Assembly: GCA_963785725.1 (NCBI GenBank)
Contig: CAWAWS010000007.1
Span: 352,001-416,000, forward strand
Length of the DNA stretch: 64,000 nucleotides
Source: an uncultured delta proteobacterium
GTDB taxonomy: Bacteria; Myxococcota_A; Polyangia; Palsa-1104
Direction of reading: 5' to 3'
Part shown: in pieces, positions 1 to 64,000 of the stretch
Position numbering within the stretch: the stretch's first letter is position 1
Layout: each line of letters begins with the position of its first letter
Position numbers and translations under genes: made by a program
The notes under the pieces: model-generated
Seen by the model: the letters and a program-made list of their open reading frames with translations, nothing else
Databases searched by the model: none
Told to the model about the DNA's origin: nothing

Positions 1-22
1 ACAGAATTTCTTTGGCGGCCAT
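1..22 (-). CDS. groEL: Chaperonin GroEL, first 7 codons only (runs off the window)
   Basis: Minus strand ATG GCC GCC AAA GAA ATT CTG = MAAKEIL directly after groES, with AAGGAG SD at 37-32. Confidence 0.85.
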
Positions 23-35
23 GTTGAATGACTCC

Positions 36-326
36 TTACTTCTCGATGACCGCGAGGATGTCGTCTTCGCGCAGGATGATGTGGTCGTCGCCGTCGAGCT
101 TCACTTCGGAGCCCGAGTACTTGCCGAAGAGGACCTTGTCGCCGGCCTTGACGTCGAGCGGACGGAGCTTGCCGTCGTCGCCGATCTTGCCGTTGCCGAC
201 GGCGATGACCTTCGCCTCGAGCGGCTTCTCTTTGGCGCTGTCGGGGATGAAGAGGCCGCCGGCGGTCTTCTCTTCTTCCTGAACGCGCTTGGCCAGGATG
301 CGATCGTGCAGCGGTCGAATGGTCAT
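36..326 (-). CDS. groES: Co-chaperonin GroES
   Basis: [11 protein letters not shown]...[15 protein letters not shown]...[11 protein letters not shown] signature. Confidence 0.98.
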
Positions 327-338
327 GGGATCCCTCCG

Positions 339-689
339 TCAGGCGGCCGGCTTATCGCTGCCGCTAGATTTGGTGGTGGCTGGTTCGCTGGACTTCGTCG
401 TCGATTCGGTGGACTTGGGAGCGGTTGCTGCGGCTTTGGCGTTCGATTCGTTGATGCTGCTCTGTACTTTTTCGGACCGATCGCTCGATTTCGGCTCGTT
501 CGCCTTCTTCGAGGAATACAGATCCTTGTACCAACCGGAGCCCTTGAGCTGAAACGACGTCGAGCTGATCAACCGCTCGAGCTTGGGCGCATGGCACACC
601 GGACACTCGACGAGCGCCGGATCTTTGATGCTGTGCGTCGCTTCCATTTCGTGCTCGCAGGCCTGACAGCGGTATTCGTACGTCGGCAT
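339..689 (-). CDS. FmdB-family zinc-ribbon protein with low-complexity tail
   Basis: MPTYEYRCQAC...CPVC...FQLKGSGWY motif; start at ATG 689. Confidence 0.9.
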   Translation of the reverse strand: MPTYEYRCQACEHEMEATHSIKDPALVECPVCHAPKLERLISSTSFQLKGSGWYKDLYSSKKANEPKSSDRSEKVQSSINESNAKAAATAPKSTESTTKSSEPATTKSSGSDKPAA

Positions 690-732
690 TCTTTCAACCT
701 CGTGGTGCGTCAGGGTAACCATGCCTGGCGGA

Positions 733-759
733 TTGTCAATCCCAGCAGGCGAGTGCTAA
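733..759 (-). promoter_or_regulatory. CIRCE-like (HrcA) operator overlapping a sigma70 -35 of the fmdB-groES-groEL operon
   Basis: Minus strand TTAGCACTC-N9-GATTGACAA (one perfect arm, one 6/9 arm); TTGACA 739-734 and TACCCT 717-712. Confidence 0.7.
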
Positions 760-939
760 AAAATCGAAAATTACACAATTGCTACAAATACATGCGATTG
801 CAGGCTTGTGTAACAGTTGGGCACATTTTTGGCCAATTCGTGGCCGTCGTTTCGGCGCTCGGCCGCTCACCATTGGTCGAGCCATTCGACGCGTTCTCGA
901 CGAGTGACACCTCGCCGAGCGCGTGCTATCGCACTGAAC

Positions 940-1647
940 ATGAGTCGTGCGCCGCTGACGGACTACGAGAAATACATCCGCACCGATGAGCTGTTGGCGC
1001 TGCAAAAGCCCGAGGATCAGCTCAGCTGCCACGACGAGATGCAGTTTCAGGTCGTGCATCAAGTGGCCGAGCTGTGGATGAAGCTGTGCGAGCACGAGCT
1101 GACCTTCGCCGCCGCGCGCATGAAAGAGAACGCCGTGGCGCGCGCGATGCGGGCGCTGGCGCGCGTGCGCGGCATTCAGGTGCTGCTGATGGACCAGCTG
1201 GCGCTGCTCGACACGATGGCGCCGCGCGACTACATGACCATCCGTAACGCGCTCGGTCGCGGCTCGGGGCAGGAGTCGCCGGGGTTTCGCCGCATGCTGC
1301 AGCTGCCGGAAGAGGTGTGGCCGGCGTTCGCGCAGCTGCTGGAGGCGCGCGGCGTGACGCTGCGGCAGATCTACGAGGCGCCCGACTCGCAGCCGGAGCT
1401 GTTCAACCTCGCCGAAGGGCTCATCGACTACGATCAGAGCCTGCAAGCGTGGCGGATGCGCCATCTGCTCATCGTCTATCGCCAGATCGGCGCGGGGACG
1501 CCGTCGCTGAAGGGCAAGGCGTCGGACCTGCTCGCCGAAGGGCTGAAGCATCGCTTCTTCCCGAAGCTGTGGGACGTCCGCGACGAGCTGTTCGCCGAAT
1601 GGACGCGCACACACCCATATGGCGCCGAGAAGGGCTACCACGGCTGA
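940..1647 (+). CDS. kynA: Tryptophan 2,3-dioxygenase family
   Basis: DYEKYIRTDELLALQ, HDEMQFQVVHQVAELWMK and GRGSGQESPGFR motifs. Confidence 0.9.
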   Translation: MSRAPLTDYEKYIRTDELLALQKPEDQLSCHDEMQFQVVHQVAELWMKLCEHELTFAAARMKENAVARAMRALARVRGIQVLLMDQLALLDTMAPRDYMTIRNALGRGSGQESPGFRRMLQLPEEVWPAFAQLLEARGVTLRQIYEAPDSQPELFNLAEGLIDYDQSLQAWRMRHLLIVYRQIGAGTPSLKGKASDLLAEGLKHRFFPKLWDVRDELFAEWTRTHPYGAEKGYHG

Positions 1648-1675
1648 CCGATCCGTGATAGCGCTGAGCGCGACC

Positions 1676-2824
1676 ATGACGGACGATCTCCTCCGCTGGC
1701 GCGCCGAATTTCCCGCGCTCGAACGTTCGGTGTACATGGTCTCGCATTCGCTCGGCGCGATGCCCAAACGCGCTTACGAGCATCTGCGAGGCTTCGCCGA
1801 TCTGTGGGTCAACAAGGGCATCAACGCGTGGGATGATTGGATCCCCGAGGTCGAGCGCGCGGGCGAGCGCATCGGCCGCATCATCGGCGCGCCCGCCGGC
1901 ACCGTGGCGATGGCGACGAACGTGTCGCAGATTCAGGCGCTCGTCGCCAGTTGCCTCGACTACACGCCCGCGCGCAACAAGATCGTCTTCACGGCGCTCA
2001 ATTTCCCGACGGTGAGCTACGTCTGGCACGAGGAGCGGCGGCGCGGCGCCGACGTCGTGGTCGTGCCCGGCGGCGACGGCGTGCACGCGCCGATGGACGC
2101 GCTCTTGGCGGCGATCGACGAACGCACGCTGATGGTGCCGATCTCGCACGTGCTCTTCCGCTCGTCGGCGATCAAAGACGTGGCCGCGGTCGTCAAGCGC
2201 TGTCAGGAAGTGGGCGCGCTGGTGATGCTCGATTGCTATCAGTCGACGGGCACGGTGCCGCTCGACGTGACGGCGCTGGGCGTCGATTTCGCGTGCGGCG
2301 GCTCGGTCAAGTGGCTGTGCGGCGGCCCGGGCGCGGCCTACTTGTACGTGCGGCCCGATCGGATTCCGCAGTTCGCGCCGCGCAACACCGGCTGGTTCGG
2401 CAACGTCAAGCCGTTCGCGTTCACGATGCCGGAGCAGACCTACGCGCCCAATATTTGGCGTTATATGGCGGGGACGCCGGCGATCGTCGCGCTCTATCAA
2501 GCGCGCGCGGGCGCCGAGATCGTGGCCGAGATCGGCGTCGCCAACATTCGCAAGAAGTCGCTCAGGCAGACGGCGCGCGTGCTGGCGAAGTGCGACGAGC
2601 GCGGCTGGAAGGTGAACACGCCGCGCGCCGAAAACGAGCGCGGCGGCAGCGTCTGCTTCGACTTCGCGGGCAGCGACCAGGTCGCGCGCGGCTTGAATGC
2701 GAGCGGCTTTTTGTGCGACTGGCGCCCGCAATCGGGCATCCGAATGTCGCCCCATTTTTACACCAGCGACGACGAGGTCGAGCGCTTCCTCGACGAAGTC
2801 GCGCGTCTGCAAGGCACCACGTGA
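1676..2824 (+). CDS. kynU: Kynureninase (PLP class V)
   Basis: SHSLGAMP, DCYQSTG, GGSVKWLCGGPG; adjacent to TDO. Confidence 0.88.
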   Translation: MTDDLLRWRAEFPALERSVYMVSHSLGAMPKRAYEHLRGFADLWVNKGINAWDDWIPEVERAGERIGRIIGAPAGTVAMATNVSQIQALVASCLDYTPARNKIVFTALNFPTVSYVWHEERRRGADVVVVPGGDGVHAPMDALLAAIDERTLMVPISHVLFRSSAIKDVAAVVKRCQEVGALVMLDCYQSTGTVPLDVTALGVDFACGGSVKWLCGGPGAAYLYVRPDRIPQFAPRNTGWFGNVKPFAFTMPEQTYAPNIWRYMAGTPAIVALYQARAGAEIVAEIGVANIRKKSLRQTARVLAKCDERGWKVNTPRAENERGGSVCFDFAGSDQVARGLNASGFLCDWRPQSGIRMSPHFYTSDDEVERFLDEVARLQGTT

Positions 2825-2834
2825 GGAACGAACG

Positions 2835-3230
2835 ATGAATACGCCCATCAATCCGCGCGAGCTCGGCACACCGCGCGGCTACTCCAACGGCATGCTGGCG
2901 CCGCCCGGACGCATGCTCGCCATCGCCGGTCAGATCGGTTGGGACGGCACGGGCAAGCTCGTGTCCGACGACTTCGCGCAGCAGTTCAACCGCGCGCTCG
3001 GCAACGTCTTGGCCGTCTTGCACGAGGCCGGCGGCGTGCCCAGCGATTTGATCACGCTGCGCATTTACGTCGTGGATAAGCAGCGTTATTTGGCGCAAAC
3101 GAAGGAGATCGGCGCGATCTATCGCGAGCTCATGGGGACGCATTATCCGGCGATGGCGCTGCTGCAAGTGGCCGATCTGCTCGAGCCGGGCGCGCAGGTC
3201 GAGATCGAAGGGTTGGCGGTGATCTCCTGA
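2835..3230 (+). CDS. RidA/YjgF family protein
   Basis: PRGYSNG, IAGQIGWD, YPAMALLQV, VEIEGLAV. Confidence 0.9.
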   Translation: MNTPINPRELGTPRGYSNGMLAPPGRMLAIAGQIGWDGTGKLVSDDFAQQFNRALGNVLAVLHEAGGVPSDLITLRIYVVDKQRYLAQTKEIGAIYRELMGTHYPAMALLQVADLLEPGAQVEIEGLAVIS

Positions 3231-4024
3231 TCGCGCCCAAGAGCTTCCGTTATGCCGTCGAGGATCATATTGCGACGATCACGCTCGATCGGCCGGAGAC
3301 GCTCAATTCGCTGACGTTCGAGGTCTACGCCGAGCTGCGCGACTGTTTCCGCGCGCTCGAGAACGAAGCCGAGGTGCACGCCATCGTCATCACCGGCGCC
3401 GGGCGCGGCTTCTGCAGCGGCGGCAGCGTCAACGACATCATCGGCCCCTTGTTCGCCATGTCCGCCGTCGAGCGCATGGCGTTCACGCGCATGACGGGCG
3501 ATCTCATCGGCGCCATTCGTCAGCTGCGTAAGCCGGTGGTCGCGGCCATCAACGGCGTCGCGGCGGGCGCGGGCGCGGTCATCGCGCTGGCGTGCGACTT
3601 CCGCGTCATGTCGGAGAAGGCGAAAATAGCGTTCCTGTTCGTCAAGGTCGGGTTGGCGGGCGCGGATATGGGCGCGGCCTGGCTGTTGCCGCAAGTGGTC
3701 GGCTTGGCGCGCGCGACCGAGATCTTGATGCTCGGCGATCCGGTCGTCGCCGCCGACGCGCTGCGCATCGGTTTGGCCAATCGCGTCGTCGCGCCGGAGC
3801 AGGTGGTGACCGAAGCGCGCGGGCTGGCCGAGCGGCTGGCGCGCGGGCCGCGGTTTGCGCTCGGGATGACGAAGGAGATGTTGAACCGCGAGCCGCAGCT
3901 GACGCTGGAGGCGGCGTTGGAAGCGGAAGCGCAGGCGCAGCAGATCTGCATGGCGACCGAGGATTTCCGCGAGGCGTACGAGGCGTTCACGGGCAAGCGC
4001 GAGCCGAAGTTTACCGGGAAGTAG
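3227..4024 (+). CDS. Enoyl-CoA hydratase family protein (probable CTG start at 3227)
   Basis: ITGAGRGFCSGG, KPVVAAINGVAAGAG; the conserved N-terminal ATITLDRPETLNSL lies in frame upstream of the tracked GTG at 3374. Confidence 0.88.
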   Translation: MIAPKSFRYAVEDHIATITLDRPETLNSLTFEVYAELRDCFRALENEAEVHAIVITGAGRGFCSGGSVNDIIGPLFAMSAVERMAFTRMTGDLIGAIRQLRKPVVAAINGVAAGAGAVIALACDFRVMSEKAKIAFLFVKVGLAGADMGAAWLLPQVVGLARATEILMLGDPVVAADALRIGLANRVVAPEQVVTEARGLAERLARGPRFALGMTKEMLNREPQLTLEAALEAEAQAQQICMATEDFREAYEAFTGKREPKFTGK

Positions 4025-4243
4025 CCCGTCGCCGCGCGAGGCGTGCGCCGAGTGCAATCGAGCGAGCGTTCTTGTGGCGCACGGCGAGGACGCAACTTTT
4101 GGACGGGAACGGCGATAAAGGGGAGGGTGGTCGGGGGAATTCCATCGAGCCCACCATCCTCCGGACCTGTAGAGCGCGCGCCTCTCGGTATCCATGTGTC
4201 GAAGTCGTCGGTAAACGCAATCCATGAGCAACGGAGCGGGACG

Positions 4244-5356
4244 ATGATCGGCTTCCTCGAAGAGCGGCACATCGCGTTGCGCTATCGCGCGCAGGCTTGG
4301 GTCGACGCGGCCGGGCTGGAGAATGACCACGATCCGGCCGAGCTCGTCGCGCGGCTGGCGCGTCACGAGCTCTTGCGCGCCTGCGTGCCGGCGGCGTACG
4401 GCGGCCTGCGCGAGCGCGTCGAATTGCGCGACTTGTGCGTGCTGCGCGCGGTCATCGGCTATCGATCGTCGCTCGCCGACACGATGTTCGCCATGCAGGG
4501 CCTCGGCAGCTATCCGGTGACGCTGGCTGGCACCGAAGCGCAGAAGCAGGCGCTCTTGCCGTCGGTGGCGAATGGTCAAACCATTTGCGCGTTCGCGATC
4601 ACCGAGCCGGAAGCGGGCAGCGACGTGTCGAGCGTCAGCACGCGCGCGGTCCGCGACGGCGATGGCTACGTCATCGACGGCGTCAAATGCTTCATCAGCA
4701 ACGCCGGGCTCGCGCACTCGTACGTGCTGTTCGCGCGCACGTCGGACGATCGGCATCGCGGCCTCACGGCGTTCCTCGTCGACGGCAAAGCCAATGGTTT
4801 AACCATTACGCCGACCGAGCTCATCGCGCCGCATCCCATCGGCACGGTGACGTTGCGCGGCGTGCGCGTGCCGGCGTCGGCGCGCGTGGGCGAGGAGGGC
4901 CAAGGCTTTCAGCTGGCGATGGCGACGCTCGATTTCTTCCGCACGTCGGTGGGCGCGGCGGCGTTGGGCATGGCGGCGCGCGCGCTCGACGAAGCCAAGG
5001 CGCGCGTCAAGGCGCGGCGGCAGTTCGGCAAGGCCCTGAGCGAGTTTCAGGGCACGCAGATCGCGCTCGCCGACATGGCCGTCGACGTCGCGGCGTCGCG
5101 GCTGTTGGTGTTCTCGGCGGCGCAGCGCATCGACGGCGCCGATCAGCCGGGCAGCGTCGACGCGGCGATGGCCAAGCTGTACGCGACGGAGGCGGCGCAG
5201 CGCGTCGTCGATCGCGCCGTGCAGCTATTCGGCGGGCAAGGCGTGGTGGCCGGCTGTATCGTCGAGCGGCTCTATCGGGAAGTGCGCGCGCTCAGAATTT
5301 ACGAGGGCACGAGCGAGATCCAAAAGCTCGTCATCGCCAAGGCGCTGCTGCGCTGA
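4244..5356 (+). CDS. Acyl-CoA dehydrogenase
   Basis: [33 protein letters not shown]. Confidence 0.95.
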
Positions 5357-5496
5357 AACGCGCGGTCCACGGGCATTTACGCGACAGTCGACACGCGGCG
5401 GGCGCGCAGGGCGGGCGCGCGCATCGGGCGACTGCGCTCGGCAGCGTGCTCGTCGGGGCGTCCGACGCGACATTCGACGGCATGCATCATCGCTGG

Positions 5497-5680
5497 TTCG
5501 GCGCGGAATGCGACGGCGTGCACTATCGCGCGGTCGGCGCAGAATGTGACGGCATGCGCCATCGCGTGTTCGGCGCGGAATGCGACGGCATGCGCGATGG
5601 CGCGTTCGGCGCGGAATGCGACGGCATGCGCGATGGCGCGTTCGGCGCGGAATGCGACGGCATGCGCGATGGCGCGTTCG
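5497..5680. repeat. 36-bp tandem repeat, ~5 copies
   Basis: Unit TTCGGCGCGGAATGCGACGGCATGCGCGATGGCGCG at 5497, 5533, 5569, 5605, 5641. Confidence 0.9.
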
Positions 5681-5820
5681 ACGAGCAAGCGACGGCCTAT
5701 TTGCTGCTCGGCTCGGTCGCGCATCCGACGGGGGCGTTCGATAGCGCTGTCGCGCTGCGCGGATCGCGATAAATTACAGCTCGCGGCGCTGACGCGTTCG
5801 CAAAGGGAATGGTTCAACCA

Positions 5821-6186
5821 ATGCCGCATTACGAGAAGCACGTCTTCATCTGCACCAACGAGCGCGACAAAGACAACCCGAAGGGCGACTGCGCGCGCCG
5901 CGGCTCCGACGACATTCGCGACGCGTTCAAGAAGGGCATTCACGAGCGCGGCTTGAAGGGGCGCATGCGTGCCAACGCGGCCGGCTGCCTCGACCAGTGC
6001 GCGTTCGGGCCCACCGTCGTCGTCTATCCCGAGCAGGTTTGGTACTCGGTGCCGACGCGCGCGGACGCCGAGGAGATCATCGAGAAGCACTTGGTCGGCG
6101 GTGTTCCCGTCGAGCGGCTGCTGTTGCGCACGAACAAGGACAAAGAGCAGGACAAAGCCGGCAAGGAAGGCAAAGAGCCCAAATGA
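5821..6186 (+). CDS. Thioredoxin-like [2Fe-2S] ferredoxin
   Basis: HVFICTNER...C...AGCLDQCAFGPTVVVYPEQVWY. Confidence 0.92.
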   Translation: MPHYEKHVFICTNERDKDNPKGDCARRGSDDIRDAFKKGIHERGLKGRMRANAAGCLDQCAFGPTVVVYPEQVWYSVPTRADAEEIIEKHLVGGVPVERLLLRTNKDKEQDKAGKEGKEPK

Positions 6187-6437
6187 AGAAGCCGCAAATT
6201 CTCGTCGGTGTGGCCGGGCTGGCGCTCGGTCTGTTGCTCGGCGGCGCGTTCATCGGTCGCGCGCATGCGCAGCAGCCGGGCGCACGCTTTCAGTACATGT
6301 GCCAGACGAAGCTGAACAAAATCTGGACCCCCGAAGCGCAAGCCAGGCTCAACGAGCTGGGAAGCCAGGGCTGGCAGCTCTTGCCCACGCGCAGCCCAAT
6401 GAACGAGGACGTCTATTGCTACGAGCGTCGCTTCTGA
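6183..6437 (+). CDS. Small secreted hypothetical protein
   Basis: ATGA overlap with the ferredoxin stop, signal peptide ending AHA, LNELGSQGWQL motif. Confidence 0.75.
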   Translation: MKKPQILVGVAGLALGLLLGGAFIGRAHAQQPGARFQYMCQTKLNKIWTPEAQARLNELGSQGWQLLPTRSPMNEDVYCYERRF

Positions 6438-6485
6438 ATGGTTTAACCAATCTTCGGATTGGTTAAACCACTCGTCGCTGCCGTC

Positions 6486-7961
<1,476 letters not shown>

Positions 7962-7978
7962 AGGGAATGGTTAAACCA

Positions 7979-9520
7979 ATGACAACGCCAAGTGAGACGA
8001 CGTTTCAGCCGCAATTCCCCGAGCAGTTCAACATGGCGCGCTACTTCCTCGACGCGCGGATCGAAGAGGGGCGCGGCGATCACGTCGCCATCATCGACGA
8101 CAGCGGGCAGTACACCTATCGCCAGGTGCAAGCGATGGCGAATCAGGTGGGCAACGCGCTGACGGCGATGGGCGTGGGCGTCGAAGATCGCGTGCTCATC
8201 GGGCTCTTCGACAGCGTCGAGTTCGCGGCGGCGTTCTTCGGCATCTTGAAGATCGGCGCCGTCGTGACGATGGTGAATCCCGAGCTGCCCGACGGCGATT
8301 ATCAGCACTACCTCGACTACACGCGGGCGCGCGCGCTCATCGGCGACATTGGTTTGACCAATCGCATTGCGCCCATGATCGAGAGCTCGAAGCTGTTGCG
8401 CGGCGTCTTGAGCGCCGGCGGAAATTGGGCGGCGAAGGTCGGCGGCGCGTCGACGGAGCTCGTGAACTTCGACAGCTCCAAGGACGATCCGTCGGTGTGG
8501 CTGTTCACGTCGGGATCGACGGGGAAACCGAAGGGCGCCGTGCATCTGCAGCATGATTTTGCGTACAACACCGAGTGCTACGCCAAGCCGGTGCTGAAGA
8601 TGCGCGCCGACGACGTGACGCTCGGCGTGCCCAAGCTGTTCTTCGGCTACGCGACGGGCAGCGACTTGATGTTCCCGTTTGCCGTCGGTGCGACGGCCGT
8701 GTTGTTTCGCGAGCGGGCGACGCCGGAGAAGGTGCTCGAGCTGTGCGCCAAGCACCAGGTCACGGTGCTGACGAGCGTGCCGACGATGATCAACAAGATG
8801 GTGCAGGCGGTGGGCGGCAAGCGTTCGCTGGCGCCGTTGCGCGCGGTGATTTCGGCGGGTGAGGCGCTGCCGGCCGAGCTCTATCACCGCTGGATGGAGA
8901 CGTTCGGCGTCGAGATCCTCGACGGTATCGGGTCCGCCGAGCTGTTCCATATTTACATCACGAATCGACCGGGCGAGGCCAAGCCGGGGTCGCTCGGGCG
9001 CATCGTGCCCGGCTACGAGGCGAAGATCGTCGGCGCCGACGGCAACGTCGTCCCCGACGGTGAAATCGGCACGCTGTGGGTCAAGGGCGACTCGGCGGCG
9101 ATCTGCTATTGGCAGGCGCACGAGAAGTCCAAAGAGGTGTTGCGCGGCGATTGGGTCGTGTCGGGAGACCTGTTTCGGCGCGACGGTGAGGGCTACTATT
9201 ATTATGCCGGCCGCGCCGACGACATGCTGAAAGTGGGCGGCATTTGGGTGTCGCCGCTGGAGGTGGAGTCGTGTTTGCTGCGGCATCCGAACGTGCTGGA
9301 GGCGGCGGTCGTCGGCTACGAGGATGACGACGGGCTGGTGAAGTCGTTGGCGTTCGTGGTTCTGCGGGATGCGACGGCGTCGGACGAGCTGGCGCGCGGG
9401 ATTATCGAGCACGCCAAGAGTCAGCTCGTGCATTACAAGGCGCCGCGGAAGGTGGAGTTCGTGGCGGCGCTGCCGCGGAGTGACCGGGGGAAGATCCTGC
9501 GGCGCGAGCTGCGGACGTGA
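7979..9520 (+). CDS. Benzoate/anthranilate-CoA ligase family
   Basis: FTSGSTGKPKGAVH, KLFFGYATG, LDGIGSAE, GRADDMLKVGGIWVSP; start could also be 7967. Confidence 0.92.
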   Translation: MTTPSETTFQPQFPEQFNMARYFLDARIEEGRGDHVAIIDDSGQYTYRQVQAMANQVGNALTAMGVGVEDRVLIGLFDSVEFAAAFFGILKIGAVVTMVNPELPDGDYQHYLDYTRARALIGDIGLTNRIAPMIESSKLLRGVLSAGGNWAAKVGGASTELVNFDSSKDDPSVWLFTSGSTGKPKGAVHLQHDFAYNTECYAKPVLKMRADDVTLGVPKLFFGYATGSDLMFPFAVGATAVLFRERATPEKVLELCAKHQVTVLTSVPTMINKMVQAVGGKRSLAPLRAVISAGEALPAELYHRWMETFGVEILDGIGSAELFHIYITNRPGEAKPGSLGRIVPGYEAKIVGADGNVVPDGEIGTLWVKGDSAAICYWQAHEKSKEVLRGDWVVSGDLFRRDGEGYYYYAGRADDMLKVGGIWVSPLEVESCLLRHPNVLEAAVVGYEDDDGLVKSLAFVVLRDATASDELARGIIEHAKSQLVHYKAPRKVEFVAALPRSDRGKILRRELRT

Positions 9521-10017
9521 CGGCGGCGGGCGCGGGGTTCGCGGCGGGCGCGGGGTTCGCGCGAGGCGCTCGGGGCGCGACGTTGGCGGCGGATGAGGCG
9601 ACGTGCGCGATGTTCGCAACAGGCGAGACGACGTGCGCGATATTCGCGGCGGCTGGCGCGATGTTCGCGACATGCGAGGCTCGGGGCGCGACGTTGGCGG
9701 CGGATGAGGCGACGTGCGCGATGTTGGCGGCAGGCGAAATGACGCGCGCGATATCCGCGGCGGCTACGGCCATGGGCATGTTGTTCGCGGCTGGCGAAAC
9801 AACGAGCGCGACGTTCGCGATGTTCGCGTCCCGGCAACCGACGGTCGCGATGGTCGCGGCAGGGGAGTTCGCGCGAGGCGGCGCGGCCGTCATGTTGGGC
9901 GCGGAGCAGGCGCTCGAAGGCGCGTCGGCGACGCGCGCCGACGGTGCGTTCGCGAGGCGCGCGACCGCGCAATGCGCGTCGGCGACGCGCGCGACCACCG
10001 CTCGAGCCGACGCGTGA
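9517..10017 (+). other. Ala/Thr-rich repetitive ORF filling the operon gap; coding status uncertain
   Basis: GTGA overlaps with both neighbours; internal duplication ARGATLAADEATCAM. Confidence 0.35.
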
Positions 10018-10772
10018 GGCGCCTCGGCGAGCTGACCTGGCCCGAAGCCGAAGCCCTGCGCGCGCGCGAGCCGATCATGCTCGTGCCGATCGGCTCCACC
10101 GAGGCGCACGGCCCGCACTTGCCGCTGGCCACCGACACTATCTTGTCCGACGAGCTGGCGCTGCGCGCCGCCGCTGCGCTCGAAGCCGACGGATACGCCG
10201 CCGTCATCGCGCCCGCGCTCGCCTACGCCATCACCGACTATGCCGGCGATTTCCCGGGCACGATCTCGCTGACCGCTGCGACCGCCGTCGCAGTTTTATC
10301 GGACATCTGCAGCTCGCTCATCGGTCGCGGCTGGCGTCGCGTCTGCCTCGTCAACAGCCACCTCGAGCCGGCGCACGTGACGTCGCTGAAGGACGCTTGC
10401 GCGCAGGCGTTCGCGCGCACCGGCGTCAACGTCGCGTTCGCCGATCAGCTCGATCGGCGCTGGGCGCGCACGCTGACCGACGAGTTCAAGCGCGGCGCCT
10501 GCCACGCGGGAAGCTACGAGACGTCGCTGGTGCTGGCGGCGCGACCGGAGCTCGTACGCGACGAGCTGCGCCGCGGATTAGTGGTTAAACCAATCGACCT
10601 GGCCAAGGCGATGCGCGAAGGCAAGCGGACGTTCATCGAGGCCGGCGCCGACCAGGCGTACTTCGGCGACCCGGCGGGCGCTACGGTTGAAGAGGGCAAC
10701 GACATCTACGCGCGGCTGGTGGTCATGGTCGTCGAGACCGTGCGCGCCGCGTGGCCAATCGAGAATGGTTAA
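10014..10772 (+). CDS. Creatininase-family amidohydrolase
   Basis: LTWPE...VPIGSTEAHGPHLPLATD, FPGTIS, HAGSYETS. Confidence 0.92.
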   Translation: MRRLGELTWPEAEALRAREPIMLVPIGSTEAHGPHLPLATDTILSDELALRAAAALEADGYAAVIAPALAYAITDYAGDFPGTISLTAATAVAVLSDICSSLIGRGWRRVCLVNSHLEPAHVTSLKDACAQAFARTGVNVAFADQLDRRWARTLTDEFKRGACHAGSYETSLVLAARPELVRDELRRGLVVKPIDLAKAMREGKRTFIEAGADQAYFGDPAGATVEEGNDIYARLVVMVVETVRAAWPIENG

Positions 10773-11412
10773 ACCAATTTCGAAATTGGTTTAACCATTC
10801 AGTGGGCGTTCGCGCGACCGACTTCGGAAGCGATCCACGTCGAGCGACGAAATCGATGCGCGAGCCTGCTTCCTCCACGTTCAATCGACGATGGGTGAAG
10901 TCGAGGTCGACGCGCCCGAGATGGGTCGGATAGTTCGTCTCGGCGTATCGACCTGTCTCGGCGTATCGATCGGACTCAACACGCCGATTCGGTATCGGCT
11001 GGGAACGCCAGACGGTGGGAACGCCGACGGAATGCCGAGACGGGTCGGCACGTCATGAGAGACATGCGGCGAGGCGGGGCTTTAAGTTTCAGCCGGGGCC
11101 GGCGCGACGGACCGATTCGGTGTGGCGAGACAGCCGAATTCGGTGCGGGCAGATTCGACGCAACCAACTCATCGGCGCTACCAACTCATCGGCACGTTGA
11201 CACCGATCGGGCAGCCGTAATGGAGTCCGTGCGCCGAGACTGATTCGTGCGGCGAAGTCGAGTCTCGCGCCGCTCCGCCGCGACTCTGCCCGCTCCGATG
11301 GAGCCGAGAGCCAGAGCGCGCCTGACGATGAGAATGCCGTCGCCGCGCTGAGCATAATGGTTAAACCAGTCCTGGAATTGGTTTAACCATTCGGCGGGCG
11401 TTCCCGCCAGCG

Positions 11413-11796
11413 CTACTTGCCTTCGGCGCTGCTTCCCTGCGCGGCCGCCATCTGCGGCGAATCCGTCACCGGACGGCGGTGCCAGTGCGGAACGTGGAAC
11501 TGCCACGCGTGCCCGTCGTAGACGTACTGCGCGCGCACGTACTCGTAGCCCGACTTGCCGGTCACCCAGCGACCGTCTCGCCACACGTGGTGACCGTCGA
11601 TGAAATCCCAGTAACCGGCGACCCAGATCGATCCCGGCGACGGGCAGGGCGTCTTCACTTCCGACTTCGGCTCGGGCGGCTGGTTCGGCACTTCGACGAC
11701 GAGCGTCGGCGTTGTAGAAGACGTCTGCGTCGTTACGGCGGCGCAGCCGAAAGCGGAGAGCGAGAGGCAAAGAGCGATGGAGCGCGTGATGTTCAT
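11413..11796 (-). CDS. Lipoprotein with YXWGXW-type repeats
   Basis: Lipobox AFGC; PSPGSIWVAGYW, HVWRDGRW, FHVPHW. Confidence 0.8.
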   Translation of the reverse strand: MNITRSIALCLSLSAFGCAAVTTQTSSTTPTLVVEVPNQPPEPKSEVKTPCPSPGSIWVAGYWDFIDGHHVWRDGRWVTGKSGYEYVRAQYVYDGHAWQFHVPHWHRRPVTDSPQMAAAQGSSAEGK

Positions 11797-11978
11797 GCGT
11801 GCGAGCTAGAGCAGAAGCCGTGCCACGAGTCGCGCGAGCGCTGCGTCAATCAACCCGCACGCTTGCATGGGACTGCGCCGACCAGATCGGGAAGTACACA
11901 CCCACCTACTGGGGTAAGTAGCCACCATCATTGGGAAACCGGAGTAGCTAAGCTTACGTTAGATGCAAGCGGGTGGGG

Positions 11979-12017
11979 TGAATGAGCGCTCATTCAAAAT
12001 GAGTGAGGGCTCATTCA
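11979..12017. promoter_or_regulatory. Perfect 18-bp palindrome plus a degenerate copy 21 bp downstream; operator-like
   Basis: TGAATGAGCGCTCATTCA (11979) and TGAGTGAGGGCTCATTCA (12000). Confidence 0.6.
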
Positions 12018-12469
12018 GTGGGCGTTGGCGTGCTTACACAAGATGCAACAGGCGGTCGCGGCAAGGTCCGGCGCGCGGGTGCATCGTCGGCGATGTGCTC
12101 GAGTCGATCGCTTATTCACGCGCGAGCCGTGAGCCGTGCGCAGCGCCCAAATCGAAGCGAGCGCCTGAACCGAAGATTGGTTGAACCACGCGTAGCCAGC
12201 AGCGTTGCTTCCGAGTCGTGCGCGCGAACCGAGGAAGCGAGAGATCGTGGCGCGCGTTACGCGGGTCGCGGTTACGTTGTGCGCGTACACCGAGGCGCGA
12301 GAAATCGCGGCGCGTAGCATGCGCTGGGGCTCGAAGTGGAGTTGTGCGAATAGGTCGAGGAGACCAGAATCGTCGCGGGCGTTGCGCGGGCCGCGGCTGG
12401 AAGTGGAGTTGTGCGCGTGGACCTAGAGCGGGAGAAATCACCGCCGCGTGCGCGCGCGACTGATCGAGA

Positions 12470-12800
12470 GTGAATCGTGCGCGAGAGGCTGAAGAAATCG
12501 CGGCGCGTTGTGCGCGCGCGACGGATCGGGATGGAGTCGTGCGCGAGAGGCTAAGAGAGCGCGGCGCGTTACGTGCGCGACGGATCGGGACGGAGTCGTG
12601 CGCGAGAGGCCGAAGAAATCGCGGCGCGTTACGCGCGCGATCGAGATTGAGTCGTGCGCGAGAGGCTAAGGAATCGAGCCGCGCTCTGCGAGCGACGGAT
12701 CGGGATTGAGTCGTGCGCGAGAGCCTGAAGAAATCGCGCTGCGTCGCGCGTGCGGCGGACGCGCTTGAGTCGTGCGCGCGAGCCGAGGGCTGAAGAATCG
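12470..12800. repeat. Degenerate ~58-60 bp tandem repeat, ~6 copies
   Basis: Recurrent GAGTCGTGCGCGAGAGGCT(G)AAGAAATCGCGGCGCG. Confidence 0.8.
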
Positions 12801-13162
12801 CCGCCACACTGCCCGTGCGACGGTCGATGGCCGAGTCGTGGAGCGCCGAGCGTTCGGGAGTCGCCGCCGCATGGCCCGTGCGGCTGGTCGAGACTGCGTC
12901 GTGTGCGTGAACCAGCGCTCGGCGAATCGCGCCGCCCTCGGATTCGCCCGCCGCGTCGAGCTGCGGCGGAGCCCGACGAATCGGTCTGAATTGCCTCTCA
13001 GAGGCCGCGTCGAATCGGCCCGTGTCCACGTTCGGCGCGGCACGCCGCGCCTCCCGCCAGGTCGCGTGGTCGAGCTACGCGAAGTACCGCGCGACCGCGT
13101 CGAATCGGCGCGTCGAGCTGCGTTCGTTCCGTCCGACGCGGCATTCCGCGCGCGTGGTCGAG

Positions 13163-14728
13163 CTACGCGAAGTACCGCGCCTCGTTGTCGAGCAGCCAGC
13201 GCCCGCATCGCGTCGCCAGCGCCATGATCGTAATCTGCGGATTGACGCCGATCGGCCCCGGAAACACGCTGGCGTCGGCGACAAACAGCCCAGGCACATC
13301 CCAGCTCTCGCCGTGCGGATCGACCACCGACGACCGCCGATCGACGCCCATACGACACGTGCCCATCGCGTGCACCGTCAAACACTCGACCTCGTTCTTG
13401 GGGATCGAATGGTTGAACAACTGGCGAATCTCGTCGGGGGAATCGATCGACGTCAGGAAATCGAACGGCAACAGCACTCGCTTGGCGCCCGACGCGAACA
13501 AGATCTCCGACGTCAACGCCACGCCGCGGATGAGGTTGGCGAAATCGCGATCGTTGACGTCGTAGCGCATGCGCGCCTCGCCGAAGAGGTCGAGATCGAC
13601 GGTGCCGGTGCCGGTGTCCTCGACGAGGCAGCCGGCGGCCAGCATCTTGTCGTAGTCCTGCATGATCTCCCACGAGCGCGCGCCGAAGTAGGGCAGCGAC
13701 ATCGCGATGAGCCCCGGCGGCACCATCGACGTCGTGATCATGATGCCTTCGTCGATGAACTCGCGGATCTGGTTGCCCTGGATGGTCCCCTTCCACGCGT
13801 GAATCGGCTTGTCGTACACGCCGATCACTTTCGAGTTCGGATGACACAAGAAGTTGCGCCCGACCTGCCGCGAAGAATTGGTTAAACCATTGCGCAGCAA
13901 CAACGCCGGCGTCTGCACGGCCCCGCACGCCAGCACGACCACCTTCGCGCGCACCGTCAATTTGGGCCCGCGTTTGCCGCTCTCGGGATGACGAAAGCGA
14001 CCGACGATTCCCGTCGCGCGCGAGCCATCGGTGACGACGCGCTCGACTTTGCAGCCGCTGAACAGCCGCCCGCCCGCCGCGAGCAGACGCGGAACATACG
14101 TGACGAGCACCGACTGCTTGGCGTCGGTCGGGCAGCCGAACGCGCAGTTATTGGAGCCGCAGCAGTGCTTCTGGCTGCGCATCGCCGGCACGTAGTGATA
14201 GCCGAGCTTGTCGGCGCCGCGCTCCATGAGCCGCGCGTCTTCACCGACGGACTCGGGATCTTGCGGGCGCACGCTGACGCGCTCTTCGACCTTCGTGAAA
14301 TAGGGATCGAGCGCCTCGGGCGTCATGTCGCTGAGCCCGTGCTCCCACTGCCAGCGCTTGAGCACCTTTTCCGGCGTTCGCCAGCTCATGGCGCCGTTGA
14401 TCACCGTCGAGCCGCCGACGCAGCGCCCTTCGGAGAAGATGATGTTCGGCTTGCCCATGATCGGCGCCGAGCCGGCGTTGCGATAGAGCTTCTTGATCAT
14501 CGTCGGCGCGTTCAGGCCGAAGTCTTTGGACGTGTAGTGTCCGCCCTCTTCGACGACGACGACGGAGCGGCCGCCCTCGGCGAGCTCGGCGGCGATGGCG
14601 CCGCCACCGGCGCCGCTGCCGACGACGACGACGTCGCAGTCGACGACAAGGTCGCGTCCGGAATTGGTTAAACCATTGCCCCCACCGGCGACGCGGCCGG
14701 CCATGACGTCGTCAAATGTCGCCAGCAT
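13163..14728 (-). CDS. GMC family oxidoreductase
   Basis: VVVGSGAGG, GRCVGGSTVING, LACGAVQTPALL, HAMGTCRMG, GVNPQITIMA. Confidence 0.95.
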   Translation of the reverse strand: MLATFDDVMAGRVAGGGNGLTNSGRDLVVDCDVVVVGSGAGGGAIAAELAEGGRSVVVVEEGGHYTSKDFGLNAPTMIKKLYRNAGSAPIMGKPNIIFSEGRCVGGSTVINGAMSWRTPEKVLKRWQWEHGLSDMTPEALDPYFTKVEERVSVRPQDPESVGEDARLMERGADKLGYHYVPAMRSQKHCCGSNNCAFGCPTDAKQSVLVTYVPRLLAAGGRLFSGCKVERVVTDGSRATGIVGRFRHPESGKRGPKLTVRAKVVVLACGAVQTPALLLRNGLTNSSRQVGRNFLCHPNSKVIGVYDKPIHAWKGTIQGNQIREFIDEGIMITTSMVPPGLIAMSLPYFGARSWEIMQDYDKMLAAGCLVEDTGTGTVDLDLFGEARMRYDVNDRDFANLIRGVALTSEILFASGAKRVLLPFDFLTSIDSPDEIRQLFNHSIPKNEVECLTVHAMGTCRMGVDRRSSVVDPHGESWDVPGLFVADASVFPGPIGVNPQITIMALATRCGRWLLDNEARYFA

Positions 14729-15776
14729 GACGGCGCAACCTTTCTGCGCTCACCAGCGCCACGTGCTCGTCGACGGTGTAGCCGAGCAGGGCGCCGACGC
14801 GCGGGTCGGAGTAGTAGGCGAGCAGGCACAGGCCTTTGACCGCCTTGATGAGATCGCGACGCAGGCCCCAGCGCGCGTGCACCCAGCTGTCGACGTAGCG
14901 GCCGCGGCGCGCCAGCGACATCGACGAGAACGGCACCAGCGACGGGCCGAGCAGGAAGGCGCCCAGCTCCAGCATCATGAGCCCGATGGGAAAGAGCAGC
15001 TTCAAGAGCCGCGGCATATGCGGCACATAGTCGTCGATGAAGCGCACGTAGTCGTCGAGCGGCAGCGCCGGCGCGCTGGGCCCGATTGGTTGAACCACTT
15101 CCGCGAGGGCGCGCACGACGCGGCGTGACCACGGCCCGAGCGTGCGCGGCGCCGGCCCGCCGCCGTCGGTGTTGGCGCCGGCCGAGCCGTTCGCCGCGCG
15201 GCCCGGTGTCGACGCGCTGCCTTGGCGGTTCGCGTTCGCGGCGGCAACAGGCGCGCCGTTTGCCGCGCGGGTTGGCGTCGGCGCGCCACCGTTCGCGTTC
15301 GCGCTTGCGTTCGCGCTCGCCGTGGCCGACGCACTGTTCGCCGCTCGGTCGGCCGCAGCTGCGCTGCTTCCGTCTGCGACGTCGCGGCGCGGTGTCGGCG
15401 AGCCTCCACCGATGTCGGGCGCGGTCGCATTCGCGGGCGAGCTGTTGCGGTGGGCCGTCGTCGCCGACTGCGTCCCCGCTTCCGTCAGCGACGACGACGA
15501 CGCTGCTGTCCGCGACGACGCCGCCGCTTCCGTCAGCGACGACGCCGCTGCTGTCAGTGACGACGACGCCGCTGCTGTCAGCGACGACGACGCCGCTTCC
15601 GTCAGCGACGACGACGCCGCTCGCCCGACCATCGACGCGCCGGCCGCCTGCCCGACGTCCATCGCCGTCGACTTCGCCGTCGTCGCGTCGTCGCGCGTCG
15701 TCGCCGCGCCCAGCGCCGAATTGTCGAGCCCACGCGCCGCGGTCGTCGGCGGCGTCGGCTCCGGCGGTCGACTCAA
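14712..15776 (-). CDS. GMC partner protein (gluconate 2-DH subunit-3-like C-terminal ~140 aa) with long Ala/Ser/Thr low-complexity N-terminus; true start uncertain
   Basis: C-terminal PFSSMSLARR...KGLCLLAYYSDPRV..LGY is typical of partners encoded before GMC enzymes; lies between the GntR and GMC genes. Confidence 0.6.
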   Translation of the reverse strand: MSRPPEPTPPTTAARGLDNSALGAATTRDDATTAKSTAMDVGQAAGASMVGRAASSSLTEAASSSLTAAASSSLTAAASSLTEAAASSRTAASSSSLTEAGTQSATTAHRNSSPANATAPDIGGGSPTPRRDVADGSSAAAADRAANSASATASANASANANGGAPTPTRAANGAPVAAANANRQGSASTPGRAANGSAGANTDGGGPAPRTLGPWSRRVVRALAEVVQPIGPSAPALPLDDYVRFIDDYVPHMPRLLKLLFPIGLMMLELGAFLLGPSLVPFSSMSLARRGRYVDSWVHARWGLRRDLIKAVKGLCLLAYYSDPRVGALLGYTVDEHVALVSAERLRRHAGDI

Positions 15777-16570
15777 CGCTTCCTCTTGGTGCCGCGCGTC
15801 CGCCCGCGCCCGCTCGCCGCCGCAGTCTCGTCATCGAGCCGCTCCGGCGCCAGCTGCCCCAAGACGAGCCCGCTGCGCGATTCGAGCACGTCGGCCATCT
15901 TGCGCCGCGCCTCCTTTTCGTCGCCGGTGCTCATGCGCGTCACGACGTCGTCGAGCGCGTCGAGGTAAGCGCCGTCGATCTTCCACAGCTGCGGATAGCG
16001 CTCGCCGAGATAGGCAAAAATGCGCGCGAACGTATTGAAGACCCAGACCAAGACCGTCGTCTTCGACGCCAGCACGAGGTGGCGATAGAAGTTGATGTCG
16101 GCCAGCACCGCTTCGATCGTGCCGCTCTCGACGACGCGCAGCTCGTCGAGCGCACGGCGCAGCGCGCGCAGCTCGGTCTCGGCGTGCCCACCCGTCGCTG
16201 AATGGACGGCCTGATCGATGAGCTGATCGCGCAGCCGAAACAGCGTGTAGACGGCGTCGAAGCGCTCGTCGATCGGCGTCTCCTCGGCGAGGAAATGCGG
16301 CAGCAAGTTGATCTCGCCCACCGCGCGCCAATCGAGCACCAGTGTGCCGTCGCCTTGCCGCGCGCGCACCAGCTTCTCCGACTCCAGCGTGCGCAGCGCC
16401 TCGCGCAGCGTGTTGCGGTTGGTGCCGAGCTTCAGCGCCAGCTCGCGCTCGGGCGGCAGCCGCGCGCCCGGCTGATAACGGCCGAGCAAGATCTCGCGCC
16501 GCAGCTTCTCGACGACCGTCTCACCACGCGCCCGCCGCGCCGACGGGGGAAATTGGATTGGTTTAACCAT
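15773..16570 (-). CDS. GntR-family, FadR-type transcriptional regulator
   Basis: wHTH: ILLGRYQPGARLPPERELALKLGTNRNTLREALRTL...RQGDGT; the following DWRAVGEINLL resembles the FadR linker. Confidence 0.92.
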   Translation of the reverse strand: MVKPIQFPPSARRARGETVVEKLRREILLGRYQPGARLPPERELALKLGTNRNTLREALRTLESEKLVRARQGDGTLVLDWRAVGEINLLPHFLAEETPIDERFDAVYTLFRLRDQLIDQAVHSATGGHAETELRALRRALDELRVVESGTIEAVLADINFYRHLVLASKTTVLVWVFNTFARIFAYLGERYPQLWKIDGAYLDALDDVVTRMSTGDEKEARRKMADVLESRSGLVLGQLAPERLDDETAAASGRGRTRGTKRKR

Positions 16571-16634
16571 TTGTAGAATTGGTTAAACCAATCGCGGGCA
16601 GTCGTCAATCGCAGTTTCGCTCTATCCTGCTTCC

Positions 16635-17696
16635 GTGACCGCACTCTTCCGCGCCTTTCCGCAGCTGACCGCGCGTATTCCCTGGCTGTCGCTGGGCCGT
16701 TTTCCTACGCGGGTTCAGCGCCTCGAGGGGCTCGTGCCGCCGTCGGTCGAGCTGTGGGTCAAGCGCGACGACGAGAGCGGCGTCGTCTACGGCGGCAACA
16801 AAGTGCGCAAGCTCGAGTTCCTGCTCGCCGAGGCGCGCGCACGCGGCGCACGACGACTGGTCACGCTCGGCGCCATCGGCTCGCACCACGTGCTGGCGAC
16901 GGCCATCTACGGCCGGCAGGCCGGCTTTGCCGTCGACGCCGTCGTGTTTCCGCAGCCGCTGACGCCGCACGTGCGCGAGCAGCTGCTGGCCGACGTCGGC
17001 GCCGGCGCGACGATGGTCGCCACGCGCGGATACGCCGGCGTGCCCTGGGCATTGTGGCGACGGCGGCGCGCGCCGGACGCCGCTTGGATCGCGTCCGGCG
17101 GCTCGTCGCCCACAGGCACGCTCGGTTATGTGTCGGCCGGCCTCGAGCTGCTCGAGCAGATCGGGCGCGACGAGCTGCCGGCGCCGGATGTCGTCTATGT
17201 CGCGCTCGGCTCGTGCGGGACGGCGGCCGGACTGCTGCTTGGGCTCGCCGGCGCGCCGTCGTTGCCGCCGTCGAAGGCGCAGCTGACGGCAGTGCGTGTC
17301 GTCGATCGCATCGTCGCCAACGCGCGGGTGACGCGCGGGCTGGCGCGGCGGACGGCGCGGCTGTTGTCGGAGCGCGGTGTCGATTGGTTTAACCATTGCT
17401 CGTTACCGTCGCTGCGAGTCGAGCATGGGCAGTTCGGCGGCGGCTACGGGCGCGCCACGAACGCGTCGGAAGCGGCGGTGGCGCGCGCGGCCGCCGTCGG
17501 GCTCGCCCTCGAGCCGACCTACACCGGCAAGGCCATGGCGGCACTGCTCGCCGACGCCGATGCCGGCCGCCTCGACGGCAAGCGCGTCCTGTTCCTACAT
17601 ACGTTCAGCTCGGCCGACCTGTCGCCGCTGATCCTCGCGGCCACGCCTGAGCAGCTACCGCCGTGGCTACGTCGCCATTTCGCCGATGGCAAGTGA
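16635..17696 (+). CDS. D-cysteine desulfhydrase / ACC deaminase family PLP enzyme
   Basis: LWVKRDD...GGNKVRKLEFL, ALGSCGTAAG, LEPTYTGKA. Confidence 0.9.
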   Translation: MTALFRAFPQLTARIPWLSLGRFPTRVQRLEGLVPPSVELWVKRDDESGVVYGGNKVRKLEFLLAEARARGARRLVTLGAIGSHHVLATAIYGRQAGFAVDAVVFPQPLTPHVREQLLADVGAGATMVATRGYAGVPWALWRRRRAPDAAWIASGGSSPTGTLGYVSAGLELLEQIGRDELPAPDVVYVALGSCGTAAGLLLGLAGAPSLPPSKAQLTAVRVVDRIVANARVTRGLARRTARLLSERGVDWFNHCSLPSLRVEHGQFGGGYGRATNASEAAVARAAAVGLALEPTYTGKAMAALLADADAGRLDGKRVLFLHTFSSADLSPLILAATPEQLPPWLRRHFADGK

Positions 17697-17880
17697 CGCG
17701 AGCGCCGATCGACTATCGCCGAGCCCCATTTCGCCGACGGCAAGTGACGCGAGCACCGACCGACTATCGCCCAGCCCCATTTGCCGCTGGTGACGGCGCG
17801 AGCACTGATCGGCTATCGCCCAGCCTCGTTTGCCGCTGGTGACGGCGCGAGCACTGATCGGCTATCGCCGAGCCCCATTT
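17675..17880. repeat. ~50-bp tandem repeat (x4) seeded from the 3' end of the upstream gene
   Basis: CCATTTCGCCGAYGGCAAGTGACGCGAGC..CTATCGCC at 17675, 17726, then degenerating at 17777 and ~17826. Confidence 0.85.
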
Positions 17881-18042
17881 CGTCGCTAGCCTGGAGATTG
17901 GTTAAACCAATCGGCGCGCCATTCCTGCTGTGGGGTGCGACACGTCAGCGGCACTCTGGCGAGATCCAGCAAGCCGAGATCTGCGCCGTACGGACGGTTC
18001 GGCGCCCGGCCCAGCTGAGCTCCAGCGCAATCCAGCCGAATT

Positions 18043-18726
18043 TCAGTCCTGAATGAGAGGGAGGAGATCGGGGAATCGGTCGAGCAACCAGTCGGGCGCG
18101 TGGGGCTTCAGGCCGTCGCCGCCGAGGACGCCGTAAGTGACTCCGCACGTGCGCATCCCGGCCGCGCGTCCGGCGAGGACGTCGCGCTCGGTGTCGCCGA
18201 CCATGAGCCCGCGGCTCGGCTCGCAGCCCAACCGCGCTGCGCACGCGAGCAGCAGATCGGGCGCCGGCTTGTGCGGCATCGGCGCTTCCGTCCCCAAGAT
18301 CAGATCGAAGTGCGCCGCTAGCCCGAGGCCACCGAGGACTTTCTCGGCCGTGGCCGTCCGCTTCGTGGTCGCGATCGCCGTGCGCATTCCACGTGCCCGC
18401 AATGGTTCAACCATCGCCAACGTCTCCGGCACGCCGGGAAATGGCCGCGTTCGATCGAGCAGATGCGCCATGTAAAACTCGCGATAAGCCGCGACGAAGC
18501 GGCGATAGCCTTCGGCGCCGGCCCACGCGTGCGGCGCCGGCCGCGCCAGCTCGAAGAACTCCTCGAGCGGCAAGCCGAGCCCGGCGCAGCCGAGCGCGTG
18601 CTCGTCGAGCCGGGCGTCCGCCGGCGGCACGGTCGCCAACGCGTGCACCAACGCTGCGCGAATATCGGCCGTGGAATCGACCAGCGTCCCGTCGAGATCG
18701 AAGCAAATGAGAGCGAACTTCGGCAA
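18043..18726 (-). CDS. HAD hydrolase, phosphoglycolate-phosphatase-like
   Basis: FDLDGTLVDS, HKPAPD, MVGDTERDV. Confidence 0.92.
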   Translation of the reverse strand: MPKFALICFDLDGTLVDSTADIRAALVHALATVPPADARLDEHALGCAGLGLPLEEFFELARPAPHAWAGAEGYRRFVAAYREFYMAHLLDRTRPFPGVPETLAMVEPLRARGMRTAIATTKRTATAEKVLGGLGLAAHFDLILGTEAPMPHKPAPDLLLACAARLGCEPSRGLMVGDTERDVLAGRAAGMRTCGVTYGVLGGDGLKPHAPDWLLDRFPDLLPLIQD

Positions 18727-18945
18727 TGGTTAAACCAATCGCAGCAGAGGGTTGAATCGATCGACACCACGGATCTCTTGACCGGCGCAAGGGTTAAGCC
18801 GATCCGCGCAGCGGATCAAGCAGTCGGCGCAATGGTTAAACCAATCGGCGCAGCGGATCAAGCCGGAGCGGATGGTTAGCCAATCGGCGCAATGGTCGAC
18901 CGAGCGGCACACCGTTGGAGCGATCCGCCCGTGGTCGACCACCGG

Positions 18946-19070
18946 GCGCAATGGTTAAACCAGTTGGCGCAATGGTTAAACCAGTCGGCGCAATGGTTAA
19001 ACCAGTTGGCGCAATGGTCAAACCAGTGGGCGCAATGGTCGAACCAGTGGGCGCAATGGTTTAACCAATC
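18946..19070. repeat. Array of six palindromic sites with an exact 21-bp period
   Basis: Unit GCGCAATGGTTAAACCAGTTG; cores at 18952, 18973, 18994, 19015, 19036, 19057; degenerate copies extend back to ~18727. Confidence 0.95.
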
Positions 19071-19848
19071 AGTCGACGCAGACGAGAACGACGGTGACGT
19101 TGTCCTTGCCGCCGCGATCGTTGGCCAGCTGCACGAGCCGCTCGGGGGCCATCTCGATCGGACCCGCTTGCAGCAGCTCCTCTAGCTCCGTGCCTTGCAG
19201 ATAGCCGTGTAGACCGTCGGAGCAGAGGATGTAGGCGTCGCCGGCCTGTACCTCGATCTCGCGCGTGTCGACCTCGACGTAGTCTTTGTGTCCGACGGCG
19301 CGCGTGATGACGTTCTTGCCCTTCATCGTCCGCGCTTCCTCGGCGTTGATGAGACCTTGCTTCAGCTTATAGTTCACTAGCGTATGATCTTCGGTGAGCT
19401 GCGTGGCGACGCCGCGACGGACGCGATAGACGCGCGAATCTCCGACCTGCGCGACGAAGCCGTTGGAGCCGGCGATGAGCAGCGCCGAGATGGTCGTCGA
19501 CATGCCCTTCTGCGACGGGTCGAGCTCGGCCAAGCCGAAGATCATGTAGCAGGCGCTCTGGACGGCGCTTTCGAGCAGGCGGCGGACGACCTCGCGCAGC
19601 TCGTCGCGGCCCGGCTCCTGTAGGAATCCGTTGATTCCGGCTCGGCCTTGGCGCACGAAGCCGTCGATCTGATCGACCGCTTCCTGGCTGGCGACTTCGC
19701 CTTTGGCGTGGCCGCCGACGCCATCCGCGACGACGTAGAGGCCGAGCGCGTCGTTGCGGCAGAACGCGTCTTCGTTGTGCGGCCGGCGGCGACCGCGGTC
19801 GGTGAGCCCAAAGGAACGTACTCGCGTAGGCGAGGGCACCTTTGGCAT
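19069..19848 (-). CDS. PP2C-type Ser/Thr phosphatase
   Basis: GRRRPHNED, VVADGVGGH, GDSRVY, LCSDGL, GGKDNVT. Confidence 0.95.
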   Translation of the reverse strand: MPKVPSPTRVRSFGLTDRGRRRPHNEDAFCRNDALGLYVVADGVGGHAKGEVASQEAVDQIDGFVRQGRAGINGFLQEPGRDELREVVRRLLESAVQSACYMIFGLAELDPSQKGMSTTISALLIAGSNGFVAQVGDSRVYRVRRGVATQLTEDHTLVNYKLKQGLINAEEARTMKGKNVITRAVGHKDYVEVDTREIEVQAGDAYILCSDGLHGYLQGTELEELLQAGPIEMAPERLVQLANDRGGKDNVTVVLVCVD

Positions 19849-21039
19849 CGTACAGGGCCGGTGGAGCGTCGGCAAGATCGGCGGATGGTCCGCGCGCGGG
19901 CAGGCACATTGTCCGACGCGCGAGCACATGGGCGCGCGTCGGCGATGGTCTGTGCACGGCGGAGGAAGCGCGCAGCGAAGTCGCGCGTTGGCTGCGCTGC
20001 GCGGTTTCGTCGGTAGCGAGGTGGTCGAACGGCTTCGTCGGTGGCAAGGCCTGGGAGGTTTCGTCTGGCGAGGCGGCCGACAGTTTTGTCTATCGCGAAG
20101 GACGCGGAACGGCTTCGTTAGTGACTAAAGCCGTCGGCGGCTCACCGGCGGCGATGGCTGCAGCCGGCCTCGTCGGTGTCGATGGCCACGGCTGTAAGGA
20201 TTGACAAGGCGATGCTGCAGCCGGCTTCGTCGGTGTCGAGGCGCGGCTACAGGATTGACGGTAGCTCGCTTCGCCTCTCCCACTCTACGGCAGGCCGTCG
20301 ACGACTGCCGCCGATCCGTCGCTGTCTTGAACGCCCACGTTCGTAGTGCGCTCCCCAATCGCGTTCGCGTGTCCGCTATGCGTGTCGACAAAAAGCCATG
20401 GCGCTGGATATTCCGGCGGCGTCATCGACCAGCCAGCGTGTCAAAGAGCCACCAGCATGCGAACATTCGGCCACGTTTATCGACGGGGCTGGCGTTTCGA
20501 AGCGCGCTACTGCGCGAACATTCGGGCAGCCGTTGTAGACGAGCGCGAGTCGAGAAACGCAGCGGTACGCGCTTAGCTCGAGTAGCCTTCGTCGACAAGC
20601 GAGTCTGTCGAAGAATGCACCCATTCTGCTCGCGGTTTTGACGAGTGAGCGTGTCGAAAGCGCGCTGACTCGCGAGCATTCGGGCGGGCGTTGTCGACGA
20701 GCGGGCGTTCGAAAGCTCGGTGGCGCGCACACTTGCGAGCGGCGTTCGTCGATGTCCGCGCCGGTCGAGAAACTGCGCGGTCGCCATCGTCTGCCGCAAT
20801 CGTCATCGAACCAGGTGAATCCCAATAGCGCTGGCAGTCTGCCGCGCTTTTCCAGCGGTCGAGCGCCTCCCGATACTGGAAGGCGCGCGGCGATTGTAAC
20901 CGCGGCCGATCGATCGTCGATGATGACGACGATTGTCCGACATCGCCCACCCGATTTCGCGCGTCACCAATCGTGAATCCCGCCGCGCGCTGCGACCCTT
21001 GCGCGCGGACGAACGTCACAGTGGTTTGACCTTTCTCGC

Positions 21040-21067
21040 TTGACTTCATATTGGCCGGCCGTAGAGT
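21040..21067 (+). promoter_or_regulatory. Putative sigma70 promoter of the HicB-like gene
   Basis: TTGACT-16 bp-TAGAGT, about 210 bp upstream of the ATG. Confidence 0.5.
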
Positions 21068-21275
21068 TGAAGGTGACTCATCGAGCGCCGCCGCGATTTC
21101 ACCAGTAAGGGCCGCGCGCGCGGATTTACGAGCGCGAAATAAAGGGTACACCCCTCCACCTCTAGTCGCAGCCCTCGCCTCGGCGACGGCAATAACGACG
21201 AACGGCAATGTCGCGAAGGCATATTTGGCCTCGCAGACGAAATCGGAAAACGGATTCAATAGGAGATTGATCGGA

Positions 21276-22157
21276 ATGTCGAAACCGAATTACCGCGCCA
21301 CCCTCATCTTCGATACCGACCGCAAAGTCTTCCTCGCCCGCGCTCCCGAGCTGGAGCATTGCAGCGCCGAAGGCGCCAACCGCGCCGAAGCCCTCACCAA
21401 GCTGGAAGAAGAGATCGACGCGCAGCTGGCCAACATGCTGTCGCACGGCTCGACGCCGCCGCGCGCGGTCGACGAAGAGGTTTTCACGGGCGAGATCGCG
21501 GCCAAGGTTTCGAAGCAGCTCCATCGTGAGCTGGCGTTTCAGGCGCGTTCGGAAGGCATCGAGCTCGATCAGATCGTGGGCGAGCTGTTGGCGGCGGCGA
21601 TGGAGTCGCGCAAGCAGACGCGCGGCACCCGCGGCGGCAATCGCGTCGCGCAAGAGCACACGCCGAACGACAACGTCGGCAATCGCTACGAGGGTGGCGG
21701 CGGCGGTGGACCGCGCCCGCAGCGCGGATTCGGCGGACGCGGCGCGAACAACCACTTGCTCGACGATCGCGCCAACTTCATCGAGTACGTGCGCGGGCTC
21801 GAGCAGCAGGGCACTGGTATGACCAATCGTCACGGCGGCGGCGGGCACGGCCAGCCGCGCGGCGACGGCGACCGCGGTGGACGCGGTGGACGCGGCGGAC
21901 GCGGTGGACGTGGCGGCGCCGGCGGACCGCGCGGCGGCAACCCGAGCCATGGCGGACAGAATCGCGGCATGCAGGGCGGCGGTCCGCGTCCGCAGGGCAA
22001 CTTTGGCGGCGGGCACGGCGGCGGCGGCGCGGGCAACGGCGCCGGCGGCAATGGTCACGCGGCGGCGGGCAACGGCGCGCATCACGCGGAAGCGAGCGCG
22101 GCGCCGCAGCACCACGACGCGCCGGCGCACGACCCCGAGTCGGGCGGCAACGTCTAG
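21276..22157 (+). CDS. HicB-like protein (RNase H-like fold plus probable RHH) with a long Gly/Arg-rich tail
   Basis: FLARAPELEHCSAEGANRAEAL and FTGEIAAKVSKQLHRELAFQARSEGI resemble HicB; AGGAG SD; tail RGGRGGRGGRGG. Confidence 0.75.
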   Translation: MSKPNYRATLIFDTDRKVFLARAPELEHCSAEGANRAEALTKLEEEIDAQLANMLSHGSTPPRAVDEEVFTGEIAAKVSKQLHRELAFQARSEGIELDQIVGELLAAAMESRKQTRGTRGGNRVAQEHTPNDNVGNRYEGGGGGGPRPQRGFGGRGANNHLLDDRANFIEYVRGLEQQGTGMTNRHGGGGHGQPRGDGDRGGRGGRGGRGGRGGAGGPRGGNPSHGGQNRGMQGGGPRPQGNFGGGHGGGGAGNGAGGNGHAAAGNGAHHAEASAAPQHHDAPAHDPESGGNV

Positions 22158-23155
22158 TCAGCGAGAGCGCGCGGCTCGCTAGCTGTGATGTCTAAACACA
22201 GCCAGCTGCGCCTTCCGACACCAAACGCAACCTCGACGATTTCGTCCGCTCGCGCGTAAACAAAGCTCGCGCAGTCAATAACGGCTGAACGCAACACGCC
22301 TCGAGCGGTTCCTCTGCTCGCGACGCATGAACGTTCGCGTGGCCGATCGTGGCCAAACCCAAAGTTTCGATCGGCTGCTCCTGTTCGCAATTCCGAAAAC
22401 GCTCGCGCGGCCGATCGTGGCCAAAGACAAACGCGTTTCGAGCGATGCCTGCTGTCGACGACCGTATAAACGTTCGCATGCCGATCACGGCTAAAAGCAA
22501 CGCGTCTCGATCGATTCCTGCTGCTCGCGACTCGACGAGGTTCCCGCGGCCGTCGCGGCCAGCGCAATGCGTTCGCTCGATCCTTTCGGCTCGCGAAGCG
22601 CTCGCACGGCCGATTCGACATAGGGCTCAGCTCGGCAACCCTCGCTTCGCGTTTCCCCGACGTTGTGCGCGCATCGCCGGCACATTCGGCCACGCTTCTC
22701 AGCGCTTGATTTCGATTCGAGCCGCTGTGTTTTTTGCAGCGCACTCCGACGGCGAACGAAGGCGTCGCCCGTTCCAGTTGACGTAAATCCGCGCACGAAG
22801 CGACAGCGAACGAGACGGTCGGCGCGCTGATTTTCCACGCGCGCCGAAATTGGTTAAACCAATTTCGGCACGAAGCAGCCGCGCCTCCGCGAGCGCCACG
22901 TCGAGCAGCGAAGTCCCAGTCGATCCCGAATCTCGACTGCCGCGGATTTGCGAGCGCGCCGGCGCTCGGCCCGGCCGACGTTGCGGCCGCCGGCGCTCGG
23001 CCCGGCCGACGTTGCGGCCGGCGTGCCGGCCCCTCGACAACTGCGCCCAATCTGCACGCCGTCGGCAACGTCCGAGGTCGCTGCGTGACCCAAATCGCCA
23101 CCAAGATCGATTGGTTTGACCAATCGGGACCACGCGCGTGTGATACAATGTTGTC

Positions 23156-25060
23156 GTGGCGACCGAGTCTCCGCCGTCATTCGTGCCCAGCACGTTTGGC
23201 CGCTATCAGCTACTGGAGCGTCTCGCCGTCGGCGGCATGGCCGAGATCTTTCGCGCGCGGCAGTCGGGCGCGCACGGCTTCGAGAAGATCCTCGTCATCA
23301 AGCGCATACTTCCGCACCTCGCCGCCGATCCCGAGTTCCTCGCTATGTTCATCGATGAGGCCAAGCTGCAGTGCGCGCTGCAGCATCCGAAGATCGTCCA
23401 GGTCTTCGAGTTCGGCGAGGTCGACGGGCAATATTACATCGCGCTCGAATACGTCGACGGCATGGACGCGCTCGGCCTCTTGCGCGTCTGCGCCCACCGA
23501 CGACAGCGACTGCCCGTGCGGCTCGCCGTCCACATCGCCTGCGAAGTGCTCGACGCGCTCGATTATTCGCATTCGCAGCGCGGCGCCGACGGTCAGCCGC
23601 TCGGCATCGTTCATCGCGACGTCTCGCCGTCGAACGTCTTCATCTCCCGGCGCGGCGACGTCAAGCTAGGCGACTTCGGCATCGCGCGCGCGACGGAAAA
23701 GCAGCGCCAATCGAAGACGCAGGCCGGCACGCTGAAGGGCAAATACGGCTACATGGCGCCCGAGCAGGTCATCGGCGGCAACATCGACGGGCGCGCTGAC
23801 CTCTTCGCCGTCGGCATCGTGCTCTGCGAGATGTTGATGGGCCGCCGCCTCTTCACCGCGCCCAACGATCTCGACGTGCTGCTCATGGTCCGCGACGCGC
23901 GCCTCGATAGGTTGAACCGCTACGGCGGCGACATTCCGCCGGCGCTGCGCGCGATTCTCGATCGCATTCTCGCGCGCGATCCCGAAGATCGTCAGCCGAC
24001 GGCCGGCGCGCTGCGCGACGAGTTGCAGGAGTTCCTCTTCGATTCCCGTCAGCGCGTCAGCGCCGGTGATTTAGGTGCGTTCCTCGATTCGTTGAAGGAG
24101 CGCGCGTCATCGCCGTCGGTGCAGATCGTCAAGGAGGATTCGGGCCTCATCCTCGTTGGTGAAGATACGCGCGCCAAGCAGGCCGAGGCCGAGCGCAATC
24201 GTCTGGCCATTCGCGAGGCGTCGAAGCAGCCGTCGATCGTTTCGCACGCGATGCAGCTCGAGGAGTCGGGCCCGTTCATCGAGGAGGCGTCGTCGCCGAA
24301 GCAGAGCCCAGACGGCGCCGAGCGCACGCCCGTCGAAGAGGTTCAACCAGCTGACGCCAAGGGTGAGTTCGCGGACGTCTCGGCCGTGCGCCTCTTGGCG
24401 CGCCTCGCCGCCGATCGCGAAACGGGGCAGCTCGTCATCGAGCGCGGGCAGGTGTCGAAGGAGATCTTCCTCGTCGATGGCGCGCCCGAGTTCGTTTCGT
24501 CCAACGTTCCCACCGAGCGCTTCGGCGAATATTTGGTCGCGCGCGGGGTCATTTCCGCCGGCGAATTATCGATGGCGCTGGCGATTTTGCCGCGCTTTCA
24601 CGGCAAGCTCGGCGATACGCTGGTCGGGCTCAGCTTGCTGCGGCCGCTCGAAGTCTTCCGTCATTTGACGCGGCAAGTGCGCGACAAGATCATCGACGTC
24701 TTCGGCTGGCCGTCGGGGCGCTTTCGCTATTACCGCGGGCGCATGAATAACCGCGAGTCGTTTCCGCTCGGGCTGGACGCGTTCGAAATCCTGGGCGCGG
24801 GCGTGGCTGGCTTGCCGCTCGAGACGGTGCGCGCACGGCTCGACAAGCTGTCGCAGCAGCGGGTGCGACGGATCGATCGCGCGCGGCCGACGCCCGAGCA
24901 TTTCCGCGTCGGCGCCGGTCCACGCGAGCTGTGGCAGCGTCTCGACGGCAAGCGGACCGTGGGCGAGTGGATGCGCCGCTACGATCAGCCGGAGCAGCTG
25001 CTGACACTCTGCCGCACGCTGTTCCTGCTGATCGAATCCGACCTGGCCGCGCTCGACTAA
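23156..25060 (+). CDS. Hanks-type Ser/Thr kinase with C-terminal DUF4388-like domain
   Basis: LAVGGMAEIF, HRDVSPSN, GDFGIA, YMAPEQ; C-terminal ETGQL...KEIFLVDGAP...RFGEYLV. Confidence 0.93.
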   Translation: MATESPPSFVPSTFGRYQLLERLAVGGMAEIFRARQSGAHGFEKILVIKRILPHLAADPEFLAMFIDEAKLQCALQHPKIVQVFEFGEVDGQYYIALEYVDGMDALGLLRVCAHRRQRLPVRLAVHIACEVLDALDYSHSQRGADGQPLGIVHRDVSPSNVFISRRGDVKLGDFGIARATEKQRQSKTQAGTLKGKYGYMAPEQVIGGNIDGRADLFAVGIVLCEMLMGRRLFTAPNDLDVLLMVRDARLDRLNRYGGDIPPALRAILDRILARDPEDRQPTAGALRDELQEFLFDSRQRVSAGDLGAFLDSLKERASSPSVQIVKEDSGLILVGEDTRAKQAEAERNRLAIREASKQPSIVSHAMQLEESGPFIEEASSPKQSPDGAERTPVEEVQPADAKGEFADVSAVRLLARLAADRETGQLVIERGQVSKEIFLVDGAPEFVSSNVPTERFGEYLVARGVISAGELSMALAILPRFHGKLGDTLVGLSLLRPLEVFRHLTRQVRDKIIDVFGWPSGRFRYYRGRMNNRESFPLGLDAFEILGAGVAGLPLETVRARLDKLSQQRVRRIDRARPTPEHFRVGAGPRELWQRLDGKRTVGEWMRRYDQPEQLLTLCRTLFLLIESDLAALD

Positions 25061-25381
25061 GATTGGTCGAACCAATTCTCGGCTTAGGGTTGGTTAAACC
25101 AATTCTCGGGCTGGGATCGGCCCAGCCGCGCTCCGACCAACAGGATCGGTTGGGATTGGTTAAACCAATTCTTGAGCTGGGAACGACCCGACCGCGCTCG
25201 GCTACGATTGGTTAAACCAATTCGCATTTGTCTGGAACCGGCGAGTCCGCGTAAGGATGAGCGCGGATTGGTTAAGCCAATTCGCATTCGTCTAGGACCT
25301 GCCAACCTGCCTGCCGGCAAGCGCGGATTGGTTAAACCAATTCGCGACCGGTAAGTTTGGCTTGGCCGGCGGTTGTCGGCG

Positions 25382-26353
25382 CTATTCGTTCGCTTTGGGC
25401 CAGCCGACGAGCGAGCGCAGGGCGGCGGCTCGGTCTTCCGGCAGCGGCGCGGTCAATGTCGTGCGCGCTCCCGTCGTTGGGTGCGGGAACGTGATCGCCG
25501 ACGCGTGCAGGAAGTGGCCGCTCGTGCCCACCGCCGCCGCCGGTCCGCCGTACAGCGCGTCGCCGACGATGGGAAAGCCGGCGTGCGCGAGGTGCGCGCG
25601 AATCTGGTGCATGCGTCCGCTGGCCGAGCTCGCCTCGACGAGCGCGACGCCGTCGCCGCGCGCCAGCGTCCGGTAGCTCGTCGTCGCCGGCTGCGCGTCG
25701 ACCTGGCCGGCGATGGCCGCGCGCACGCGCTTGCCGGCGTGCGCCAACGCGACGTCGACGAGGCCGCCGTTAGGCGGCACGCCGGCGACGAGCGCCAAGT
25801 ACTCCTTGGTGACCGCACCGTCGCCGAACGAGTGGCGCAAGCTGAGCCACGCGGCGCGCGTGCGTCCGGCGAGCACGAGACCGCTCGTATCGCTGTCGAG
25901 CCGATGGGCGACGCCGCCTTCGCGCACGTCGTCGGCCACGCCGCCGCACTCCGCGTAACGCGCCACGAGCGCGTTGGCCAACGTGCCGCGCTCGCCCGCC
26001 AGCAGCGGATGCGTTGCCACTCCCGATGGTTTAACCATTGCCACGATCGCGTCATCGACGTGCACGATGACAAGCGGCAGCTCGGGCTCGGGCAGCGGAC
26101 GCTTGTCGCCGGCACGCGGCGGCTCGGCGTCGACGCGCACGCTGGCACCGCCGCGCACGCGGGATCCCTTCGTCGCGCGGGCGCCGTCGAGGCGCACGAC
26201 ACCGTCGGCGATGAGTCGCTGCGCGTCGCGGCGCGAGCAGTCGAGCGCGCGCGCCAACCATTGATCGAGACGCGCGCCGTCGTCGGCGTCAGCGACGGTG
26301 AGAGTGCGCACGCGCTCAGTCGGTGAAGTCGGCGGCCGCCGAGCGGCGTCCAC
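25382..26353 (-). CDS. RluA/RluD-family pseudouridine synthase with S4 domain
   Basis: GARLDQWL, KPSG, HRLDSDTSG, GRMHQIRAH, GDALYG. Confidence 0.93.
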   Translation of the reverse strand: MDAARRPPTSPTERVRTLTVADADDGARLDQWLARALDCSRRDAQRLIADGVVRLDGARATKGSRVRGGASVRVDAEPPRAGDKRPLPEPELPLVIVHVDDAIVAMVKPSGVATHPLLAGERGTLANALVARYAECGGVADDVREGGVAHRLDSDTSGLVLAGRTRAAWLSLRHSFGDGAVTKEYLALVAGVPPNGGLVDVALAHAGKRVRAAIAGQVDAQPATTSYRTLARGDGVALVEASSASGRMHQIRAHLAHAGFPIVGDALYGGPAAAVGTSGHFLHASAITFPHPTTGARTTLTAPLPEDRAAALRSLVGWPKANE

Positions 26354-26882
26354 AGAGCGCCAGCAGCACGAGCGGGAAGGGCGAGTAGAGCAGGATCGTC
26401 AATAGCAGGGTCCCCATCGACTGCGTGCTCTGCGCCAGCTGCAGCGTCGCCGGATCCGACGCCATCACATCCTTCATCACGGCTGCGGTGCGCGGAATGA
26501 TGATGCTCACCATCACGAGCGCTTCCACGAACGTGAACAGCAGCGCCAGCGCGCCCCAGCCGAGCGCGCCCGAGCGGCTCCAGCGCCGTCGCTGATACAG
26601 CCCGCAACCGATGACGATGAGCGCGATCGACAAGGCCAGCTTGCCACCGGTCAGCGCGTCGCTGTAGGGCGCCACCTGATGCATTGCCTCGGCCGTTCGC
26701 GCCATGACCAGCGCCGGATCGGGTTGGCCCGGCCGCTGCGGCAGATTCTTCATCAGGGTGCCCATATGCCCGAAGAGCGTCGGGCTCAGGGCACTCACGG
26801 CGAGCTTAAAGACGTTCGAAAGCGCCACCAAGCTACCGAAGACGATCGATAGAATGCCGAGCGTGACAGGCGTCCTGCGCAT
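26316..26882 (-). CDS. Hypothetical membrane protein (~4 TM)
   Basis: Four hydrophobic segments, typical codon usage. Confidence 0.75.
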   Translation of the reverse strand: MRRTPVTLGILSIVFGSLVALSNVFKLAVSALSPTLFGHMGTLMKNLPQRPGQPDPALVMARTAEAMHQVAPYSDALTGGKLALSIALIVIGCGLYQRRRWSRSGALGWGALALLFTFVEALVMVSIIIPRTAAVMKDVMASDPATLQLAQSTQSMGTLLLTILLYSPFPLVLLALCGRRSAAADFTD

Positions 26883-27327
26883 CCGCGGAGTGTACTACTA
26901 AATTGGTTTAACCATTGCTCGCACCGTCGGACATGCGCGCAGCGCAGTTGGCTCGACGCTTCGTGATCGCCCGCACGTTGCAGCAGCGCTGGCCATTGAC
27001 GTCTTGATGCGACGTCGCAGCGGAATCGGCGCGACGGCAATGGTTAAGCCAATCCTGCGACGTGGGCAGAGGGGCGCGTCCGCAAAGCCAATCGTCAACC
27101 ATGCTGCGCTTCGTCTATGTCGACCGACCGCCATCCTCGCCTTGCGCACTGCGAGATGGCGCTTGGCGTACTGCCGCGCGTGGTTAGCGGAGCGTGACGC
27201 AGCCGCCTCGAGCTCGCGATTCTATTGATCTGCATTGTTGGCCAAGCTCGTCGAGCACTGCCACTACCGCCGATGTCCACTCGAGCACGAGGCGAACGTC
27301 TCTGCTTCGGGGCGAATGGTTAAACCA

Positions 27328-29454
27328 TTACGGTCGGCCGTCGGACGGTGGCGGCTTCGGCAGCGCCGGCGACGTCGCCGGCACGTCGACGCCTTCGGCC
27401 GCGCGCGCTGCGTCGTCGACGATCGGATCCCTCGGCGTCGAAGGTTCCTTGGCCGCGTCGACGACGTCCTTACTGCCGTGCGTCGCTTCGTTCACCGCCG
27501 CCTCGCCTTTCGCGTCGCTCTTCGCGCCGTCTTTGCGCCCGTCCTTGCTCTCGGTGCGCCCATCGTCCGCGCCCTCGTCGTCGACGTCATCTTTGCCGAC
27601 GTCCTTCGTGTCGGGCGCGGCGCCGCCAGGCGTGAGCGCGCAGGCCGCCTTCGCCTTCTCCGCCGCCGTCATGGCGATATAGACGGTCAGCTTTTGCCCG
27701 ACGACCAAGTCCGTGTGCGCCGCGCCGAAGCGGTTGATACGCTCGAGATCGGGCACCGTCAGCTTGAAGCGCGCTCCAATCTTTTTCATGTCGTCGCCCT
27801 TCTTGACGACGTAAGTCAGCCGCTTTCGCCCGCGCCGCGCCTCGACGAGATCGAAGAATTCGGGCGAGCCCGTCGTCACGACGCGAACACGCGCCGGATC
27901 CACCAACGCCGCCTTTGACTGATCGAAATCGGTCGGCACCCACAGCTGCAGCACCATGTTGCTGACCAGCTTCGCGTCGAGATCGATGTTGTTCCAGCGC
28001 GCCAAATCGATTGGTTTGACCTTGAAGAAGCCGGCGATGTCGGCCGGCAGGTCCATCGGCAGCGTGCGATAAAAGACACGGGTTTTGCCGGCGACGACCG
28101 CGTCTTTGTCGGGCACGGCGACGATGAGCGTGTCGCACGGCGGCGGCGGCAGCGGCTTCTTGCCCTCGGGCGCGAGCAGCGTGAGCCCCGGGCGAATCTC
28201 GGCGCTGTCGTCGACGCCGTTGAGCACGCGCAGCTCGTGCGCCGACACTCCGTGCGCCGCCGCGACGTCATCGAGCCGCTCGCCGAAGCGCACGACGAAT
28301 GGTTTAACCAATTCTCGATTGTGTTCGAACGCGGCCGCGAACTTGGCGCCGCTGCCGCGCGGCAGCCGAATCTCCCACGGCTCGGGCGGCGTGCGCTTGC
28401 GGCGCAGCTCGGGATTGAACGACGCGACTTCGGCTGCCGTCACGCCGGCCGCATGCGCGATCGCGGCCACGCTCATCGACGACGGCACGCTCACGCGATC
28501 GAACGCATAGGGCGCATCGGGCTGCACGCCGTCGAAGCCGAAGCGCGCGCGGTTGGCGTCGACGAGCGCCGCCGCCATCACCTTCGGCACGTACAGCGTC
28601 GTCTCCCACGGCAAGCCGTCCTCGTGCTCGCACAGCTCCCAGTAGTCGTTCGTGTTGTATTTCTGCATCGCGCGAATGACCGCGCCATAACCGGCGTTGA
28701 AAGCCGCCAACGTCAGCGGCCAGGCGCCGAAGCGCTGCTTCAAATCGCCGATGTAGTGGACGAACGCCGCGGTCGCCTTCTCTGGATTACGCCGCTCGTC
28801 GATCCAATAATCCTCGCGTAACCCGTAGATCTTCCCGCCTTCGGGCATGAACTGCCACAGCCCGACGGCGCCCGCGTGCGACAGATCGAGCGGATCGTAG
28901 CCGCTCTCGATCATCGAAATATTGACGAGCGCCAGTGGCAGATGCGCGCGGCGCAGCGCGTCCTCGAAGAACGCTTTCCAGCGCCCTTCTTTGCGCAGCC
29001 ACGTGTTCATGATCGCGTGTCCGCGATGGTCCGACTTGTAGAACTCGAGATAGCGCACGACATGCGGATCGAAACGGATCGGCAAATCAGGCAGCTTCAG
29101 CTGATCGAGCCACGGGATCGCGGGTGCCACTTCGATTGGTTTAACCAATTCGCGCACCGGTGAACGCAGCGCAGCCGGCAGCGTGTCGGGACCGATGCCG
29201 TCGGGCAGCGGCGACACTTGGCGACCGAGCGATCCGTTCTCGTCGACGACGTTGGGGACGATGAGCGGGCTCGATTGCGCCGCGGGAAACGATTGCTCGT
29301 CGAACTCGCGCAGTTGACGCAGCTCGTCGGTCTCGTGCGAGACGTCGACGGGCGCGCCGCGGACCGCGCGACGGCCGATGGGATTCTCCGGGAGCGGCGG
29401 ATTCGCCCAGGCCGGCGCCGCCGCCAACAAGAGCACGAGGGCCCAGCGTGGCAT
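27328..29454 (-). CDS. Lytic transglycosylase with LysM domains (MltD-like)
   Basis: MIESGY...GAVGLWQFMP, AAFNAG, ETTLYVPK; LysM YVVKKGD. Confidence 0.92.
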   Translation of the reverse strand: MPRWALVLLLAAAPAWANPPLPENPIGRRAVRGAPVDVSHETDELRQLREFDEQSFPAAQSSPLIVPNVVDENGSLGRQVSPLPDGIGPDTLPAALRSPVRELVKPIEVAPAIPWLDQLKLPDLPIRFDPHVVRYLEFYKSDHRGHAIMNTWLRKEGRWKAFFEDALRRAHLPLALVNISMIESGYDPLDLSHAGAVGLWQFMPEGGKIYGLREDYWIDERRNPEKATAAFVHYIGDLKQRFGAWPLTLAAFNAGYGAVIRAMQKYNTNDYWELCEHEDGLPWETTLYVPKVMAAALVDANRARFGFDGVQPDAPYAFDRVSVPSSMSVAAIAHAAGVTAAEVASFNPELRRKRTPPEPWEIRLPRGSGAKFAAAFEHNRELVKPFVVRFGERLDDVAAAHGVSAHELRVLNGVDDSAEIRPGLTLLAPEGKKPLPPPPCDTLIVAVPDKDAVVAGKTRVFYRTLPMDLPADIAGFFKVKPIDLARWNNIDLDAKLVSNMVLQLWVPTDFDQSKAALVDPARVRVVTTGSPEFFDLVEARRGRKRLTYVVKKGDDMKKIGARFKLTVPDLERINRFGAAHTDLVVGQKLTVYIAMTAAEKAKAACALTPGGAAPDTKDVGKDDVDDEGADDGRTESKDGRKDGAKSDAKGEAAVNEATHGSKDVVDAAKEPSTPRDPIVDDAARAAEGVDVPATSPALPKPPPSDGRP

Positions 29455-30343
29455 GCCTCAGGCTATCGCGCACCGTCGGCGCCCACAACTTTTCGCGGCG
29501 AATGAGGCCTATTTCGCGCGCGATTTCACGGCGAGCGCGTGGTCGTAGTCGTCGCGATGTGCGGCCAACGCCCGCGCCCGCCCGCTATGCCCTCGCTTGT
29601 TGCGAATGGTTAAACCATTCGGCGAAAGGCTGGGCAGGCCTTGCCCGCATGCGGGAGCGTGGTGGCGGGAAGGGTCGACAGAGGTCCGAATTCGACCGAC
29701 CGCCTCACTCGGATTGGTCTGACCGTTATGCAGCGCGGGACCGTTCCTTGGCGATCGTGCGCGAACGAACGGCCAACGAGGGAACGAGGGAACAAGGCAA
29801 CGCAGGAACGAAAGAACGAAGGAATGCGAGAACGAAGGAATGAGAGAGCGAAGGAGCGAAGGAGCGAAGGCACGAAGGCACGAACGGGCGCGGCCGCCCA
29901 GTCACTGTGGTCGATGCTTGTTCAACCTTTGGTAGGGACGCGAAGCGAAGTGGGGATGACGACGGAATGTGAATAGATCGGGTCGACGCTCGCTCCATAT
30001 CAGTCGACGCAGAGGCTGCCGCGCAACGTCGACGCGCGCGTATCTCGTCTCGCTCCAAATCAGTCGAAAGCAGAAGCCGCTGCACAACGTCGACGCGGGC
30101 GTCATCTAGGATTTCACCGACGCGGTCAGCGGCCGCGCGGCCACAATTCCTGACGAATGCGAAATGTGCTCGGCCGTAAACACCGATTGGTGAACCGCCG
30201 GGAACGATGTTCGTCGTGCGACGAGTCTTGAATGCCGAGAGCGTGCTGACGGCAGCTCAGCGTTCGTCGCCGCATTCCTTCGCGACGTTTCGCCAATGGC
30301 AGCTCCGCTAATGGTTAAACCATTGGGAGCAATGGTTTAACCA

Positions 30344-30739
30344 TTAGCGGGCGGCTGGCTGAACGGCGTCCAGCATGCGGGCGAGGACGTGGCCGACGGC
30401 GAGCGGCCATATCGTCACTACCGTGACCCAGGCGGCCAGCGTCGCGCCGAGCGCGAGGCGGGGACGGCGCAACCGCAAGCCGCTCGCGAACGCCCAATCG
30501 ATCATGTAGGTCACGAGCGCCGTCAGCGATGCGGCCAGGAATGCCACAGCCGGCGGATATCCGACGCCGAGGAAGACGCACCAGCCGATCAACGCCGCAG
30601 CCACGTTCGTACCGTCGCGCGCATAACCCAGCCACGACGGTGGGGCGCCCGTGTCGACGGCGCGCAGACGCGAGAGCGCCTCGGCGAAGAGCGCCAGCGT
30701 CGCGGCCAGCGCCACGTCGGCCACGACGGACGCTGGCAT
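30344..30739 (-). CDS. Small membrane protein
   Basis: Hydrophobic ORF; start chosen 7 nt after TAGGAT. Confidence 0.65.
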   Translation of the reverse strand: MPASVVADVALAATLALFAEALSRLRAVDTGAPPSWLGYARDGTNVAAALIGWCVFLGVGYPPAVAFLAASLTALVTYMIDWAFASGLRLRRPRLALGATLAAWVTVVTIWPLAVGHVLARMLDAVQPAAR

Positions 30740-30790
30740 GACGGGCATCCTATCCGAAAACATGCTACAAGGGACGTGGAGGACAAGTAG

Positions 30791-31006
30791 ATGGGTCTCG
30801 GTATCGGAGAGCTGCTGATCTTGCTCGTGATTGTGCTGCTCGTCTTCGGCGCAGGAAAGCTGCCGCAGATCGGCGACGCGCTCGGCAAGAGTATCAAGAA
30901 CTTCAAGCGCGCTTCGAATGCGCACGACGAGATCGAGGTTTCGCCCAAGAAGCCCGAGCTCAGCGACAGTGGCAAGACGCCCGACAGCGCCCACAAGTCT
31001 TCTTAA
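30791..31006 (+). CDS. tatA: Twin-arginine translocase TatA/E
   Basis: [39 protein letters not shown]. Confidence 0.95.
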
Positions 31007-31329
31007 TTCATCAGCATTTCAGGTTCTAACGCTCGTCAAAAATAAGCAGATCCTGATCGCTCCCGGCGGAACACCGGGATGCTCGCGTCGTCGCGTTCAT
31101 TCGACGCTCGAGGTTTGGGTTCGCGCGGGGCGTGGCGTCTAGCGTGGTTCGTTCTATCTCGACCCGCTGACGGAGCGACGGGCTCGGCGGTTGCTCAGCG
31201 CCGGGAGGCGCCGCTGGGCCCGGCCATTGGCCGCAGTGTGGCAAAGCTAAACCAGTCAACTGCGGCTTCTGGAGCAAACCGCCTCGGCCTGGGCGCGGCT
31301 GCTTCTCGCTGCCGATCTGATGATGCCGA

Positions 31330-31990
31330 TCGAGACGAGATTGGGTAGCGGTGACGCGAGGCCGCTGCTTCGACGTCCTGATTCGATCGAGACGGCTCGC
31401 GTCGAAGTCGCGCAGCAGCTTCTGCTTTCGACCGATTCGATCGACATCCGTTCGGCGTCGGAGTTGCGCGCCGGCTTCTGCTTCGACTGATTGGAGCGAG
31501 ATACGCTCGCGTCGAAGTCGGGCAGCGCTTCCGCTTTCGACTGATTCGATCGAGAGACGCTTGCGTCGGAGTCGCGGGCTGCTTCTGCTTCGACTGATTT
31601 GGAGCGAGATACGCTCGCGTCGAAGTCCCGCAGCGCTTCCGCTTTCGACCGATTCGAGCGAGATACGCTCGCGTCGAAGTCGGGCGGCGGCTTCTGGTTT
31701 CGACTGATTTCGATCGAGATCCGTTCGGGTCGAGATCGCGCAGCTGCTTCTACTTTCGACTGATTTCGAGATACGCTTGCGTCGAAGTTGCGCGGCGGCT
31801 TCTGGTTTCGACTGATTCGATCGACATAGGTTCGGGTCGGATCGCGCAGCGGCTTCCGCTTTCGACGTACTGATTTCGAAGCGCGTCGCGTCGAAGTCGC
31901 GCGGCCGCTTACTGCTTTCAACGTGTTGATTTCGATCGAGGCAAGATTGCCGTCGCGTCAACGGTTCGCGCGGCCGCTTCCGCCTTCGAG
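31330..31990. repeat. Degenerate ~55-bp tandem repeat, ~10 copies
   Basis: Recurrent GCGTCGAAGTCG...GCTTCTGCTTTCGACTGATT...GAGATACGC; inverted relatives at ~29970-30100. Confidence 0.8.
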
Positions 31991-32156
31991 GCGCCGATTT
32001 GATCGAGGCGAGATAGCGTTCGCGTCGCGGTCGGGCTGCACCTGCTCTCGGCGCGCGGATCCCGATCGAGCGGCCGCGACCGCGATCTCGAATGATGCCG
32101 ATCGCCCGCTTCCGCTCTCGACGCTACAACCGATCGCGACGAAAGCGCCGTCGCGC

Positions 32157-32714
32157 CTACTCGCGGTCGGTCAGCCGCTTCTCGAGATCCTCGACGCGCT
32201 GGAGCAGTGCCCGCATTTCCTTCTCCAGCCCCGAGAGCGGCGACAGCGCATCGAACGTCGAGCGGATACGCTCGTCGACCTTCTTCTGCCACTCGTCGAA
32301 CGTCTGCTGCGACCGCTCCAGGAACTCGCGCACGGGATGCGGCGCCGCAGGCGCAGGCGCCTCAGCCGTTGCACCCTCGACCGGCTCCGTCCCGTCTTCG
32401 CCGCCTTCGCGCTTGAAGATGCCGAGCATCTTCTCGCCCGCCTGCGACGCCAGCTGCGTCATGTTGCTCGCGCCCGACTGGATGATGTTGCGCAGCGCCG
32501 ACAGCGGCAAGAAGCTCTGCTTCTTCTCCTCCTCGAAGATGATCTGCGTCAGCGTAATCGCCGTCAGATCCTCCTTGGAGTTGTTGTCGACGATCTTCAC
32601 ATCCTCGCCGCCGCGGATCATGTCGGCGATTTGTTCCAGCGTCACGTATCGGCTGCGCTGGGTGTCGTACAGCTTGCGGTTCGCATAACGCTTTACGACG
32701 CGGGTCTCCGCCAT
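32157..32714 (-). CDS. PHA-synthesis regulator (PhaR-like) DNA-binding-domain protein
   Basis: VKRYANRKLYDTQRSRYVTL...EDLTAITLTQIIFEEE. Confidence 0.9.
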   Translation of the reverse strand: MAETRVVKRYANRKLYDTQRSRYVTLEQIADMIRGGEDVKIVDNNSKEDLTAITLTQIIFEEEKKQSFLPLSALRNIIQSGASNMTQLASQAGEKMLGIFKREGGEDGTEPVEGATAEAPAPAAPHPVREFLERSQQTFDEWQKKVDERIRSTFDALSPLSGLEKEMRALLQRVEDLEKRLTDRE

Positions 32715-32933
32715 CGAATTCCCTTTCACAGTGTCGATCGCCAAGTGTCCCTCGAAGGACGCTAGCACGCGGCGTCAACCGTCGCCAGCGCGATGCGTCA
32801 GATTGGTCAAACCATTAGCACGCGTTTCCGAAATTGGTTAAACCATTGCCGCGCGTTTCCCGGCAATGGTTTAACCAATCGTGGTCGCTGGTTCAACCAT
32901 TATGGTTCGTCGATCGCGTGCTACGATCATCGC

Positions 32934-33680
32934 GTGGACGCTGCGACCCTCGCGCGCCGACTAGTGGCGCTGCCCGCCGCCGCGATGCGCCAGGCCGCGC
33001 TGCGCGCGACGCTCGATCCGCTCGACGACGAGGCGGCGGCGCGTTTGTGCGGCGAGCTCGTGCGGCGCGGGCCCGATGGCTCCCCGTTCGATGTCGCCCT
33101 GTTGGCGCTGACGGCGCTGCTCGACTCGAACGCGCTCGGCTACGAACGGCACGCGGCGCTCTACGCGACGGCGCGCCGCCTCGACGACGAGCAGCTCAGC
33201 CTGCTCCTGTTGTCGGCGCAACCGCCGCCGCCTGGCCGTCCGCAGGCGGTCGAGTTTCCCGGGCGCGAGCTGACGCTGGGCGAGCGGAAGTCGTTGGCGC
33301 GCGGTCGGCGTCGCGAGCTGCTCGATCGACTGCTGCGCGATCCCGACGACAGCGTGCTCACGATCTTGCTCGGCAATCCACGCATCACCGAGGCGGACGT
33401 CGTGCGTCTGGCTGCGCGCCGACCGACGACGGCCGCCGCGCAGCGCACGATCCTCAGGTGCGAGCGGTTCATCGCGCGCTACGCGGTGAAGCGGGCCCTC
33501 GTGTTCAACCCCTTCACGCCGACGGATTTGGCGTCGCGCCTGCTCGTCTTGTTGGCGCGGCCCGATCAGCACGCCGTCGCCGCCGACGCGTCGCTGCACG
33601 ATACGGTGCGCGCCGCCGCGCGCGCCGCCGTGAAGCGCCCGGCGATTGGTTTGACCTTATTGCGCGGCGGAAAAGAGTAG
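32934..33680 (+). CDS. Hypothetical alpha-helical protein
   Basis: LTLGERKSLAR...LLGNPRITE...ALVFNPFTP; GTG start 6 nt after TACGAT. Confidence 0.75.
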   Translation: MDAATLARRLVALPAAAMRQAALRATLDPLDDEAAARLCGELVRRGPDGSPFDVALLALTALLDSNALGYERHAALYATARRLDDEQLSLLLLSAQPPPPGRPQAVEFPGRELTLGERKSLARGRRRELLDRLLRDPDDSVLTILLGNPRITEADVVRLAARRPTTAAAQRTILRCERFIARYAVKRALVFNPFTPTDLASRLLVLLARPDQHAVAADASLHDTVRAAARAAVKRPAIGLTLLRGGKE

Positions 33681-34184
33681 GCGTCATTCCGGTCAGCGTG
33701 GGCGGAGGCTGCGTTGGCGTCGCCTCGTGGTAGTCGGCACGGCAGGCGGCGCTCGTTCTCATCACGCGACACGAAGCATTGGGCACTTCCTCGTTCGACA
33801 CGGCTCTCGCCCTCGCCGCCGATTGGTTTGACCTCTGCGCGCGTCACAATCGGCTGTTCAAGGGCGAGGCTGGTTCGCTCGCGATCGAGAGGGAGCGCGC
33901 GCCCTCTCGCAACGCCCGGATGCACGGCTGAATCGAATACCAACGAATGGTTAAACCAATGCGCGCAGTGGGTTGCGCGCGGTCGACAGGGACAGCGAGC
34001 TCCGCGCAACGCCCGGATGTACGGCTGAATCGAATACCAAGAATAGTTAAACCAATGCGCGCAGTGGTTTAACCAATGCGCGCAGCGTGAGCCAAGGCGT
34101 TGAGTGGTCAACCAGCGCGCTGAAGTAGTTAGCCAATGCGCTGAGTGGTTAGCCGGTTAGCTAATGCGCTAGGTCGTTAGCCAA

Positions 34185-34290
34185 TGCGTTCATTGGTTAA
34201 ACCAATGCGTTCATTGGTTAAACCAATGCGTTTATTGGTTAAACCAATTCGTTTATTGGTTAAACCAATGCGTTCATTGGTTAAACCATT
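34185..34290. repeat. Array of five palindromic sites with an exact 21-bp period
   Basis: Unit CATTGGTTAAACCAATGCGTT; cores at 34194, 34215, 34236, 34257, 34278; decayed copies from 33948. Confidence 0.95.
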
Positions 34291-34308
34291 GTGCACTGAT
34301 CGGCGGGA

Positions 34309-35247
34309 CTAGAAGACGAAGGCGCCGGAGAAGCTGAGCTGGACTTGGCCGCGTGACCGGTCGGTAATTTGCGTGGGATCGACCTTGCCGCAGTCGGTGG
34401 CGCTGTCGTTGCAAAACGTGTAGGCGAATTCGCCGGTGAACGCGAGGAAGTCGTAGAGCACCCGGAAGCCGGCGAACATGCGCCAGCGAACGATCGTGTC
34501 GGGATCGGGGAATATCGTGTTGGCGTTGATGTCGTTGGAGGTCGCGCCCTGTTTGTAGCTGTCGACGGCGGGCGTCGTGTCGATGACTTCGCCGCGCACG
34601 AAGCTGAGCAGCGCGCCGGCGCCGATGTACGGATCGAGCGTGAACGTGCCGCCGACGCCGAACGACTTCGAGACGGTCGCATCCAGCGCCAGCGTCGTCA
34701 GATCGACCTCGCCCGTGCCGAGCAGGTGCGACACCGACGCGCGCACCGCCAGCGACGGCAGCGCCCAGCCGTGAAAGCCCTCGTGCAGCGCAAACTTCGC
34801 GTAGCCTTGCACCGCGTACAAATTGCTGTCGATGAGCTTCGTCGCGCCGGCGCCGACCTCGAAGCCGGGCAGCGGCCACCACAATCCTTTGCGCGCCATC
34901 ACCGAAATCGTCGACAAATAGCTCGAGGAAACGCTGGATACGCCCTGTTTCCAGTAATCGGCGTTATTCGATATCTGCGTAAATTGCGTTTCGAATGCCA
35001 ATTGAAAGCCGGAATAGCCGAGCGTATCGGCGGGCGCCAGCGGTCCCGGCGCCATCACCAGCGACAGCTCGCTCATGAGGCTCTTGTACATCGACTGCCG
35101 CGTCGGATCGGTCGGATCGTTGAACGTCCCCGGCGTCGACGGTGGGCCGATGATGCGTTCGAGCGTCAAGTCGTTGCGGTCGGCGCGCGCGCGCAAGGGC
35201 AGCGCGGCGACGGCGAATGCGCACAGACCGACGGTGAGCGCGCGCAT
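34309..35247 (-). CDS. Putative outer-membrane beta-barrel protein
   Basis: Signal peptide (ARA), alternating beta strands, C-terminal Phe (LSFSGAFVF). Confidence 0.7.
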   Translation of the reverse strand: MRALTVGLCAFAVAALPLRARADRNDLTLERIIGPPSTPGTFNDPTDPTRQSMYKSLMSELSLVMAPGPLAPADTLGYSGFQLAFETQFTQISNNADYWKQGVSSVSSSYLSTISVMARKGLWWPLPGFEVGAGATKLIDSNLYAVQGYAKFALHEGFHGWALPSLAVRASVSHLLGTGEVDLTTLALDATVSKSFGVGGTFTLDPYIGAGALLSFVRGEVIDTTPAVDSYKQGATSNDINANTIFPDPDTIVRWRMFAGFRVLYDFLAFTGEFAYTFCNDSATDCGKVDPTQITDRSRGQVQLSFSGAFVF

Positions 35248-35312
35248 GTCCGTCGACGAGGCTAACCGCGCGCTCTCTTGAGTGTCAAGAAACGTTGCAG
35301 TAGCGTCGGCGC

Positions 35313-36104
35313 ATGTCCTATAGCGAGATCTTGTATGAAGTGCGCGACTCGGTCGCTCGCATCACGCTCAATCGGCCCGACAAACGCAACCCGCTCGGCC
35401 CGACGACGATCGGCGAGCTTCTGCACGCGCTCGACGGCGCCAAGCGCGACGACGGCGTGCGCGTCATCGTGCTCACCGGCGCCGGCAAGGTGTTTTCGGC
35501 CGGCGGCGACCTGTCATCAATGGGTAGCGGCGGTACGCCCCTGCAAGCGAGCGGGAGTGGTTCAACCAAAGCGGGAACGTTCGTCGATCTGAACTTGGCG
35601 CTCACGCAGGTGGGCAAGCCGACCATCGCGATGGTCAATGGTCACGCGCTGGCGGGCGGGCTCGGGCTCGTCGTTGCGTGCGACGTCGCCATCGTCGCGG
35701 ACGACGCGCAGCTGGGGACGCCGGAGATCAACGTTGGGCTGTGGCCGATGATGATCATGGCGACCATCTTCCGCAACGTGCCGCGCAAGCGTGGGCTCGA
35801 GCTCATCATGACGGGCGACAAGATCTCGGCGGCGCAGGCGGCCGAGCTCGGCTTGGTCACGCGCGCCGTGCCGCGCGATCGGCTGGAGGCCGAGGTCGAT
35901 GCGCTGGCGCAGAAGCTGGCCGCGAAGTCGCCGATCGTGATGAAGCTCGGGCTGGAGGCGTTTTATCGCGTGCAGGACATGGAGTTGGAGCCGGCGCTGC
36001 AGTATCTGCAAGGGCAGCTCATGGCGGTGTTGTCGACGGAGGATGCGCGCGAGGGCTTGATGGCGTTCCTCGAGAAGCGCGCGCCGCAGTGGAAGGGGAA
36101 GTAA
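35313..36104 (+). CDS. Enoyl-CoA hydratase/isomerase
   Basis: ITLNRPDKRN, FSAGGDL, KPTIAMVNGHALAGG, PEINVG. Confidence 0.95.
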   Translation: MSYSEILYEVRDSVARITLNRPDKRNPLGPTTIGELLHALDGAKRDDGVRVIVLTGAGKVFSAGGDLSSMGSGGTPLQASGSGSTKAGTFVDLNLALTQVGKPTIAMVNGHALAGGLGLVVACDVAIVADDAQLGTPEINVGLWPMMIMATIFRNVPRKRGLELIMTGDKISAAQAAELGLVTRAVPRDRLEAEVDALAQKLAAKSPIVMKLGLEAFYRVQDMELEPALQYLQGQLMAVLSTEDAREGLMAFLEKRAPQWKGK

Positions 36105-36390
36105 GCCCAGCGCCCGTTGTGCAATGGTTAAACCAATTGCGGGATTGGTTTAACCATTGAATTTTCCGTTGCGTTGGCAGCAAGCGAGCAGCGGCCGCTG
36201 CGAAATTGTGGTCAGGCGGCGCGGCCGCCGTTGCGAACTTGTGGTTAGGCGGCGCGGAGGCCGCCGCGAACTTGTGGTTAGCCGCGCTGCGGCTGTCGCG
36301 AGTCGTGGTCAGACCGAGCCTTCCTCGATGGTCAAACCATTCGCCTGATTGGTTTAACCATTCGCGAAGCCGCCGATCGGCGGTGGAGCG

Positions 36391-37509
36391 TCAGGGCTGC
36401 GGATCGGCGCAGCAGCGGAAGCCGGTGGAGTAGTCGTGATACGTCTTGGCGTGGGCCGTCGTCGTGTAGAGGCAGCCGGGACCGTTGATCTTCGCGTCCA
36501 CGAAATAGCCGCCCTTGAAGATGCCGTCGCCGGCGCTGCTCGTGGCGTCGATCCACTCGTGCAGATTGCCGTGTAGATCGTAGATGCCCCAGCTCGACAC
36601 GCAGCGCGGAAAGCTGCCGCCGGGCGCGACGGTGTTCGGCTGGTCGTCGCAGCAGCTGCTGTTCATGTTCGCGGACGTGAATACGTCGCCGGTGCCGAAG
36701 CAGTCGTTGACGGGATTCGTCGCGCGGCCTTCGTTGCAGGCACCGGCCTGGTAGGTGTTGCCGTAGGGATAGGTCCAACCTTGCGGCCCTTGGCAGGCGG
36801 CCAGCCATTCGCTCAGCGTGCACAGTCGCTTGTGTGCGGCGGCGCAGGCGGCGGCGGCCTGCGCTTCGCTGATGTAGCCCTGCGGCTTCACGCCGTCCGC
36901 GACGACGGCGACAATGGTTGAACCTTCGGCGACCGTGTCGACGGGCTGATCGTACGGATGCGCCGTCACCGCGCCGGTCGCGTCGACGACTTCGGTCGCG
37001 GCCTCGAAGCGGTCGACGCAAACGGCGCTGGCGCTCGTGCTCGTGCCACCGCCGCCGCCGTTCGCCGTGCCGCCACCAGTTCCGCCGCCATTTGTGCCGC
37101 CGCCGCTCGAGCTGCCACTCGAACCCGCCCCGCCGCTCGAGCTGCCACTCGAACCCGCGCCGCCGCTCGAGCTGCCGCTCGAACCCGCGCCGCCGCCGCT
37201 CGAGCTGCCACTCGAACCCGCGCCGACGCCGTTCGCGCCGCCGGTTCCGCCGCCATTCGGACCCGCGCCGCCGCCATCGGCGGTCGCGCTGCCGCCGTCG
37301 GCGGCGACGAGGCTGACGCGCGCCATGCCCGCCGGACAGCCGTTGCCTGCGTCGGGCGGTGCGGCGCCGCCGTCGCTCGTCACGCCGCCGTCATGCCCGC
37401 CGCCGCCGTCGCGCGCGCTGCCGCCATCGGTCACACGCGGGCTGTGCGACCGCGAGCAATTGGTTAAACCAATCGCGACCACCCAAGCGCACACGCGAAA
37501 TCGGCGCAC
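36391..37509 (-). CDS. FGE/SUMF1-domain lipoprotein with Gly/Ser linker
   Basis: CVDRFE, KRLCTLSEW, GIYDLHGNLHEW, TGFRCC; GSSGSSSGG repeats. Confidence 0.88.
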   Translation of the reverse strand: MRRFRVCAWVVAIGLTNCSRSHSPRVTDGGSARDGGGGHDGGVTSDGGAAPPDAGNGCPAGMARVSLVAADGGSATADGGGAGPNGGGTGGANGVGAGSSGSSSGGGAGSSGSSSGGAGSSGSSSGGAGSSGSSSGGGTNGGGTGGGTANGGGGGTSTSASAVCVDRFEAATEVVDATGAVTAHPYDQPVDTVAEGSTIVAVVADGVKPQGYISEAQAAAACAAAHKRLCTLSEWLAACQGPQGWTYPYGNTYQAGACNEGRATNPVNDCFGTGDVFTSANMNSSCCDDQPNTVAPGGSFPRCVSSWGIYDLHGNLHEWIDATSSAGDGIFKGGYFVDAKINGPGCLYTTTAHAKTYHDYSTGFRCCADPQP

Positions 37510-37549
37510 GCCTCAGGATAACGGAAGACGACTGTGCTAGGGCTAATGC

Positions 37550-38950
37550 GTGTCATTTCGCGATCGCTACGAGCCCTTCATCGCCTGGCGTTACCTCTAT
37601 CGCCCGCGGCAGAACAAGACGGTGCGCACGCTGACGCTGTGGCTGCTGGCCCTGACGCTGCTCACGCACGTCGCGGCGCTCTTCGCTCACACGCAGCTGC
37701 AGGTGGTCGGCACGGCGCTGGCGCTGCCGTCGCTGCTATCGTTCCTGTTTTGCCTGCTGCTCAACGTCTTCTCGGGATTTACGACGGTGTCGATCATTGG
37801 TGTGACCATTGGCGTGCAGGCGTTGATGGTCGTCTTGGCCGTGACCTCGGGCTTTCAGCAGGCGTTCAAGCAGAAGGTCCTCGGCGTCAACGCGCACGTC
37901 ATCGTCATGAAGTACGGCATGGACTTCGCGGAGTATCGCGACGTCATGAAGAAGGCCGAGCAGCAGCCGCACGTCAAAGCGGCGGCGCCGTTCGTGTTCA
38001 TCGAGGCGATGGTGGCGGCCGACAAATCGTTCGGCGCGATGATCAAAGGAATCGACCCGGTGCGCTCGCTGCAGGTGCTCGACGTCAAGCAGAGCCTGGT
38101 CAGCGGTCGGGTCGAGGAGCTGGCGCGGCGCGCACCGCCGAACGATGGCGGCGATCCGCTGCCGTCGGCGCTGATGGGCAAGGAGCTGGCGAAGAAGCTG
38201 CACGTCAAGCTCGGCGATCGCGTGCGCCTCGTGTCGCCGAAGATCGATCTCGACCCCGGCGCCGGGCAGCTGGCGTCGCGCGAGTTTCGGCTCGCGGGCG
38301 TGTTTTCCACGGGATTCCAAGAGTACGACAGCCGCCTCGTCTACATCAACGTCACCGACGCGCAGGCCTACACCGGCAGCGGCGACGTCGTCACCGGCGT
38401 GGAGCTCAAGCTCGACGACGTCGACAAGGCGCAAGCGGTGGCCAAGACGCTGTACGCGAATTTAGGCGGACCGCCCTATCGCGTCATCGATTGGGAGGAG
38501 CTGAACCACAACTTGTTCACGGCGCTGCGCATGCAGAAGGTGATCATCACCGTCATCTTGACGCTGATCGTGATCGTGGCGGCCTTCAACATCATCGCCG
38601 CGATGACGCTGCTCGTGATTGGTAAGACCAAAGAGATCGCGATCCTGAAGTCGATGGGCATGCGTTCGGCGGGCGTGGCGCGGCTGTTTCAGGCGGCGGG
38701 TTTGGTGATGGGCGGGCTCGGCATCACATGCGGTCTCGGCGTCGGAGCAGCGACGGTGGCGGTGCTGCGGCGCTACAATTATCAGCTCGATCCGCATGTC
38801 TATTTGATCGATCAGCTGCCGGTGAAGGTGAACGCCGACGAGGTCTTGTTGACGGCGGGAATCACGCTCGCGATCTGCTTCGTGGCGACGCTGGTTCCGG
38901 CGCTGCAAGCGGCGCGGTTGGAGCCGGTCGAGGGGCTGCGGTACGAGTAG
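37550..38950 (+). CDS. lolC: LolC/LolE lipoprotein-releasing ABC permease
   Basis: VLAVTSGFQ...LGVNAHV, VAAFNII, KTKEIAILKSMG, PVEGLRYE. Confidence 0.9.
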   Translation: MSFRDRYEPFIAWRYLYRPRQNKTVRTLTLWLLALTLLTHVAALFAHTQLQVVGTALALPSLLSFLFCLLLNVFSGFTTVSIIGVTIGVQALMVVLAVTSGFQQAFKQKVLGVNAHVIVMKYGMDFAEYRDVMKKAEQQPHVKAAAPFVFIEAMVAADKSFGAMIKGIDPVRSLQVLDVKQSLVSGRVEELARRAPPNDGGDPLPSALMGKELAKKLHVKLGDRVRLVSPKIDLDPGAGQLASREFRLAGVFSTGFQEYDSRLVYINVTDAQAYTGSGDVVTGVELKLDDVDKAQAVAKTLYANLGGPPYRVIDWEELNHNLFTALRMQKVIITVILTLIVIVAAFNIIAAMTLLVIGKTKEIAILKSMGMRSAGVARLFQAAGLVMGGLGITCGLGVGAATVAVLRRYNYQLDPHVYLIDQLPVKVNADEVLLTAGITLAICFVATLVPALQAARLEPVEGLRYE

Positions 38951-39222
38951 GCGCGCGTCGCGCGTGAAGCTCTGCTCGCCGCTTAACGTTGCAATTGGGG
39001 GCGCGCGTCGGCGCTGCGAGCGTGAGCCCGCGATAAGCCATCCACCATCTTGCGCGTTCCACGGATGGCCGGCGCGACCGAGCGGAACGGCGTGGCCGAT
39101 GCTCGCTCGACCGGCCGTCAGCGACAGCCGATGCGGCCACTGGCCGCCCGCGCCATCCCGCCGAGCAGCGCGACCGTACTGCTGCGTGCCCGTGCGTGCA
39201 CGATCACGCGCGCGCGCCGCCG

Positions 39223-39987
39223 CTACTGGGGCAGCTCGAACGTAAACTTATACGACTGAATGACATACGCCGCCGGCTTGCCATCCGTCGTCATCGCCGG
39301 CGTGAACTTGCACCGATGCATCAGCGTGTACTTCGCCTCTTCGTCGAGCCCATGCCCCAGCCCCGACAAGACCTTGATGGCGTGCACGTGCCCCTTCTCG
39401 TCCAGCTCGACGCGCAGCTTCACCTCGCCCTCGATGCCGAGCTGCTGCGCCTCCGCCGGATACTGCGCCATTTTACCGCACGCCTCGCCGTCGATGTCCG
39501 GCATCGTCTTGACGTAAACGTCCGACACCGGCGCGTAGGACGGCTTCGCCGGAATCGCCGACGCCGCCGGCAGCGGCACGACCGGCCCTTTGCCCGACTT
39601 CTTGGGATCGATCATCGTCGTATTGCCGACCGGCACCGCCATCGACGCGTCGCCCTCCGTCGTCGACGACATCGACACGCCGAAAATAGGCTTGGGCGGC
39701 TCTTTCGGCGGCTCCTTCGGCGGCTCGACGTTCGGCGGCGGCGTCACCGTCGGCGGCGGCGCCACGCGCTTGATCGGAATGACCTTCGGCTTCGGCGGCG
39801 GCTCGACCGGCTTCGGCGGCGGCGGCGTCACGCTCTTGACGACCGGCGCCGGCGGCGGCGGCCGCACGTCGATCTCCACCACCTTTGGCCCACGCGGCAA
39901 CGGCGGCGGCACATGCAAGAGCCCGTACGCGATGCCGACGTGCACGACGATCGCACCGGCCAACGCGACGATTTCAGAGCGCTGCAA
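39223..39987 (-). CDS. tonB: TonB energy transducer
   Basis: N-terminal TM with His, Pro-rich linker, YPAEAQQLGIEGEV. Confidence 0.9.
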   Translation of the reverse strand: MQRSEIVALAGAIVVHVGIAYGLLHVPPPLPRGPKVVEIDVRPPPPAPVVKSVTPPPPKPVEPPPKPKVIPIKRVAPPPTVTPPPNVEPPKEPPKEPPKPIFGVSMSSTTEGDASMAVPVGNTTMIDPKKSGKGPVVPLPAASAIPAKPSYAPVSDVYVKTMPDIDGEACGKMAQYPAEAQQLGIEGEVKLRVELDEKGHVHAIKVLSGLGHGLDEEAKYTLMHRCKFTPAMTTDGKPAAYVIQSYKFTFELPQ

Positions 39988-40004
39988 AGTCGACTCCGAG
40001 AACC

Positions 40005-40448
40005 TTACTGCGGGCTCGCGTCCGTATTGAGCGCGAACTTATGCACGCCGAGCGACTTCACGAGGTCGACGATATGGACCACGTCGCCATACGCGATGCC
40101 CTTGTCGGCGGCGATGATCGCTTGCAGATCCTTGTTCTTCGTCAGCATGTCGGGGATCAGCTTCTTGACCTTGTCCTCGTCGGTCTTCTCGCCGTTCGCA
40201 TACAGCGAGTAGCCGCCCGCGGCCTCGCGCTGCAGCGTCAGCGACAGCGTCGACTTCAGCGTCTCGTCGCCCGTCGCCGCCTTCGGCAGCTCGACCTTGA
40301 TCGACGGGTTGTTCACGATCATCGGCGCCGTCACCATGAACACGATGAGGAGCACCAGCGTAATGTCGACGAGCGGCGTGACGTTGATGTCGGCGATGGC
40401 GCCCGGCCCACCTTCGTCGTCCTCGTATTGCGTGCCGCCGCCGGCCAT
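40005..40448 (-). CDS. exbD: ExbD/TolR
   Basis: INVTPLVDITLVLLIVFMVTAP. Confidence 0.93.
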   Translation of the reverse strand: MAGGGTQYEDDEGGPGAIADINVTPLVDITLVLLIVFMVTAPMIVNNPSIKVELPKAATGDETLKSTLSLTLQREAAGGYSLYANGEKTDEDKVKKLIPDMLTKNKDLQAIIAADKGIAYGDVVHIVDLVKSLGVHKFALNTDASPQ

Positions 40449-41131
40449 TACTTCGACTCCGACGGCTTGGCCGCGCCCTTCTTGCCTTCGCTCATGACGG
40501 CGCCTTCGTCGTTGCCTTTGAGCTGCGCGAGGACGATGTGGGCGAGCGCGTCGGAGTTGGCGAGCGACTGGCGCACGCGGCGGTTGAAGAAGTTGAACCC
40601 GACGACGGCCGGGATGGCGACGAGCAGGCCGACGGCCGTGGCGACGAGCGCCGACGAGATGCCGGCCATGACGACGCCGACGCCGCCCGCCTGATTCTTG
40701 GCCAGGTCATCGAACGACCGAATGATGCCGAGGACGGTGCCGAAGAGGCCGATGAAGGGCGCGTTGTTGCCGAGCGTGCCCAAGAACACGAGGTTGCGAT
40801 CGAGCCGCATGCGCTCGCGCGCCTTCTGCCCGACCATGGCTTCGGCGACGGAGTCGGGGCCGCGCTCGGCCTCGTCGAGGCCGGCGGCGACGATCAGCAT
40901 CTCCGACGCGTCCGAGCCCTTCACGCGAGCGCGCGCGTCGGCCAGGTTGCCCTTCGACAGAAAGCGACGCAGGTCGGTCTTGAGCGACTCGACGTCGATG
41001 GTGTGCGTGGCGAAGAACCAGGCGCGCTCGATCATGATGGCGACGCTGAGGATCGACAGCGCCACCAGCAGCCACAGGACCCATTCGGCGCCGAGCAGCG
41101 TGAGGGCGAGGAACTTTTCCGTAATATGCAT
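40448..41131 (-). CDS. exbB: ExbB/TolQ
   Basis: APFIGLFGTVLGII, GISSALVATAVGL. Confidence 0.93.
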   Translation of the reverse strand: MHITEKFLALTLLGAEWVLWLLVALSILSVAIMIERAWFFATHTIDVESLKTDLRRFLSKGNLADARARVKGSDASEMLIVAAGLDEAERGPDSVAEAMVGQKARERMRLDRNLVFLGTLGNNAPFIGLFGTVLGIIRSFDDLAKNQAGGVGVVMAGISSALVATAVGLLVAIPAVVGFNFFNRRVRQSLANSDALAHIVLAQLKGNDEGAVMSEGKKGAAKPSESK

Positions 41132-41273
41132 GAGGCTCCGGTCTATATGCGAGCGCGGTTGCGCGTGGCAAGTCTAAGCGCGAACCGTTCGCCGTTCAAT
41201 TGGTGTGACGCACGACGGCCAACCCGCGTTGCACCGCGCGTAGATGTCGAAATCACTGACGAGAATTATAGGG

Positions 41274-42335
41274 TTACGAGGCGGCGGCGGGATGTGTCGG
41301 CGTGGCGCTGGGAGGTGCCACCTTTGTGACTTCTGCCAACAGCACGGTCGCGTAAGCGCCCGGCGGCAGCATGAACTCGAGCACGATCGCGTCCGCCGAG
41401 TCGCCGGCGCGCACGGCCGCCGACGCCACCGGCACCGTCAGCGGGCGACGCGTGCCTTCGGCGAGCCGGCCGAGCACGACGAAGGTCGCGGCGTCGATCT
41501 GCTCCTCGGCCAAGATCTTCTGCTCGCGCGCGCCGGCCGGCGTTTCCGGCGGCGGCGCCATCATCTTGTGGCCGAACATCGGGCCGGTCACGACGAGCGC
41601 GCGCGCCGACAGCCGCGCCTGCGCGTCCGCCAGCGACGTCGCGTCGACGGTAAAGAGGCCGCCGGTGTCGCTCTTCTTGAGCACGTCGCCTTCCAGAGCC
41701 GTCGTCATCAGCGCGTCGTCGATGCGCGCGTCCAAGAAGCGGTTGAACAGCTCCGACTGATAGGCGCTCACGAGCATGCGCTTCTCCGTCGGTGGCACGC
41801 GGCGCGTCGAGGTCAGGAGCTGCTTGCCGCGCACGGCATTGTCGCCGCGCGCGCCGAACCGCTGCGGGCCGAAGTAGTTGGGCAGCCCATCGGTGACGAG
41901 CTTGGCGACGATCGCCTGCGCGCGGGCGATCGCGTCGGGGCCGACGCCGCGCACCGTGATCGTGAAGTGGTTGCCGGCGAGGTGACCGGTGCGCAGCTTG
42001 TTGCCGTGACGCGCGGCGGCCAGCACGCGCACGCCTTCCACGGCCGTCGCCAGCGCGCGCTCGGGCTCGAGGTTGGGCAGCGAGATCCACTGTCGCGTCA
42101 GCGCTTGGCGATCTTTTTGCCCGGCGACGCCGGCTTCGTTGGGCTTGATGGCCAAGGCGCGACACATTCGCGCCACCGCTTCGGCCGTCGTCAGGCCGCG
42201 CTTTTCGATGTGCACGAACGTATGGCTGCCTTCGCCCGACGGCGAATAGGCGGGCAGCTCGTCGACGATGAAGTCCTCGGGCGTAGTCTTGGCGGCGCCG
42301 CCCGTGCCGGGCAGGTCGCGCGTGGTCAGGCGCAT
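41274..42335 (-). CDS. truD: tRNA pseudouridine(13) synthase
   Basis: PEDFIVDE, AGQKDRQALTRQW, PNYFGPQRFG, FMLPPGAYAT. Confidence 0.95.
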   Translation of the reverse strand: MRLTTRDLPGTGGAAKTTPEDFIVDELPAYSPSGEGSHTFVHIEKRGLTTAEAVARMCRALAIKPNEAGVAGQKDRQALTRQWISLPNLEPERALATAVEGVRVLAAARHGNKLRTGHLAGNHFTITVRGVGPDAIARAQAIVAKLVTDGLPNYFGPQRFGARGDNAVRGKQLLTSTRRVPPTEKRMLVSAYQSELFNRFLDARIDDALMTTALEGDVLKKSDTGGLFTVDATSLADAQARLSARALVVTGPMFGHKMMAPPPETPAGAREQKILAEEQIDAATFVVLGRLAEGTRRPLTVPVASAAVRAGDSADAIVLEFMLPPGAYATVLLAEVTKVAPPSATPTHPAAAS

Positions 42336-42342
42336 TCGGCGC

Positions 42343-42350
42343 AGTATACT
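42343..42350. promoter_or_regulatory. Palindromic bidirectional -10 element (AGTATACT)
   Basis: TATACT on both strands, 6 and 7 nt from the divergent ATGs at 42357 and 42335. Confidence 0.65.
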
Positions 42351-42356
42351 CAAGCG

Positions 42357-43289
42357 ATGAGGCCGCTCGTCGCAATCGTCTTCGCCGTCGCTGCCGCTGG
42401 TGTCGCCGGCGGTTGCGCGCATGCTCCGACGACGATGGCGCCGGTGGCCGCGCCCGCTGCCGACGCCGACAAGGGCGCGCATGAGCCGATCGCGCTGCCG
42501 CATCGCGTGGTCGATTGCCAATCGGGCGACGAGCTGTCCGATCGCGCGCTCGACGACAAGCTGCGCGCGGCGCGCGTCATCTACGTCGGCGAGGAGCATC
42601 CCAATCCGCACCATCACGCGGCGGAAGTGGAGGTCCTCGAGCGCACCTACGCGGCCGAGCCGTCGGTGGGGCTCGGGCTCGAGATGCTGCCGCGGACGAT
42701 GCAGGACGCGCTCGACGGCTACCTCAACGGCACGCTCGACGAAGCGGCGTTCCTAAAAGCGGTCGATTGGGAGCACACGTGGGGCTTCGACTACGGGTTC
42801 TATCGGCCGCTGCTCGAGTTCTGTCGCACGCATCATCTGCCGGTGTTCGCGCTGAACGCGCCGCCCGGGCTGGCGCACGCCATCGCCAAAGGTGGGATCG
42901 AGAGCCTGACCGACGAGCAGAAGCGCGCGCTGCCGGAGATGAAGCCGGGTCCCGAGGCGCATCGCGAGCTCGTGCGTGAGGCGTTCGCGCAGCATCCGCA
43001 CGGCAAATTCGACGCCGCCAAGTTCGAGCGCTTCTATCTGGCGCAGCTGGCGTGGGACGAGACGATGGCGGAGCGGGTGGCGGCGGCGCTGAAGACGGCG
43101 ACGGCGCCGGCGCGGCTCGTCGTCGTCGCCGGCGAAGGGCACACGCACAGCTTCGCCATTCCCGACCGCGCGCTGCGCCGTGGCGCGGCGCCCTATCTGA
43201 CGATTCTGCCGGTCTTGGACACGGACGAGGCCGACGCGCGCAGCGATCACGTCGCCGACGTCTTGTGGGTCTTGCGCACCAGCCGTTGA
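42357..43289 (+). CDS. ChaN-family lipoprotein
   Basis: Lipobox AGGC; VGEEHPNPHHH, GLEM, AQLAWDETMA, AGEGH. Confidence 0.88.
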   Translation: MRPLVAIVFAVAAAGVAGGCAHAPTTMAPVAAPAADADKGAHEPIALPHRVVDCQSGDELSDRALDDKLRAARVIYVGEEHPNPHHHAAEVEVLERTYAAEPSVGLGLEMLPRTMQDALDGYLNGTLDEAAFLKAVDWEHTWGFDYGFYRPLLEFCRTHHLPVFALNAPPGLAHAIAKGGIESLTDEQKRALPEMKPGPEAHRELVREAFAQHPHGKFDAAKFERFYLAQLAWDETMAERVAAALKTATAPARLVVVAGEGHTHSFAIPDRALRRGAAPYLTILPVLDTDEADARSDHVADVLWVLRTSR

Positions 43290-43632
43290 AGGAGCCGGCG
43301 CGTCGCGGATGGGCGCGGCATTCACCGAAGTCGCCGAACGCCAACGCCCTACGGATCTTGCCCGTCCTCCGACGCCACAGCGGCCGCAGTCGTTCGACGA
43401 CCCAGCGGCATTCGACGACGCGGCGGCGTGCGACGACTGCGGCGGTGTTGTTCGACGCCGCGCGGCGTTTGATGGCGCCACGGCCGCCGCAGTAGCGGCT
43501 GAAGTCGGTCGACTGCCTGCGTGCGCTCGGCGATTGTGTGCCGGCGAAGTCGGCTCGGCTTATGTCGCGCGCGTGGGCTGCTGACGCGACGCAGCGGTGT
43601 CCCCGCGGCAACATTGGGGACACTCATCGGAC

Positions 43633-44745
43633 ATGTTAAGTAAATACTTACTTCAGGGGGCGTTGCTGGCTTTGGTCGCTTCGGGCTGTGGCCCTTCGAC
43701 CGGCGGCGGCGGTGGTGGTGGCGGCAACAACGGCGGCGGCGGCGGCGCCAGCGGCGGAGGTGGCGGTCTCGGAAATGCCGGCGGTACCGGCACCGGCGGT
43801 AACGGCGGCGGCTCTAGCGGCGGCGGCATGGGCAGCGGCGGCGGCATGGGCAGCGGCGGCGGAACGGGCAGCGGCGGCGGGACGGGCAGCGGCGGTGGGA
43901 CGGGCAGCGGCGTGCTCTACGACGGCGACGGGCCCTACAGTTACACGAGCCAATCGATCGCCGTCACGAGCCCGAACGGCAGCTTCACGATCGTCGCCTA
44001 TGTGCCGTCGACGAAGGTGCTGCACGCGGTCGTCATGCTGTCGTCGGGCTTTCAGCAGCCGGCGGCGGCCTACGCGCCGTATGGCGAGCGGCTGGCGTCG
44101 TGGGGCATCGTGACGCTCCTGCGCGACGACCCGGGCGTGCTCGGCGAGAGCTACGACAAGATCGTCGCCGACCTCGGCTGGATCGTGACGACGTGGCTGC
44201 CGGCGCAGCAGACGTCGGGACCGCTGGCCGGGCTCGTCGACGCCAGCAACGTCGGGTTCGCCGGCCATTCGCGCGGCGGGCAGAACTCGCTGTTCGCGCT
44301 GGAGCAGGGCGCAAAAGGGCTGGTCCGGGCGTTCTTCGGCATCGATCCCGTCGACAGCTCGCAGAGCGGCGCCGAGGCGCGCACCAACCTGTCGACGATT
44401 GGCATTCCCACGATCTTCCTCGGCGAGACCACCGACGGTGGCGGCTGCGCGCCCACGGCCGACAATTATCAGGTCTTGTACGGCGTCGCGCCCACGCCGT
44501 CGACGCTGATCACCGTCGTCAACGCCGATCACACGATGTTCGAAGACCCGTCGAGCTGCGCGTTTTGCACGCTCTGCACCGCCGGCACCGCCAACGCGAT
44601 GACCGTGCTCGCGCAGACCAAGCGCTACCTCATGGCCTTCTTCGCCTATCAGCTGCTCGGCGACAAAGCCGTCGGGCCGACGCTCGCCGGCGCCGGCCTC
44701 GCCGCCGATGCGACGGCCGGGCTCGTGCAAACGATGTCGAAGTGA
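43633..44745 (+). CDS. Alpha/beta hydrolase lipoprotein (chlorophyllase/cutinase-like) with Gly-rich linker
   Basis: Lipobox ASGC; AGHSRGG, IDPVD, ADHTMF. Confidence 0.85.
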   Translation: MLSKYLLQGALLALVASGCGPSTGGGGGGGGNNGGGGGASGGGGGLGNAGGTGTGGNGGGSSGGGMGSGGGMGSGGGTGSGGGTGSGGGTGSGVLYDGDGPYSYTSQSIAVTSPNGSFTIVAYVPSTKVLHAVVMLSSGFQQPAAAYAPYGERLASWGIVTLLRDDPGVLGESYDKIVADLGWIVTTWLPAQQTSGPLAGLVDASNVGFAGHSRGGQNSLFALEQGAKGLVRAFFGIDPVDSSQSGAEARTNLSTIGIPTIFLGETTDGGGCAPTADNYQVLYGVAPTPSTLITVVNADHTMFEDPSSCAFCTLCTAGTANAMTVLAQTKRYLMAFFAYQLLGDKAVGPTLAGAGLAADATAGLVQTMSK

Positions 44746-44925
44746 ACGCCTAGTTGCTGCTGCAATTGGGGGCGCGCGTCGGTGCGGTGCGCGTGCGCCC
44801 GCGATAAACCAACGATCGGCGTGCCCAACTACACGATGGCCGATTCCGACGGAGCGGCCTCGCGGGCGGGCACAGCCCGCCCGCGCGAGCCCGCCGTGCC
44901 GTAAACCCCAACGCGACCGTCCCGA

Positions 44926-45120
44926 AATGCACGCCGCAGCCACGAATGCGCGCCGCAGCCACGAATGCGCGCCGCAGCCACGAATGCGCGCCGCAGCCAC
45001 GAATGCGCGCCGCAGCTACGAATGCGCGCCGCAGCCACGAATGCGCGCCGCAGTCACGAATACGCGCCGGCAGCTACGACATGCGCGCCGGCGGCTACGA
45101 CATGCGCACCGGCGGCCGCG
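44926..45120. repeat. 19-bp tandem repeat (~7 good copies, then decaying)
   Basis: GAATGCGCGCCGCAGCCAC at 44944, 44963, 44982, 45001, 45020, 45039, 45058. Confidence 0.92.
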
Positions 45121-45140
45121 GCATGCGCGCCGGTTGCCGG

Positions 45141-45839
45141 CTACCCCTTCAAAATATCGAGGTACATCCGGCAGCTCTTGTTCCCCGGCTCCTCGGCCAA
45201 CACCGACTCCCACTCGGCCTTGGCCTCGTCCTTGCGCCCCAGCGAATACAAGGTCACGCCCAAATTGACCCTCGCCGGCACGTACTTCGGCGACTGCTGC
45301 TTCACCTGCTGATACTCCGCGACCGCCGCTTCCTTGTCGCCCATATCGCGCAGCGTCGCCGCCAACTTCGTCCGAATGTCGATGAACGTCGGACACAGAT
45401 CGAGCGCGCGCCGATATTCCCGCGCCGCCTCCTCGTTCATGCCGATGCCCGCATACGCGTCCGCGACCCGCGCGTGCATGTTCGCGATCTTGCCTTTCGC
45501 GAACGGGTCCAACTGCCGCGGCTGCGCCCGCGAGCGCGCGATCGCATGCGCGTAGACATCCTTCGCCTGCTGATATTTCCCGAGGTCGTTATAGGTAACG
45601 GCCAAATTCAAGGCCGCTTCCGTGTAATTCGGGTTGATCACCAGCGCCTGCTCGAACAGCTCTTGCGCCTGCGTGAAGTGGCCGTGACCGTGCTGGATGA
45701 CGCCGAGCATGTTGAACATGTCGGCGAATCCCTGATGCTCGCGCACGATCTGCTGGAGGATCGGCTCCGCCTGGTCGTACTCGCGATTCTCGTAGTGCTC
45801 ACGCGCGAGGTGCATCAGGTTACGCAGCCGTTCGTCCAT
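45141..45839 (-). CDS. TPR protein
   Basis: Repeated TPR motifs (FNMLGV, INPNYTEAALNLAV, ARVNLGVTLY). Confidence 0.9.
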   Translation of the reverse strand: MDERLRNLMHLAREHYENREYDQAEPILQQIVREHQGFADMFNMLGVIQHGHGHFTQAQELFEQALVINPNYTEAALNLAVTYNDLGKYQQAKDVYAHAIARSRAQPRQLDPFAKGKIANMHARVADAYAGIGMNEEAAREYRRALDLCPTFIDIRTKLAATLRDMGDKEAAVAEYQQVKQQSPKYVPARVNLGVTLYSLGRKDEAKAEWESVLAEEPGNKSCRMYLDILKG

Positions 45840-45859
45840 GAATCTCCTTTAACTTCCCG

Positions 45860-46675
45860 TCAGAGGCGCGAGCCGTACCGCTTGTCGATGAACGCGATGT
45901 AGAGCCGCGCCTTCTCCGACCGATAATCGTCGGGGTGGGTCGCAGCCAGCCGGACGAACGTCGCGCGCGCTTCGCCCGGCTTCTCCATTTTCAAATATAC
46001 GCGGCCCAACAGCAACATGATTTCCGGCTCACGCTGCGCGCCCGGATATTGGCGAATGATGCCTTCGAGCCGCCCGATCGCCGAGAACGGATGATTGTTG
46101 CGCAAGTAGAAGTCGGCCACGTACAGCTCGTGGTCGGTCAGCTTGCGGATGCACTCGCCGATGAGCTTGCGCGCTTCGATGGCGTAGTTCGTCTCGCCGT
46201 ATTGATCGGTGAACGCCGTCAGCTCGCGCAGCGCGTCGATGACCGGGCCCTGATCTTTTTCGTACGACGGCGGCAGGATGAACCAGTCGCTCGGGATCTC
46301 GCGATAGTAGCCGTAGCCGATGCGGAAGGCGCAGTAGCCGTCCTGCACGCGCTCGTTGCCGGGGTGCGCCTTGATGAAGTTCTTGTAGTCGTCGATCGCC
46401 TCGACGAACTTCTCGTGGCCGAACTCGCTGTCGGCGAGGCCGAGCTCGGCCATCGTCGCCCAGCGGCTGAAGCCGAACGTCGAGCGCACGTGGCGGAAAT
46501 ACTGCTCGGCCGTGATCCAGTTCTTCTCCTTCAGCTCCTTCACACCCTTTTCGTAGTTCTGCTGGGCAGTCGGATAGAAGTTCGGGACCGAGCGGAGGAA
46601 GCTGTTGGCTTCACCGGCACAGGCAGTGGCGAGAAAAGCCGCGAGCACAGCGGCGATGACGTTTCGGTACGACAT
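45860..46675 (-). CDS. bamD: Outer-membrane assembly factor BamD
   Basis: Lipobox ATAC; YKNFIKAHP, KDQGPV, HELYVADFY. Confidence 0.9.
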   Translation of the reverse strand: MSYRNVIAAVLAAFLATACAGEANSFLRSVPNFYPTAQQNYEKGVKELKEKNWITAEQYFRHVRSTFGFSRWATMAELGLADSEFGHEKFVEAIDDYKNFIKAHPGNERVQDGYCAFRIGYGYYREIPSDWFILPPSYEKDQGPVIDALRELTAFTDQYGETNYAIEARKLIGECIRKLTDHELYVADFYLRNNHPFSAIGRLEGIIRQYPGAQREPEIMLLLGRVYLKMEKPGEARATFVRLAATHPDDYRSEKARLYIAFIDKRYGSRL

Positions 46676-46736
46676 GAACGGCCAATCCTCCTCGGCAGAC
46701 CCGCGCCTGTCAAAGCAAATGGTGTACGATGCGCCG

Positions 46737-47477
46737 ATGCCGCGCCTGGTTGCCTGTCTCGCCCTCGGTCTCGTCGTCGGCTGTGCGACTACTTCGCGAA
46801 CCGAGCTGCCGCGTCCGCCCGAGCCCACGGATGGTCCGCTGCAGACGGCGGGCGCGCGCTGCGCCGGCGGCGTCTGCAAGTGCCGCCCGGTCGACGACTT
46901 CGGCCGCGGCATGGAGGGCAACACCGCCGTCGAAGGCGACGTGGCGCCGGGCAAAAAGCGCTTCGAATTCCGCACCGGACGCGGCTTCGAGAACGTGCGC
47001 GTGACGATCGACAGCCAAGGCACGCTCGTCAAAGACACGACGCAGGTCGAGCCCACGTGCGGCTACGTCGATCTGCCGCCCGGTCGTCACGCGGTCAAGC
47101 TGCGCGTCGTCGCCACCGACAAGAGCCAAGGCATTCACCCGCGCCTGCTCATCGGCGAATTCGGCGTCAAGACGACCGATTGGTACGACATCTTCGCCTT
47201 CGCCTGCGGCGCGACCGGGCCCTGCATCAAGGACGACATGAAGATCTGGCTCGACCAGGCGCGCGCCGTGCCGCGCGGCCTCTTCGACAAGTGCAGCTCG
47301 ACGCGCGTCGAGGGCTTGCGCTGGTCCGTCGAGCACTCGCCCGAGCAGACGCTGGAAGATCTGACGCTGGAGCTGGTGCTGCACGTCTATAAATTCGAGC
47401 CGCGGTTCAAGCACGGCACGCCCAGCTGCAAAGGGCTGAGCGGCGGCACCTCGGCCGAGGACGAGCTGGCGCAGTGA
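46737..47477 (+). CDS. Cys-rich hypothetical lipoprotein
   Basis: MPRLVACLALGLVVGC lipobox; typical codon usage. Confidence 0.8.
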   Translation: MPRLVACLALGLVVGCATTSRTELPRPPEPTDGPLQTAGARCAGGVCKCRPVDDFGRGMEGNTAVEGDVAPGKKRFEFRTGRGFENVRVTIDSQGTLVKDTTQVEPTCGYVDLPPGRHAVKLRVVATDKSQGIHPRLLIGEFGVKTTDWYDIFAFACGATGPCIKDDMKIWLDQARAVPRGLFDKCSSTRVEGLRWSVEHSPEQTLEDLTLELVLHVYKFEPRFKHGTPSCKGLSGGTSAEDELAQ

Positions 47478-47535
47478 CGGCGAGGCTCGCCTTTCCTTGC
47501 GCCGTCAGGCGGAGGCGAGGGCCGGGGAGGCTGCG

Positions 47536-48093
47536 TTGACCGCGCGGCTTTGCGGCGCGGTCGTGCTCGTCGCGCTCCTGTCGGCGGCGTCGCCGGCGCA
47601 CGCGCAGGCGGCGGCGTGGCTGCGCGAGCGCATCAACACCGAGTGGCTGGTCGCCGCCGGCGGTTGGCGCACGGCCGTCGGCAACGACGTGCGCGCGCCC
47701 GGCTTCGACGCCGTGGCCGGCGGCGGCGAGTTCCTGATCGGCCTCGAGGTCGGCGCCGGCTTGGCCGTCATCGGCGACGGCCGCGTCCTCGTCGGCGAAG
47801 CCGGCGGGCAGACGACCTATTTCGAGGCCTTGGGCTCGGTGGCGCTGCAGCTGCGCCTCGGTCGCGTCCGGCTGCGCGCCGGTCCGGCCGCGGGCGACGT
47901 GCGCTGGCGAACCGACTCGGCCGTGCTCGCGGGCGGCTTCTTGGCCGGCTCCATCGACCTCTTTCCGCTCGGCGGCGGCCGCCTGTCGACGACGGTGAGC
48001 GTACGCCTCGACTTCGACGCCGACATCGGCGCGCGCACGCTCCTGCCCGACGATTCGCTAGCGTTGGCCCTTGGCCTCGGCCTGCGCTATTGA
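47536..48093 (+). CDS. Small putative outer-membrane beta-barrel protein
   Basis: GGAGG SD before TTG, signal peptide AHA, C-terminus LGLGLRY. Confidence 0.7.
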   Translation: MTARLCGAVVLVALLSAASPAHAQAAAWLRERINTEWLVAAGGWRTAVGNDVRAPGFDAVAGGGEFLIGLEVGAGLAVIGDGRVLVGEAGGQTTYFEALGSVALQLRLGRVRLRAGPAAGDVRWRTDSAVLAGGFLAGSIDLFPLGGGRLSTTVSVRLDFDADIGARTLLPDDSLALALGLGLRY

Positions 48094-48195
48094 TGCTGAC
48101 CTTCGCTCTCAAACTTCTTGGATCCGGACCCAACGCGACTCCGCGGCTGCGATTCCGGTTGCCGCGGCCCTTTGCCGAAGTGTAATCAAGGACCC

Positions 48196-50079
48196 ATGCT
48201 CGCCCATCCTGACGCCTGGGATGTCATCGTCGTCGGAGCCGGTCATGCCGGTTGCGAAGCGGCGCTGGCGGCGGCGCGATTGGGTCGACGCACGCTGCTC
48301 ATCACCGGCGACCTCGACAAATTGGCGCAGATGTCGTGCAACCCGGCCGTCGGCGGCGTCGGCAAAGGGCACCTCGTCAAAGAGATCGACGCGCTCGGCG
48401 GCGCGATGGCGCGCGTCACCGACGCCGTCGGCATTCAGTTCCGCCGGCTCAACATGTCCAAAGGGCCGGCCGTGCGCGCGACGCGCGTGCAGTGCGACAA
48501 GGCGCGTTATCGCGTCGAGATGCGCCGCGTCGTCGAAGCGCAGCCGAACCTGGATTTGCTGCAGCAAGAGGGCGCGCGACTGCTCGTCGAGAACGACGAA
48601 ATCGTCGGGCTGGAGACGACGCTGGGGCTGCGGCTGTCGGCGCGCGCGGTCATCATCACGACGGGCACGTTCTTGCGCGGTCGCATCCACGTCGGCGACG
48701 CGCAGTACGACGGCGGTCGCGCCGGCGAAGCGCCGAGCCGCGGCCTGTCGGCGTCGCTCGAGTCGCTGGGCTTTCCGCTGGCGCGCCTGAAGACGGGCAC
48801 GCCCTGTCGCCTCGACGGTCGCAGCATCGACTGGAGCCGCTTGGAGGCGCAGCCGGGCGACGTGCCGATGCCGCAATTCTCCGACGACGGCCCGGCGCCG
48901 CCGCTGGAACAGCGCAGCTGCTACATCACGTACACGACGGACGAGACGCACGCGCTCATCCGCGCCAACTTGCATCGCTCGCCGCTGTATGGTCTCGAGC
49001 GCTCGTTGACGGGGATTGGGCCGCGCTATTGCCCATCGATCGAGGACAAAGTGGTGCGCTTTGCCGACAAGGCGCGCCATCAGATCTTCCTCGAGCCCGA
49101 AGGTCTCGACACGCACGAGGTCTATCCCAACGGCATCTCGACGTCGCTGCCGGTCGATGTGCAGCTGCAGCTCATTCGCTCGATTCCCGGGCTGGAGCGC
49201 GCGCACATGATGCGGCCGGGTTACGCCGTCGAGTACGACTTCTGCGATCCGCGGCAGCTCTCCGCGACGCTCGAGACCAAGCGGGTGCGCGGGCTGTATT
49301 TGGCGGGGCAGATCAACGGCACGTCCGGCTACGAAGAGGCGGCCGTGCAGGGCTTGCTGGCGGGCGCCAACGCGGCCTTGGCGCAGCTGGGCGCGCCGCC
49401 GCTCGTGCTCGGTCGCGATCAGGCGTACGCCGGCGTGCTCGTCGACGATCTGACGACGCAAGGCACCGACGAGCCCTACCGCATGATGACGTCGCGCGCC
49501 GAGCATCGCCTGCTCTTGCGCGAGGACAACGCCGACGAGCGCTTGACGCCGCTCGGTCGCACGCTCGGCCTCGTCGACGACGCGCGCTGGACGGCGTTCT
49601 CCGCGCGCCGCGACGCGCTGGCGAGCGAGATGTCGCGGCTGCAGGGCACGACGCTCGCGCCGTCGGCCGGCGTCAACGATCGGCTGGCGGCGCTCGGCAC
49701 GTCGCCGCTCAAGAAGCCGGTGACCTTGCTCGAGCTGTTGCGCCGCCCCGAGGTCGACTATGCGACCTTGCGCCGCGGCTTCGGCGGCGTCGACGATGCG
49801 CGCGTGGCCGAGCGGACCGAGATTCGCGTCAAATATGCCGGCTACGTCGCGCGGCAGAACGAAGAGGCAGCCAAGCTGCGCTCGCTCGAGGAGCTGGCGC
49901 TGCCGGCGACGCTCGACTACGACGGCCTCGCGGGGCTCTCCCACGAAGTCAAAGAGAAGCTGGGGCGCGTGCGCCCACGTTCGATCGGACAGGCCAGCCG
50001 CATCGCCGGAGTGACCCCGGCGGCGGTTTCGATCTTGATGGTTCACTTGCGCGCTTATCGTCGAGCGGAGGGTGCATGA
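48196..50079 (+). CDS. mnmG: tRNA U34 modification enzyme MnmG (GidA)
   Basis: [43 protein letters not shown]. Confidence 0.98.
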
Positions 50080-50107
50080 ACGAGCGGAATTCTTGCGCGG
50101 AGCAGTC

Positions 50108-51601
50108 ATGAAGCGGTCCATCGCGTCCCTGAGCTGTACGGCTGCTTTGTTGTCCTCGTCCGTCGCCTTCGCCGGCGGCTTCGAATATCCGGGCGCAGGC
50201 TCGGAGGCGCTCGGTCGCGGCGCGGCGTTCACCGCCAAAGCCGATGACGCCACGGCCTTTGACTACAACGTCGCCGGCTTTGCGCGTCAGCGCGGCACGC
50301 GGCTCCTGTTCGACAGCAACCTCATCTTCAACAGCTACAGCTTCCAGCGCACGGGCACCTATCCCGATGTGCCCAGCGCCAGCGTGCCTTACGGCGGGCA
50401 GCCTTTTCCGTCGGTGCACAACTCGGCCGGCCCCGGCTACGTGCCGACCGTCGGCGTCAGCACCGACTTCGGCTACTTCGATCGCTGGACGTTCGCGCTC
50501 GGCCTGTTCGCGCCCAACTCGGTCAGCACGCGCGACTACGGCACGACGGTGAAGCTGCCCAACGGCATGAGCGCGCCCTCGCCGGCGCGCTACGACATCA
50601 CGCGCATCGACACCGTCGTCGCCTATCCGACGATCGCCGCCGCCTTTCGCGCGACGCATTGGCTCGACATCGGCCTCGAGGCGTCGCTCGTCTACGCCAA
50701 CCTCGACCTCGGTAACGCGTCGCTGGTCTACATCAGCGGTGGTCCCAACGGCCTGTGCAAGAGCGTGGAAGCGGCCGCCTGCGACGGCATCACCGACATC
50801 AAGACGACGACCATCACCGGCACCGGCGCGCTCGGCCTCATGTTCCACCCGACGAGGACGATCGACATCGGCCTCAACGTGCGCCCGCAGATCAACATCA
50901 ACACCAAGGGCAAGGCCTACGCGACGGCGCCGCCGGCGCTGTCGCAGGTCGCCATCACGCCCGGCGCGGCCTCGTTCGATCTCAAGATGCCGACGGTCGT
51001 TCGCCTCGGCATCCGCTACGTGTTCAAGGCCGCGGACAACTTCGAGGTCGGCGACATCGAGCTCGACGGCGACTACGAGAACTGGAAGAACGCCGAAGGT
51101 ACCGGCGACCAGGTGAAGATCCCCGATCTCGATCCGCTGCAGAACCTCGATCCGACGATCACGCACCACTATCAGGACACGGGCTCGGTGCGCGTCGGCG
51201 GCGCGTACAACATGCGGCTGGCGGCGGGCGTGTTGACGTTCCGCGCCGGCTTCTTCTTCGACTCGGCGGCGACGAAGGACGCGGACACGCGCATCGACTT
51301 CGACACGATGGCCAAGTACGCGCCGACGGTCGGGCTCGGCTACACGGTGCGCGGCATCACGCTCAACGTCGGCTACGCGTACATCTGGGAGCCGGCGCGC
51401 AACGTCACCAACGGCGACATCCGGCTCATCAACGGCATCATCCAAGGCAACAACGACACCGTGCTCAGCCCCGGCGGCAAGCCCACCGACGTCATCAACA
51501 ACGGCTATTTTCAAGCGCACAACCAGATCTTGTCGGTCGGCTTGACGGTCGCGTTCGACGATCTGATCGGCCGTCACCGCCGCGTCATTCACTGGCAATA
51601 G
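50108..51601 (+). CDS. FadL/OmpP1-family outer-membrane transporter
   Basis: Signal peptide then GGFEYPGAGSEALGRGAAFTAKADDATAFDYNVAG. Confidence 0.85.
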   Translation: MKRSIASLSCTAALLSSSVAFAGGFEYPGAGSEALGRGAAFTAKADDATAFDYNVAGFARQRGTRLLFDSNLIFNSYSFQRTGTYPDVPSASVPYGGQPFPSVHNSAGPGYVPTVGVSTDFGYFDRWTFALGLFAPNSVSTRDYGTTVKLPNGMSAPSPARYDITRIDTVVAYPTIAAAFRATHWLDIGLEASLVYANLDLGNASLVYISGGPNGLCKSVEAAACDGITDIKTTTITGTGALGLMFHPTRTIDIGLNVRPQININTKGKAYATAPPALSQVAITPGAASFDLKMPTVVRLGIRYVFKAADNFEVGDIELDGDYENWKNAEGTGDQVKIPDLDPLQNLDPTITHHYQDTGSVRVGGAYNMRLAAGVLTFRAGFFFDSAATKDADTRIDFDTMAKYAPTVGLGYTVRGITLNVGYAYIWEPARNVTNGDIRLINGIIQGNNDTVLSPGGKPTDVINNGYFQAHNQILSVGLTVAFDDLIGRHRRVIHWQ

Positions 51602-51725
51602 CCAAACGGCCGCGGGCGGCCCGTTCGCGTCGTTGTCGCTGCGCTCCGGTGCTCACGTACCAAAGCGTACGCTCCGCTCCGGTGCTCGCTCCGCCTAGCG
51701 CCCGGGCCGCCCGCGACCGTTTGGC
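51601..51725. repeat. Structured palindromic intergenic element (REP/MITE-like) between convergent genes
   Basis: 23-bp inverted repeats 51601-51623 and 51703-51725 (1 mismatch) around an internal GCTCCGGTGCTC duplication. Confidence 0.7.
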
Positions 51726-51768
51726 CGCCGTGGGCGCAAGCTCAGATCACATTCGAGCTTAGTTAGAG

Positions 51769-53163
51769 TCAGGCCGCAGGAAGCCAGACAGTAAACGTCG
51801 TGCCTTGACCCTCCGACGACTCGACGCGGATGGCGCCGCCGTGGAGCTCGACGATGCGTCGCGCGATCGGCAGGCCGAGGCCGCCGCCTTGGCGCGTCGA
51901 GAACGTCTCGTCGAAGATGCGCGGCAAGTCGGCGGCGGCGATGCCGCAGCCGGTGTCGCTGACGCGCAAAGCGACGCCGCCGGCATCGGGGCGCGCGTCG
52001 AGCGTGATGCCGCCGCCGCCGTCGGTGGCTTTGACGGCGTTGAGCACCAAGTTGAGCACGACCTGTTTGAGCCGCGCGCCGTCCGCGCGCACGTGTGGCA
52101 GCAGCGGATCGCAGTGCACGGCCACGCGCACGCGCGCCGGCGACGTCATCAAGTTCACGTCGACGACCTCGTGCAAGAGCGCGTGCACGTCGACCATCGA
52201 CGGCGGCGAGCGCACTTCACGCCGCTCGACATATTCCTGCACCAGCCCGGCCACGCGCGTCGCCTCGCCGTCGATGGCGCGCGCCAGCCGCACGCGCTGC
52301 GCGTCGTCGCAGTTGGGCCGCGCGATCACCTGCGCCGCCGCGCTGATCGCCGCCAGCGGGTTGCGCACTTCGTGGGCGAAGCTCTTGGCCGACGACGCCA
52401 GCTCTTCGCGGCGCGCGCGCTCCTCCTGCTCGCGTCGCGCCGCTTCCACCTCCGACAGCTCGCGAAACACGGCCAGCGCGCCCATTCCGCCGTCGACCTC
52501 GACGCTGGCGTTGGTGAAGCCCAAGTTGCGCTCGCCGTGCTTGGTGCCGATCGTGACGCGCCGTTGTGCGGCGTCGCCGGAGACGAGGAACAAGGGCTCG
52601 CCGCCGGGCAGCGCGTCGCCGATGGTGCGGCCGAGCAGCGCGTCGGCGCTGCGCGCGAGCATGGCGCAGGCGGCCGCGTTGACCTTGACGATGACGCCGC
52701 CGCCGTCGACGACGACGAGGCCCGACGATAGATGATCGACGACGTTCTCGAGGAACGCCTGGCGCGCGCGGATCTCCTCCGACAGCCGCTGCATGCGCAA
52801 GAACACGCGCAGCTTCGCGTCGAACAGGTCGACGTTGAACGGCTTGGCGACGAAGTCGACGACGCCCAAGCCGTACGCGCGCTTGACGGTGGCGCCGTCG
52901 GTGATCGCCGAGATGACGATGATCGGCATGTCGTCGAGCTCGCGGCGCTGGCGAATGCGCTCGAGCACCGCGAAGCCGTCGAGGTTGGGCAGCACGAGAT
53001 CGAGCGTCATCAGCGCCGGTCGTCGCGCCGCCAGATGCGCCAGCGCCGAGGCGCCGTCCTTGGCCGCGACGAGATCGACGCCCAGCGGCTCGGTCAACGC
53101 ACGCAGCAGCTCGACGATGCGCTCCTCGTCTTCGCAGGCCAAAACCAGCGGCCGTGGATCCAA
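51769..53163 (-). CDS. Hybrid receiver-PAS-histidine kinase
   Basis: CEDE, LDLVLP, AKPF; FAHEVRNPL, NAVKA, DTGCG, GGLGL. Confidence 0.93.
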   Translation of the reverse strand: MDPRPLVLACEDEERIVELLRALTEPLGVDLVAAKDGASALAHLAARRPALMTLDLVLPNLDGFAVLERIRQRRELDDMPIIVISAITDGATVKRAYGLGVVDFVAKPFNVDLFDAKLRVFLRMQRLSEEIRARQAFLENVVDHLSSGLVVVDGGGVIVKVNAAACAMLARSADALLGRTIGDALPGGEPLFLVSGDAAQRRVTIGTKHGERNLGFTNASVEVDGGMGALAVFRELSEVEAARREQEERARREELASSAKSFAHEVRNPLAAISAAAQVIARPNCDDAQRVRLARAIDGEATRVAGLVQEYVERREVRSPPSMVDVHALLHEVVDVNLMTSPARVRVAVHCDPLLPHVRADGARLKQVVLNLVLNAVKATDGGGGITLDARPDAGGVALRVSDTGCGIAAADLPRIFDETFSTRQGGGLGLPIARRIVELHGGAIRVESSEGQGTTFTVWLPAA

Positions 53164-53195
53164 ACTAAACAGCGCCTCCTCGGTAATTCAAGAGA

Positions 53196-53612
53196 TCAGG
53201 CCTCGTCGTGGTCCATCGTCGACGTGAGCGAGCCGAAATATTCGTTGAGCGCCATCAGCTGGTCGACGTCGAGGCCGGCGAACTTGACGCCCATGCCCGG
53301 CTCGTCGTCGCCGTCGTCGCTGTCCTCGGCTTCGTCTGCGCCGCGGGCGGCGATGACCCAGCGGACGTCGCCGCGCACCTCGAGCGGGCGCGACGCGGCC
53401 GGCACGCTGAGCGCAATCTGCAGCGCCGTGCCCGGCGGCGGCGGATGCGCGGTCATGATGAAGGCGCCGCCGACGCCGATGTTCTTGGTGAACGCGCGCT
53501 GCTCCTCACCGAGCTGGCCGCCGTCCAAGATGCGATAACGGACTTCCACACGGCGGCCGGGACGCGCCTTGCCGCGGAAATGCCCGCGCCGTTCGCGTTT
53601 CGACTCTGCCAC
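53196..53612 (-). CDS. PilZ-domain protein
   Basis: ERRGHFR, NIGVGGAFI, GDVRW, GMGVKF. Confidence 0.88.
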   Translation of the reverse strand: MAESKRERRGHFRGKARPGRRVEVRYRILDGGQLGEEQRAFTKNIGVGGAFIMTAHPPPPGTALQIALSVPAASRPLEVRGDVRWVIAARGADEAEDSDDGDDEPGMGVKFAGLDVDQLMALNEYFGSLTSTMDHDEA

Positions 53613-53714
53613 CACGGTATTTTCGCTACAGACCGACGGAGGTGTCAAGCGACGCCGTCGTTAGCGGGTGTTGGGATTGACACTCCTGCCCGTCGCTGGC
53701 ATGGTCCAACTCCC

Positions 53715-55571
53715 GTGAAGATTCACCTCATCGGCATCTGCGGCACTGGAATGGGCCCACTGGCCGGCCTGCTCAAGGCCGCGGGCCACGATGTGCGCGG
53801 CTCCGACTCGGACGTCTATCCGCCGATGTCGACGCAGCTGGCGGAGCAGAGCATCCCGGTGATGAACGGCTACGGCGACGCCAACTTGGACTGGCAGCCG
53901 GACACGGTCGTCGTCGGCAACGTGCAGACGAAAGATCAAGTCGAGGTCAAGGCGGCGCAGGCGCGCGGGCTCAAACTGACGTCGTTTCCCGCGCTCTTGG
54001 AAGAGCTGTTCTTGACGCGGCTGCACTCGCTCGTCGTCGCGGGAACGCACGGCAAGACGACGACGTCGTCGCTGGCGGCGTCGGTGCTCGTCGACGCGCA
54101 GCGCGATCCGAGCTTCCTCGTCGGCGGCGTGCCGGTCGGCTTCGGGCGCAGCTGGCGGCTCGGCCAAGGCCCGCACTTCGTCGTCGAAGGCGACGAATAC
54201 GACACGGCCTTCTTCGACAAGGGCTCGAAGTTCCTGCATTACCAACCGAAGACGGCGATCATCACCAGCGTCGAGCTCGACCACGTCGACATCTTCGACT
54301 CGCTCGAGGCCATCAAAGACGCGTTCCGCAAGTTCGTGGCGCTGATTCCCGCGAACGGCTTGTGCGTCGTCGCCGCCGATTCACCGGGCGCGCTCGATGT
54401 GGTCAAAGACGCCAAGTGCAAGGTCGAGACGTACGTCGTGCGCGGCGCCGAGAATCCCGACGCGCAGGCCGATTGGATCGCGCGCGCCATCGCCATGCGT
54501 CCCGGCGGCCGCACGCTGTTCGAGGTCACGCACGCGGGCAAACCGTTCGGCGTCTTCGACACCGGCCTGCCCGGTGGCTACAACCTCGCCAACGCGCTCG
54601 CGGTCATCGCGTCGTGCGCGTCGCTCGGCCTGTCGCCGGAAGAGATCGGGCGCGGCATTCGTCGCTTTGCCGGCGTCAAGCGACGGCAAGAAGTGCGCGG
54701 CGTGGCGCAAGGCGTGACCGTCATCGACGACTTCGCGCACCATCCGACGGCCGTGCGCGAGACGCTGCGCGCGCTGCGTCGTCGTCATGGTGGCGGCCGG
54801 CTCATCGCCATCTTCGAGCCGCGCTCGGCGACGTCGCGGCGCGCCGTGTTCCAGAAGGATTACGCCGAGGCGTTCGCGGAAGCAGACGAGATCATCGTCG
54901 GCGCCGTCAGCCATCCCGAGAAGGCGCCGGCCAACGATCGCTTCGATCCCGAGCGGCTGGCCGCCGATCTGCGCGGCAAAGGCGTGCCCGCGCGCCACGT
55001 CAGCGACGTCGAGCAGATCGTCGCGCAAGTGGCCGAGCGCGCCGCCGCCGGCGACACCGTCGTCATCATGACGTCGGGTGGCTTCGAGGGCATCCACGAC
55101 AAGCTGTTGGCGCGGCTCGGCGACGCGGTCGTGCCGGCGCGCGCCGAAGATCTGCCGGGCGTGCGCGATCTGCTCGCGCGCACCGAGCTGCCGTTCGAAG
55201 AGCTCGACGAAGTGGTGGGCGATCTGCTCGTGATGCGCGATCCCGAGGGCCAAATCGTCGGCTGCGTGGCGATGGAGCTGCACGACGACGCCGGCCTCTT
55301 GCGCGGCTTGGCGACGGCGCCCGAACGGCGCAGCCAAGGCCTCGGCTGGATGCTCGCGGACGCGGCGCTCGGTCGCGCGCGCAGCCGCGGCGCCCGTCGC
55401 GTCTACTTGTTGACCGAGAGCGCGAGCGACTTCTTCGCCGAGAAGTTCGGCTTCCGCGCCGTGCCGACGTCGATGGTCGACGCCGCCGTGGCCGAGTCGT
55501 CGCAGTTCCGCCATGCGCCGCCCAACGCCGTCGCCATGCTCCTCGACCTGCCCGTCGACGACACGGCCTAA
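53715..55571 (+). CDS. mpl: Murein peptide ligase Mpl fused to a C-terminal GNAT domain
   Basis: IHLIGICGTGM, DVYPPMS, GTHGKTTT, EGDEYDTAFFDK, DDFAHHPT; tail LLRGLAT..RRSQGLG..VYLLTE..FFAEKFGF. Confidence 0.9.
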   Translation: MKIHLIGICGTGMGPLAGLLKAAGHDVRGSDSDVYPPMSTQLAEQSIPVMNGYGDANLDWQPDTVVVGNVQTKDQVEVKAAQARGLKLTSFPALLEELFLTRLHSLVVAGTHGKTTTSSLAASVLVDAQRDPSFLVGGVPVGFGRSWRLGQGPHFVVEGDEYDTAFFDKGSKFLHYQPKTAIITSVELDHVDIFDSLEAIKDAFRKFVALIPANGLCVVAADSPGALDVVKDAKCKVETYVVRGAENPDAQADWIARAIAMRPGGRTLFEVTHAGKPFGVFDTGLPGGYNLANALAVIASCASLGLSPEEIGRGIRRFAGVKRRQEVRGVAQGVTVIDDFAHHPTAVRETLRALRRRHGGGRLIAIFEPRSATSRRAVFQKDYAEAFAEADEIIVGAVSHPEKAPANDRFDPERLAADLRGKGVPARHVSDVEQIVAQVAERAAAGDTVVIMTSGGFEGIHDKLLARLGDAVVPARAEDLPGVRDLLARTELPFEELDEVVGDLLVMRDPEGQIVGCVAMELHDDAGLLRGLATAPERRSQGLGWMLADAALGRARSRGARRVYLLTESASDFFAEKFGFRAVPTSMVDAAVAESSQFRHAPPNAVAMLLDLPVDDTA

Positions 55572-56378
55572 ATGACGCCCGAGCTCGTCGTCGCGCTACG
55601 GGTTGCGCGTGAAGCGGGCGCCATCTTGCGCGCCGGCGCCGGTCGCGCCCACGCCTCGGACGCCAAGCGCACGACCATCAATCTCGTCACCGAATACGAC
55701 AAGCGCTCGGAAGCGCACGTCGTCGCCGCGTTGCGCGCCGCCTATCCCGCCGACGAGATCATCGCCGAAGAGGGCGGCGGCCACAGCGGCAGCTCCGGCC
55801 GGCGCTGGCTCGTCGATCCGCTCGACGGCACCACCAACTTCGCGCACGGCTTGCCGTTCTTCTGTGTCTCCATCGGCGTCGAGGACGCGGGCGGCGGAGT
55901 GGCCGGCGTCGTCGAGGCGCCGGCGCTCGGCTGGACCTTCTACGCCGCGCGCGGCCACGGCGCCTGGTTGGTGCAGCCGCTGCTCCACGCCGAGCCGCGC
56001 CGTCTCGCCGTCAGCGCCACCGCGACGCTCGCCGGCGCCGTGCTCGCCACCGGCTTCCCCTACGACAACGCGACCAACCCGCGCAACAACTTCGCTCAGT
56101 GGAGCGCCATCTACCCGCGCACGCAGGGCTGCCGTCGCGTCGGCGCCGCCGCGCTCGACCTGTGCATGCTCGCCGCCGGCTGGTTCGACGGCTACTGGGA
56201 GCGGCAGCTGAAGCCGTGGGATGTCGCGGCCGGCGCGCTCATCGTCACCGAAGCCGGCGGCCGCATCAGCGACTACGGCGGCGCGCCGTTCAAGAGCGAC
56301 CACGGCGAGGTCTTGGCCTCCAACGGACACGTTCACGACGAGCTCGCCGCGGCGCTCGCCGCCGTCGACGCCGGCTAG
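55572..56378 (+). CDS. suhB: Inositol monophosphatase
   Basis: LVTEYD, WLVDPLDGTTNF, LKPWDVAAG. Confidence 0.92.
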   Translation: MTPELVVALRVAREAGAILRAGAGRAHASDAKRTTINLVTEYDKRSEAHVVAALRAAYPADEIIAEEGGGHSGSSGRRWLVDPLDGTTNFAHGLPFFCVSIGVEDAGGGVAGVVEAPALGWTFYAARGHGAWLVQPLLHAEPRRLAVSATATLAGAVLATGFPYDNATNPRNNFAQWSAIYPRTQGCRRVGAAALDLCMLAAGWFDGYWERQLKPWDVAAGALIVTEAGGRISDYGGAPFKSDHGEVLASNGHVHDELAAALAAVDAG

Positions 56379-56380
56379 AC

Positions 56381-57052
56381 ATGGGCGACCTCGTCGTCCT
56401 CGGGGTCAGCGGTCGCACTTGTCGCCTCGATCTGCTGCCGCCCGAAACCGGCGACGACGGCGGCTATCGCAACGTGCTGCCCGGCTATCACACGCTGCGC
56501 GTCCTGCGCGATGACGGCCTGTGGCTGGGCCTCGATCTCTTCCTCACGCCCGATGACGATCGCGTGGCCGCCTTTCGCCTCGACGGGGATCGCTTCATCG
56601 ACGCGCGCCACGAGCCGCTGCCGCCGCGCGATCGCCGGCGCGACGTGCTGGCGCAAGCTGCCGCCGGCGCGCGCGCCTGGCAAGCCGCGACGTCCGCCCT
56701 CGACGCCGCGTTCTACGCCAATCCGCCCAAGCACCCAGAGGCGTTCAACCTGCCCGTGCTGCAGGCGATGTTCGTGCAGGTCGCCTTCTGCGAGCCCTAT
56801 CTGGCGTCGGCGAACATGACGAAGCTCGTCGCCCGCCTGGCCGAGCCCGCGCGGCTGGCCGGCGCGCCCGCGGCCGCCGTCGAGCTGGCGCGCTCGCTCG
56901 GCGCCATGGTCGCGCTCGTGCCGCGCCTCGCCGCCGACCTGCCGCTCGACGACGTCGTCGGCGCGCTCTCGGAAGTCGGCAACGCGCGCGGCGAGGTCGA
57001 CCTCATCGCCGCCGCCAGCCGCTTGCAGCTGCAGCTGTCGAAACAAAATTAA
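56381..57052 (+). CDS. Hypothetical protein
   Basis: ATG 2 nt after the suhB stop; typical codon usage. Confidence 0.65.
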   Translation: MGDLVVLGVSGRTCRLDLLPPETGDDGGYRNVLPGYHTLRVLRDDGLWLGLDLFLTPDDDRVAAFRLDGDRFIDARHEPLPPRDRRRDVLAQAAAGARAWQAATSALDAAFYANPPKHPEAFNLPVLQAMFVQVAFCEPYLASANMTKLVARLAEPARLAGAPAAAVELARSLGAMVALVPRLAADLPLDDVVGALSEVGNARGEVDLIAAASRLQLQLSKQN

Positions 57053-57077
57053 CGGATATTGAAATAATAGAAACGAA

Positions 57078-57842
57078 TCAGGTAAACGTAGCGATGACGG
57101 GCGCGTGATCGGACGGCTTGACGCCCTTGCGCGCCTCGCGGTCGATGACGCAGCTGTCGCAGCGACGGGCCAGCGACTCCGACGCGAAGATGTGGTCGAT
57201 ACGCAGCCCGCGTCCTTTGGGAAACGCCAGCATTTGATAATCCCACCACGAATAGACGCCGCCTTCGTGATGGTGCAGCCGAAATAGGTCGACCAAGCCC
57301 CAGGCGCGGATATTTTCCAGCGCTTTACGCGCGTCGATGTGAAAGAGCGTCTCTTTCTCCCACGCCACCGGGTCGTGCACGTCCTTGGCTTCGGGCGCGA
57401 CGTTGAAGTCGCCGCACAGCGCGATCTGCTCGTTGCGATCGTGCTTGTCGAGCCAGCGCCGCATGCGCGCCATCCACTGCATCTTGTATTCGAACTTGTC
57501 GCTGCCGACCGCTTGACCGTTGGGGATGTAGGCGCTGGCGATGCGCACGCCGTCGATGACCGCCGAGATCAGCCGCGCCTGCGGATCTTCGACGCCGTCG
57601 TCGAGGCCGATGCGCACGTCGGTCGCCTTCTTCAGCGACACGATGGCCACGCCGTTGTACGTCTTCTGCGCCGTGAGCACGACCTCGTAGCCGATGGCCG
57701 TGAACAGCTCCATCGGAAACTTCTCGGCCTCGACCTTGAGCTCCTGCATGCACAAGACGTCGGGCCGATTGGCCTCGAGCCACGGAATGACGCGCTCGGT
57801 GCGCGCGCGGATCGAGTTGACGTTCCAAGTGGCGATCTTCAT
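57078..57842 (-). CDS. xth: Exodeoxyribonuclease III
   Basis: MKIATWNVNS, QELK, YIPNG, GDFN, RIDH, SDHAPV. Confidence 0.96.
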   Translation of the reverse strand: MKIATWNVNSIRARTERVIPWLEANRPDVLCMQELKVEAEKFPMELFTAIGYEVVLTAQKTYNGVAIVSLKKATDVRIGLDDGVEDPQARLISAVIDGVRIASAYIPNGQAVGSDKFEYKMQWMARMRRWLDKHDRNEQIALCGDFNVAPEAKDVHDPVAWEKETLFHIDARKALENIRAWGLVDLFRLHHHEGGVYSWWDYQMLAFPKGRGLRIDHIFASESLARRCDSCVIDREARKGVKPSDHAPVIATFT

Positions 57843-57904
57843 CGGCGCGAACTTAGCAGAGCGTGCGGACGATGTTGCAGGTGAAAAAAGCGGGAGTGCT
57901 CGTC

Positions 57905-58273
57905 GGAGAGTCTAGTAAGCCGGGTTTTGTTCCGCCAAATACAGCCTGACGGCGGTGGTCATTCATCTAGGCGCGCCATTGCTGACGAGCTCGAGCGACC
58001 TGACCCGGAGGCAGCGCGACGGGCCGCCGCGATCACTTGCGTGATGCCTCCTGCTTGGTCTTGCTCCAGGTGGGGTTTGCCATGCGATCCCTGTTACCAA
58101 GGATCCGGTGCGCTCTTACCGCACCATTTCACCCTTACCACTTTCGTGGCGGTTTGTTTTCTGTGGCACTGTCCTTCGGGTCGCCCCGACCGGCCGTTGA
58201 CCGGCACCTTGCCCTGTGGAGCCCGGACTTTCCTCTCGTGGCCGAAGCCACCAGCGACCACCTCGTCTTCTCC
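57905..58273 (-). ncRNA. rnpB: RNase P RNA, bacterial type A
   Basis: Minus strand GAGGAAAGTCCGGGCTC, GGGTGAAATGGTGCGGTAAGAGC, CAAAACCCGGCTTA; terminal complementarity. Confidence 0.97.
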
Positions 58274-58323
58274 GACGAGCACTCCCAATCGCGAAAACTG
58301 ATACTGAAGCGGTTACTTCAGTA

Positions 58324-59085
58324 TTACTTCTTGGTGCCGGCTTCTTTGCCTTCGGAGGGCGCGCCGTCGCCGGTGCCTTCCATGATCTTGTCCCAGTAGA
58401 TGATGCGGTTGCAGTTGCCGCACAGCTCGATCGAGTCGCCGCGCTGGATCATGTTGAACAGCTGCGGCGGGATGTTCATGTTGCAGCCCTGACAGGTGCC
58501 GTTCTTGACCGGCACCAGCGCCAGACCGCGCTTCATGCGGATGGCCGAGTACTTCTTGAGCACGTCGGGACGGACGCGGCCGGCGGCGACTTCGCGGCCT
58601 TTGCGCTCCTCGGCGATCTGCTTCTGCAGCTCGGCGATCTTCTCGTCCGCCGCCTTCTGCTCGGCCGCGACATGCTCCTTCAACGCCTGGAAGTCCGCCT
58701 CGTGCTGCTCGATCGACGTCTTGGCCGTCTCGACCGCACCGACGAGCTTGGAGACCTCTTCGCCGCGATCGGCCGCGTTCTTGCGCGTCGCCTGCAGCTC
58801 GCGCTCGGACGCCATGTACTCCTTGGCGTTCTTGACCGCCGCCGAGTGCTGCTTGGCGGCGATCGCGCGCTGCTCCTGCGTCTTCATGTCTTCTTCCTGA
58901 CGCTTGCGCCAGGACTCGGTGTCCGACAGCTGCGCGCGCTCGCGGTCGAGCATGGACTCGACGCGCTTGAGATCCGCGTTCATCGCCTCGAGCTTGGTCG
59001 GAAACGACTTGACCATCTGCTCGAGCTCTTGAATGCGCGCATCGTGACGTTGAAGCTCGGTCAATAAGAGCAATTGATCTTTCAA
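58324..59085 (-). CDS. C4 zinc-ribbon coiled-coil protein (CT398-like)
   Basis: Long coiled coil then CQGC...CGNCNRIIY; TTG start after AAGGAG. Confidence 0.92.
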   Translation of the reverse strand: MKDQLLLLTELQRHDARIQELEQMVKSFPTKLEAMNADLKRVESMLDRERAQLSDTESWRKRQEEDMKTQEQRAIAAKQHSAAVKNAKEYMASERELQATRKNAADRGEEVSKLVGAVETAKTSIEQHEADFQALKEHVAAEQKAADEKIAELQKQIAEERKGREVAAGRVRPDVLKKYSAIRMKRGLALVPVKNGTCQGCNMNIPPQLFNMIQRGDSIELCGNCNRIIYWDKIMEGTGDGAPSEGKEAGTKK

Positions 59086-59100
59086 ACCCGTTCTCCTTCG

Positions 59101-59174
<74 letters not shown>

Positions 59175-59368
59175 GAGTTCTCGTCGGTGCCGTCGGTGGT
59201 AGTTGAAATGTAGCACTTTCCGGCGGCGACGCTCGCGGACGTTAGATCGTCCTTTACGGCTTGGCAAGCGATGACCCACCTGCTTGTGACAACTATCGAA
59301 ATTAAAGCGTTGCGACGCTGCGATGTCGGCTCGAGTACAAAACGTAGGCGGCGCGGGCGTAACCAGAA

Positions 59369-59965
59369 TTACTGCAGCGCGAGATCGGCTTCGGTCAGCA
59401 GCATCTCTTTGTTGTTGATGAGCTGCACCACGCGCATCCGATACGTGTGGCCGGCGCGGAAGCCCTCTTCGGGCGACAAGGCGACGCGCGCCGCCAGCGT
59501 CTTGCCCGCTTTGAGCGGCGCTTGATACAGCGCCGTGTATTCGTGGTTGTCGATCGCGTTCGGATCTTCGAGGTCGAAGAAGATGAAGAGCGCGTTGCCG
59601 CCCCACGCCGGATGCTTGAGCGCGCCCGCCAGCTCCAGCGTCCACTGCGCGCCGCTCGACGCGGTCGAGCTGGAGCCGTCGGAGGAGGCGACCGCTTCGG
59701 CGCGCGCGAAGCGCGGCACGATCGGCGGCGCCTTGCCGCTCGTCGCCGCGACGGCCACCTCCGTCGAGGACACCGCCATCGTGTGCGAGCCGGCCGTCAG
59801 ACAGATCCCGCCCTTCACCGCGCACGGTTGGGTCGGCACGGCGAGCACCTGCAGCGGCGAGCCGCTGCCGTCGTCACCGCGTCCGCTCAGCTCGGTCGGG
59901 TCGGCCAGCGCCGCGCCCGTCGCCGTCAGTAGCATCGCCGTCACCGTTATCGCCTGTTTGAACAT
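59369..59965 (-). CDS. Secreted hypothetical protein
   Basis: GAGG-like SD, signal peptide ending ALA. Confidence 0.7.
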   Translation of the reverse strand: MFKQAITVTAMLLTATGAALADPTELSGRGDDGSGSPLQVLAVPTQPCAVKGGICLTAGSHTMAVSSTEVAVAATSGKAPPIVPRFARAEAVASSDGSSSTASSGAQWTLELAGALKHPAWGGNALFIFFDLEDPNAIDNHEYTALYQAPLKAGKTLAARVALSPEEGFRAGHTYRMRVVQLINNKEMLLTEADLALQ

Positions 59966-60299
59966 GTGTCCGCCTCTGGTTGCACACTACTGTGAGCAAC
60001 AAACAGGCCGTTGTCTAGTCCCCCTAAATCCGCACACTTCGCTGGGACGTCTCGAGGTGGGGACAGCTGCGCATGGTCATCTGTCGCCAGTTTTGGCGGC
60101 AGCGGGCGTACAAAATCGTCACACGCGGGCGTGCAACACCTCGTTTTGCGTCGCTGTCGGCGAAGCTGGGCGGAGGCGCGTGTGGTCACGACGAGTGGCT
60201 GCGCGCGCCAGTGGCGCCGGCCGGCGGGCTGGGACAAGCTGCGGCTGCCGGCAGCGAGCGCCGGCGCGCAGTCCAACACGGTACAGACGAGGCGATGAC

Positions 60300-61133
60300 A
60301 TGATCCTAGTGACTGGAGCGACCGGTGATGTGGGCGGCGGCGTGGTGCGGCGGCTGTTGGCGGCGGGCGAGCAGGTGCGCGTGTTGGCGCGCGATCCGGC
60401 GAAAGCGGGCAAGCTCGGCGACGTCGACGTCGCCAAGGGCGATCTGCTCGATCCGGCGTCGTTCGCGGCGGCCGCCGCGGGTGCGCACAAGCTGTTTCTG
60501 ATGGCCCATGCGCGCGATCTGCCGCAAGTCGCGGCGAACGCCGTGGCCGCGGCGCAGGCGGCGGGCGTGCGTCACGTCGTCCTCTTGTCGAGCTACACGG
60601 TGGCGACGCATCCGACGACGGCGATTGGCAAGTGGCATCACTTGGCCGAGCAGGCGATCGAGAAGACGAAGCTTCAGTGGACGATGCTGCAGCCGGGTAA
60701 CTTCGCGTCCAATACGCTGCGCTGGGCCGGGTCGATCAAAGGGCAGGGCAGCGTGTTTTCGCCCGACGGCGCGACGACGAGCGCGCCCATCGATCCGGCG
60801 GACATCGCGGCCGTCGGCGCGGCGGCGTTGACCGGCAGCGGCCACGAGGGCAAGCGGTACGTGCTGACGAGCGAGCAGACGCTGACGGTGAAGGAGCAGG
60901 TGGAGACGATCGCGCGCGTCATCGGCAAGCCGATCCGCTTCGTCGACGTGCAGCCGGACGCGGCGCGCGCGGCGATGTTGAAGCTGGGGTTCGATGAGGA
61001 GCTCGTCGACGCCGTGCTCGAGCTGCGCGGCACCGCCGGCTCGCTGCAGACGACGACGGTGCGCGACGTGACGGGCAAGACGGCGCGCACGTACGAGGAG
61101 TGGGTGCGCGCCAACGCCGCGGCGTTCGCGTAG
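60300..61133 (+). CDS. NmrA-like NAD(P)H-binding protein
   Basis: MILVTGATGDVGG, VLARDP, APIDPADIA. Confidence 0.9.
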   Translation: MILVTGATGDVGGGVVRRLLAAGEQVRVLARDPAKAGKLGDVDVAKGDLLDPASFAAAAAGAHKLFLMAHARDLPQVAANAVAAAQAAGVRHVVLLSSYTVATHPTTAIGKWHHLAEQAIEKTKLQWTMLQPGNFASNTLRWAGSIKGQGSVFSPDGATTSAPIDPADIAAVGAAALTGSGHEGKRYVLTSEQTLTVKEQVETIARVIGKPIRFVDVQPDAARAAMLKLGFDEELVDAVLELRGTAGSLQTTTVRDVTGKTARTYEEWVRANAAAFA

Positions 61134-61238
61134 GCAAGACCAACGCTCAGCGTCGCGCGGTGGAAATCGCGCGACGCTGAACGCTAACGAGCAGTAGTAG
61201 TTGATGGCGAAGCTGAGCTTGATGCGCGGGCGAAGCGG

Positions 61239-63056
<1,818 letters not shown>

Positions 63057-63060
<4 letters not shown>

Positions 63061-64000
63061 CGAGAGCTTCTCCTTACAGCATTGATTCGTGCGTTCAGCG
63101 TTTCGACAAGGTCACGGTCACCGCGCTCGAGCGCGACGGTCCGCTCGTGCATGAGCGCCGGCAGGTCGGTCGGGAGGCGCATGCTGGCGATGATGGGCTC
63201 GAAGGCTTTCTTGGCGCTGTCGCCGGCAAACTCTTCGGACGATAAGGCGCGCGCGACGGCGTCGCGAATTTCCGGCGCGCAGGTCGACAAGAGCGCGGCG
63301 TCGAACTTCTGCCGCTCCTGCGCCGAGGCAACCAACGCGCGCACGGCGTCGTCCTTCAAATAGGAGAGGTCCACGCGCGGCAGGAGATCGCCGTGCTGCG
63401 CCAGGAACGCCAACAGGGCGGCGTGCGTGCGCGACAGCGGCCGCTGCACGACGACGGCCGGGCCGTCCGCCTCGGGCTCGATGGCGTCGCCGTAGTCGTC
63501 GGGATGCGGCTCGCTCGGCGGCAGCATCGTCGCCACCGCCGCCGGCGCGCCGCCGCTGGCAAACTCGAGGCGCGCGGCCGAGCCGTTGCTGCGCGGCGCC
63601 GCGTCGAAGCGGCTCGGCTGATTCGCCGTCCGCTGCTGAAAGCCGATGTTTTGCGGCGCCCGCAGCGCGCGCTGCACGAGGCCGACGTCGACGCGCAACA
63701 GCTGCGCCAGCTTGTCGATGTAGAGATCGCGCGCCAACGGATCGCGCAGCGAGCGCAACAGCGGCGCCGTCTCTTCGATCGCGGCCACGCGGCCCGGCAC
63801 CGTCGGCTCCGACGTCGACGCCACCTGCTCGAAGTAGAACTCGACCGCGTCTTGCGCGCCGTCGATGAGCGCCTGCAGCTTCGGCAGATTCGTGCGCGCC
63901 AGCTCGTCCGGATCCTGCTTTTTGCCGCCCGACGCGCGCAGCTGCGCGATCTTCAGCGGCAGCTCGGCCTCGACGAACAGGTGGATGATCTTCATCGTCG
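63057..64000 (-). CDS. dnaG: DNA primase, C-terminal part (partial)
   Basis: KQDPDE Toprim-end motif, helical C-terminus, ATGA overlap with rpoD. Confidence 0.8.

Follow-up and report, generated by a model that had tools for sequence, protein, structure and literature searches.

A palindrome of the FadR-subfamily operator class saturates four chromosomal patches in a Polyangia genome and may mark a repressor turned chromosome organiser

Why would one short palindrome recur about twice per kilobase over some 34 kb of a bacterial chromosome, and what binds it? The preliminary description of the window, a 64,000-nucleotide stretch of a Polyangia genome, placed about 67 cores between 4573 and 38630 by eye, where base composition predicts fewer than one. 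Exact counting returned 67 TGGTNNNACCA cores, the first at 4573 and the last ending at 38630, against a mean of 0.20 and a maximum of 2 in 100 dinucleotide shuffles. The stretch from 38631 to 64000 is core-free as reported, even with one mismatch to WTGGTYNRACCAW allowed, and the degenerate copy at 874 was also found. The GC content stays at 62–71% along the window, and neither edge of domain A shows a step. In a scan of 4-bp arms with gaps of 0–14, the motif is the most locally clustered spaced palindrome of the genome, the next two being repeats inside repeat-protein genes. The clusters and the isolated copy are as follows.

4573–38630, unstranded: domain A, in which 67 TGGTNNNACCA cores fall into 45 groups (median gap 590 bp) and follow the consensus AWTGGTTNAACCAWT
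874–884, unstranded: isolated one-mismatch site left of domain A; congeners, G012 and G007 carry full sites over this flank
Contig C7, 421119–435703: patch B, 30 cores, beginning 5 kb beyond the window end
Contig C33, 40114–64016: patch C, 41 cores
Contig C39, 304428–315876: patch D, 27 cores

What had been taken for a single domain is therefore one of four patches, which measure 11–34 kb and have a density of 1.7–2.4 sites/kb. Together they hold 165 cores and 136/137 of the strict TGGTTNAACCA sites in less than 1% of the 8.9-Mb genome, in agreement with the restricted distribution first proposed. The sole strict site outside the patches is a perfect one at C20:273119, upstream of a gene that we take to be aconitase-like from our own reading of its N-terminus and not from a database call. 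DNA uptake sequences and HIP1 impose about 1–2 motifs per kb on coding sequence, but genome-wide, and the confinement observed here rules out a motif of this type. Similarly, a hairpin, cruciform or REP-like element was rejected, since across 155 non-redundant sites the W positions and flanks are no more complementary than shuffled ones.

The right edge of domain A lies where gene order relative to the congeners G002, G003 and G004 breaks, just past 38950.

38951–39222, unstranded: inferred inversion breakpoint that delimits domain A on the right and puts patch B 30 kb away

Judged by synteny, this edge is the end of a synteny block and not a decay gradient, and the junction at about 39 kb appears best explained by a single inversion across the origin, whose reciprocal junction lies on contig C36. 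A chimera near 38.7 kb, raised by the preliminary description against its own reading, fits less well, even though no read evidence bridges 38951–39222 and no listed contig of four DNA runs crosses it. No RNA run was among the listed sequencing runs with this DNA. That the patches are an assembly artefact or a chimeric contig is next to impossible in our judgement. The missing spanning contig and the apparent fragmentation of some patch C genes would suit such an origin, but the same patches occur in G001–G004, G012 and metagenome contigs, and the reciprocal junction is found on C36. Moreover, frame switches are not enriched in the patches (1/30 versus 10/60, a crude test), and an error-prone assembly was rejected on the same count.

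A candidate for the binding protein is encoded inside domain A.

15773–16570, minus strand: P0001, a FadR-subfamily GntR regulator of 265 aa with a winged helix, an FCD domain and a basic C-terminal tail
16557–16592, unstranded: predicted autoregulatory operator pair, sites 21 bp apart, the first including the start codon (M-V-K-P-I)
13163–15116, minus strand: 134-aa gene and GMC oxidoreductase gene, downstream of the regulator

P0001 matches PF00392 with 76 bits and PF07729 with 26.7 bits (cut-off 24.3), and its predicted structure (pLDDT 72.5) finds FadR-type proteins as best structural matches. It thus has the GntR winged helix, FCD domain and FadR fold of the FadR-subfamily repressors PdhR, FadR, LldR and NanR. 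The model resembles a standard FadR-type dimer in which no additional bridging domain can be recognised, and against the NCBIfam equivalogs PdhR, LldR, FadR, NanR and GlcC the best score was 60 bits, for cut-offs of 157–442. The sites agree with this assignment: AWTGGTTNAACCAWT is the PdhR box and the FadR-subfamily consensus, an A/T-rich palindrome of the form TKGT-N3-ACMA, and it is present at the regulator's own promoter. The preliminary description stated that the motif matches none of parS, ram and matS, and overlooked this operator class; the E. coli PdhR box is a palindromic TGGT-N3-ACCA operator (PMC7660256). The site pair at the start codon is kept in 7/7 close orthologous loci with an assembled gene start. 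From these features, the binder of the sites is probably the GntR-FCD protein encoded in the window. The earlier interpretation is upheld in part; the pattern does point to a sequence-specific protein that coats the locus. The 134-aa and GMC genes are probably the ancestral target operon, since the GMC gene also trails the regulator in distant homologs. A paralogous GntR protein at C19:148k was rejected as the binder, being present order-wide without motif enrichment and lying outside any patch. The basic tail has 6–13 K/R in the last 25 residues of the Polyangia orthologs, against 1–4 in distant homologs and the paralog; it is also found at L149, whose gene surroundings lack saturation.

Position-restricted clusters of one palindrome are known from parS/ParB, matS/MatP and ram/RacA, each with another motif and binder. 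A canonical parS was located beside dnaA at C19:123.7k, and at C2:660k in G002, with the patches about 1 Mb off. A single dif-like site was found in 5/5 genomes, and SMC in 14/15 family genomes. The dif-like site lies on C26 here and, in the G002 scaffold, some 2.8 Mb away from the patches. The patches are therefore neither a parS cluster near oriC nor a site cluster around dif, as the preliminary description had held for the motif. The segregation-type role that it also suggested, as a centromere or terminus element, is unlikely because canonical parS, dnaA, SMC and the dif-like site are all elsewhere.

On a synteny scaffold of one congener, G002, three patches map to +0.97–1.00, +1.06–1.07 and −1.23 Mb from dnaA, on both arms at 25–31% of arm length. 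Patch D sits in a gene neighbourhood that in G002 is no more than about 0.5 Mb from oriC, outside this 1.0–1.2 Mb belt. Of the C33 stretches flanking patch C, some correspond to dispersed parts of G002 and others have no match, C39:1–20k gave no match, and strand skew was too noisy for placing contigs. In RefZ/RBM and SlmA/SBS, a TetR repressor scaffold was reused for positional information, with RBMs on both arms (PMC6657595). By analogy, the DNA-bound protein could serve division or development by marking a cell position, about a quarter to a third of the way along each arm, and acting on a partner such as FtsZ or a membrane anchor. We regard such a landmark as decidedly improbable: the RBM-like distance from oriC is seen for A, B and C in a single scaffolded genome and not for D, the G012 borders have moved by about 20 kb, and no partner gene was identified. 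In addition, RefZ has five RBMs and SlmA dozens of dispersed SBSs, whereas the patches carry about 2 sites/kb, are not strictly conserved in position and are paired with a GntR-FCD and not a TetR fold. A belt with no positional function would also result if a single ancestral patch had been split by inversions symmetric about the origin.

Within domain A, site density per kb is highest in convergent gaps (5.9), compared with 3.4 in divergent gaps, 3.4 in tandem gaps and 0.8 in coding sequence (21, 7, 21 and 18 of the 67 sites, respectively), the classes being based on our own gene list. A spacing of 21 bp accounts for 37/161 neighbour spacings, 26 of those 37 outside tandem-copied arrays, and in G012 18/21 short spacings are 20 bp. 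Longer-distance helical phasing reached R 0.28 at 10.5 bp, a value confounded by the arrays.

18944–19067, unstranded: six sites in tandem, one every 21 bp
34181–34288, unstranded: five sites in tandem, one every 21 bp, in a gap between convergent genes; the array of a related strain is shorter
25064–25339, unstranded: five sites between the convergent ends of a kinase gene and an RluD-like gene
32804–32899, unstranded: four sites; a 31-bp unit with one site is missing from contigs of two runs
10763–10800, unstranded: inverted site pair with 21-bp spacing, together a perfect 38-bp palindrome across a stop codon

This placement bears on whether lipid and acyl-CoA genes in patches A–C are under the repressor's control, either directly or via DNA topology as proposed for GalR. 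Indeed, enoyl-CoA hydratases, acyl-CoA dehydrogenases, a CoA ligase, ACP and ketoacyl synthases are found there, and some site pairs are positioned on gene starts. We nevertheless consider an expanded regulon very unlikely, given that density peaks at convergent ends, that thymidylate synthase, DHFR, an S1-domain gene, TatA and a kinase also lie inside the patches, and that the target sets vary among genomes. FadR-subfamily repressors use promoter operators, whereas the 165 cores here are densest at convergent ends and occur also in genes. For two regulators of metabolism, E. coli GalR and Zymomonas Fur, a role in chromosome shape has been proposed that works via sites not regulating the adjacent gene, but the abstracts of these reports describe no saturated, sharply bounded patches such as those found here (PMC5110547, PMC11162768).

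The sites turn over quickly. Patch D has 27 cores here but none in the orthologous stretches of the congeners (8/8, 112 kb). Conversely, G012 has 17 sites over the orthologs of C7:436–456k, where this genome has none, as well as an extra mini-patch absent here, and patch edges shift between genera. Loci A, B and C are common to the genus. Gap-free alignment was possible for 39/165 sites. At new sites, the changes are restricted to the 15 motif bases, and amino-acid change is raised (119/249 versus 171/644 codon comparisons); at congener-invariant residues it is not significantly so (10/47 versus 18/141, p=0.16). A single new site needs about 8 substitutions, and the places that gained one were nearer the motif beforehand (8.2 mismatches versus 10.8 in the background). 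Gene-conversion copying of sites with their flanks was seen in none of 21 alignable new sites. Tandem arrays are products of local duplication, as is an in-frame insert of about 160 residues carrying 8 sites in a radical-SAM gene of this genome only. A normal regulon does not account for these data: density peaks between convergent genes, sites come and go quickly and alter codons, one patch is found in this genome alone, and patch edges shift; the preliminary description had likewise concluded that the domain is not a regulon.

31378–31919, unstranded: site-free tandem-repeat expansion; others at 5475–5696, 12443–12782, 15476–15654 and 17675–17882

Such site-free repeats make up 5–8% of patches A–C, against a genome mean of 1.1%. 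They could reflect a self-propagating drive, in which sites accumulate because the bound protein locally biases mutation, replication slippage or inter-strain recombination, much like uptake sequences across whole genomes, and not because the structure benefits the cell. The tenfold spread of site totals in one genus (13–137), the arrays that vary among close strains, and the new patch and site-bearing insert of this genome would all fit. Motif-confined substitutions at pre-similar places with unconverted flanks speak instead for stepwise selection and not copying, and the congener loci show little repeat excess (0–4.4%, 22 loci), so that we consider a drive unlikely.

The reading that we favour, and hold to be about evenly poised between right and wrong, is that a FadR-subfamily repressor has been recruited to form bridged nucleoprotein foci of the Rok kind, whose building blocks are pairs of dimers bound cooperatively at a distance of 21 bp. 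The P0001 dimer very likely binds AWTGGTTNAACCAWT. Two dimers on the same helix face would then cooperate at the observed 21-bp pitch, which is 20 bp in another genus. FadR-subfamily GntR proteins commonly use paired sites set a constant distance apart (PMC4494728), and NanR dimers bind cooperatively through N-terminal extensions (PMC8012715). With sites every ~0.6 kb, bound dimers would cross-link patch DNA into a compact focus, and could join the three or four patches together. In Bacillus subtilis, Rok bridges DNA and occupies eight discrete chromosomal clusters, which contact each other and whose genes are mostly outside its own regulon (PMC11841835, PMC9757077). Several discrete clusters not matching a regulon are also what we find (four patches, three in G002). 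Rok prefers AT-rich, often foreign DNA, whereas here another protein family is paired with a strict 15-bp operator in GC-rich core genes; patch GC is 62–71% like the flanks, and the genes are syntenic across the family.

On this proposal, selection would keep local density and not particular sites, because a new site pays only beside existing ones. The patches are seen to have sharp edges and borders that drift, their sites turn over fast, and a new patch arises now and then; density selection may be the cause of this pattern. The operator pair at the regulator's own start would match protein supply to site number by autorepression. ParB/SMC alignment of the arms would unite patches lying 1.0–1.2 Mb either side of oriC, the belt positions being those of the one-congener scaffold, and an FCD-bound metabolite may dissolve the focus, as family knowledge suggests. 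Site numbers that spread tenfold in one genus are odd for a tightly tuned structure.

Alternatively, the sites may be a titration sink that stores dimers and sets the threshold and timing of a small ligand-triggered regulon, namely the own operon and the lone site before the aconitase-like gene. The conserved autorepression pair, the arrays in cheap intergenic DNA and the perfect off-patch site are compatible with storage. For a reservoir, arrays alone would suffice, with no call for even coverage at ~0.6 kb or for costly sites within genes, and we consider it distinctly unlikely.

To our knowledge, few position-specific nucleoprotein domains are known, all with dedicated proteins, and we found no description of the present system in the literature. 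If organiser function is true, a transcription factor has been caught in transition to chromosome organiser. The sites also show that an operator can be strong enough for local recoding of core genes. The system offers a standard, easily purified FadR-type repressor with a 15-bp site, a natural site-number gradient, 20-/21-bp geometry and a newly born patch. With these, experiments can ask directly how a transcription factor turns into an organiser of the nucleoid and what favours clustered sites, and site and protein together could serve as a transferable module with which to engineer chromosome contacts.

Saturation was found in one Polyangia subclade only, among 401 genomes of the class. 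Close orthologs in G001–G004, G010 and G012 have the start pair and lie inside a patch. G011 has an ortholog at 50% and no TGGTTNAACCA site (assembly 86% complete), and G007 has sites with no ortholog found (assembly 51% complete). In Gemmatimonadota and Planctomycetota, homolog loci have a single site in 20 kb, located upstream. In other Myxococcota classes, 15/15 homolog-bearing genomes have 1–7 scattered sites, and 9/14 homolog loci have no exact core near the gene. Distant homologs thus come with at most one or two operators, which argues that saturation is the derived state. L149 is syntenic, yet has only the pair in 18.3 kb; this could be the ancestral state or a loss, the base of the ortholog tree being poorly resolved. 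More speculatively, and rather doubtfully as a whole, the clade may span the path from a lone operator to a multi-locus hub, in which a metabolite-sensing repressor and its operator act as a self-nucleating architectural code. Density and not position would be selected in such an evolvable chromosome element, the patches of both aligned arms would come together in one ligand-switchable nucleoprotein hub, and patches arising anew within a genus would rewrite the proteins under them. Finally, the related genomes form a gradient of 2, 10, 13–40 and 137 sites.

Between 4573 and 38630 of the window, 67 copies of the palindromic core TGGTNNNACCA occur where 0.20 would be expected, as the preliminary description had estimated (about 67, with fewer than one expected); the GC content of the window runs from 62 to 71% without a compositional step. 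The whole genome (8.89 Mb in 47 contigs, the window being C7:352001-416000) holds 206 cores, 165 of them inside four patches, at densities of 1.7-2.4 per kb:

Window 4573-38630: patch A, 67 cores
C7:421119-435703: patch B, 30 cores
C33:40114-64016: patch C, 41 cores
C39:304428-315876: patch D, 27 cores

The longer form TGGTTNAACCA is found within these patches in 136 of its 137 genome copies, which disposes of the uniform genome-wide frequency that had been considered. High-scoring matches to the site consensus, the 15-bp palindrome AWTGGTTNAACCAWT, likewise occur about 2 per kb in the patches vs 0.0001-0.003 per kb outside, and comparable clustering of any other non-repeat palindrome was not found in this genome. 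A 6.2-kb site gap in patch C corresponds to a long ORF, of which the congeners share the first 93 residues only. The sole perfect TGGTTNAACCA outside the patches (C20:273119) lies upstream of a gene whose N-terminus we take to resemble aconitase, and is a candidate ordinary target.

The motif had been compared only with parS, ram and matS and described as matching none of them. Judged by its sequence, it is a FadR-subfamily operator. The available parts of two papers give the subfamily consensus as palindromic and rich in A/T, its TKGT and ACMA boxes separated by 3 nt (PMC4494728) and the PdhR box as (A)ATTGGTnnnACCAAT(T) (PMC7660256); ten deltaproteobacterial FadR-type factors in the regulon tables of the former could bear on the motif. 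A putative binder is encoded inside patch A:

15773-16570, minus strand: GntR-FCD regulator gene

Its predicted structure matches FadR-type structures, with no named NCBIfam family reached at its cut-off. The regulator start codon lies inside one site, with a second site 21 bp off, in 7/7 close orthologous loci with an assembled start, and the winged helix is nearly invariant among orthologs. Polyangia orthologs carry a basic C-terminal tail (6-13 K/R among the last 25 residues, vs 1-4 in distant homologs and paralogs), as does the protein at locus L149.

Neighboring sites are spaced exactly 21 bp apart in 37 of 161 cases, 11 within tandem-copied arrays and the others with unrelated linkers. 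The palindrome at 10764-10799 of the window is accounted for by a pair of inverted sites. In the loci fetched from relatives, short spacings were 21 bp in the congeners (17/18) and in G010, G007 and L143 (7/7), and 20 bp in G012 (18/21) and L149/L150 (2/2). A pitch of two helical turns, kept across the lineage, points to a dimer-dimer contact such as the one described for NanR via N-terminal extensions in the accessible part of PMC8012715. Apart from what the consensus dictates, the two arms are not complementary; the site is therefore probably read as duplex DNA.

The sites could serve regional regulation, and the patches do include lipid and acyl-CoA genes. This reading is very unlikely and, as the preliminary description had held, the patches do not form a regulon: they also cover unrelated genes (thymidylate synthase, DHFR, an S1-domain gene, TatA, a kinase and a lytic transglycosylase), patch D is without cores in congeners, and density peaks between convergent gene ends. 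By our own gene list, in which uncalled small genes may distort lengths, patch A has 21 sites in convergent gaps (5.9/kb), 7 in divergent and 21 in tandem gaps (both 3.4/kb), and 18 in coding DNA (0.8/kb). Other features noted were:

Window 21276-22157, plus strand: 293-aa protein without Pfam/NCBIfam match, its first ~180 residues 61-79% conserved at the locus, family-wide
Window 59100-59174, minus strand: tRNA-Met(CAT), outside the patch
C33:43878-48823: acyl-CoA dehydrogenase and S1-domain genes of patch C, apparently fragmented in our gene calls, whether by assembly error or real decay

Among 41 genomes, regulator orthologs of at least 50% identity were found in G000 (this genome), G001-G004, G010, G011 and G012. 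Counts of WTGGTTNAACCAW in 401 genomes of the class, including one unpublished genome (G331), were 121 in G000, 31 in G002, 31 in G012, 21 in G001, 18 in G003, 11 in G004, 5 each in G010 and G007, and 7 in G063 (the five listed each lying on a separate contig); no other genome had more than 3. Sites and regulator co-occur, with two exceptions: G011 (86% complete) has the gene, its start missing, and zero sites, and G007 (51% complete) has sites, the gene not being found there. The closest named regulator records (five loci, titled Polyangia or Myxococcales MAGs) were, with L134 and L145, not counted as independent, as they may be assemblies of these same genomes.

Few scattered operators, as seen with distant homologs, point to the probable ancestral state. 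Homolog loci in Gemmatimonadota and Planctomycetota carry one upstream site per 20-kb locus. In other Myxococcota classes, all 15 homolog-bearing genomes have 1-7 scattered sites; exact TGGTTNAACCA stands upstream at 4 of 14 homolog loci, a degenerate core at 1 and none at 9. At L149 (47% identity) the patch A gene order is kept over 18.3 kb with the autoregulatory pair as the only sites. Loci A, B and C also bear sites in congeners, at mostly different positions, and patch D shows the birth of a patch, its ortholog stretches in congeners having 0 cores in 8/8 (112 kb). In G012, patch B extends over the orthologs of C7:436-456k (17 sites vs none in G000), and two more site pairs occur at another locus.

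Compared with congeners, 103 of the 165 sites were unaligned, 23 aligned with gaps only and 39 ungapped, 18 of these shared and 21 not. At the 21 unshared sites, differences were limited to the 15 motif bases, and congener sequence had 8.2 mismatches to the consensus vs 10.8 for background. Recoding was evident at the 18 unshared sites with a gene call (codons changed 119/249 under the motif vs 171/644 in flanks); at congener-invariant residues the excess was not significant (10/47 vs 18/141, p=0.16). Individual sites thus arose through several substitutions, at residues that tolerate change. Duplication multiplies them as well, as in two 21-bp site arrays of the window; the unit at 32808-32840 is absent from the contigs of two runs, and one run has a shorter array. 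An in-frame insert of ~160 residues with 8 sites, absent from congeners, marks a patch D gene (first entry below; the second concerns repeats of the window that carry no sites):

C39:311249-313030 (L030:11249-13030): radical-SAM gene, insert of imperfect repeats between two domains
Window 5475-5696, 12443-12782, 15476-15654, 17675-17882 and 31378-31919: site-free tandem-repeat expansions, enriched in patches of G000 and not in relatives' loci

Site-free tandem repeats make up 6.1, 5.4, 8.0 and 2.2% of A, B, C and D vs a mean of 1.1% (421 windows), and 0-4.4% of 22 relatives' loci. This excess is the best support for self-propagating sites, a possible but unlikely explanation.

Sites that are dispersed, costly, position-tied and individually replaceable fit selection on local density. 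We give an even chance to such selection for a cooperative nucleoprotein focus with matching autorepression: the regulator would bind the sites cooperatively, with contacts and bridging between them and perhaps ligand control, and autorepression would match protein amount to site number. Mere titration of the repressor by the sites is unlikely. The generally known properties of matS, ram, DUS and HIP1 also entered the comparison. As far as the available parts of the sources describe them, Rok clusters are closest in working, and the patches are not Rok clusters (PMC11841835, PMC9757077, PMC13404874); nor, despite a likeness, do they belong with TetR proteins reused as landmarks (PMC6657595) or with the effects that GalR and Fur exert at long range (PMC5110547, PMC11162768). 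In the literature covered, which largely leaves out subscription papers, no account of domains saturated with GntR operators was found.

Canonical parS, which the preliminary description had proposed to look for elsewhere, adjoins dnaA; a single dif-like site lies elsewhere, and SMC is present. On a G002 circle of seven larger contigs, ordered by end overlap and gene order common with G000, the distances from dnaA are +0.97-1.00 Mb for A, +1.06-1.07 Mb for C and about -1.23 Mb for B, which amounts to 25-31% of the arm length (~3.9-4.0 Mb). This belt may mark a position, or may simply be one ancestral patch split by origin-symmetric inversions; patch D speaks against a belt, as the genes among which it lies are no more than about 0.5 Mb from oriC in G002, and the place of patch C in G000 could not be fixed. 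A division or developmental landmark is quite unlikely. The G000 order follows from that of G002 by one origin-spanning inversion, yielding the junction at 38951-39222 and a reciprocal one on C36. This argues against the chimera near 38.7 kb that had been considered, although no listed contig spans the junction; there is next to no chance of an artefact.

The intergenic segment 38951-39222 resembles, at 70-88% identity, a repeat of ~100-190 bp that is dispersed over many places of the genome. The dif-like site (C26:217120) is single in 5/5 genomes searched, with smc ~35 kb away in G000 (C26:179584), G002 and G010. A lone perfect parS-type palindrome (C16:16102) adjoins a region mapping beside dif in G002. 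A second FadR-type GntR (C19:148331-149032), 35 kb from dnaA, occurs in most genomes of the order. Its targets may include scattered intergenic TGGTCNGACCA sites (C2:62066, C2:269118, C5:20715, C15:384697, C23:27344); at the C15 position G001 and G004 have a site too.

Follow-up and report, generated by a model that had tools for sequence, protein, structure and literature searches.

A 15-bp palindrome, AWTGGTYNRACCAWT, occurs in about 160 copies in four patches of the chromosome of an uncultured delta proteobacterium (assembly GCA_963785725.1), and almost nowhere else in its genome. Besides being confined to patches, the sites are paired at 21 bp and in excess in convergent gaps; they lie over mixed genes in lineage-specific patches and, where they enter genes, use codons that tolerate them. 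A preliminary description had concentrated on the copies inside genes. The larger finding is the set of 159 sites in four patches, together with their likely binder, a FadR-subfamily regulator that was absent from that description.

Here, the window is the 64,000-nucleotide stretch analysed (contig CAWAWS010000007.1, positions 352,001 to 416,000), gene calls are our own, and G numbers denote related genomes. Counted as TGGTYNRACCA, the 159 sites fall within 83 kb: 64 in patch A, which lies in the window, 27 in B, 41 in C and 27 in D. These patches are 11-33 kb long, carry 1.7-2.4 sites per kb, and make up 1% of the genome on three of its 47 contigs. The other 8.8 Mb hold 16 sites, where Markov models predict nine, and most of these scattered sites have another centre, TGGTCNGACCA. 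Exact WTGGTTWAACCAW is present 99 times in the patches and not once in the remaining 8.8 Mb. All 64 sites in the window fall within 4573-37471; in 60 order-2 Markov simulations the mean was 0.08 sites and the highest count one. Near-matches are graded, sequences with three mismatches still being six-fold enriched, and the G+C content of the patches is ordinary (0.66-0.70).

The palindromes are real and not an assembly artefact, because other genomes have sites at the same positions and an independent metagenome contig keeps them. That contig, 92.6% identical to 5760-7084, retains four of four sites, and its 90 differences all lie elsewhere, although the search that turned it up had itself picked out two of the four.

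The patches disregard gene function. Among others, they cover tatA, birA, an RluA-type synthase, S1-domain and glycosyltransferase genes, while A and B also contain several CoA or lipid genes, which would suit a FadR regulon. Yet only three of 16 enoyl-CoA hydratases, one of 24 acyl-CoA dehydrogenases and one of 19 AMP ligases are in patches, and most members of these families outside them have no site.

Pairing and placement between genes

Neighbouring sites keep a strict distance: 36 pairs are 21 bp apart, a single pair 22 bp and none 20 bp; in G012, 18 neighbour pairs are spaced at 20 bp. Pair spacers are mostly unrelated and site orientation is mixed. Tandem arrays at 18952-19057 and 34194-34278 do share flanks, and the gap at 18950..19069 is skipped in two runs in the contigs of close relatives. 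Sites are present in 14 of 15 convergent gaps but in six of 15 divergent ones (Fisher p=0.005). Among the 109 non-coding sites, 78 are closer to a 3' end, 40 being within 60 bp of a stop and 14 within 60 bp of a start. Convergent gaps in patches are long (median 540 bp vs 47), which in itself raises their occupancy, and density per kb differs only as 6.2 to 3.1 between convergent and divergent gaps. In the 5810-9520 operon, sites lie at most gene junctions. Scans for sigma-70 promoters and terminators over 4001-20000 gave chance levels. A mobile element with site-bearing ends was considered and rejected, because gaps with sites at both ends have interiors unlike one another. Some of these gaps contain unrelated genome-wide repeats.

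Features of the window (strand as called; "also" lists other genomes with the site)
Feature	Position	Strand	Remarks
Patch A, 33 kb	4571..37473	.	64 copies of AWTGGTYNRACCAWT, 1.95/kb; none in 1-4570 or after 37475
Acyl-CoA dehydrogenase, NGQTI	4573..4583	+	also G001, G003
Acyl-CoA dehydrogenase, NGLTI	4795..4805	+	also G001, G004, G007; 20-bp pair in same loop in G012
Flavin oxidoreductase, WLNQ	7035..7045	+	in 0/12 aligned orthologues
Flavin oxidoreductase, AGLTT	7640..7650	+	also G012
21-bp pair 7947/7968	7945..7980	.	first copy encodes C-terminal WLNQ; second in 18-bp gap before ligase
AMP-binding ligase, IGLTN	8350..8360	+	in 0/8 aligned orthologues
Creatininase-family protein, VVKPI	10582..10592	+	also G001, G002, G004
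21-bp pair 10766/10787	10764..10799	.	over stop codon at one end of convergent gap; pair 11358/11379 at the other
GMC oxidoreductase, NGLTN	13879..13889	-	also G001, G003, G004; site-free NRLAN/NGLAN/NRIAN
GMC oxidoreductase near N-terminus, NGLTN	14665..14675	-	in 12-residue insertion; four relatives without insertion
134-aa gene downstream of regulator, VVQP	15087..15097	-	also G012; others VVLP/VVMP
FadR-subfamily GntR regulator, wHTH + FCD, 265 aa	15773..16570	-	putative binder
21-bp pair 16559 (start codon) and 16580 (just upstream)	16557..16592	.	candidate autoregulatory operator
PLP enzyme, WFNH	17385..17395	+	loop gapped in outgroups; also G001-G004
HAD hydrolase, MVEP	18403..18413	-	also G001, G003, G004
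Six tandem sites, 21-bp period	18950..19069	.	after PP2C stop
Five sites	25062..25341	.	convergent gap, kinase/pseudouridine synthase
RluA-type pseudouridine synthase, MVKPS	26027..26037	-	also G012
SLT/LysM transglycosylase mid-gene, LVKPF	28300..28310	-	in 7/7 genomes with regulator and sites; 0/4 site-free
SLT/LysM transglycosylase N-terminal linker, LVKPI	29137..29147	-	also G002-G004
Seven sites, five at 21-bp period	33946..34290	.	convergent gap
Enoyl-CoA hydratase, SGSTK	35558..35568	+	in 0/11 aligned orthologues
Two 21-bp pairs at both ends of convergent gap	36123..36362	.	gap 286 bp vs 20-31 bp in four congeners
Lipoprotein signal peptide, IGLTNC	37461..37471	-	also G002, G004; IGLTNFGC in G003
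LolC/E-type gene at patch edge	37798..38630	+	two looser copies, 37798 and 38620

A candidate binder and its proposed role

The putative binder combines an N-terminal wHTH (PF00392) with an all-helical FCD domain (PF07729), as FadR-subfamily GntR proteins do. Its model (pLDDT 88) finds E. coli FadR as the top Foldseek match, while the ESM Atlas returned generic FadR clusters only. The palindrome fits the A/T-rich operator consensus described for the subfamily, TKGT-N3-ACMA, and residues R42, N53 and G73 correspond by spacing to positions 28, 39 and 59 of that account, where Asn39 is reported to prefer a central A/T (PMC4494728). The regulator's N-terminus, MVKPI, is encoded by a palindrome site itself. 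Site-encoded peptides begin 75 of 95 homologues, and 88 of 95 have a basic C-terminal tail, compared with 7% of the proteome. A site pair spans the regulator's start in all seven orthologue loci with an assembled start and is likely an autoregulatory operator; this is an ordinary operator arrangement, which we count against our preferred reading. An orthologue is present in eight of the 42 genomes of the order, and seven of the eight carry sites. These features make it very probable that the regulator binds the palindrome, one dimer per site, with paired dimers adjacent and two helical turns apart.

A different protein, such as the FadR paralogue encoded on contig C19, might instead bind the real patches, the mid-patch regulator being merely one of its targets. 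FadR-family proteins have the TGGT-N3-ACCA frame in common, G011 has the regulator without sites, and G007 has sites but no orthologue was found in its 51% complete genome. However, most genomes of the order have a weaker, paralogue-level match but no patches, and the deviating centre of most scattered outside sites and the site-encoded start of most homologues also make this reading very improbable.

In its domains and its palindrome in A/T-rich flanks, the system resembles FadR-subfamily repressors such as E. coli FadR, PdhR and LldR, for which a site at the own promoter and paired cooperative sites are also described (PMC4494728). It differs from them in having some 160 sites, a third of them intragenic and many after stops, in four patches only, with fixed 21-bp pairing throughout and a conserved basic C-terminal tail. 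The published search, as described, took upstream regions only, and so could not show such patterns (PMC4494728).

Our best reading, to which we give about an even chance, is that a FadR-type repressor has turned into a density-selected organiser of chromosome domains, much like Rok. AWTGGTYNRACCAWT, packed into the patches at about two copies per kb, is likely its operator; the regulator likely coats the patches and would compact each into a domain by looping or bridging. Such looping or bridging would imply selection for local site density, and not for any promoter position. The bound protein may well oligomerise, its basic tail helping, in which case a new site would pay only if an older one is near enough to form a loop with it; on this point too we are evenly divided. 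Patches would consequently fill up and stay sharply bounded, and now and then a new one would begin. If density alone is selected, sites would be placed where they cost least, namely after stops and in variable loops, signal peptides and insertions, and intragenic copies would be an overflow of the density requirement, built stepwise at near-motif positions. More speculatively, an acyl-CoA-like ligand in the FCD domain could switch domains on and off. The fullest version is held more tentatively, at somewhat less than even: a metabolic FadR-type repressor as a sequence-specific, possibly ligand-switched organiser of mutually bridging, coated 11-33 kb domains, lineage-born on unrelated genes, whose demand for sites rewrites tolerant parts of proteins.

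Rok of Bacillus subtilis is a repressor found in eight chromosomal clusters that serve as loop anchors, many of whose genes are not described there as known targets (PMC11841835, PMC13404874). A few chromosomal clusters of high site density are common to both systems. Rok is H-NS-like and favours A/T-rich, often foreign DNA, as reported in those sources, whereas here we find a FadR fold, a strict 15-bp palindrome, and vertically inherited genes of ordinary G+C (0.66-0.70). Further, bridging has been shown for Rok and is here a proposal from sequence.

An overgrown local regulon is a somewhat unlikely alternative. The regulator would repress the operons of its patches, and extra sites would act as auxiliary operators or roadblocks, increasing the local concentration and making repression of whole neighbourhoods tighter. 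The operator pair at the regulator's start, the FadR fold and consensus, the CoA and lipid genes of A and B, the sites at most junctions of the 5810-9520 operon and the resemblance of G010 to a small ordinary regulon all suit it, and it overlaps with the domain organiser because Rok is reported to do both, repressing and looping alike (PMC11841835). Nevertheless, nine of 15 divergent gaps are site-free while convergent gaps are nearly all occupied, the same enzyme families are mostly site-free outside the patches, the patches take in such genes as tatA and birA, the RluA-type synthase, and the S1-domain and glycosyltransferase genes, and a 27-site patch has arisen on mixed genes in one lineage. 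Nor do the sites lie mainly upstream of functionally related operons, wherever located, as those of an ordinary regulon would.

Sites in coding frames

Inside genes lie 50 of the 159 sites, about a third; the window holds 18 in coding frames (17 without the start-codon site). Looser TGGT-N3-ACCA copies at 21815, 37798 and 38620 are also in genes, so the earlier figure of about 20 intragenic sites was correct, and all 13 positions cited for it carry the motif and translate as stated in real genes. Over the four patches all three phases are used, giving 20 xVKP, 18 NGLT and 9 WLNQ. The codons had been called rare, which holds genome-wide for TTA (0.8% of Leu), CCA (2.5% of Pro), GTT (2.8% of Val) and GGT (8% of Gly) but not for AAA (20% of Lys).

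Aligned with orthologues, the motif peptides fall in insertions and in columns that are already variable, where identity among site-free orthologues is 0.36 vs 0.65 gene-wide. Site-free orthologues have different peptides: AVRP, ALAT, ALSL or SVRV in place of LVKP, and RLPE, RLRE or ALTL in place of WLNQ. The refuting outcome named in the preliminary description, orthologues without the cluster that carry identical peptides and codons, was thus not observed. They are also nearer to the motif at site positions than elsewhere (6.4 vs 8.3 mismatches). Over 20 sites, six amino-acid changes are private to this genome and six to a site-free congener, and BLOSUM62 scores show no poorer fit of the peptides to their columns (18 sites, p=0.90). 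The motif therefore picks residues, at no detectable cost to the protein. The preliminary description was thus right that DNA sites override codon bias and choose residues, while its view that they alter the proteins has to be narrowed. Strong protein damage was found neither in the private-change counts nor in the BLOSUM62 fit. Codon identity at shared sites is 149/168 vs 205/1802, which follows partly from the definition of shared sites and is no proof. The looser copies in the LolC/E-type gene were reached largely via synonymous changes.

Uptake sequences of Pasteurellaceae and Neisseria likewise occupy several frames and favour certain peptides at poorly conserved residues under little constraint (PMC2817400), and a ComEC-family gene is present here. 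Intragenic peptides alone are therefore a smaller point, of a kind already known. Uptake sequences are, however, described as numbering hundreds to thousands genome-wide, with about two-fold tripeptide enrichment (PMC2817400), whereas here every exact copy lies in 1% of the genome, proteins of the patches exceed the remaining proteome 9- to 124-fold in their density of motif peptides, and the likely reader is a cytoplasmic regulator. Clustered palindromes also recall parS/ParB, but with another motif and protein. Three parS-like sites, called with the usual parS consensus, are found on a different contig, 9 kb away from dnaA and remote from the patches, and the one ParB gene is on a third; the patch sites are neither origin-near parS-type palindromes nor close to ParB. 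The likeness drawn earlier to uptake sequences or intragenic parS is thus unsupported at the level of systems, is largely refuted by the distribution of sites, and as an explanation has next to negligible probability.

Variation among relatives

Whole patches are lineage-specific. In five relatives the orthologous DNA, 95 kb in all, lacks patch D, and syntenic stretches totalling 150 kb in five site-free members of the same family contain no site. G012 has sites over genes that are site-free here. The metH gene bears two sites inside patch C of G002-G004; here it has none, lies elsewhere and, at 57-59% identity to the patch copies, may be a replacement. Dense sites are not needed by every carrier of the regulator, since G011 has an orthologue with an identical recognition helix and no site in an 86% complete genome, and G010 an orthologue and eight matches. 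Counts are 22-47 by 15-mer in G001, G003, G004 and G012, and 159 sites are found here, and a spread from about eight to 159 is wider than a fixed architectural role suggests. Congeners show one-step intermediates towards the motif. Gene trees, with deep branches unsettled, were too weak to polarise site gains against losses.

Local molecular drive could also multiply sites: a bound protein would stall forks or hold DNA, and the motif would be copied nearby by slippage or templated repair, the cell gaining little from it. Tandem arrays whose flanks are shared, recent gap expansions, the 20-fold range of counts between relatives and the lack of detectable protein cost are what it predicts. The mostly unrelated spacers of 21-bp pairs are not, while graded near-matches and one-step intermediates fit stepwise substitution, and three genera retain the mid-gene site at 28300. 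We consider drive improbable.

Regulator folds reused for chromosome or division roles, with tens of positioned palindromes, are familiar from SlmA/SBS, Noc/NBS, RefZ and MatP/matS. SBS (24-52) and NBS (~70) are described as spread over most of the chromosome and avoiding the terminus (PMC4726725), unlike the two sites per kb found here in 11-33 kb patches that are off the origin and new in single lineages. Confinement to the terminus, as for matS, is argued against by the 7.9-Mb assembly of G002, in which some 1 Mb separates two patches from dnaA, a distance that also counts against parS. In the present genome, origin/terminus mapping gave only a weak strand-corrected skew and brought up no dif-like match.

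How a transcription factor becomes a chromosome-structuring protein is described as still an open question (PMC13404874). Living relatives may show stages of this step, with no sites found (G011), about eight (G010), 22-47 and 159, and patches gained by lineage. Because the proposed organiser comprises one 265-aa protein, one 15-mer and one spacing, a laboratory host would suffice to test its binding, cooperativity, looping and domain formation. If true, it would offer a portable means of folding a chosen stretch of bacterial DNA. In the open-access main texts searched, the motif string appeared only in unrelated papers, and nothing on this system was among the papers listed.

Among 300 other genomes sampled from the phylum, the top count was 19, and in those listed, five of the six with the highest counts, the sites are scattered singly. 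A metagenome scan for site pairs found at least 127 stretches. Its high-G+C hits with a match are mostly homologues of patch A or B and, among the matches listed, the four hits that have several sites and lack such a match are tandem repeats.

Palindromic sites within coding sequence

Window genes were called in this analysis and annotated with Pfam and NCBIfam scans, and codon alignments were built against 12 relatives. The palindrome TGGTYNRACCA (full consensus AWTGGTYNRACCAWT) occurs 64 times in the window, between 4573 and 37471, against 0.08 copies expected, and a looser motif adds 3 more. A preliminary description had reported the palindrome inside coding sequences in several frames, and this observation is confirmed: all positions cited carry the motif, and 18 in-frame sites yield the recurrent peptides listed. 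The codons involved had been called rare, which is true of TTA (0.8%), CCA (2.5%), GTT (2.8%) and GGT (8%), but not of AAA (20%). Across all patches, as we call the four site-dense chromosomal stretches of the source genome, 20,560 residues of protein contain 21 xVKP-type, 14 NGLTN-type and 9 WLNQ-type peptides, compared with 267, 13 and 35 in the 2.37 million residues encoded elsewhere.

Orthologues from genomes lacking the cluster have different peptides, and 150 kb of syntenic DNA from five site-free family members (G005, G006, G009, G011 and G013) contains no copy of the motif. Site codons show an identity of 0.36 with site-free congeners, compared with 0.73 for windows drawn at random from these genes (15 genes, 39 site-orthologue pairs). 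Some sites are substitutions (7035, 8350, 26027 and 28300), and others lie in insertions.

The proposal that selection for DNA sites alters the proteins is partly supported. The motif does pick the residues, but a strong reading, in which the proteins pay for it, is not borne out. Among site-free orthologues themselves, identity at site columns is 0.36 versus 0.65 gene-wide (328 pairs), so these columns are variable regardless of sites. Where a site-free congener and an outgroup were both available (20 sites), private base changes number 56 versus 29 (p=0.005) and private amino-acid changes 6 versus 6; for the site peptides, no loss of BLOSUM fit to their columns is seen (18 sites, p=0.90). 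Site-free orthologues are also closer to the motif at site positions (6.4 versus 8.3 mismatches; 60 non-independent pairs, 19 sites), and one-step intermediates towards it are present among relatives. The motif thus dictates residues at places where the protein is indifferent. The same pattern, with the motif at residues tolerant to change, is described for uptake sequences (PMC2817400).

Distribution and turnover of the patches

The 8.9-Mb source genome holds 159 sites in its four patches, at 1.7-2.4 per kb, and 16 elsewhere against 9 expected. Exact copies of WTGGTTWAACCAW number 99 within patches and 0 outside, and a six-fold enrichment remains among three-mismatch near-matches. None of the other gapped palindromes having 5-base arms clusters as strongly. 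Fifty of the 159 sites are intragenic, and 78 of the remaining 109 lie closer to a 3′ end; sites occupy 14 of 15 convergent gaps versus 6 of 15 divergent ones. Within patches, convergent gaps tend to be long, with a median of 540 versus 47 bp; several far exceed their counterparts in congeners, although some gap expansion is seen outside patches too.

Neighbouring sites lie 21 bp apart in 36 cases, with mostly unrelated spacers and mixed orientation; of 21 close pairs in relative G012, 18 are spaced at 20 bp.

Coordinates of patches and other features
Feature	Location	Remarks
Patch A	window	33 kb
Patch B	C7 421-436 kb	
Patch C	C33 40-64 kb	
Patch D	C39 304-316 kb	
Convergent gap	window 10773-11412	640 bp vs 38-59 in congeners; sites at both ends
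Convergent gap	window 36105-36390	286 bp vs 20-31 in congeners; sites at both ends
Convergent gap	G000 C33:63269-63796	528 bp vs 3-21 in congeners; sites at both ends
Intragenic site	window 14665	within 12-residue insert
Ketoacyl synthase loop	patch B	three 7-residue repeats; sites in insertion
FadR paralogue	G000 C19:148331-149044	
Scattered single sites	G000 C2:269118, C2:279193, C12:8733, C15:384697, others	upstream of genes
RNase P RNA	window 57901-58273	
tRNA-Met	window 59100-59174	

Orthologues of patch A are present in G001-G004, G007 and G012, and its borders differ little within the genus; patch B is common to G002, G003, G010 and G012, and patch C to G002-G004. Patch D is unique to the source genome, 95 kb of matching DNA in five relatives containing 0 sites. 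In G012, a MoxR/VWA operon and a pilus-type cluster bear sites; both are bare in the source genome. metH has two intragenic sites inside patch C of G002-G004 and none in the source copy on contig C3, a comparison tempered by an identity of just 57-59% between the copies. Of 27 intragenic positions in patch A, 11 have a site in a single genome, and at one, 28300, seven genomes have it. Of 41 genomes, 8 contain exact 13-mers, and these all belong to one family. A sample of 300 other genomes of the phylum gave a maximum looser-motif count of 19, with the listed sites scattered.

Patch gene content is mixed, and CoA-enzyme families have the majority of their members outside patches, without sites. 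Patch C has a 6.2-kb site-free hole (C33:52846-59018) over folA, thyA and a 1431-aa FHA coiled-coil gene. A degenerate tandem repeat of ~54-110 bp is common to two patch A gaps (window ~31395-31820 and 29989-30107), and dispersed 130-180 bp repeats with many genome-wide copies lie in patch gaps at C33 ~41690-41860 and ~59290-59450 and C39 ~304580-304760.

A FadR-type regulator as candidate binder

The middle of patch A contains a GntR-FCD regulator gene whose start, ATG GTT AAA CCA, is itself a site. A second copy lies 21 bp upstream of it, and every one of the seven loci with an assembled start retains both. The predicted structure has E. coli FadR as its nearest match. In PMC4494728, the FadR-subfamily consensus is TKGT-N3-ACMA, which the motif fits, and Asn39 is associated with a central A/T; by spacing, R42, N53 and G73 of the regulator correspond to positions 28, 39 and 59 of that study. 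Among the 95 homologues aligned of 184 matches, 75 have the site peptide as N-terminus and 88 a basic C-terminal tail, found in 7% of the source proteome. Within the order, 8 of 42 genomes have an orthologue, seven with sites and one (G011) with none; G007 (51% complete) has sites and no orthologue was found in it. The regulator is likely the binder of the sites. The mycobacterial FadR-like Rv0494 supplies the DNA-binding part of a chimera, PDB chain 9wfi_A, that starts MVEPM; judging from that protein start, start-codon operators may recur in the subfamily.

From the observed distribution, spacing, placement and turnover of sites, we infer an arrangement in which one regulator dimer would occupy each site, two dimers would share a helix face, and higher-order contacts would make a site useful only close to others. 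With such contacts, patches should fill in, have sharp edges and arise anew, and sites should spill over into tolerant codons; each of these is observed. Patches would then work like Rok clusters, which are small in number, repress certain genes and serve as loop anchors (PMC11841835 and PMC13404874); on this view the regulator would also bridge DNA. Counting against this mechanism, G010 and G011 get by with few or no sites, domain-wide repression may be at work and could coexist with domain organisation, and tandem arrays show that slippage adds copies.

The patches were ruled out as a Rok system proper, as an uptake-sequence or parS system and, by comparison with PMC4726725, as a nucleoid-occlusion system. 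They lie off the origin: C19 carries dnaA together with three parS-like sites, C6 carries ParB, and in G002 patches A and C, 58 kb apart, are ~1 Mb from dnaA. The open-access literature searched yielded no description of the motif or of patch-confined FadR-type sites.

Scattered sites and other genes

Sites outside patches are mostly TGGTCNGACCA, single and before genes, and are likely the ordinary regulon of the C19 FadR paralogue. G002-G004 seem to conserve one of them, which precedes a GMC paralogue. The sole strict copy outside patches (L238:8119, a sub-stretch at G000 C20:273119) lies 44 bp upstream of aconitase and is possibly a true single target. A second palindrome, GTGATA-N4-TATCAC, occurs six times at a 26-bp period at G000 C33:208300-208445, with more copies on C39, C16 and other contigs.

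One gene run (window 940-10772) encodes tryptophan dioxygenase, kynureninase, RidA, enoyl-CoA hydratase, acyl-CoA dehydrogenase, ferredoxin-like, flavin oxidoreductase, AMP ligase and creatininase-family proteins, and presumably resembles an aerobic anthranilate-CoA pathway. The 32-kb site-free stretch between patches A and B carries RNase P RNA, tRNA-Met, tol/exb, mnmG, Mur ligase and rpoD/dnaG-like genes. In patch D, a CUAEP/CCAEP-tail radical SAM protein (sub-stretch L004:13095-14030) scores slightly below the NCBIfam cut-off as called, and its ORF extends upstream.

Follow-up and report, generated by a model that had tools for sequence, protein, structure and literature searches.

A predicted FadR-fold GntR repressor and the multiplication of its putative operator into four domains of an uncultured deltaproteobacterial genome

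Results

The repressor locus and its predicted protein

The window, by which we mean the whole 64,000-nucleotide stretch of DNA analysed, was characterized around a GntR-type repressor gene, P0001. The genes at and near this locus to which we refer are as follows.

940..10772, plus strand: cluster of tryptophan dioxygenase, kynureninase, enoyl-CoA hydratase, acyl-CoA dehydrogenase, flavin oxidoreductase and benzoate-CoA-ligase-family genes
13163..14704, minus strand: GMC oxidoreductase gene (profile match; loci of distant orthologues compared)
14712..15776, minus strand: small gene partnering the GMC oxidoreductase, extended by a tandem-repeat stretch and lying in the operon of the repressor
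15773..16570, minus strand: FadR-fold GntR repressor gene P0001, 265 amino acids, with a winged helix-turn-helix and an all-helical effector domain
15776..15811, minus strand: basic C-terminal tail of P0001 (residues 254-265), family-wide, of low model confidence
16635..17696, plus strand: divergent PLP enzyme gene, D-cysteine desulfhydrase/ACC deaminase-like
32157..32714, minus strand: PhaR-like DNA-binding protein gene

The order gntR–small gene–GMC oxidoreductase recurs at the loci of distant orthologues, and the GMC oxidoreductase is likely to be the ancestral target of the repressor. The tryptophan-to-aryl-CoA pathway encoded in the left part of the site domain described below (domain A) is a possible source of an aryl-CoA ligand.

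In the translated open reading frame the P0001 protein starts with MVKPI and ends with GRGRTRGTKRKR; a chance start at MVKPI was rejected because close orthologues align at the same start. Pfam profiles identified a GntR domain (PF00392, 76 bits; cut-off 27), the N-terminal winged helix-turn-helix, and an FCD domain (PF07729, 26.7 bits; cut-off 24.3), the C-terminal effector domain. The predicted model (pLDDT 86.8) contained only helices beyond residue 80, and its nearest structures were E. coli FadR, Vibrio FadR and an Rv0494–FadR chimera (TM 0.62-0.68). Structure comparison with E. coli and Vibrio FadR gave TM 0.64-0.68 at an rmsd of 3.2-4.5, and the values for 1h9g, 1hw1 and 1e2x (TM 0.66-0.68, rmsd 3.2-3.7) are those of a FadR-like domain arrangement, with PdhR, LldR, NanR and McbR reaching TM of only 0.37-0.51. 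Profile and sequence searches agreed with Foldseek in giving FadR-type best matches. The first-pass annotation had called P0001 a FadR-type GntR gene, and both the Pfam domains and the fold bear this out.

P0001 scored well below the FadR equivalog cut-offs, however (44 bits against 189 for NF003444 and 42 bits against 249 for TIGR02812). Metal-binding FCD regulators of the PdhR and LldR type have a histidine metal site with a D-x-x-F-H motif. P0001 has D-I-N-F-Y instead, and no histidine occurred at that column among 28 aligned rows. Because the fold is nearest FadR and the metal-site histidine is missing, a CoA thioester is the likely ligand of the modelled protein; the fold suggests a long-chain acyl-CoA as a possible one. 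Equivalents of several DNA-contact residues, among them R35, R49 and G66, were kept in P0001 when mapped by eye from a residue list in the accessible part of a recent preprint (10.1101/2025.09.25.678588); the same part describes FadR ligand residues as poorly conserved even in proven homologues.

The basic C-terminal tail pointed out earlier as an unusual feature is present, and few proteins of this proteome have one like it (21 of 5665 called). It is not linked to site multiplication: the recognition helix and the tail are common to orthologues with and without multiplied sites, and we saw no protein feature that separates the two groups. The tail was therefore rejected as a sign of co-option.

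The operator pair at the P0001 promoter

The 5' end of P0001 has two palindromes, TGGTTTAACCA at 16559 and, spaced 21 bp from it, TGGTTAAACCA at 16580. The promoter elements are the following.

16557..16571, no strand: 15-bp palindromic site, consensus AWTGGTTWAACCAWT, overlapping the P0001 start codon and reading M-V-K-P-I
16578..16592, no strand: second site of 15 bp, at 21-bp spacing from the first and covering the putative -10 region
16604..16608, minus strand: TTGAC, -35-like, conserved, 37-40 nt upstream of the ATG

The second site sits in the 64-bp gap between P0001 and the divergent PLP-enzyme gene at 16635. Conservation of TTGAC was seen directly in nine of ten rows and by eye in the tenth (L003). 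The distance from TTGAC to the ATG would imply a leaderless transcript; a sigma-70 consensus scan found no full promoter upstream of P0001. A site pair covers the start codon in all six family orthologues with an assembled promoter, with TTGAC at a fixed distance. A site scan thus confirmed the 21-bp-spaced pair over the MVKPI start codon that the first-pass annotation had reported, and the autoregulatory placement proposed there is supported by a pair that covers both promoter and start codon. Soil contigs were short; one piece, kept out of the evidence, spans the P0001 promoter with 9 differences in 337 bases.

According to the portion of the literature source available to us, FadR-subfamily operators follow the consensus TKGT-N3-ACMA, and an Asn in the recognition helix is linked to A or T beside the operator centre (PMC4494728). 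Sites of this form were found at the P0001 promoter and at 6/6 family and 13/20 distant orthologue promoters. The centre-adjacent position is T in 89% of sites, and the corresponding Asn was mapped to N53 of P0001.

Orthologues and the assignment of the binder

Matches to P0001 at E<=1e-26 were present in 28 of 401 genomes of the class, tallies that include G331 and G363, both flagged as unpublished and entering no other result. Twenty distant orthologues (32-46% identity, four other families, 1-11 strict sites per genome) were compared. In thirteen, the 220 bp upstream contain the motif, either as one copy or as a pair spaced 18-19 bp; the other seven have none within 1.5 kb. Their neighbours differ, apart from what recurs downstream, either a small gene plus a GMC oxidoreductase gene or an SDR gene. 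Five of their genomes, inspected genome-wide, contained dispersed sites only; a strict-flank pattern had zero matches in five distant genomes because their sites have other flanking bases. Among 25 metagenome loci, two of which appear to duplicate G004 and G012, a site was present in 16/16 with at least 37% identity and upstream DNA.

Within the family, orthologue and sites occurred together in 7 of 15 genomes and were both missing from 6. The two discordant genomes are G007, which has sites and is 51% complete with the gene neighbourhood unassembled, and G011, in which the gene is partial, the promoter unassembled and no sites were found. Across 126 kb of syntenic DNA, the six relatives without an orthologue had 0 sites. 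The source genome (88% complete) yielded four GntR genes. The 16 kb surrounding the paralogue on contig C19 contain no site, and this paralogue is also present in genomes free of sites. A PhaR-like protein and a HicB-like gene of domain A were considered as rival binders and rejected, both being present in site-free relatives.

Since the motif stands at 13 of 20 distant own promoters and only one of the four GntR genes carries it, the P0001 protein is very likely the binder of the multiplied sites. Its earlier nomination as best candidate is supported by this footprint in distant orthologues and by co-occurrence in the family. Across genomes, gene and cluster were often uncoupled (L301, G011 and the distant orthologues), the refuting condition named in the first-pass annotation; this refutes a cluster centred on the gene, but not binding.

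Multiplied sites are confined to four domains

Genome-wide, 206 core matches were found in the source genome, 165 of them in four domains.

4573..38630, no strand: domain A, 67 sites in 34 kb
421-436 kb of contig C7: domain B, 30 sites
40-64 kb of contig C33: domain C, 41 sites
304-316 kb of contig C39: domain D, 27 sites in 11.4 kb

The 67 TGGTNNNACCA sites between 4573 and 38630 compare with 0.20 expected by chance, a count reached in 0/100 shuffles. The domains are 11-34 kb long with sharp edges. All 96 perfect 15-mers lie inside them, in 86 kb or 1% of the genome, as do 163 of the 166 sites with two or fewer mismatches. Near-sites with 3, 4 and 5 mismatches are enriched 82-, 8- and 3-fold inside the domains, a smooth gradient as expected from stepwise gain and decay. 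The 30 kb between domains A and B contain no site, even when four mismatches are allowed.

From P0001, domain A extends 12 kb in one direction and 22 kb in the other. The first-pass annotation had described an operator multiplied to dozens of copies within these distances of its own gene: the 67 sites agree with this, and the remaining 98 of the 165 lie elsewhere. As a rule, a cluster centred on its own gene fails, as 67/165 sites are in the domain of the gene, and domains B, C and D have no GntR gene.

Domain A spans genes for acyl/aryl-CoA enzymes, GMC oxidoreductase, HAD, PP2C, a kinase, RluD, a LysM transglycosylase, PhaR, enoyl-CoA hydratase and a LolC-like protein. Acyl-CoA dehydrogenase or enoyl-CoA hydratase genes occur in each of domains A, B and C, and domain B has ACP, FabG and ketoacyl synthase genes; no CoA-enzyme target is evident in domain D. 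Unrelated native genes, among them those for RluD, the LysM transglycosylase, lolA, birA, thyA, folA and peptidases, are also included. Sites are carried both by the CoA-enzyme genes of A, B and C and by unrelated genes, and a fadL-like gene at 50072-51601 has none. Sites inside called genes numbered 49/165 in the source genome and 99/199 in seven relatives, and sites were present in 12 of 13 convergent gaps versus 5 of 11 divergent gaps; these classes are approximate, as genes were called with a custom hexamer-based caller that misses some. Domain A is mostly 63-70% GC in a genome of 68% GC, and the 15-mer is AT-rich. The domain genes are syntenic across the family; as they are syntenic natives, a mobile element or island was rejected. 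An assembly artefact was rejected as well, the same domains being found in independent genomes and metagenome contigs.

Spacing and origin of the sites

Neighbouring sites are exactly 21 bp apart in 37 of 161 cases and never closer, and the spacers mostly differ. Within the domains, pairs have the same spacing as the promoter pair of their genome, 21 bp in the source genome and mostly 20 bp in G012. Pairs of the 21-bp type were found at ordinary promoters too. Site units are 0.7-1.8 kb apart, spaced more evenly than random in only 4 of 11 domains. Longer-range helical phasing was absent at 10.5 bp and was seen only at 10.7 bp after scanning periods, with some site spacings stemming from duplications.

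Two tandem arrays have a period of 21 bp.

18952..19067, no strand: six sites, slippage-type amplification
34194..34288, no strand: five sites, in a convergent intergenic gap

Site-bearing tandem duplications are 21, 43 and about 117 bp long, and a different palindrome is tandemly amplified in the same genome as well. Part of the site excess of the source genome is tandem slippage. Dispersed sites share no flanks of at least 8 bases beyond chance, within or between domains; spread by copy-and-paste with flanks was therefore rejected.

At coding sites exactly 15 bases are replaced in frame, with a median of 7 differences from the closest site-free congener. Identity to that congener is 0.55 at the sites versus 0.76 in the flanks (p=0.001), and the residue is changed at 26/30 coding sites. 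Site-free congeners differ almost as much among themselves (0.53 vs 0.47, p=0.11); an amino-acid or fitness cost of coding sites was unsupported after control for congener variability at the same codons.

Gain and loss of domains in relatives

Domains A, B and C occupy the same loci in congeners, and domain A surrounds the repressor gene in five congeners and in G012. Domain D was found only in the source genome: its genes in five relatives had 0 sites in 95 kb of syntenic DNA. The domain C region of G010 and G012 likewise had 0 sites in 56 kb. G012 has two site pairs in a Tad pilus locus that is site-free in the source genome. At L301 the gene is in the same neighbourhood with 2 sites, the promoter pair, in 18.3 kb, and 9 sites were found in the A and B loci examined in G010. 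G011 had 0 sites in 15.6 kb of syntenic DNA around the gene and 0 in 29 kb of A and B DNA, despite its orthologue. G002, G003 and G004 retain the pair at 7947/7968 in front of the CoA ligase gene, and G012 has a neighbouring pair. The coding site at 28300 is common to all six relatives with that gene assembled, which suggests an old seed in domain A. The tree gives no branching order at the base of the family clade, and either a single or a repeated origin of these states would fit it.

Chromosomal positions were taken from G002, in which nine contigs were ordered by end matches to the source genome, one join being made by elimination. In this inferred order, domain A is at 0.97-1.0 Mb and domain C at 1.06-1.07 Mb from dnaA on the same arm, and domain B is at about 1.23 Mb on the other. 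In the source genome, GC and KOPS skew gave too little signal for mapping the arms, and no dif-like site was found; parS-like sites lie beside dnaA on C19. A role as origin, terminus or centromere was rejected, with dnaA and the parS-like sites on another contig and A-C about 1 Mb off.

Discussion

How the multiplied sites may act

The reading we prefer, drawn from sequence, is that a FadR-fold autorepressor has been co-opted into cooperative, looped protein–DNA domains that a CoA thioester would release; we judge it evenly balanced between right and wrong. FadR is known as a dimer and is not known to have a bridging role. In all probability, dimers would bind one palindrome each and autorepress the gntR–small gene–GMC unit, and at a spacing of 20-21 bp two dimers would probably lie next to each other on the same face of the helix. 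Contact between units 0.7-1.8 kb apart would require looping, and we rate such contact slightly above an even chance. Autoregulation would raise protein output until the promoter pair is filled, and supply would scale with site number. Release of the assembly by a CoA thioester, whether a fatty acyl-CoA or an aryl-CoA made by the adjacent tryptophan pathway, is reasonably likely, as in FadR. That domains A, B and C would be held together across two chromosome arms is a tentative step, which we lean against.

What constrains the mechanism most is position dependence: whether or not a promoter is near, new sites persist only where an old one lies within about 1 kb. Such confinement would be needed for cooperative contact between bound dimers but not for a plain sink, and looping is the simplest reason why new sites were kept only near existing ones. 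Convergent gaps are occupied at least as densely as divergent gaps and thus do not follow promoter logic. Between sink and architecture the evidence leans towards architecture, and the multiplied sites likely let the repressor fold or clamp stretches of DNA rather than simply switch genes off.

Ligand-switched regional repression, in which promoter sites and intragenic roadblocks damp neighbourhoods seeded by CoA-enzyme genes, would fit the acyl-CoA dehydrogenase or enoyl-CoA hydratase genes of A, B and C, the ACP, FabG and ketoacyl synthase genes of B and the retention of the CoA ligase pair 7947/7968 in G002, G003 and G004 and of its neighbour in G012. We consider it unlikely, because site occupancy in promoter-less convergent gaps equals or exceeds that in divergent gaps, the domains take in thyA, folA, RluD, lolA and Tad pilus genes, and neither the fadL-like gene nor the CoA ligase and flavin oxidoreductase genes of L301 have a site. 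A sink or antenna, whose extra sites soak up repressor, raise its output and buffer or sharpen a few real promoters, would work anywhere in the genome, yet 96/96 perfect sites lie in 1% of it within sharp edges, the gene is present in only one of the four domains, and no CoA-enzyme target is apparent in D. Autoregulation of the gene and its position inside domain A in five congeners and G012 speak for a sink, as does decoy titration, proposed as a role of intragenic sites in the part of PMC9934606 available; we nevertheless hold it to be distinctly unlikely.

The sites could also be a near-neutral by-product, copied locally by slippage and short-range gene conversion and accepted by tolerant codons. 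The 21-, 43- and about 117-bp tandem duplications bear sites, another palindrome is tandemly amplified in the source genome, and coding sites fall at variable codons. Dispersed sites, however, have no shared flanks of at least 8 bases beyond chance, coding sites replace exactly 15 bases in frame with a median of 7 differences, and the 15-mer, AT-rich in a genome of 68% GC, has lasted across genera, with site 28300 in all six relatives that have that gene assembled; an explanation of this kind is improbable. It is very improbable that a different protein binds the domains and that the GntR protein merely has the same motif at its promoter. The gene does occur without a cluster in G011, L301, L302 and all distant orthologues, G007 (51% complete, gene neighbourhood unassembled) has a cluster although the gene was not found there, related FadR-like clades have the same motif at their own promoters, and an unrelated Erysipelotrichaceae genome bears a similar core genome-wide. 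Against this, of the four GntR genes found (88% complete) only P0001 has a surrounding cluster, PhaR and the HicB-like gene occur in site-free relatives, and the pair spacing of the domains tracks that of the promoter, 21 bp here and 20 bp in G012.

Relation to known systems

FadR of E. coli and Vibrio and Rv0494 of M. tuberculosis resemble P0001 in their two-domain fold, in autoregulation and in a TGGT-N3-ACCA-type palindrome (PMC4494728, in the portion available). They differ in sequence, P0001 having about 20% identity and scoring far below the FadR equivalog cut-offs, and in extent: FadR-type regulons have one or two sites per promoter, and here 165 near-perfect sites form four domains, a third of them in genes. 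Intragenic sites of ordinary regulators, by the available part of one account, are mostly weak and unconserved (PMC9934606), unlike the multiplied sites. Literature searches, covering main texts with subscription papers outside their scope, returned no GntR operators multiplied into domains and no such myxobacterial regulator, nor any precedent at such density for domain-wide repression or a clustered sink.

By analogy, the closest working likenesses to the looped domains we propose are the Rok clusters of Bacillus subtilis (PMC11841835, PMC11894783, PMC13404874; partial texts) and GalR mega-loops, the present system being a member of neither. Excerpts of two of these sources, citing Dugar 2022, describe eight chromosomal clusters of Rok that interact and form loops (PMC11841835, PMC11894783), and the confinement of sites to a few discrete clusters resembles the four domains with their 96/96 perfect sites. 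Rok, in the same partial accounts, is an H-NS-like protein that favours foreign DNA rich in AT and does not respond to physico-chemical cues, whereas P0001 is a GntR protein with a predicted ligand pocket and a strict 15-bp palindrome in native genes of 63-70% GC; looping has been shown for Rok and is proposed here. E. coli GalR, as the available section of PMC5110547 has it, senses a metabolite, has extra sites at unrelated genes and is proposed to form mega-loops by dimer–dimer contacts. It belongs to the LacI family, however, and its sites are scattered rather than placed one unit per 0.7-1.8 kb in sharp domains. As with parS/ParB and matS/MatP, a repeated palindrome read by one protein would be confined to a chromosome region. 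In contrast to these, the domains are several and vary between lineages, the inferred contig order of G002, whose chromosome has 7.9 Mb, puts them about 1 Mb away from the origin, at neither origin nor terminus, and separate parS-like sites lie beside dnaA on C19.

One family thus shows graded DNA-side states with an almost unchanged protein, and whole domains are present in one lineage and missing in congeners; domain D and its site-free orthologues form a natural control pair. A bolder possibility, to which we give less than even credence, is that a metabolic FadR-type repressor has been turned into a ligand-switched chromosome clamp across both arms, its operator written base by base into native genes so as to form new anchor domains of several kilobases, which the protein would loop and keep joined until freed by a CoA thioester. 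If so, the series from L301 (promoter pair) through G010 (sparse) to 165 sites would represent a transcription factor becoming a nucleoid protein, and would bear on how transcription factors and nucleoid-structuring proteins interconvert. If the domains loop, they would constitute a chromosome clamp that is programmed by sequence, switched by a metabolite and addressed by a strict 15-bp site, also useful as a tool. The near-mirror placement of the domains in G002 is suggestive only, and symmetric inversions may be what left the mirror positions behind; the genes of domain D lie about 0.39 Mb from the origin in that genome, off the mirror position.

Rearrangements and repeats in and beside domain A

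Relative to its family members G002, G003, G004, G007 and G010, the genome under study (G000) shows a reciprocal swap at the right-hand boundary of domain A, the site-bearing domain inside the window. The places concerned are:

Window about 38950-39200 (G000 C7:391 kb)
G000 C36:8.6-10.9 kb

This swap looks like an inter-arm inversion, or else a misjoin, and appears to have brought domain B to within 30 kb of domain A in G000. Within domain A, a PhaR segment (window 32157-33624) lies in inverted orientation compared with six relatives, and the gaps flanking it on both sides are site-rich or repeat-rich. Gaps in G000 are far longer than in congeners. The window also holds many intergenic tandem repeats that lack the site, with units of 19-59 bp, at:

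Window 5475-5696
Window 12443-12782
Window 17675-17882
Window 31378-31919
Window 44926-45132

The site at other genes and in other genomes

In domain D, a copy of the site lies over the called start codon of an ATP-grasp gene, and because of this overlap the gene, like the GntR gene of domain A, begins M-V-K-P (L026:4420-4431). The same domain contains a gene of the CUAEP/CCAEP-tail radical SAM (seleno)protein family (L026:1246-3030), scoring above the curated cut-off.

Other GntR genes also have the site upstream. A different GntR gene in G007 (L125:2137-2943) is preceded by a TGGTAAGACCA site; downstream of this gene, as in domain A, come a small gene and a GMC oxidoreductase. In Desulfosarcina-like genomes (L212, L214, L218, L244, L250, L267, L271 and similar loci), the promoter of a different FadR-like GntR gene has the same 21-bp site pair, with no further sites within 6 kb.

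ATGGTNNNACCAT occurs 837 times (control, 1) in G401 (loci L261, L280, L339), an unrelated genome of 1.6 Mb labelled uncultured Erysipelotrichaceae, compared with 0-23 times in 40 relatives. Although the core is identical to that of G000, its spread in G401 is genome-wide: core sites are present on all contigs listed, and 12 kb hold 29, the majority intragenic. G401 has five GntR genes; the one read is HutC-like.

Other palindromes in G000

G000 also contains tandem amplifications of a second palindrome, GTGATA-N4-TATCAC, with periods of 26, 62 and 90 bp, at:

C33:208300-209482
C39:663845-664025
C16:366186-366488
C16:22146-22196

One pair of this palindrome precedes an acyl-CoA synthetase-like gene. 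Three parS-like sites lie 9 kb from dnaA (C19:123687-123777), and a single perfect parS-like site is found on another contig (C16:16102).
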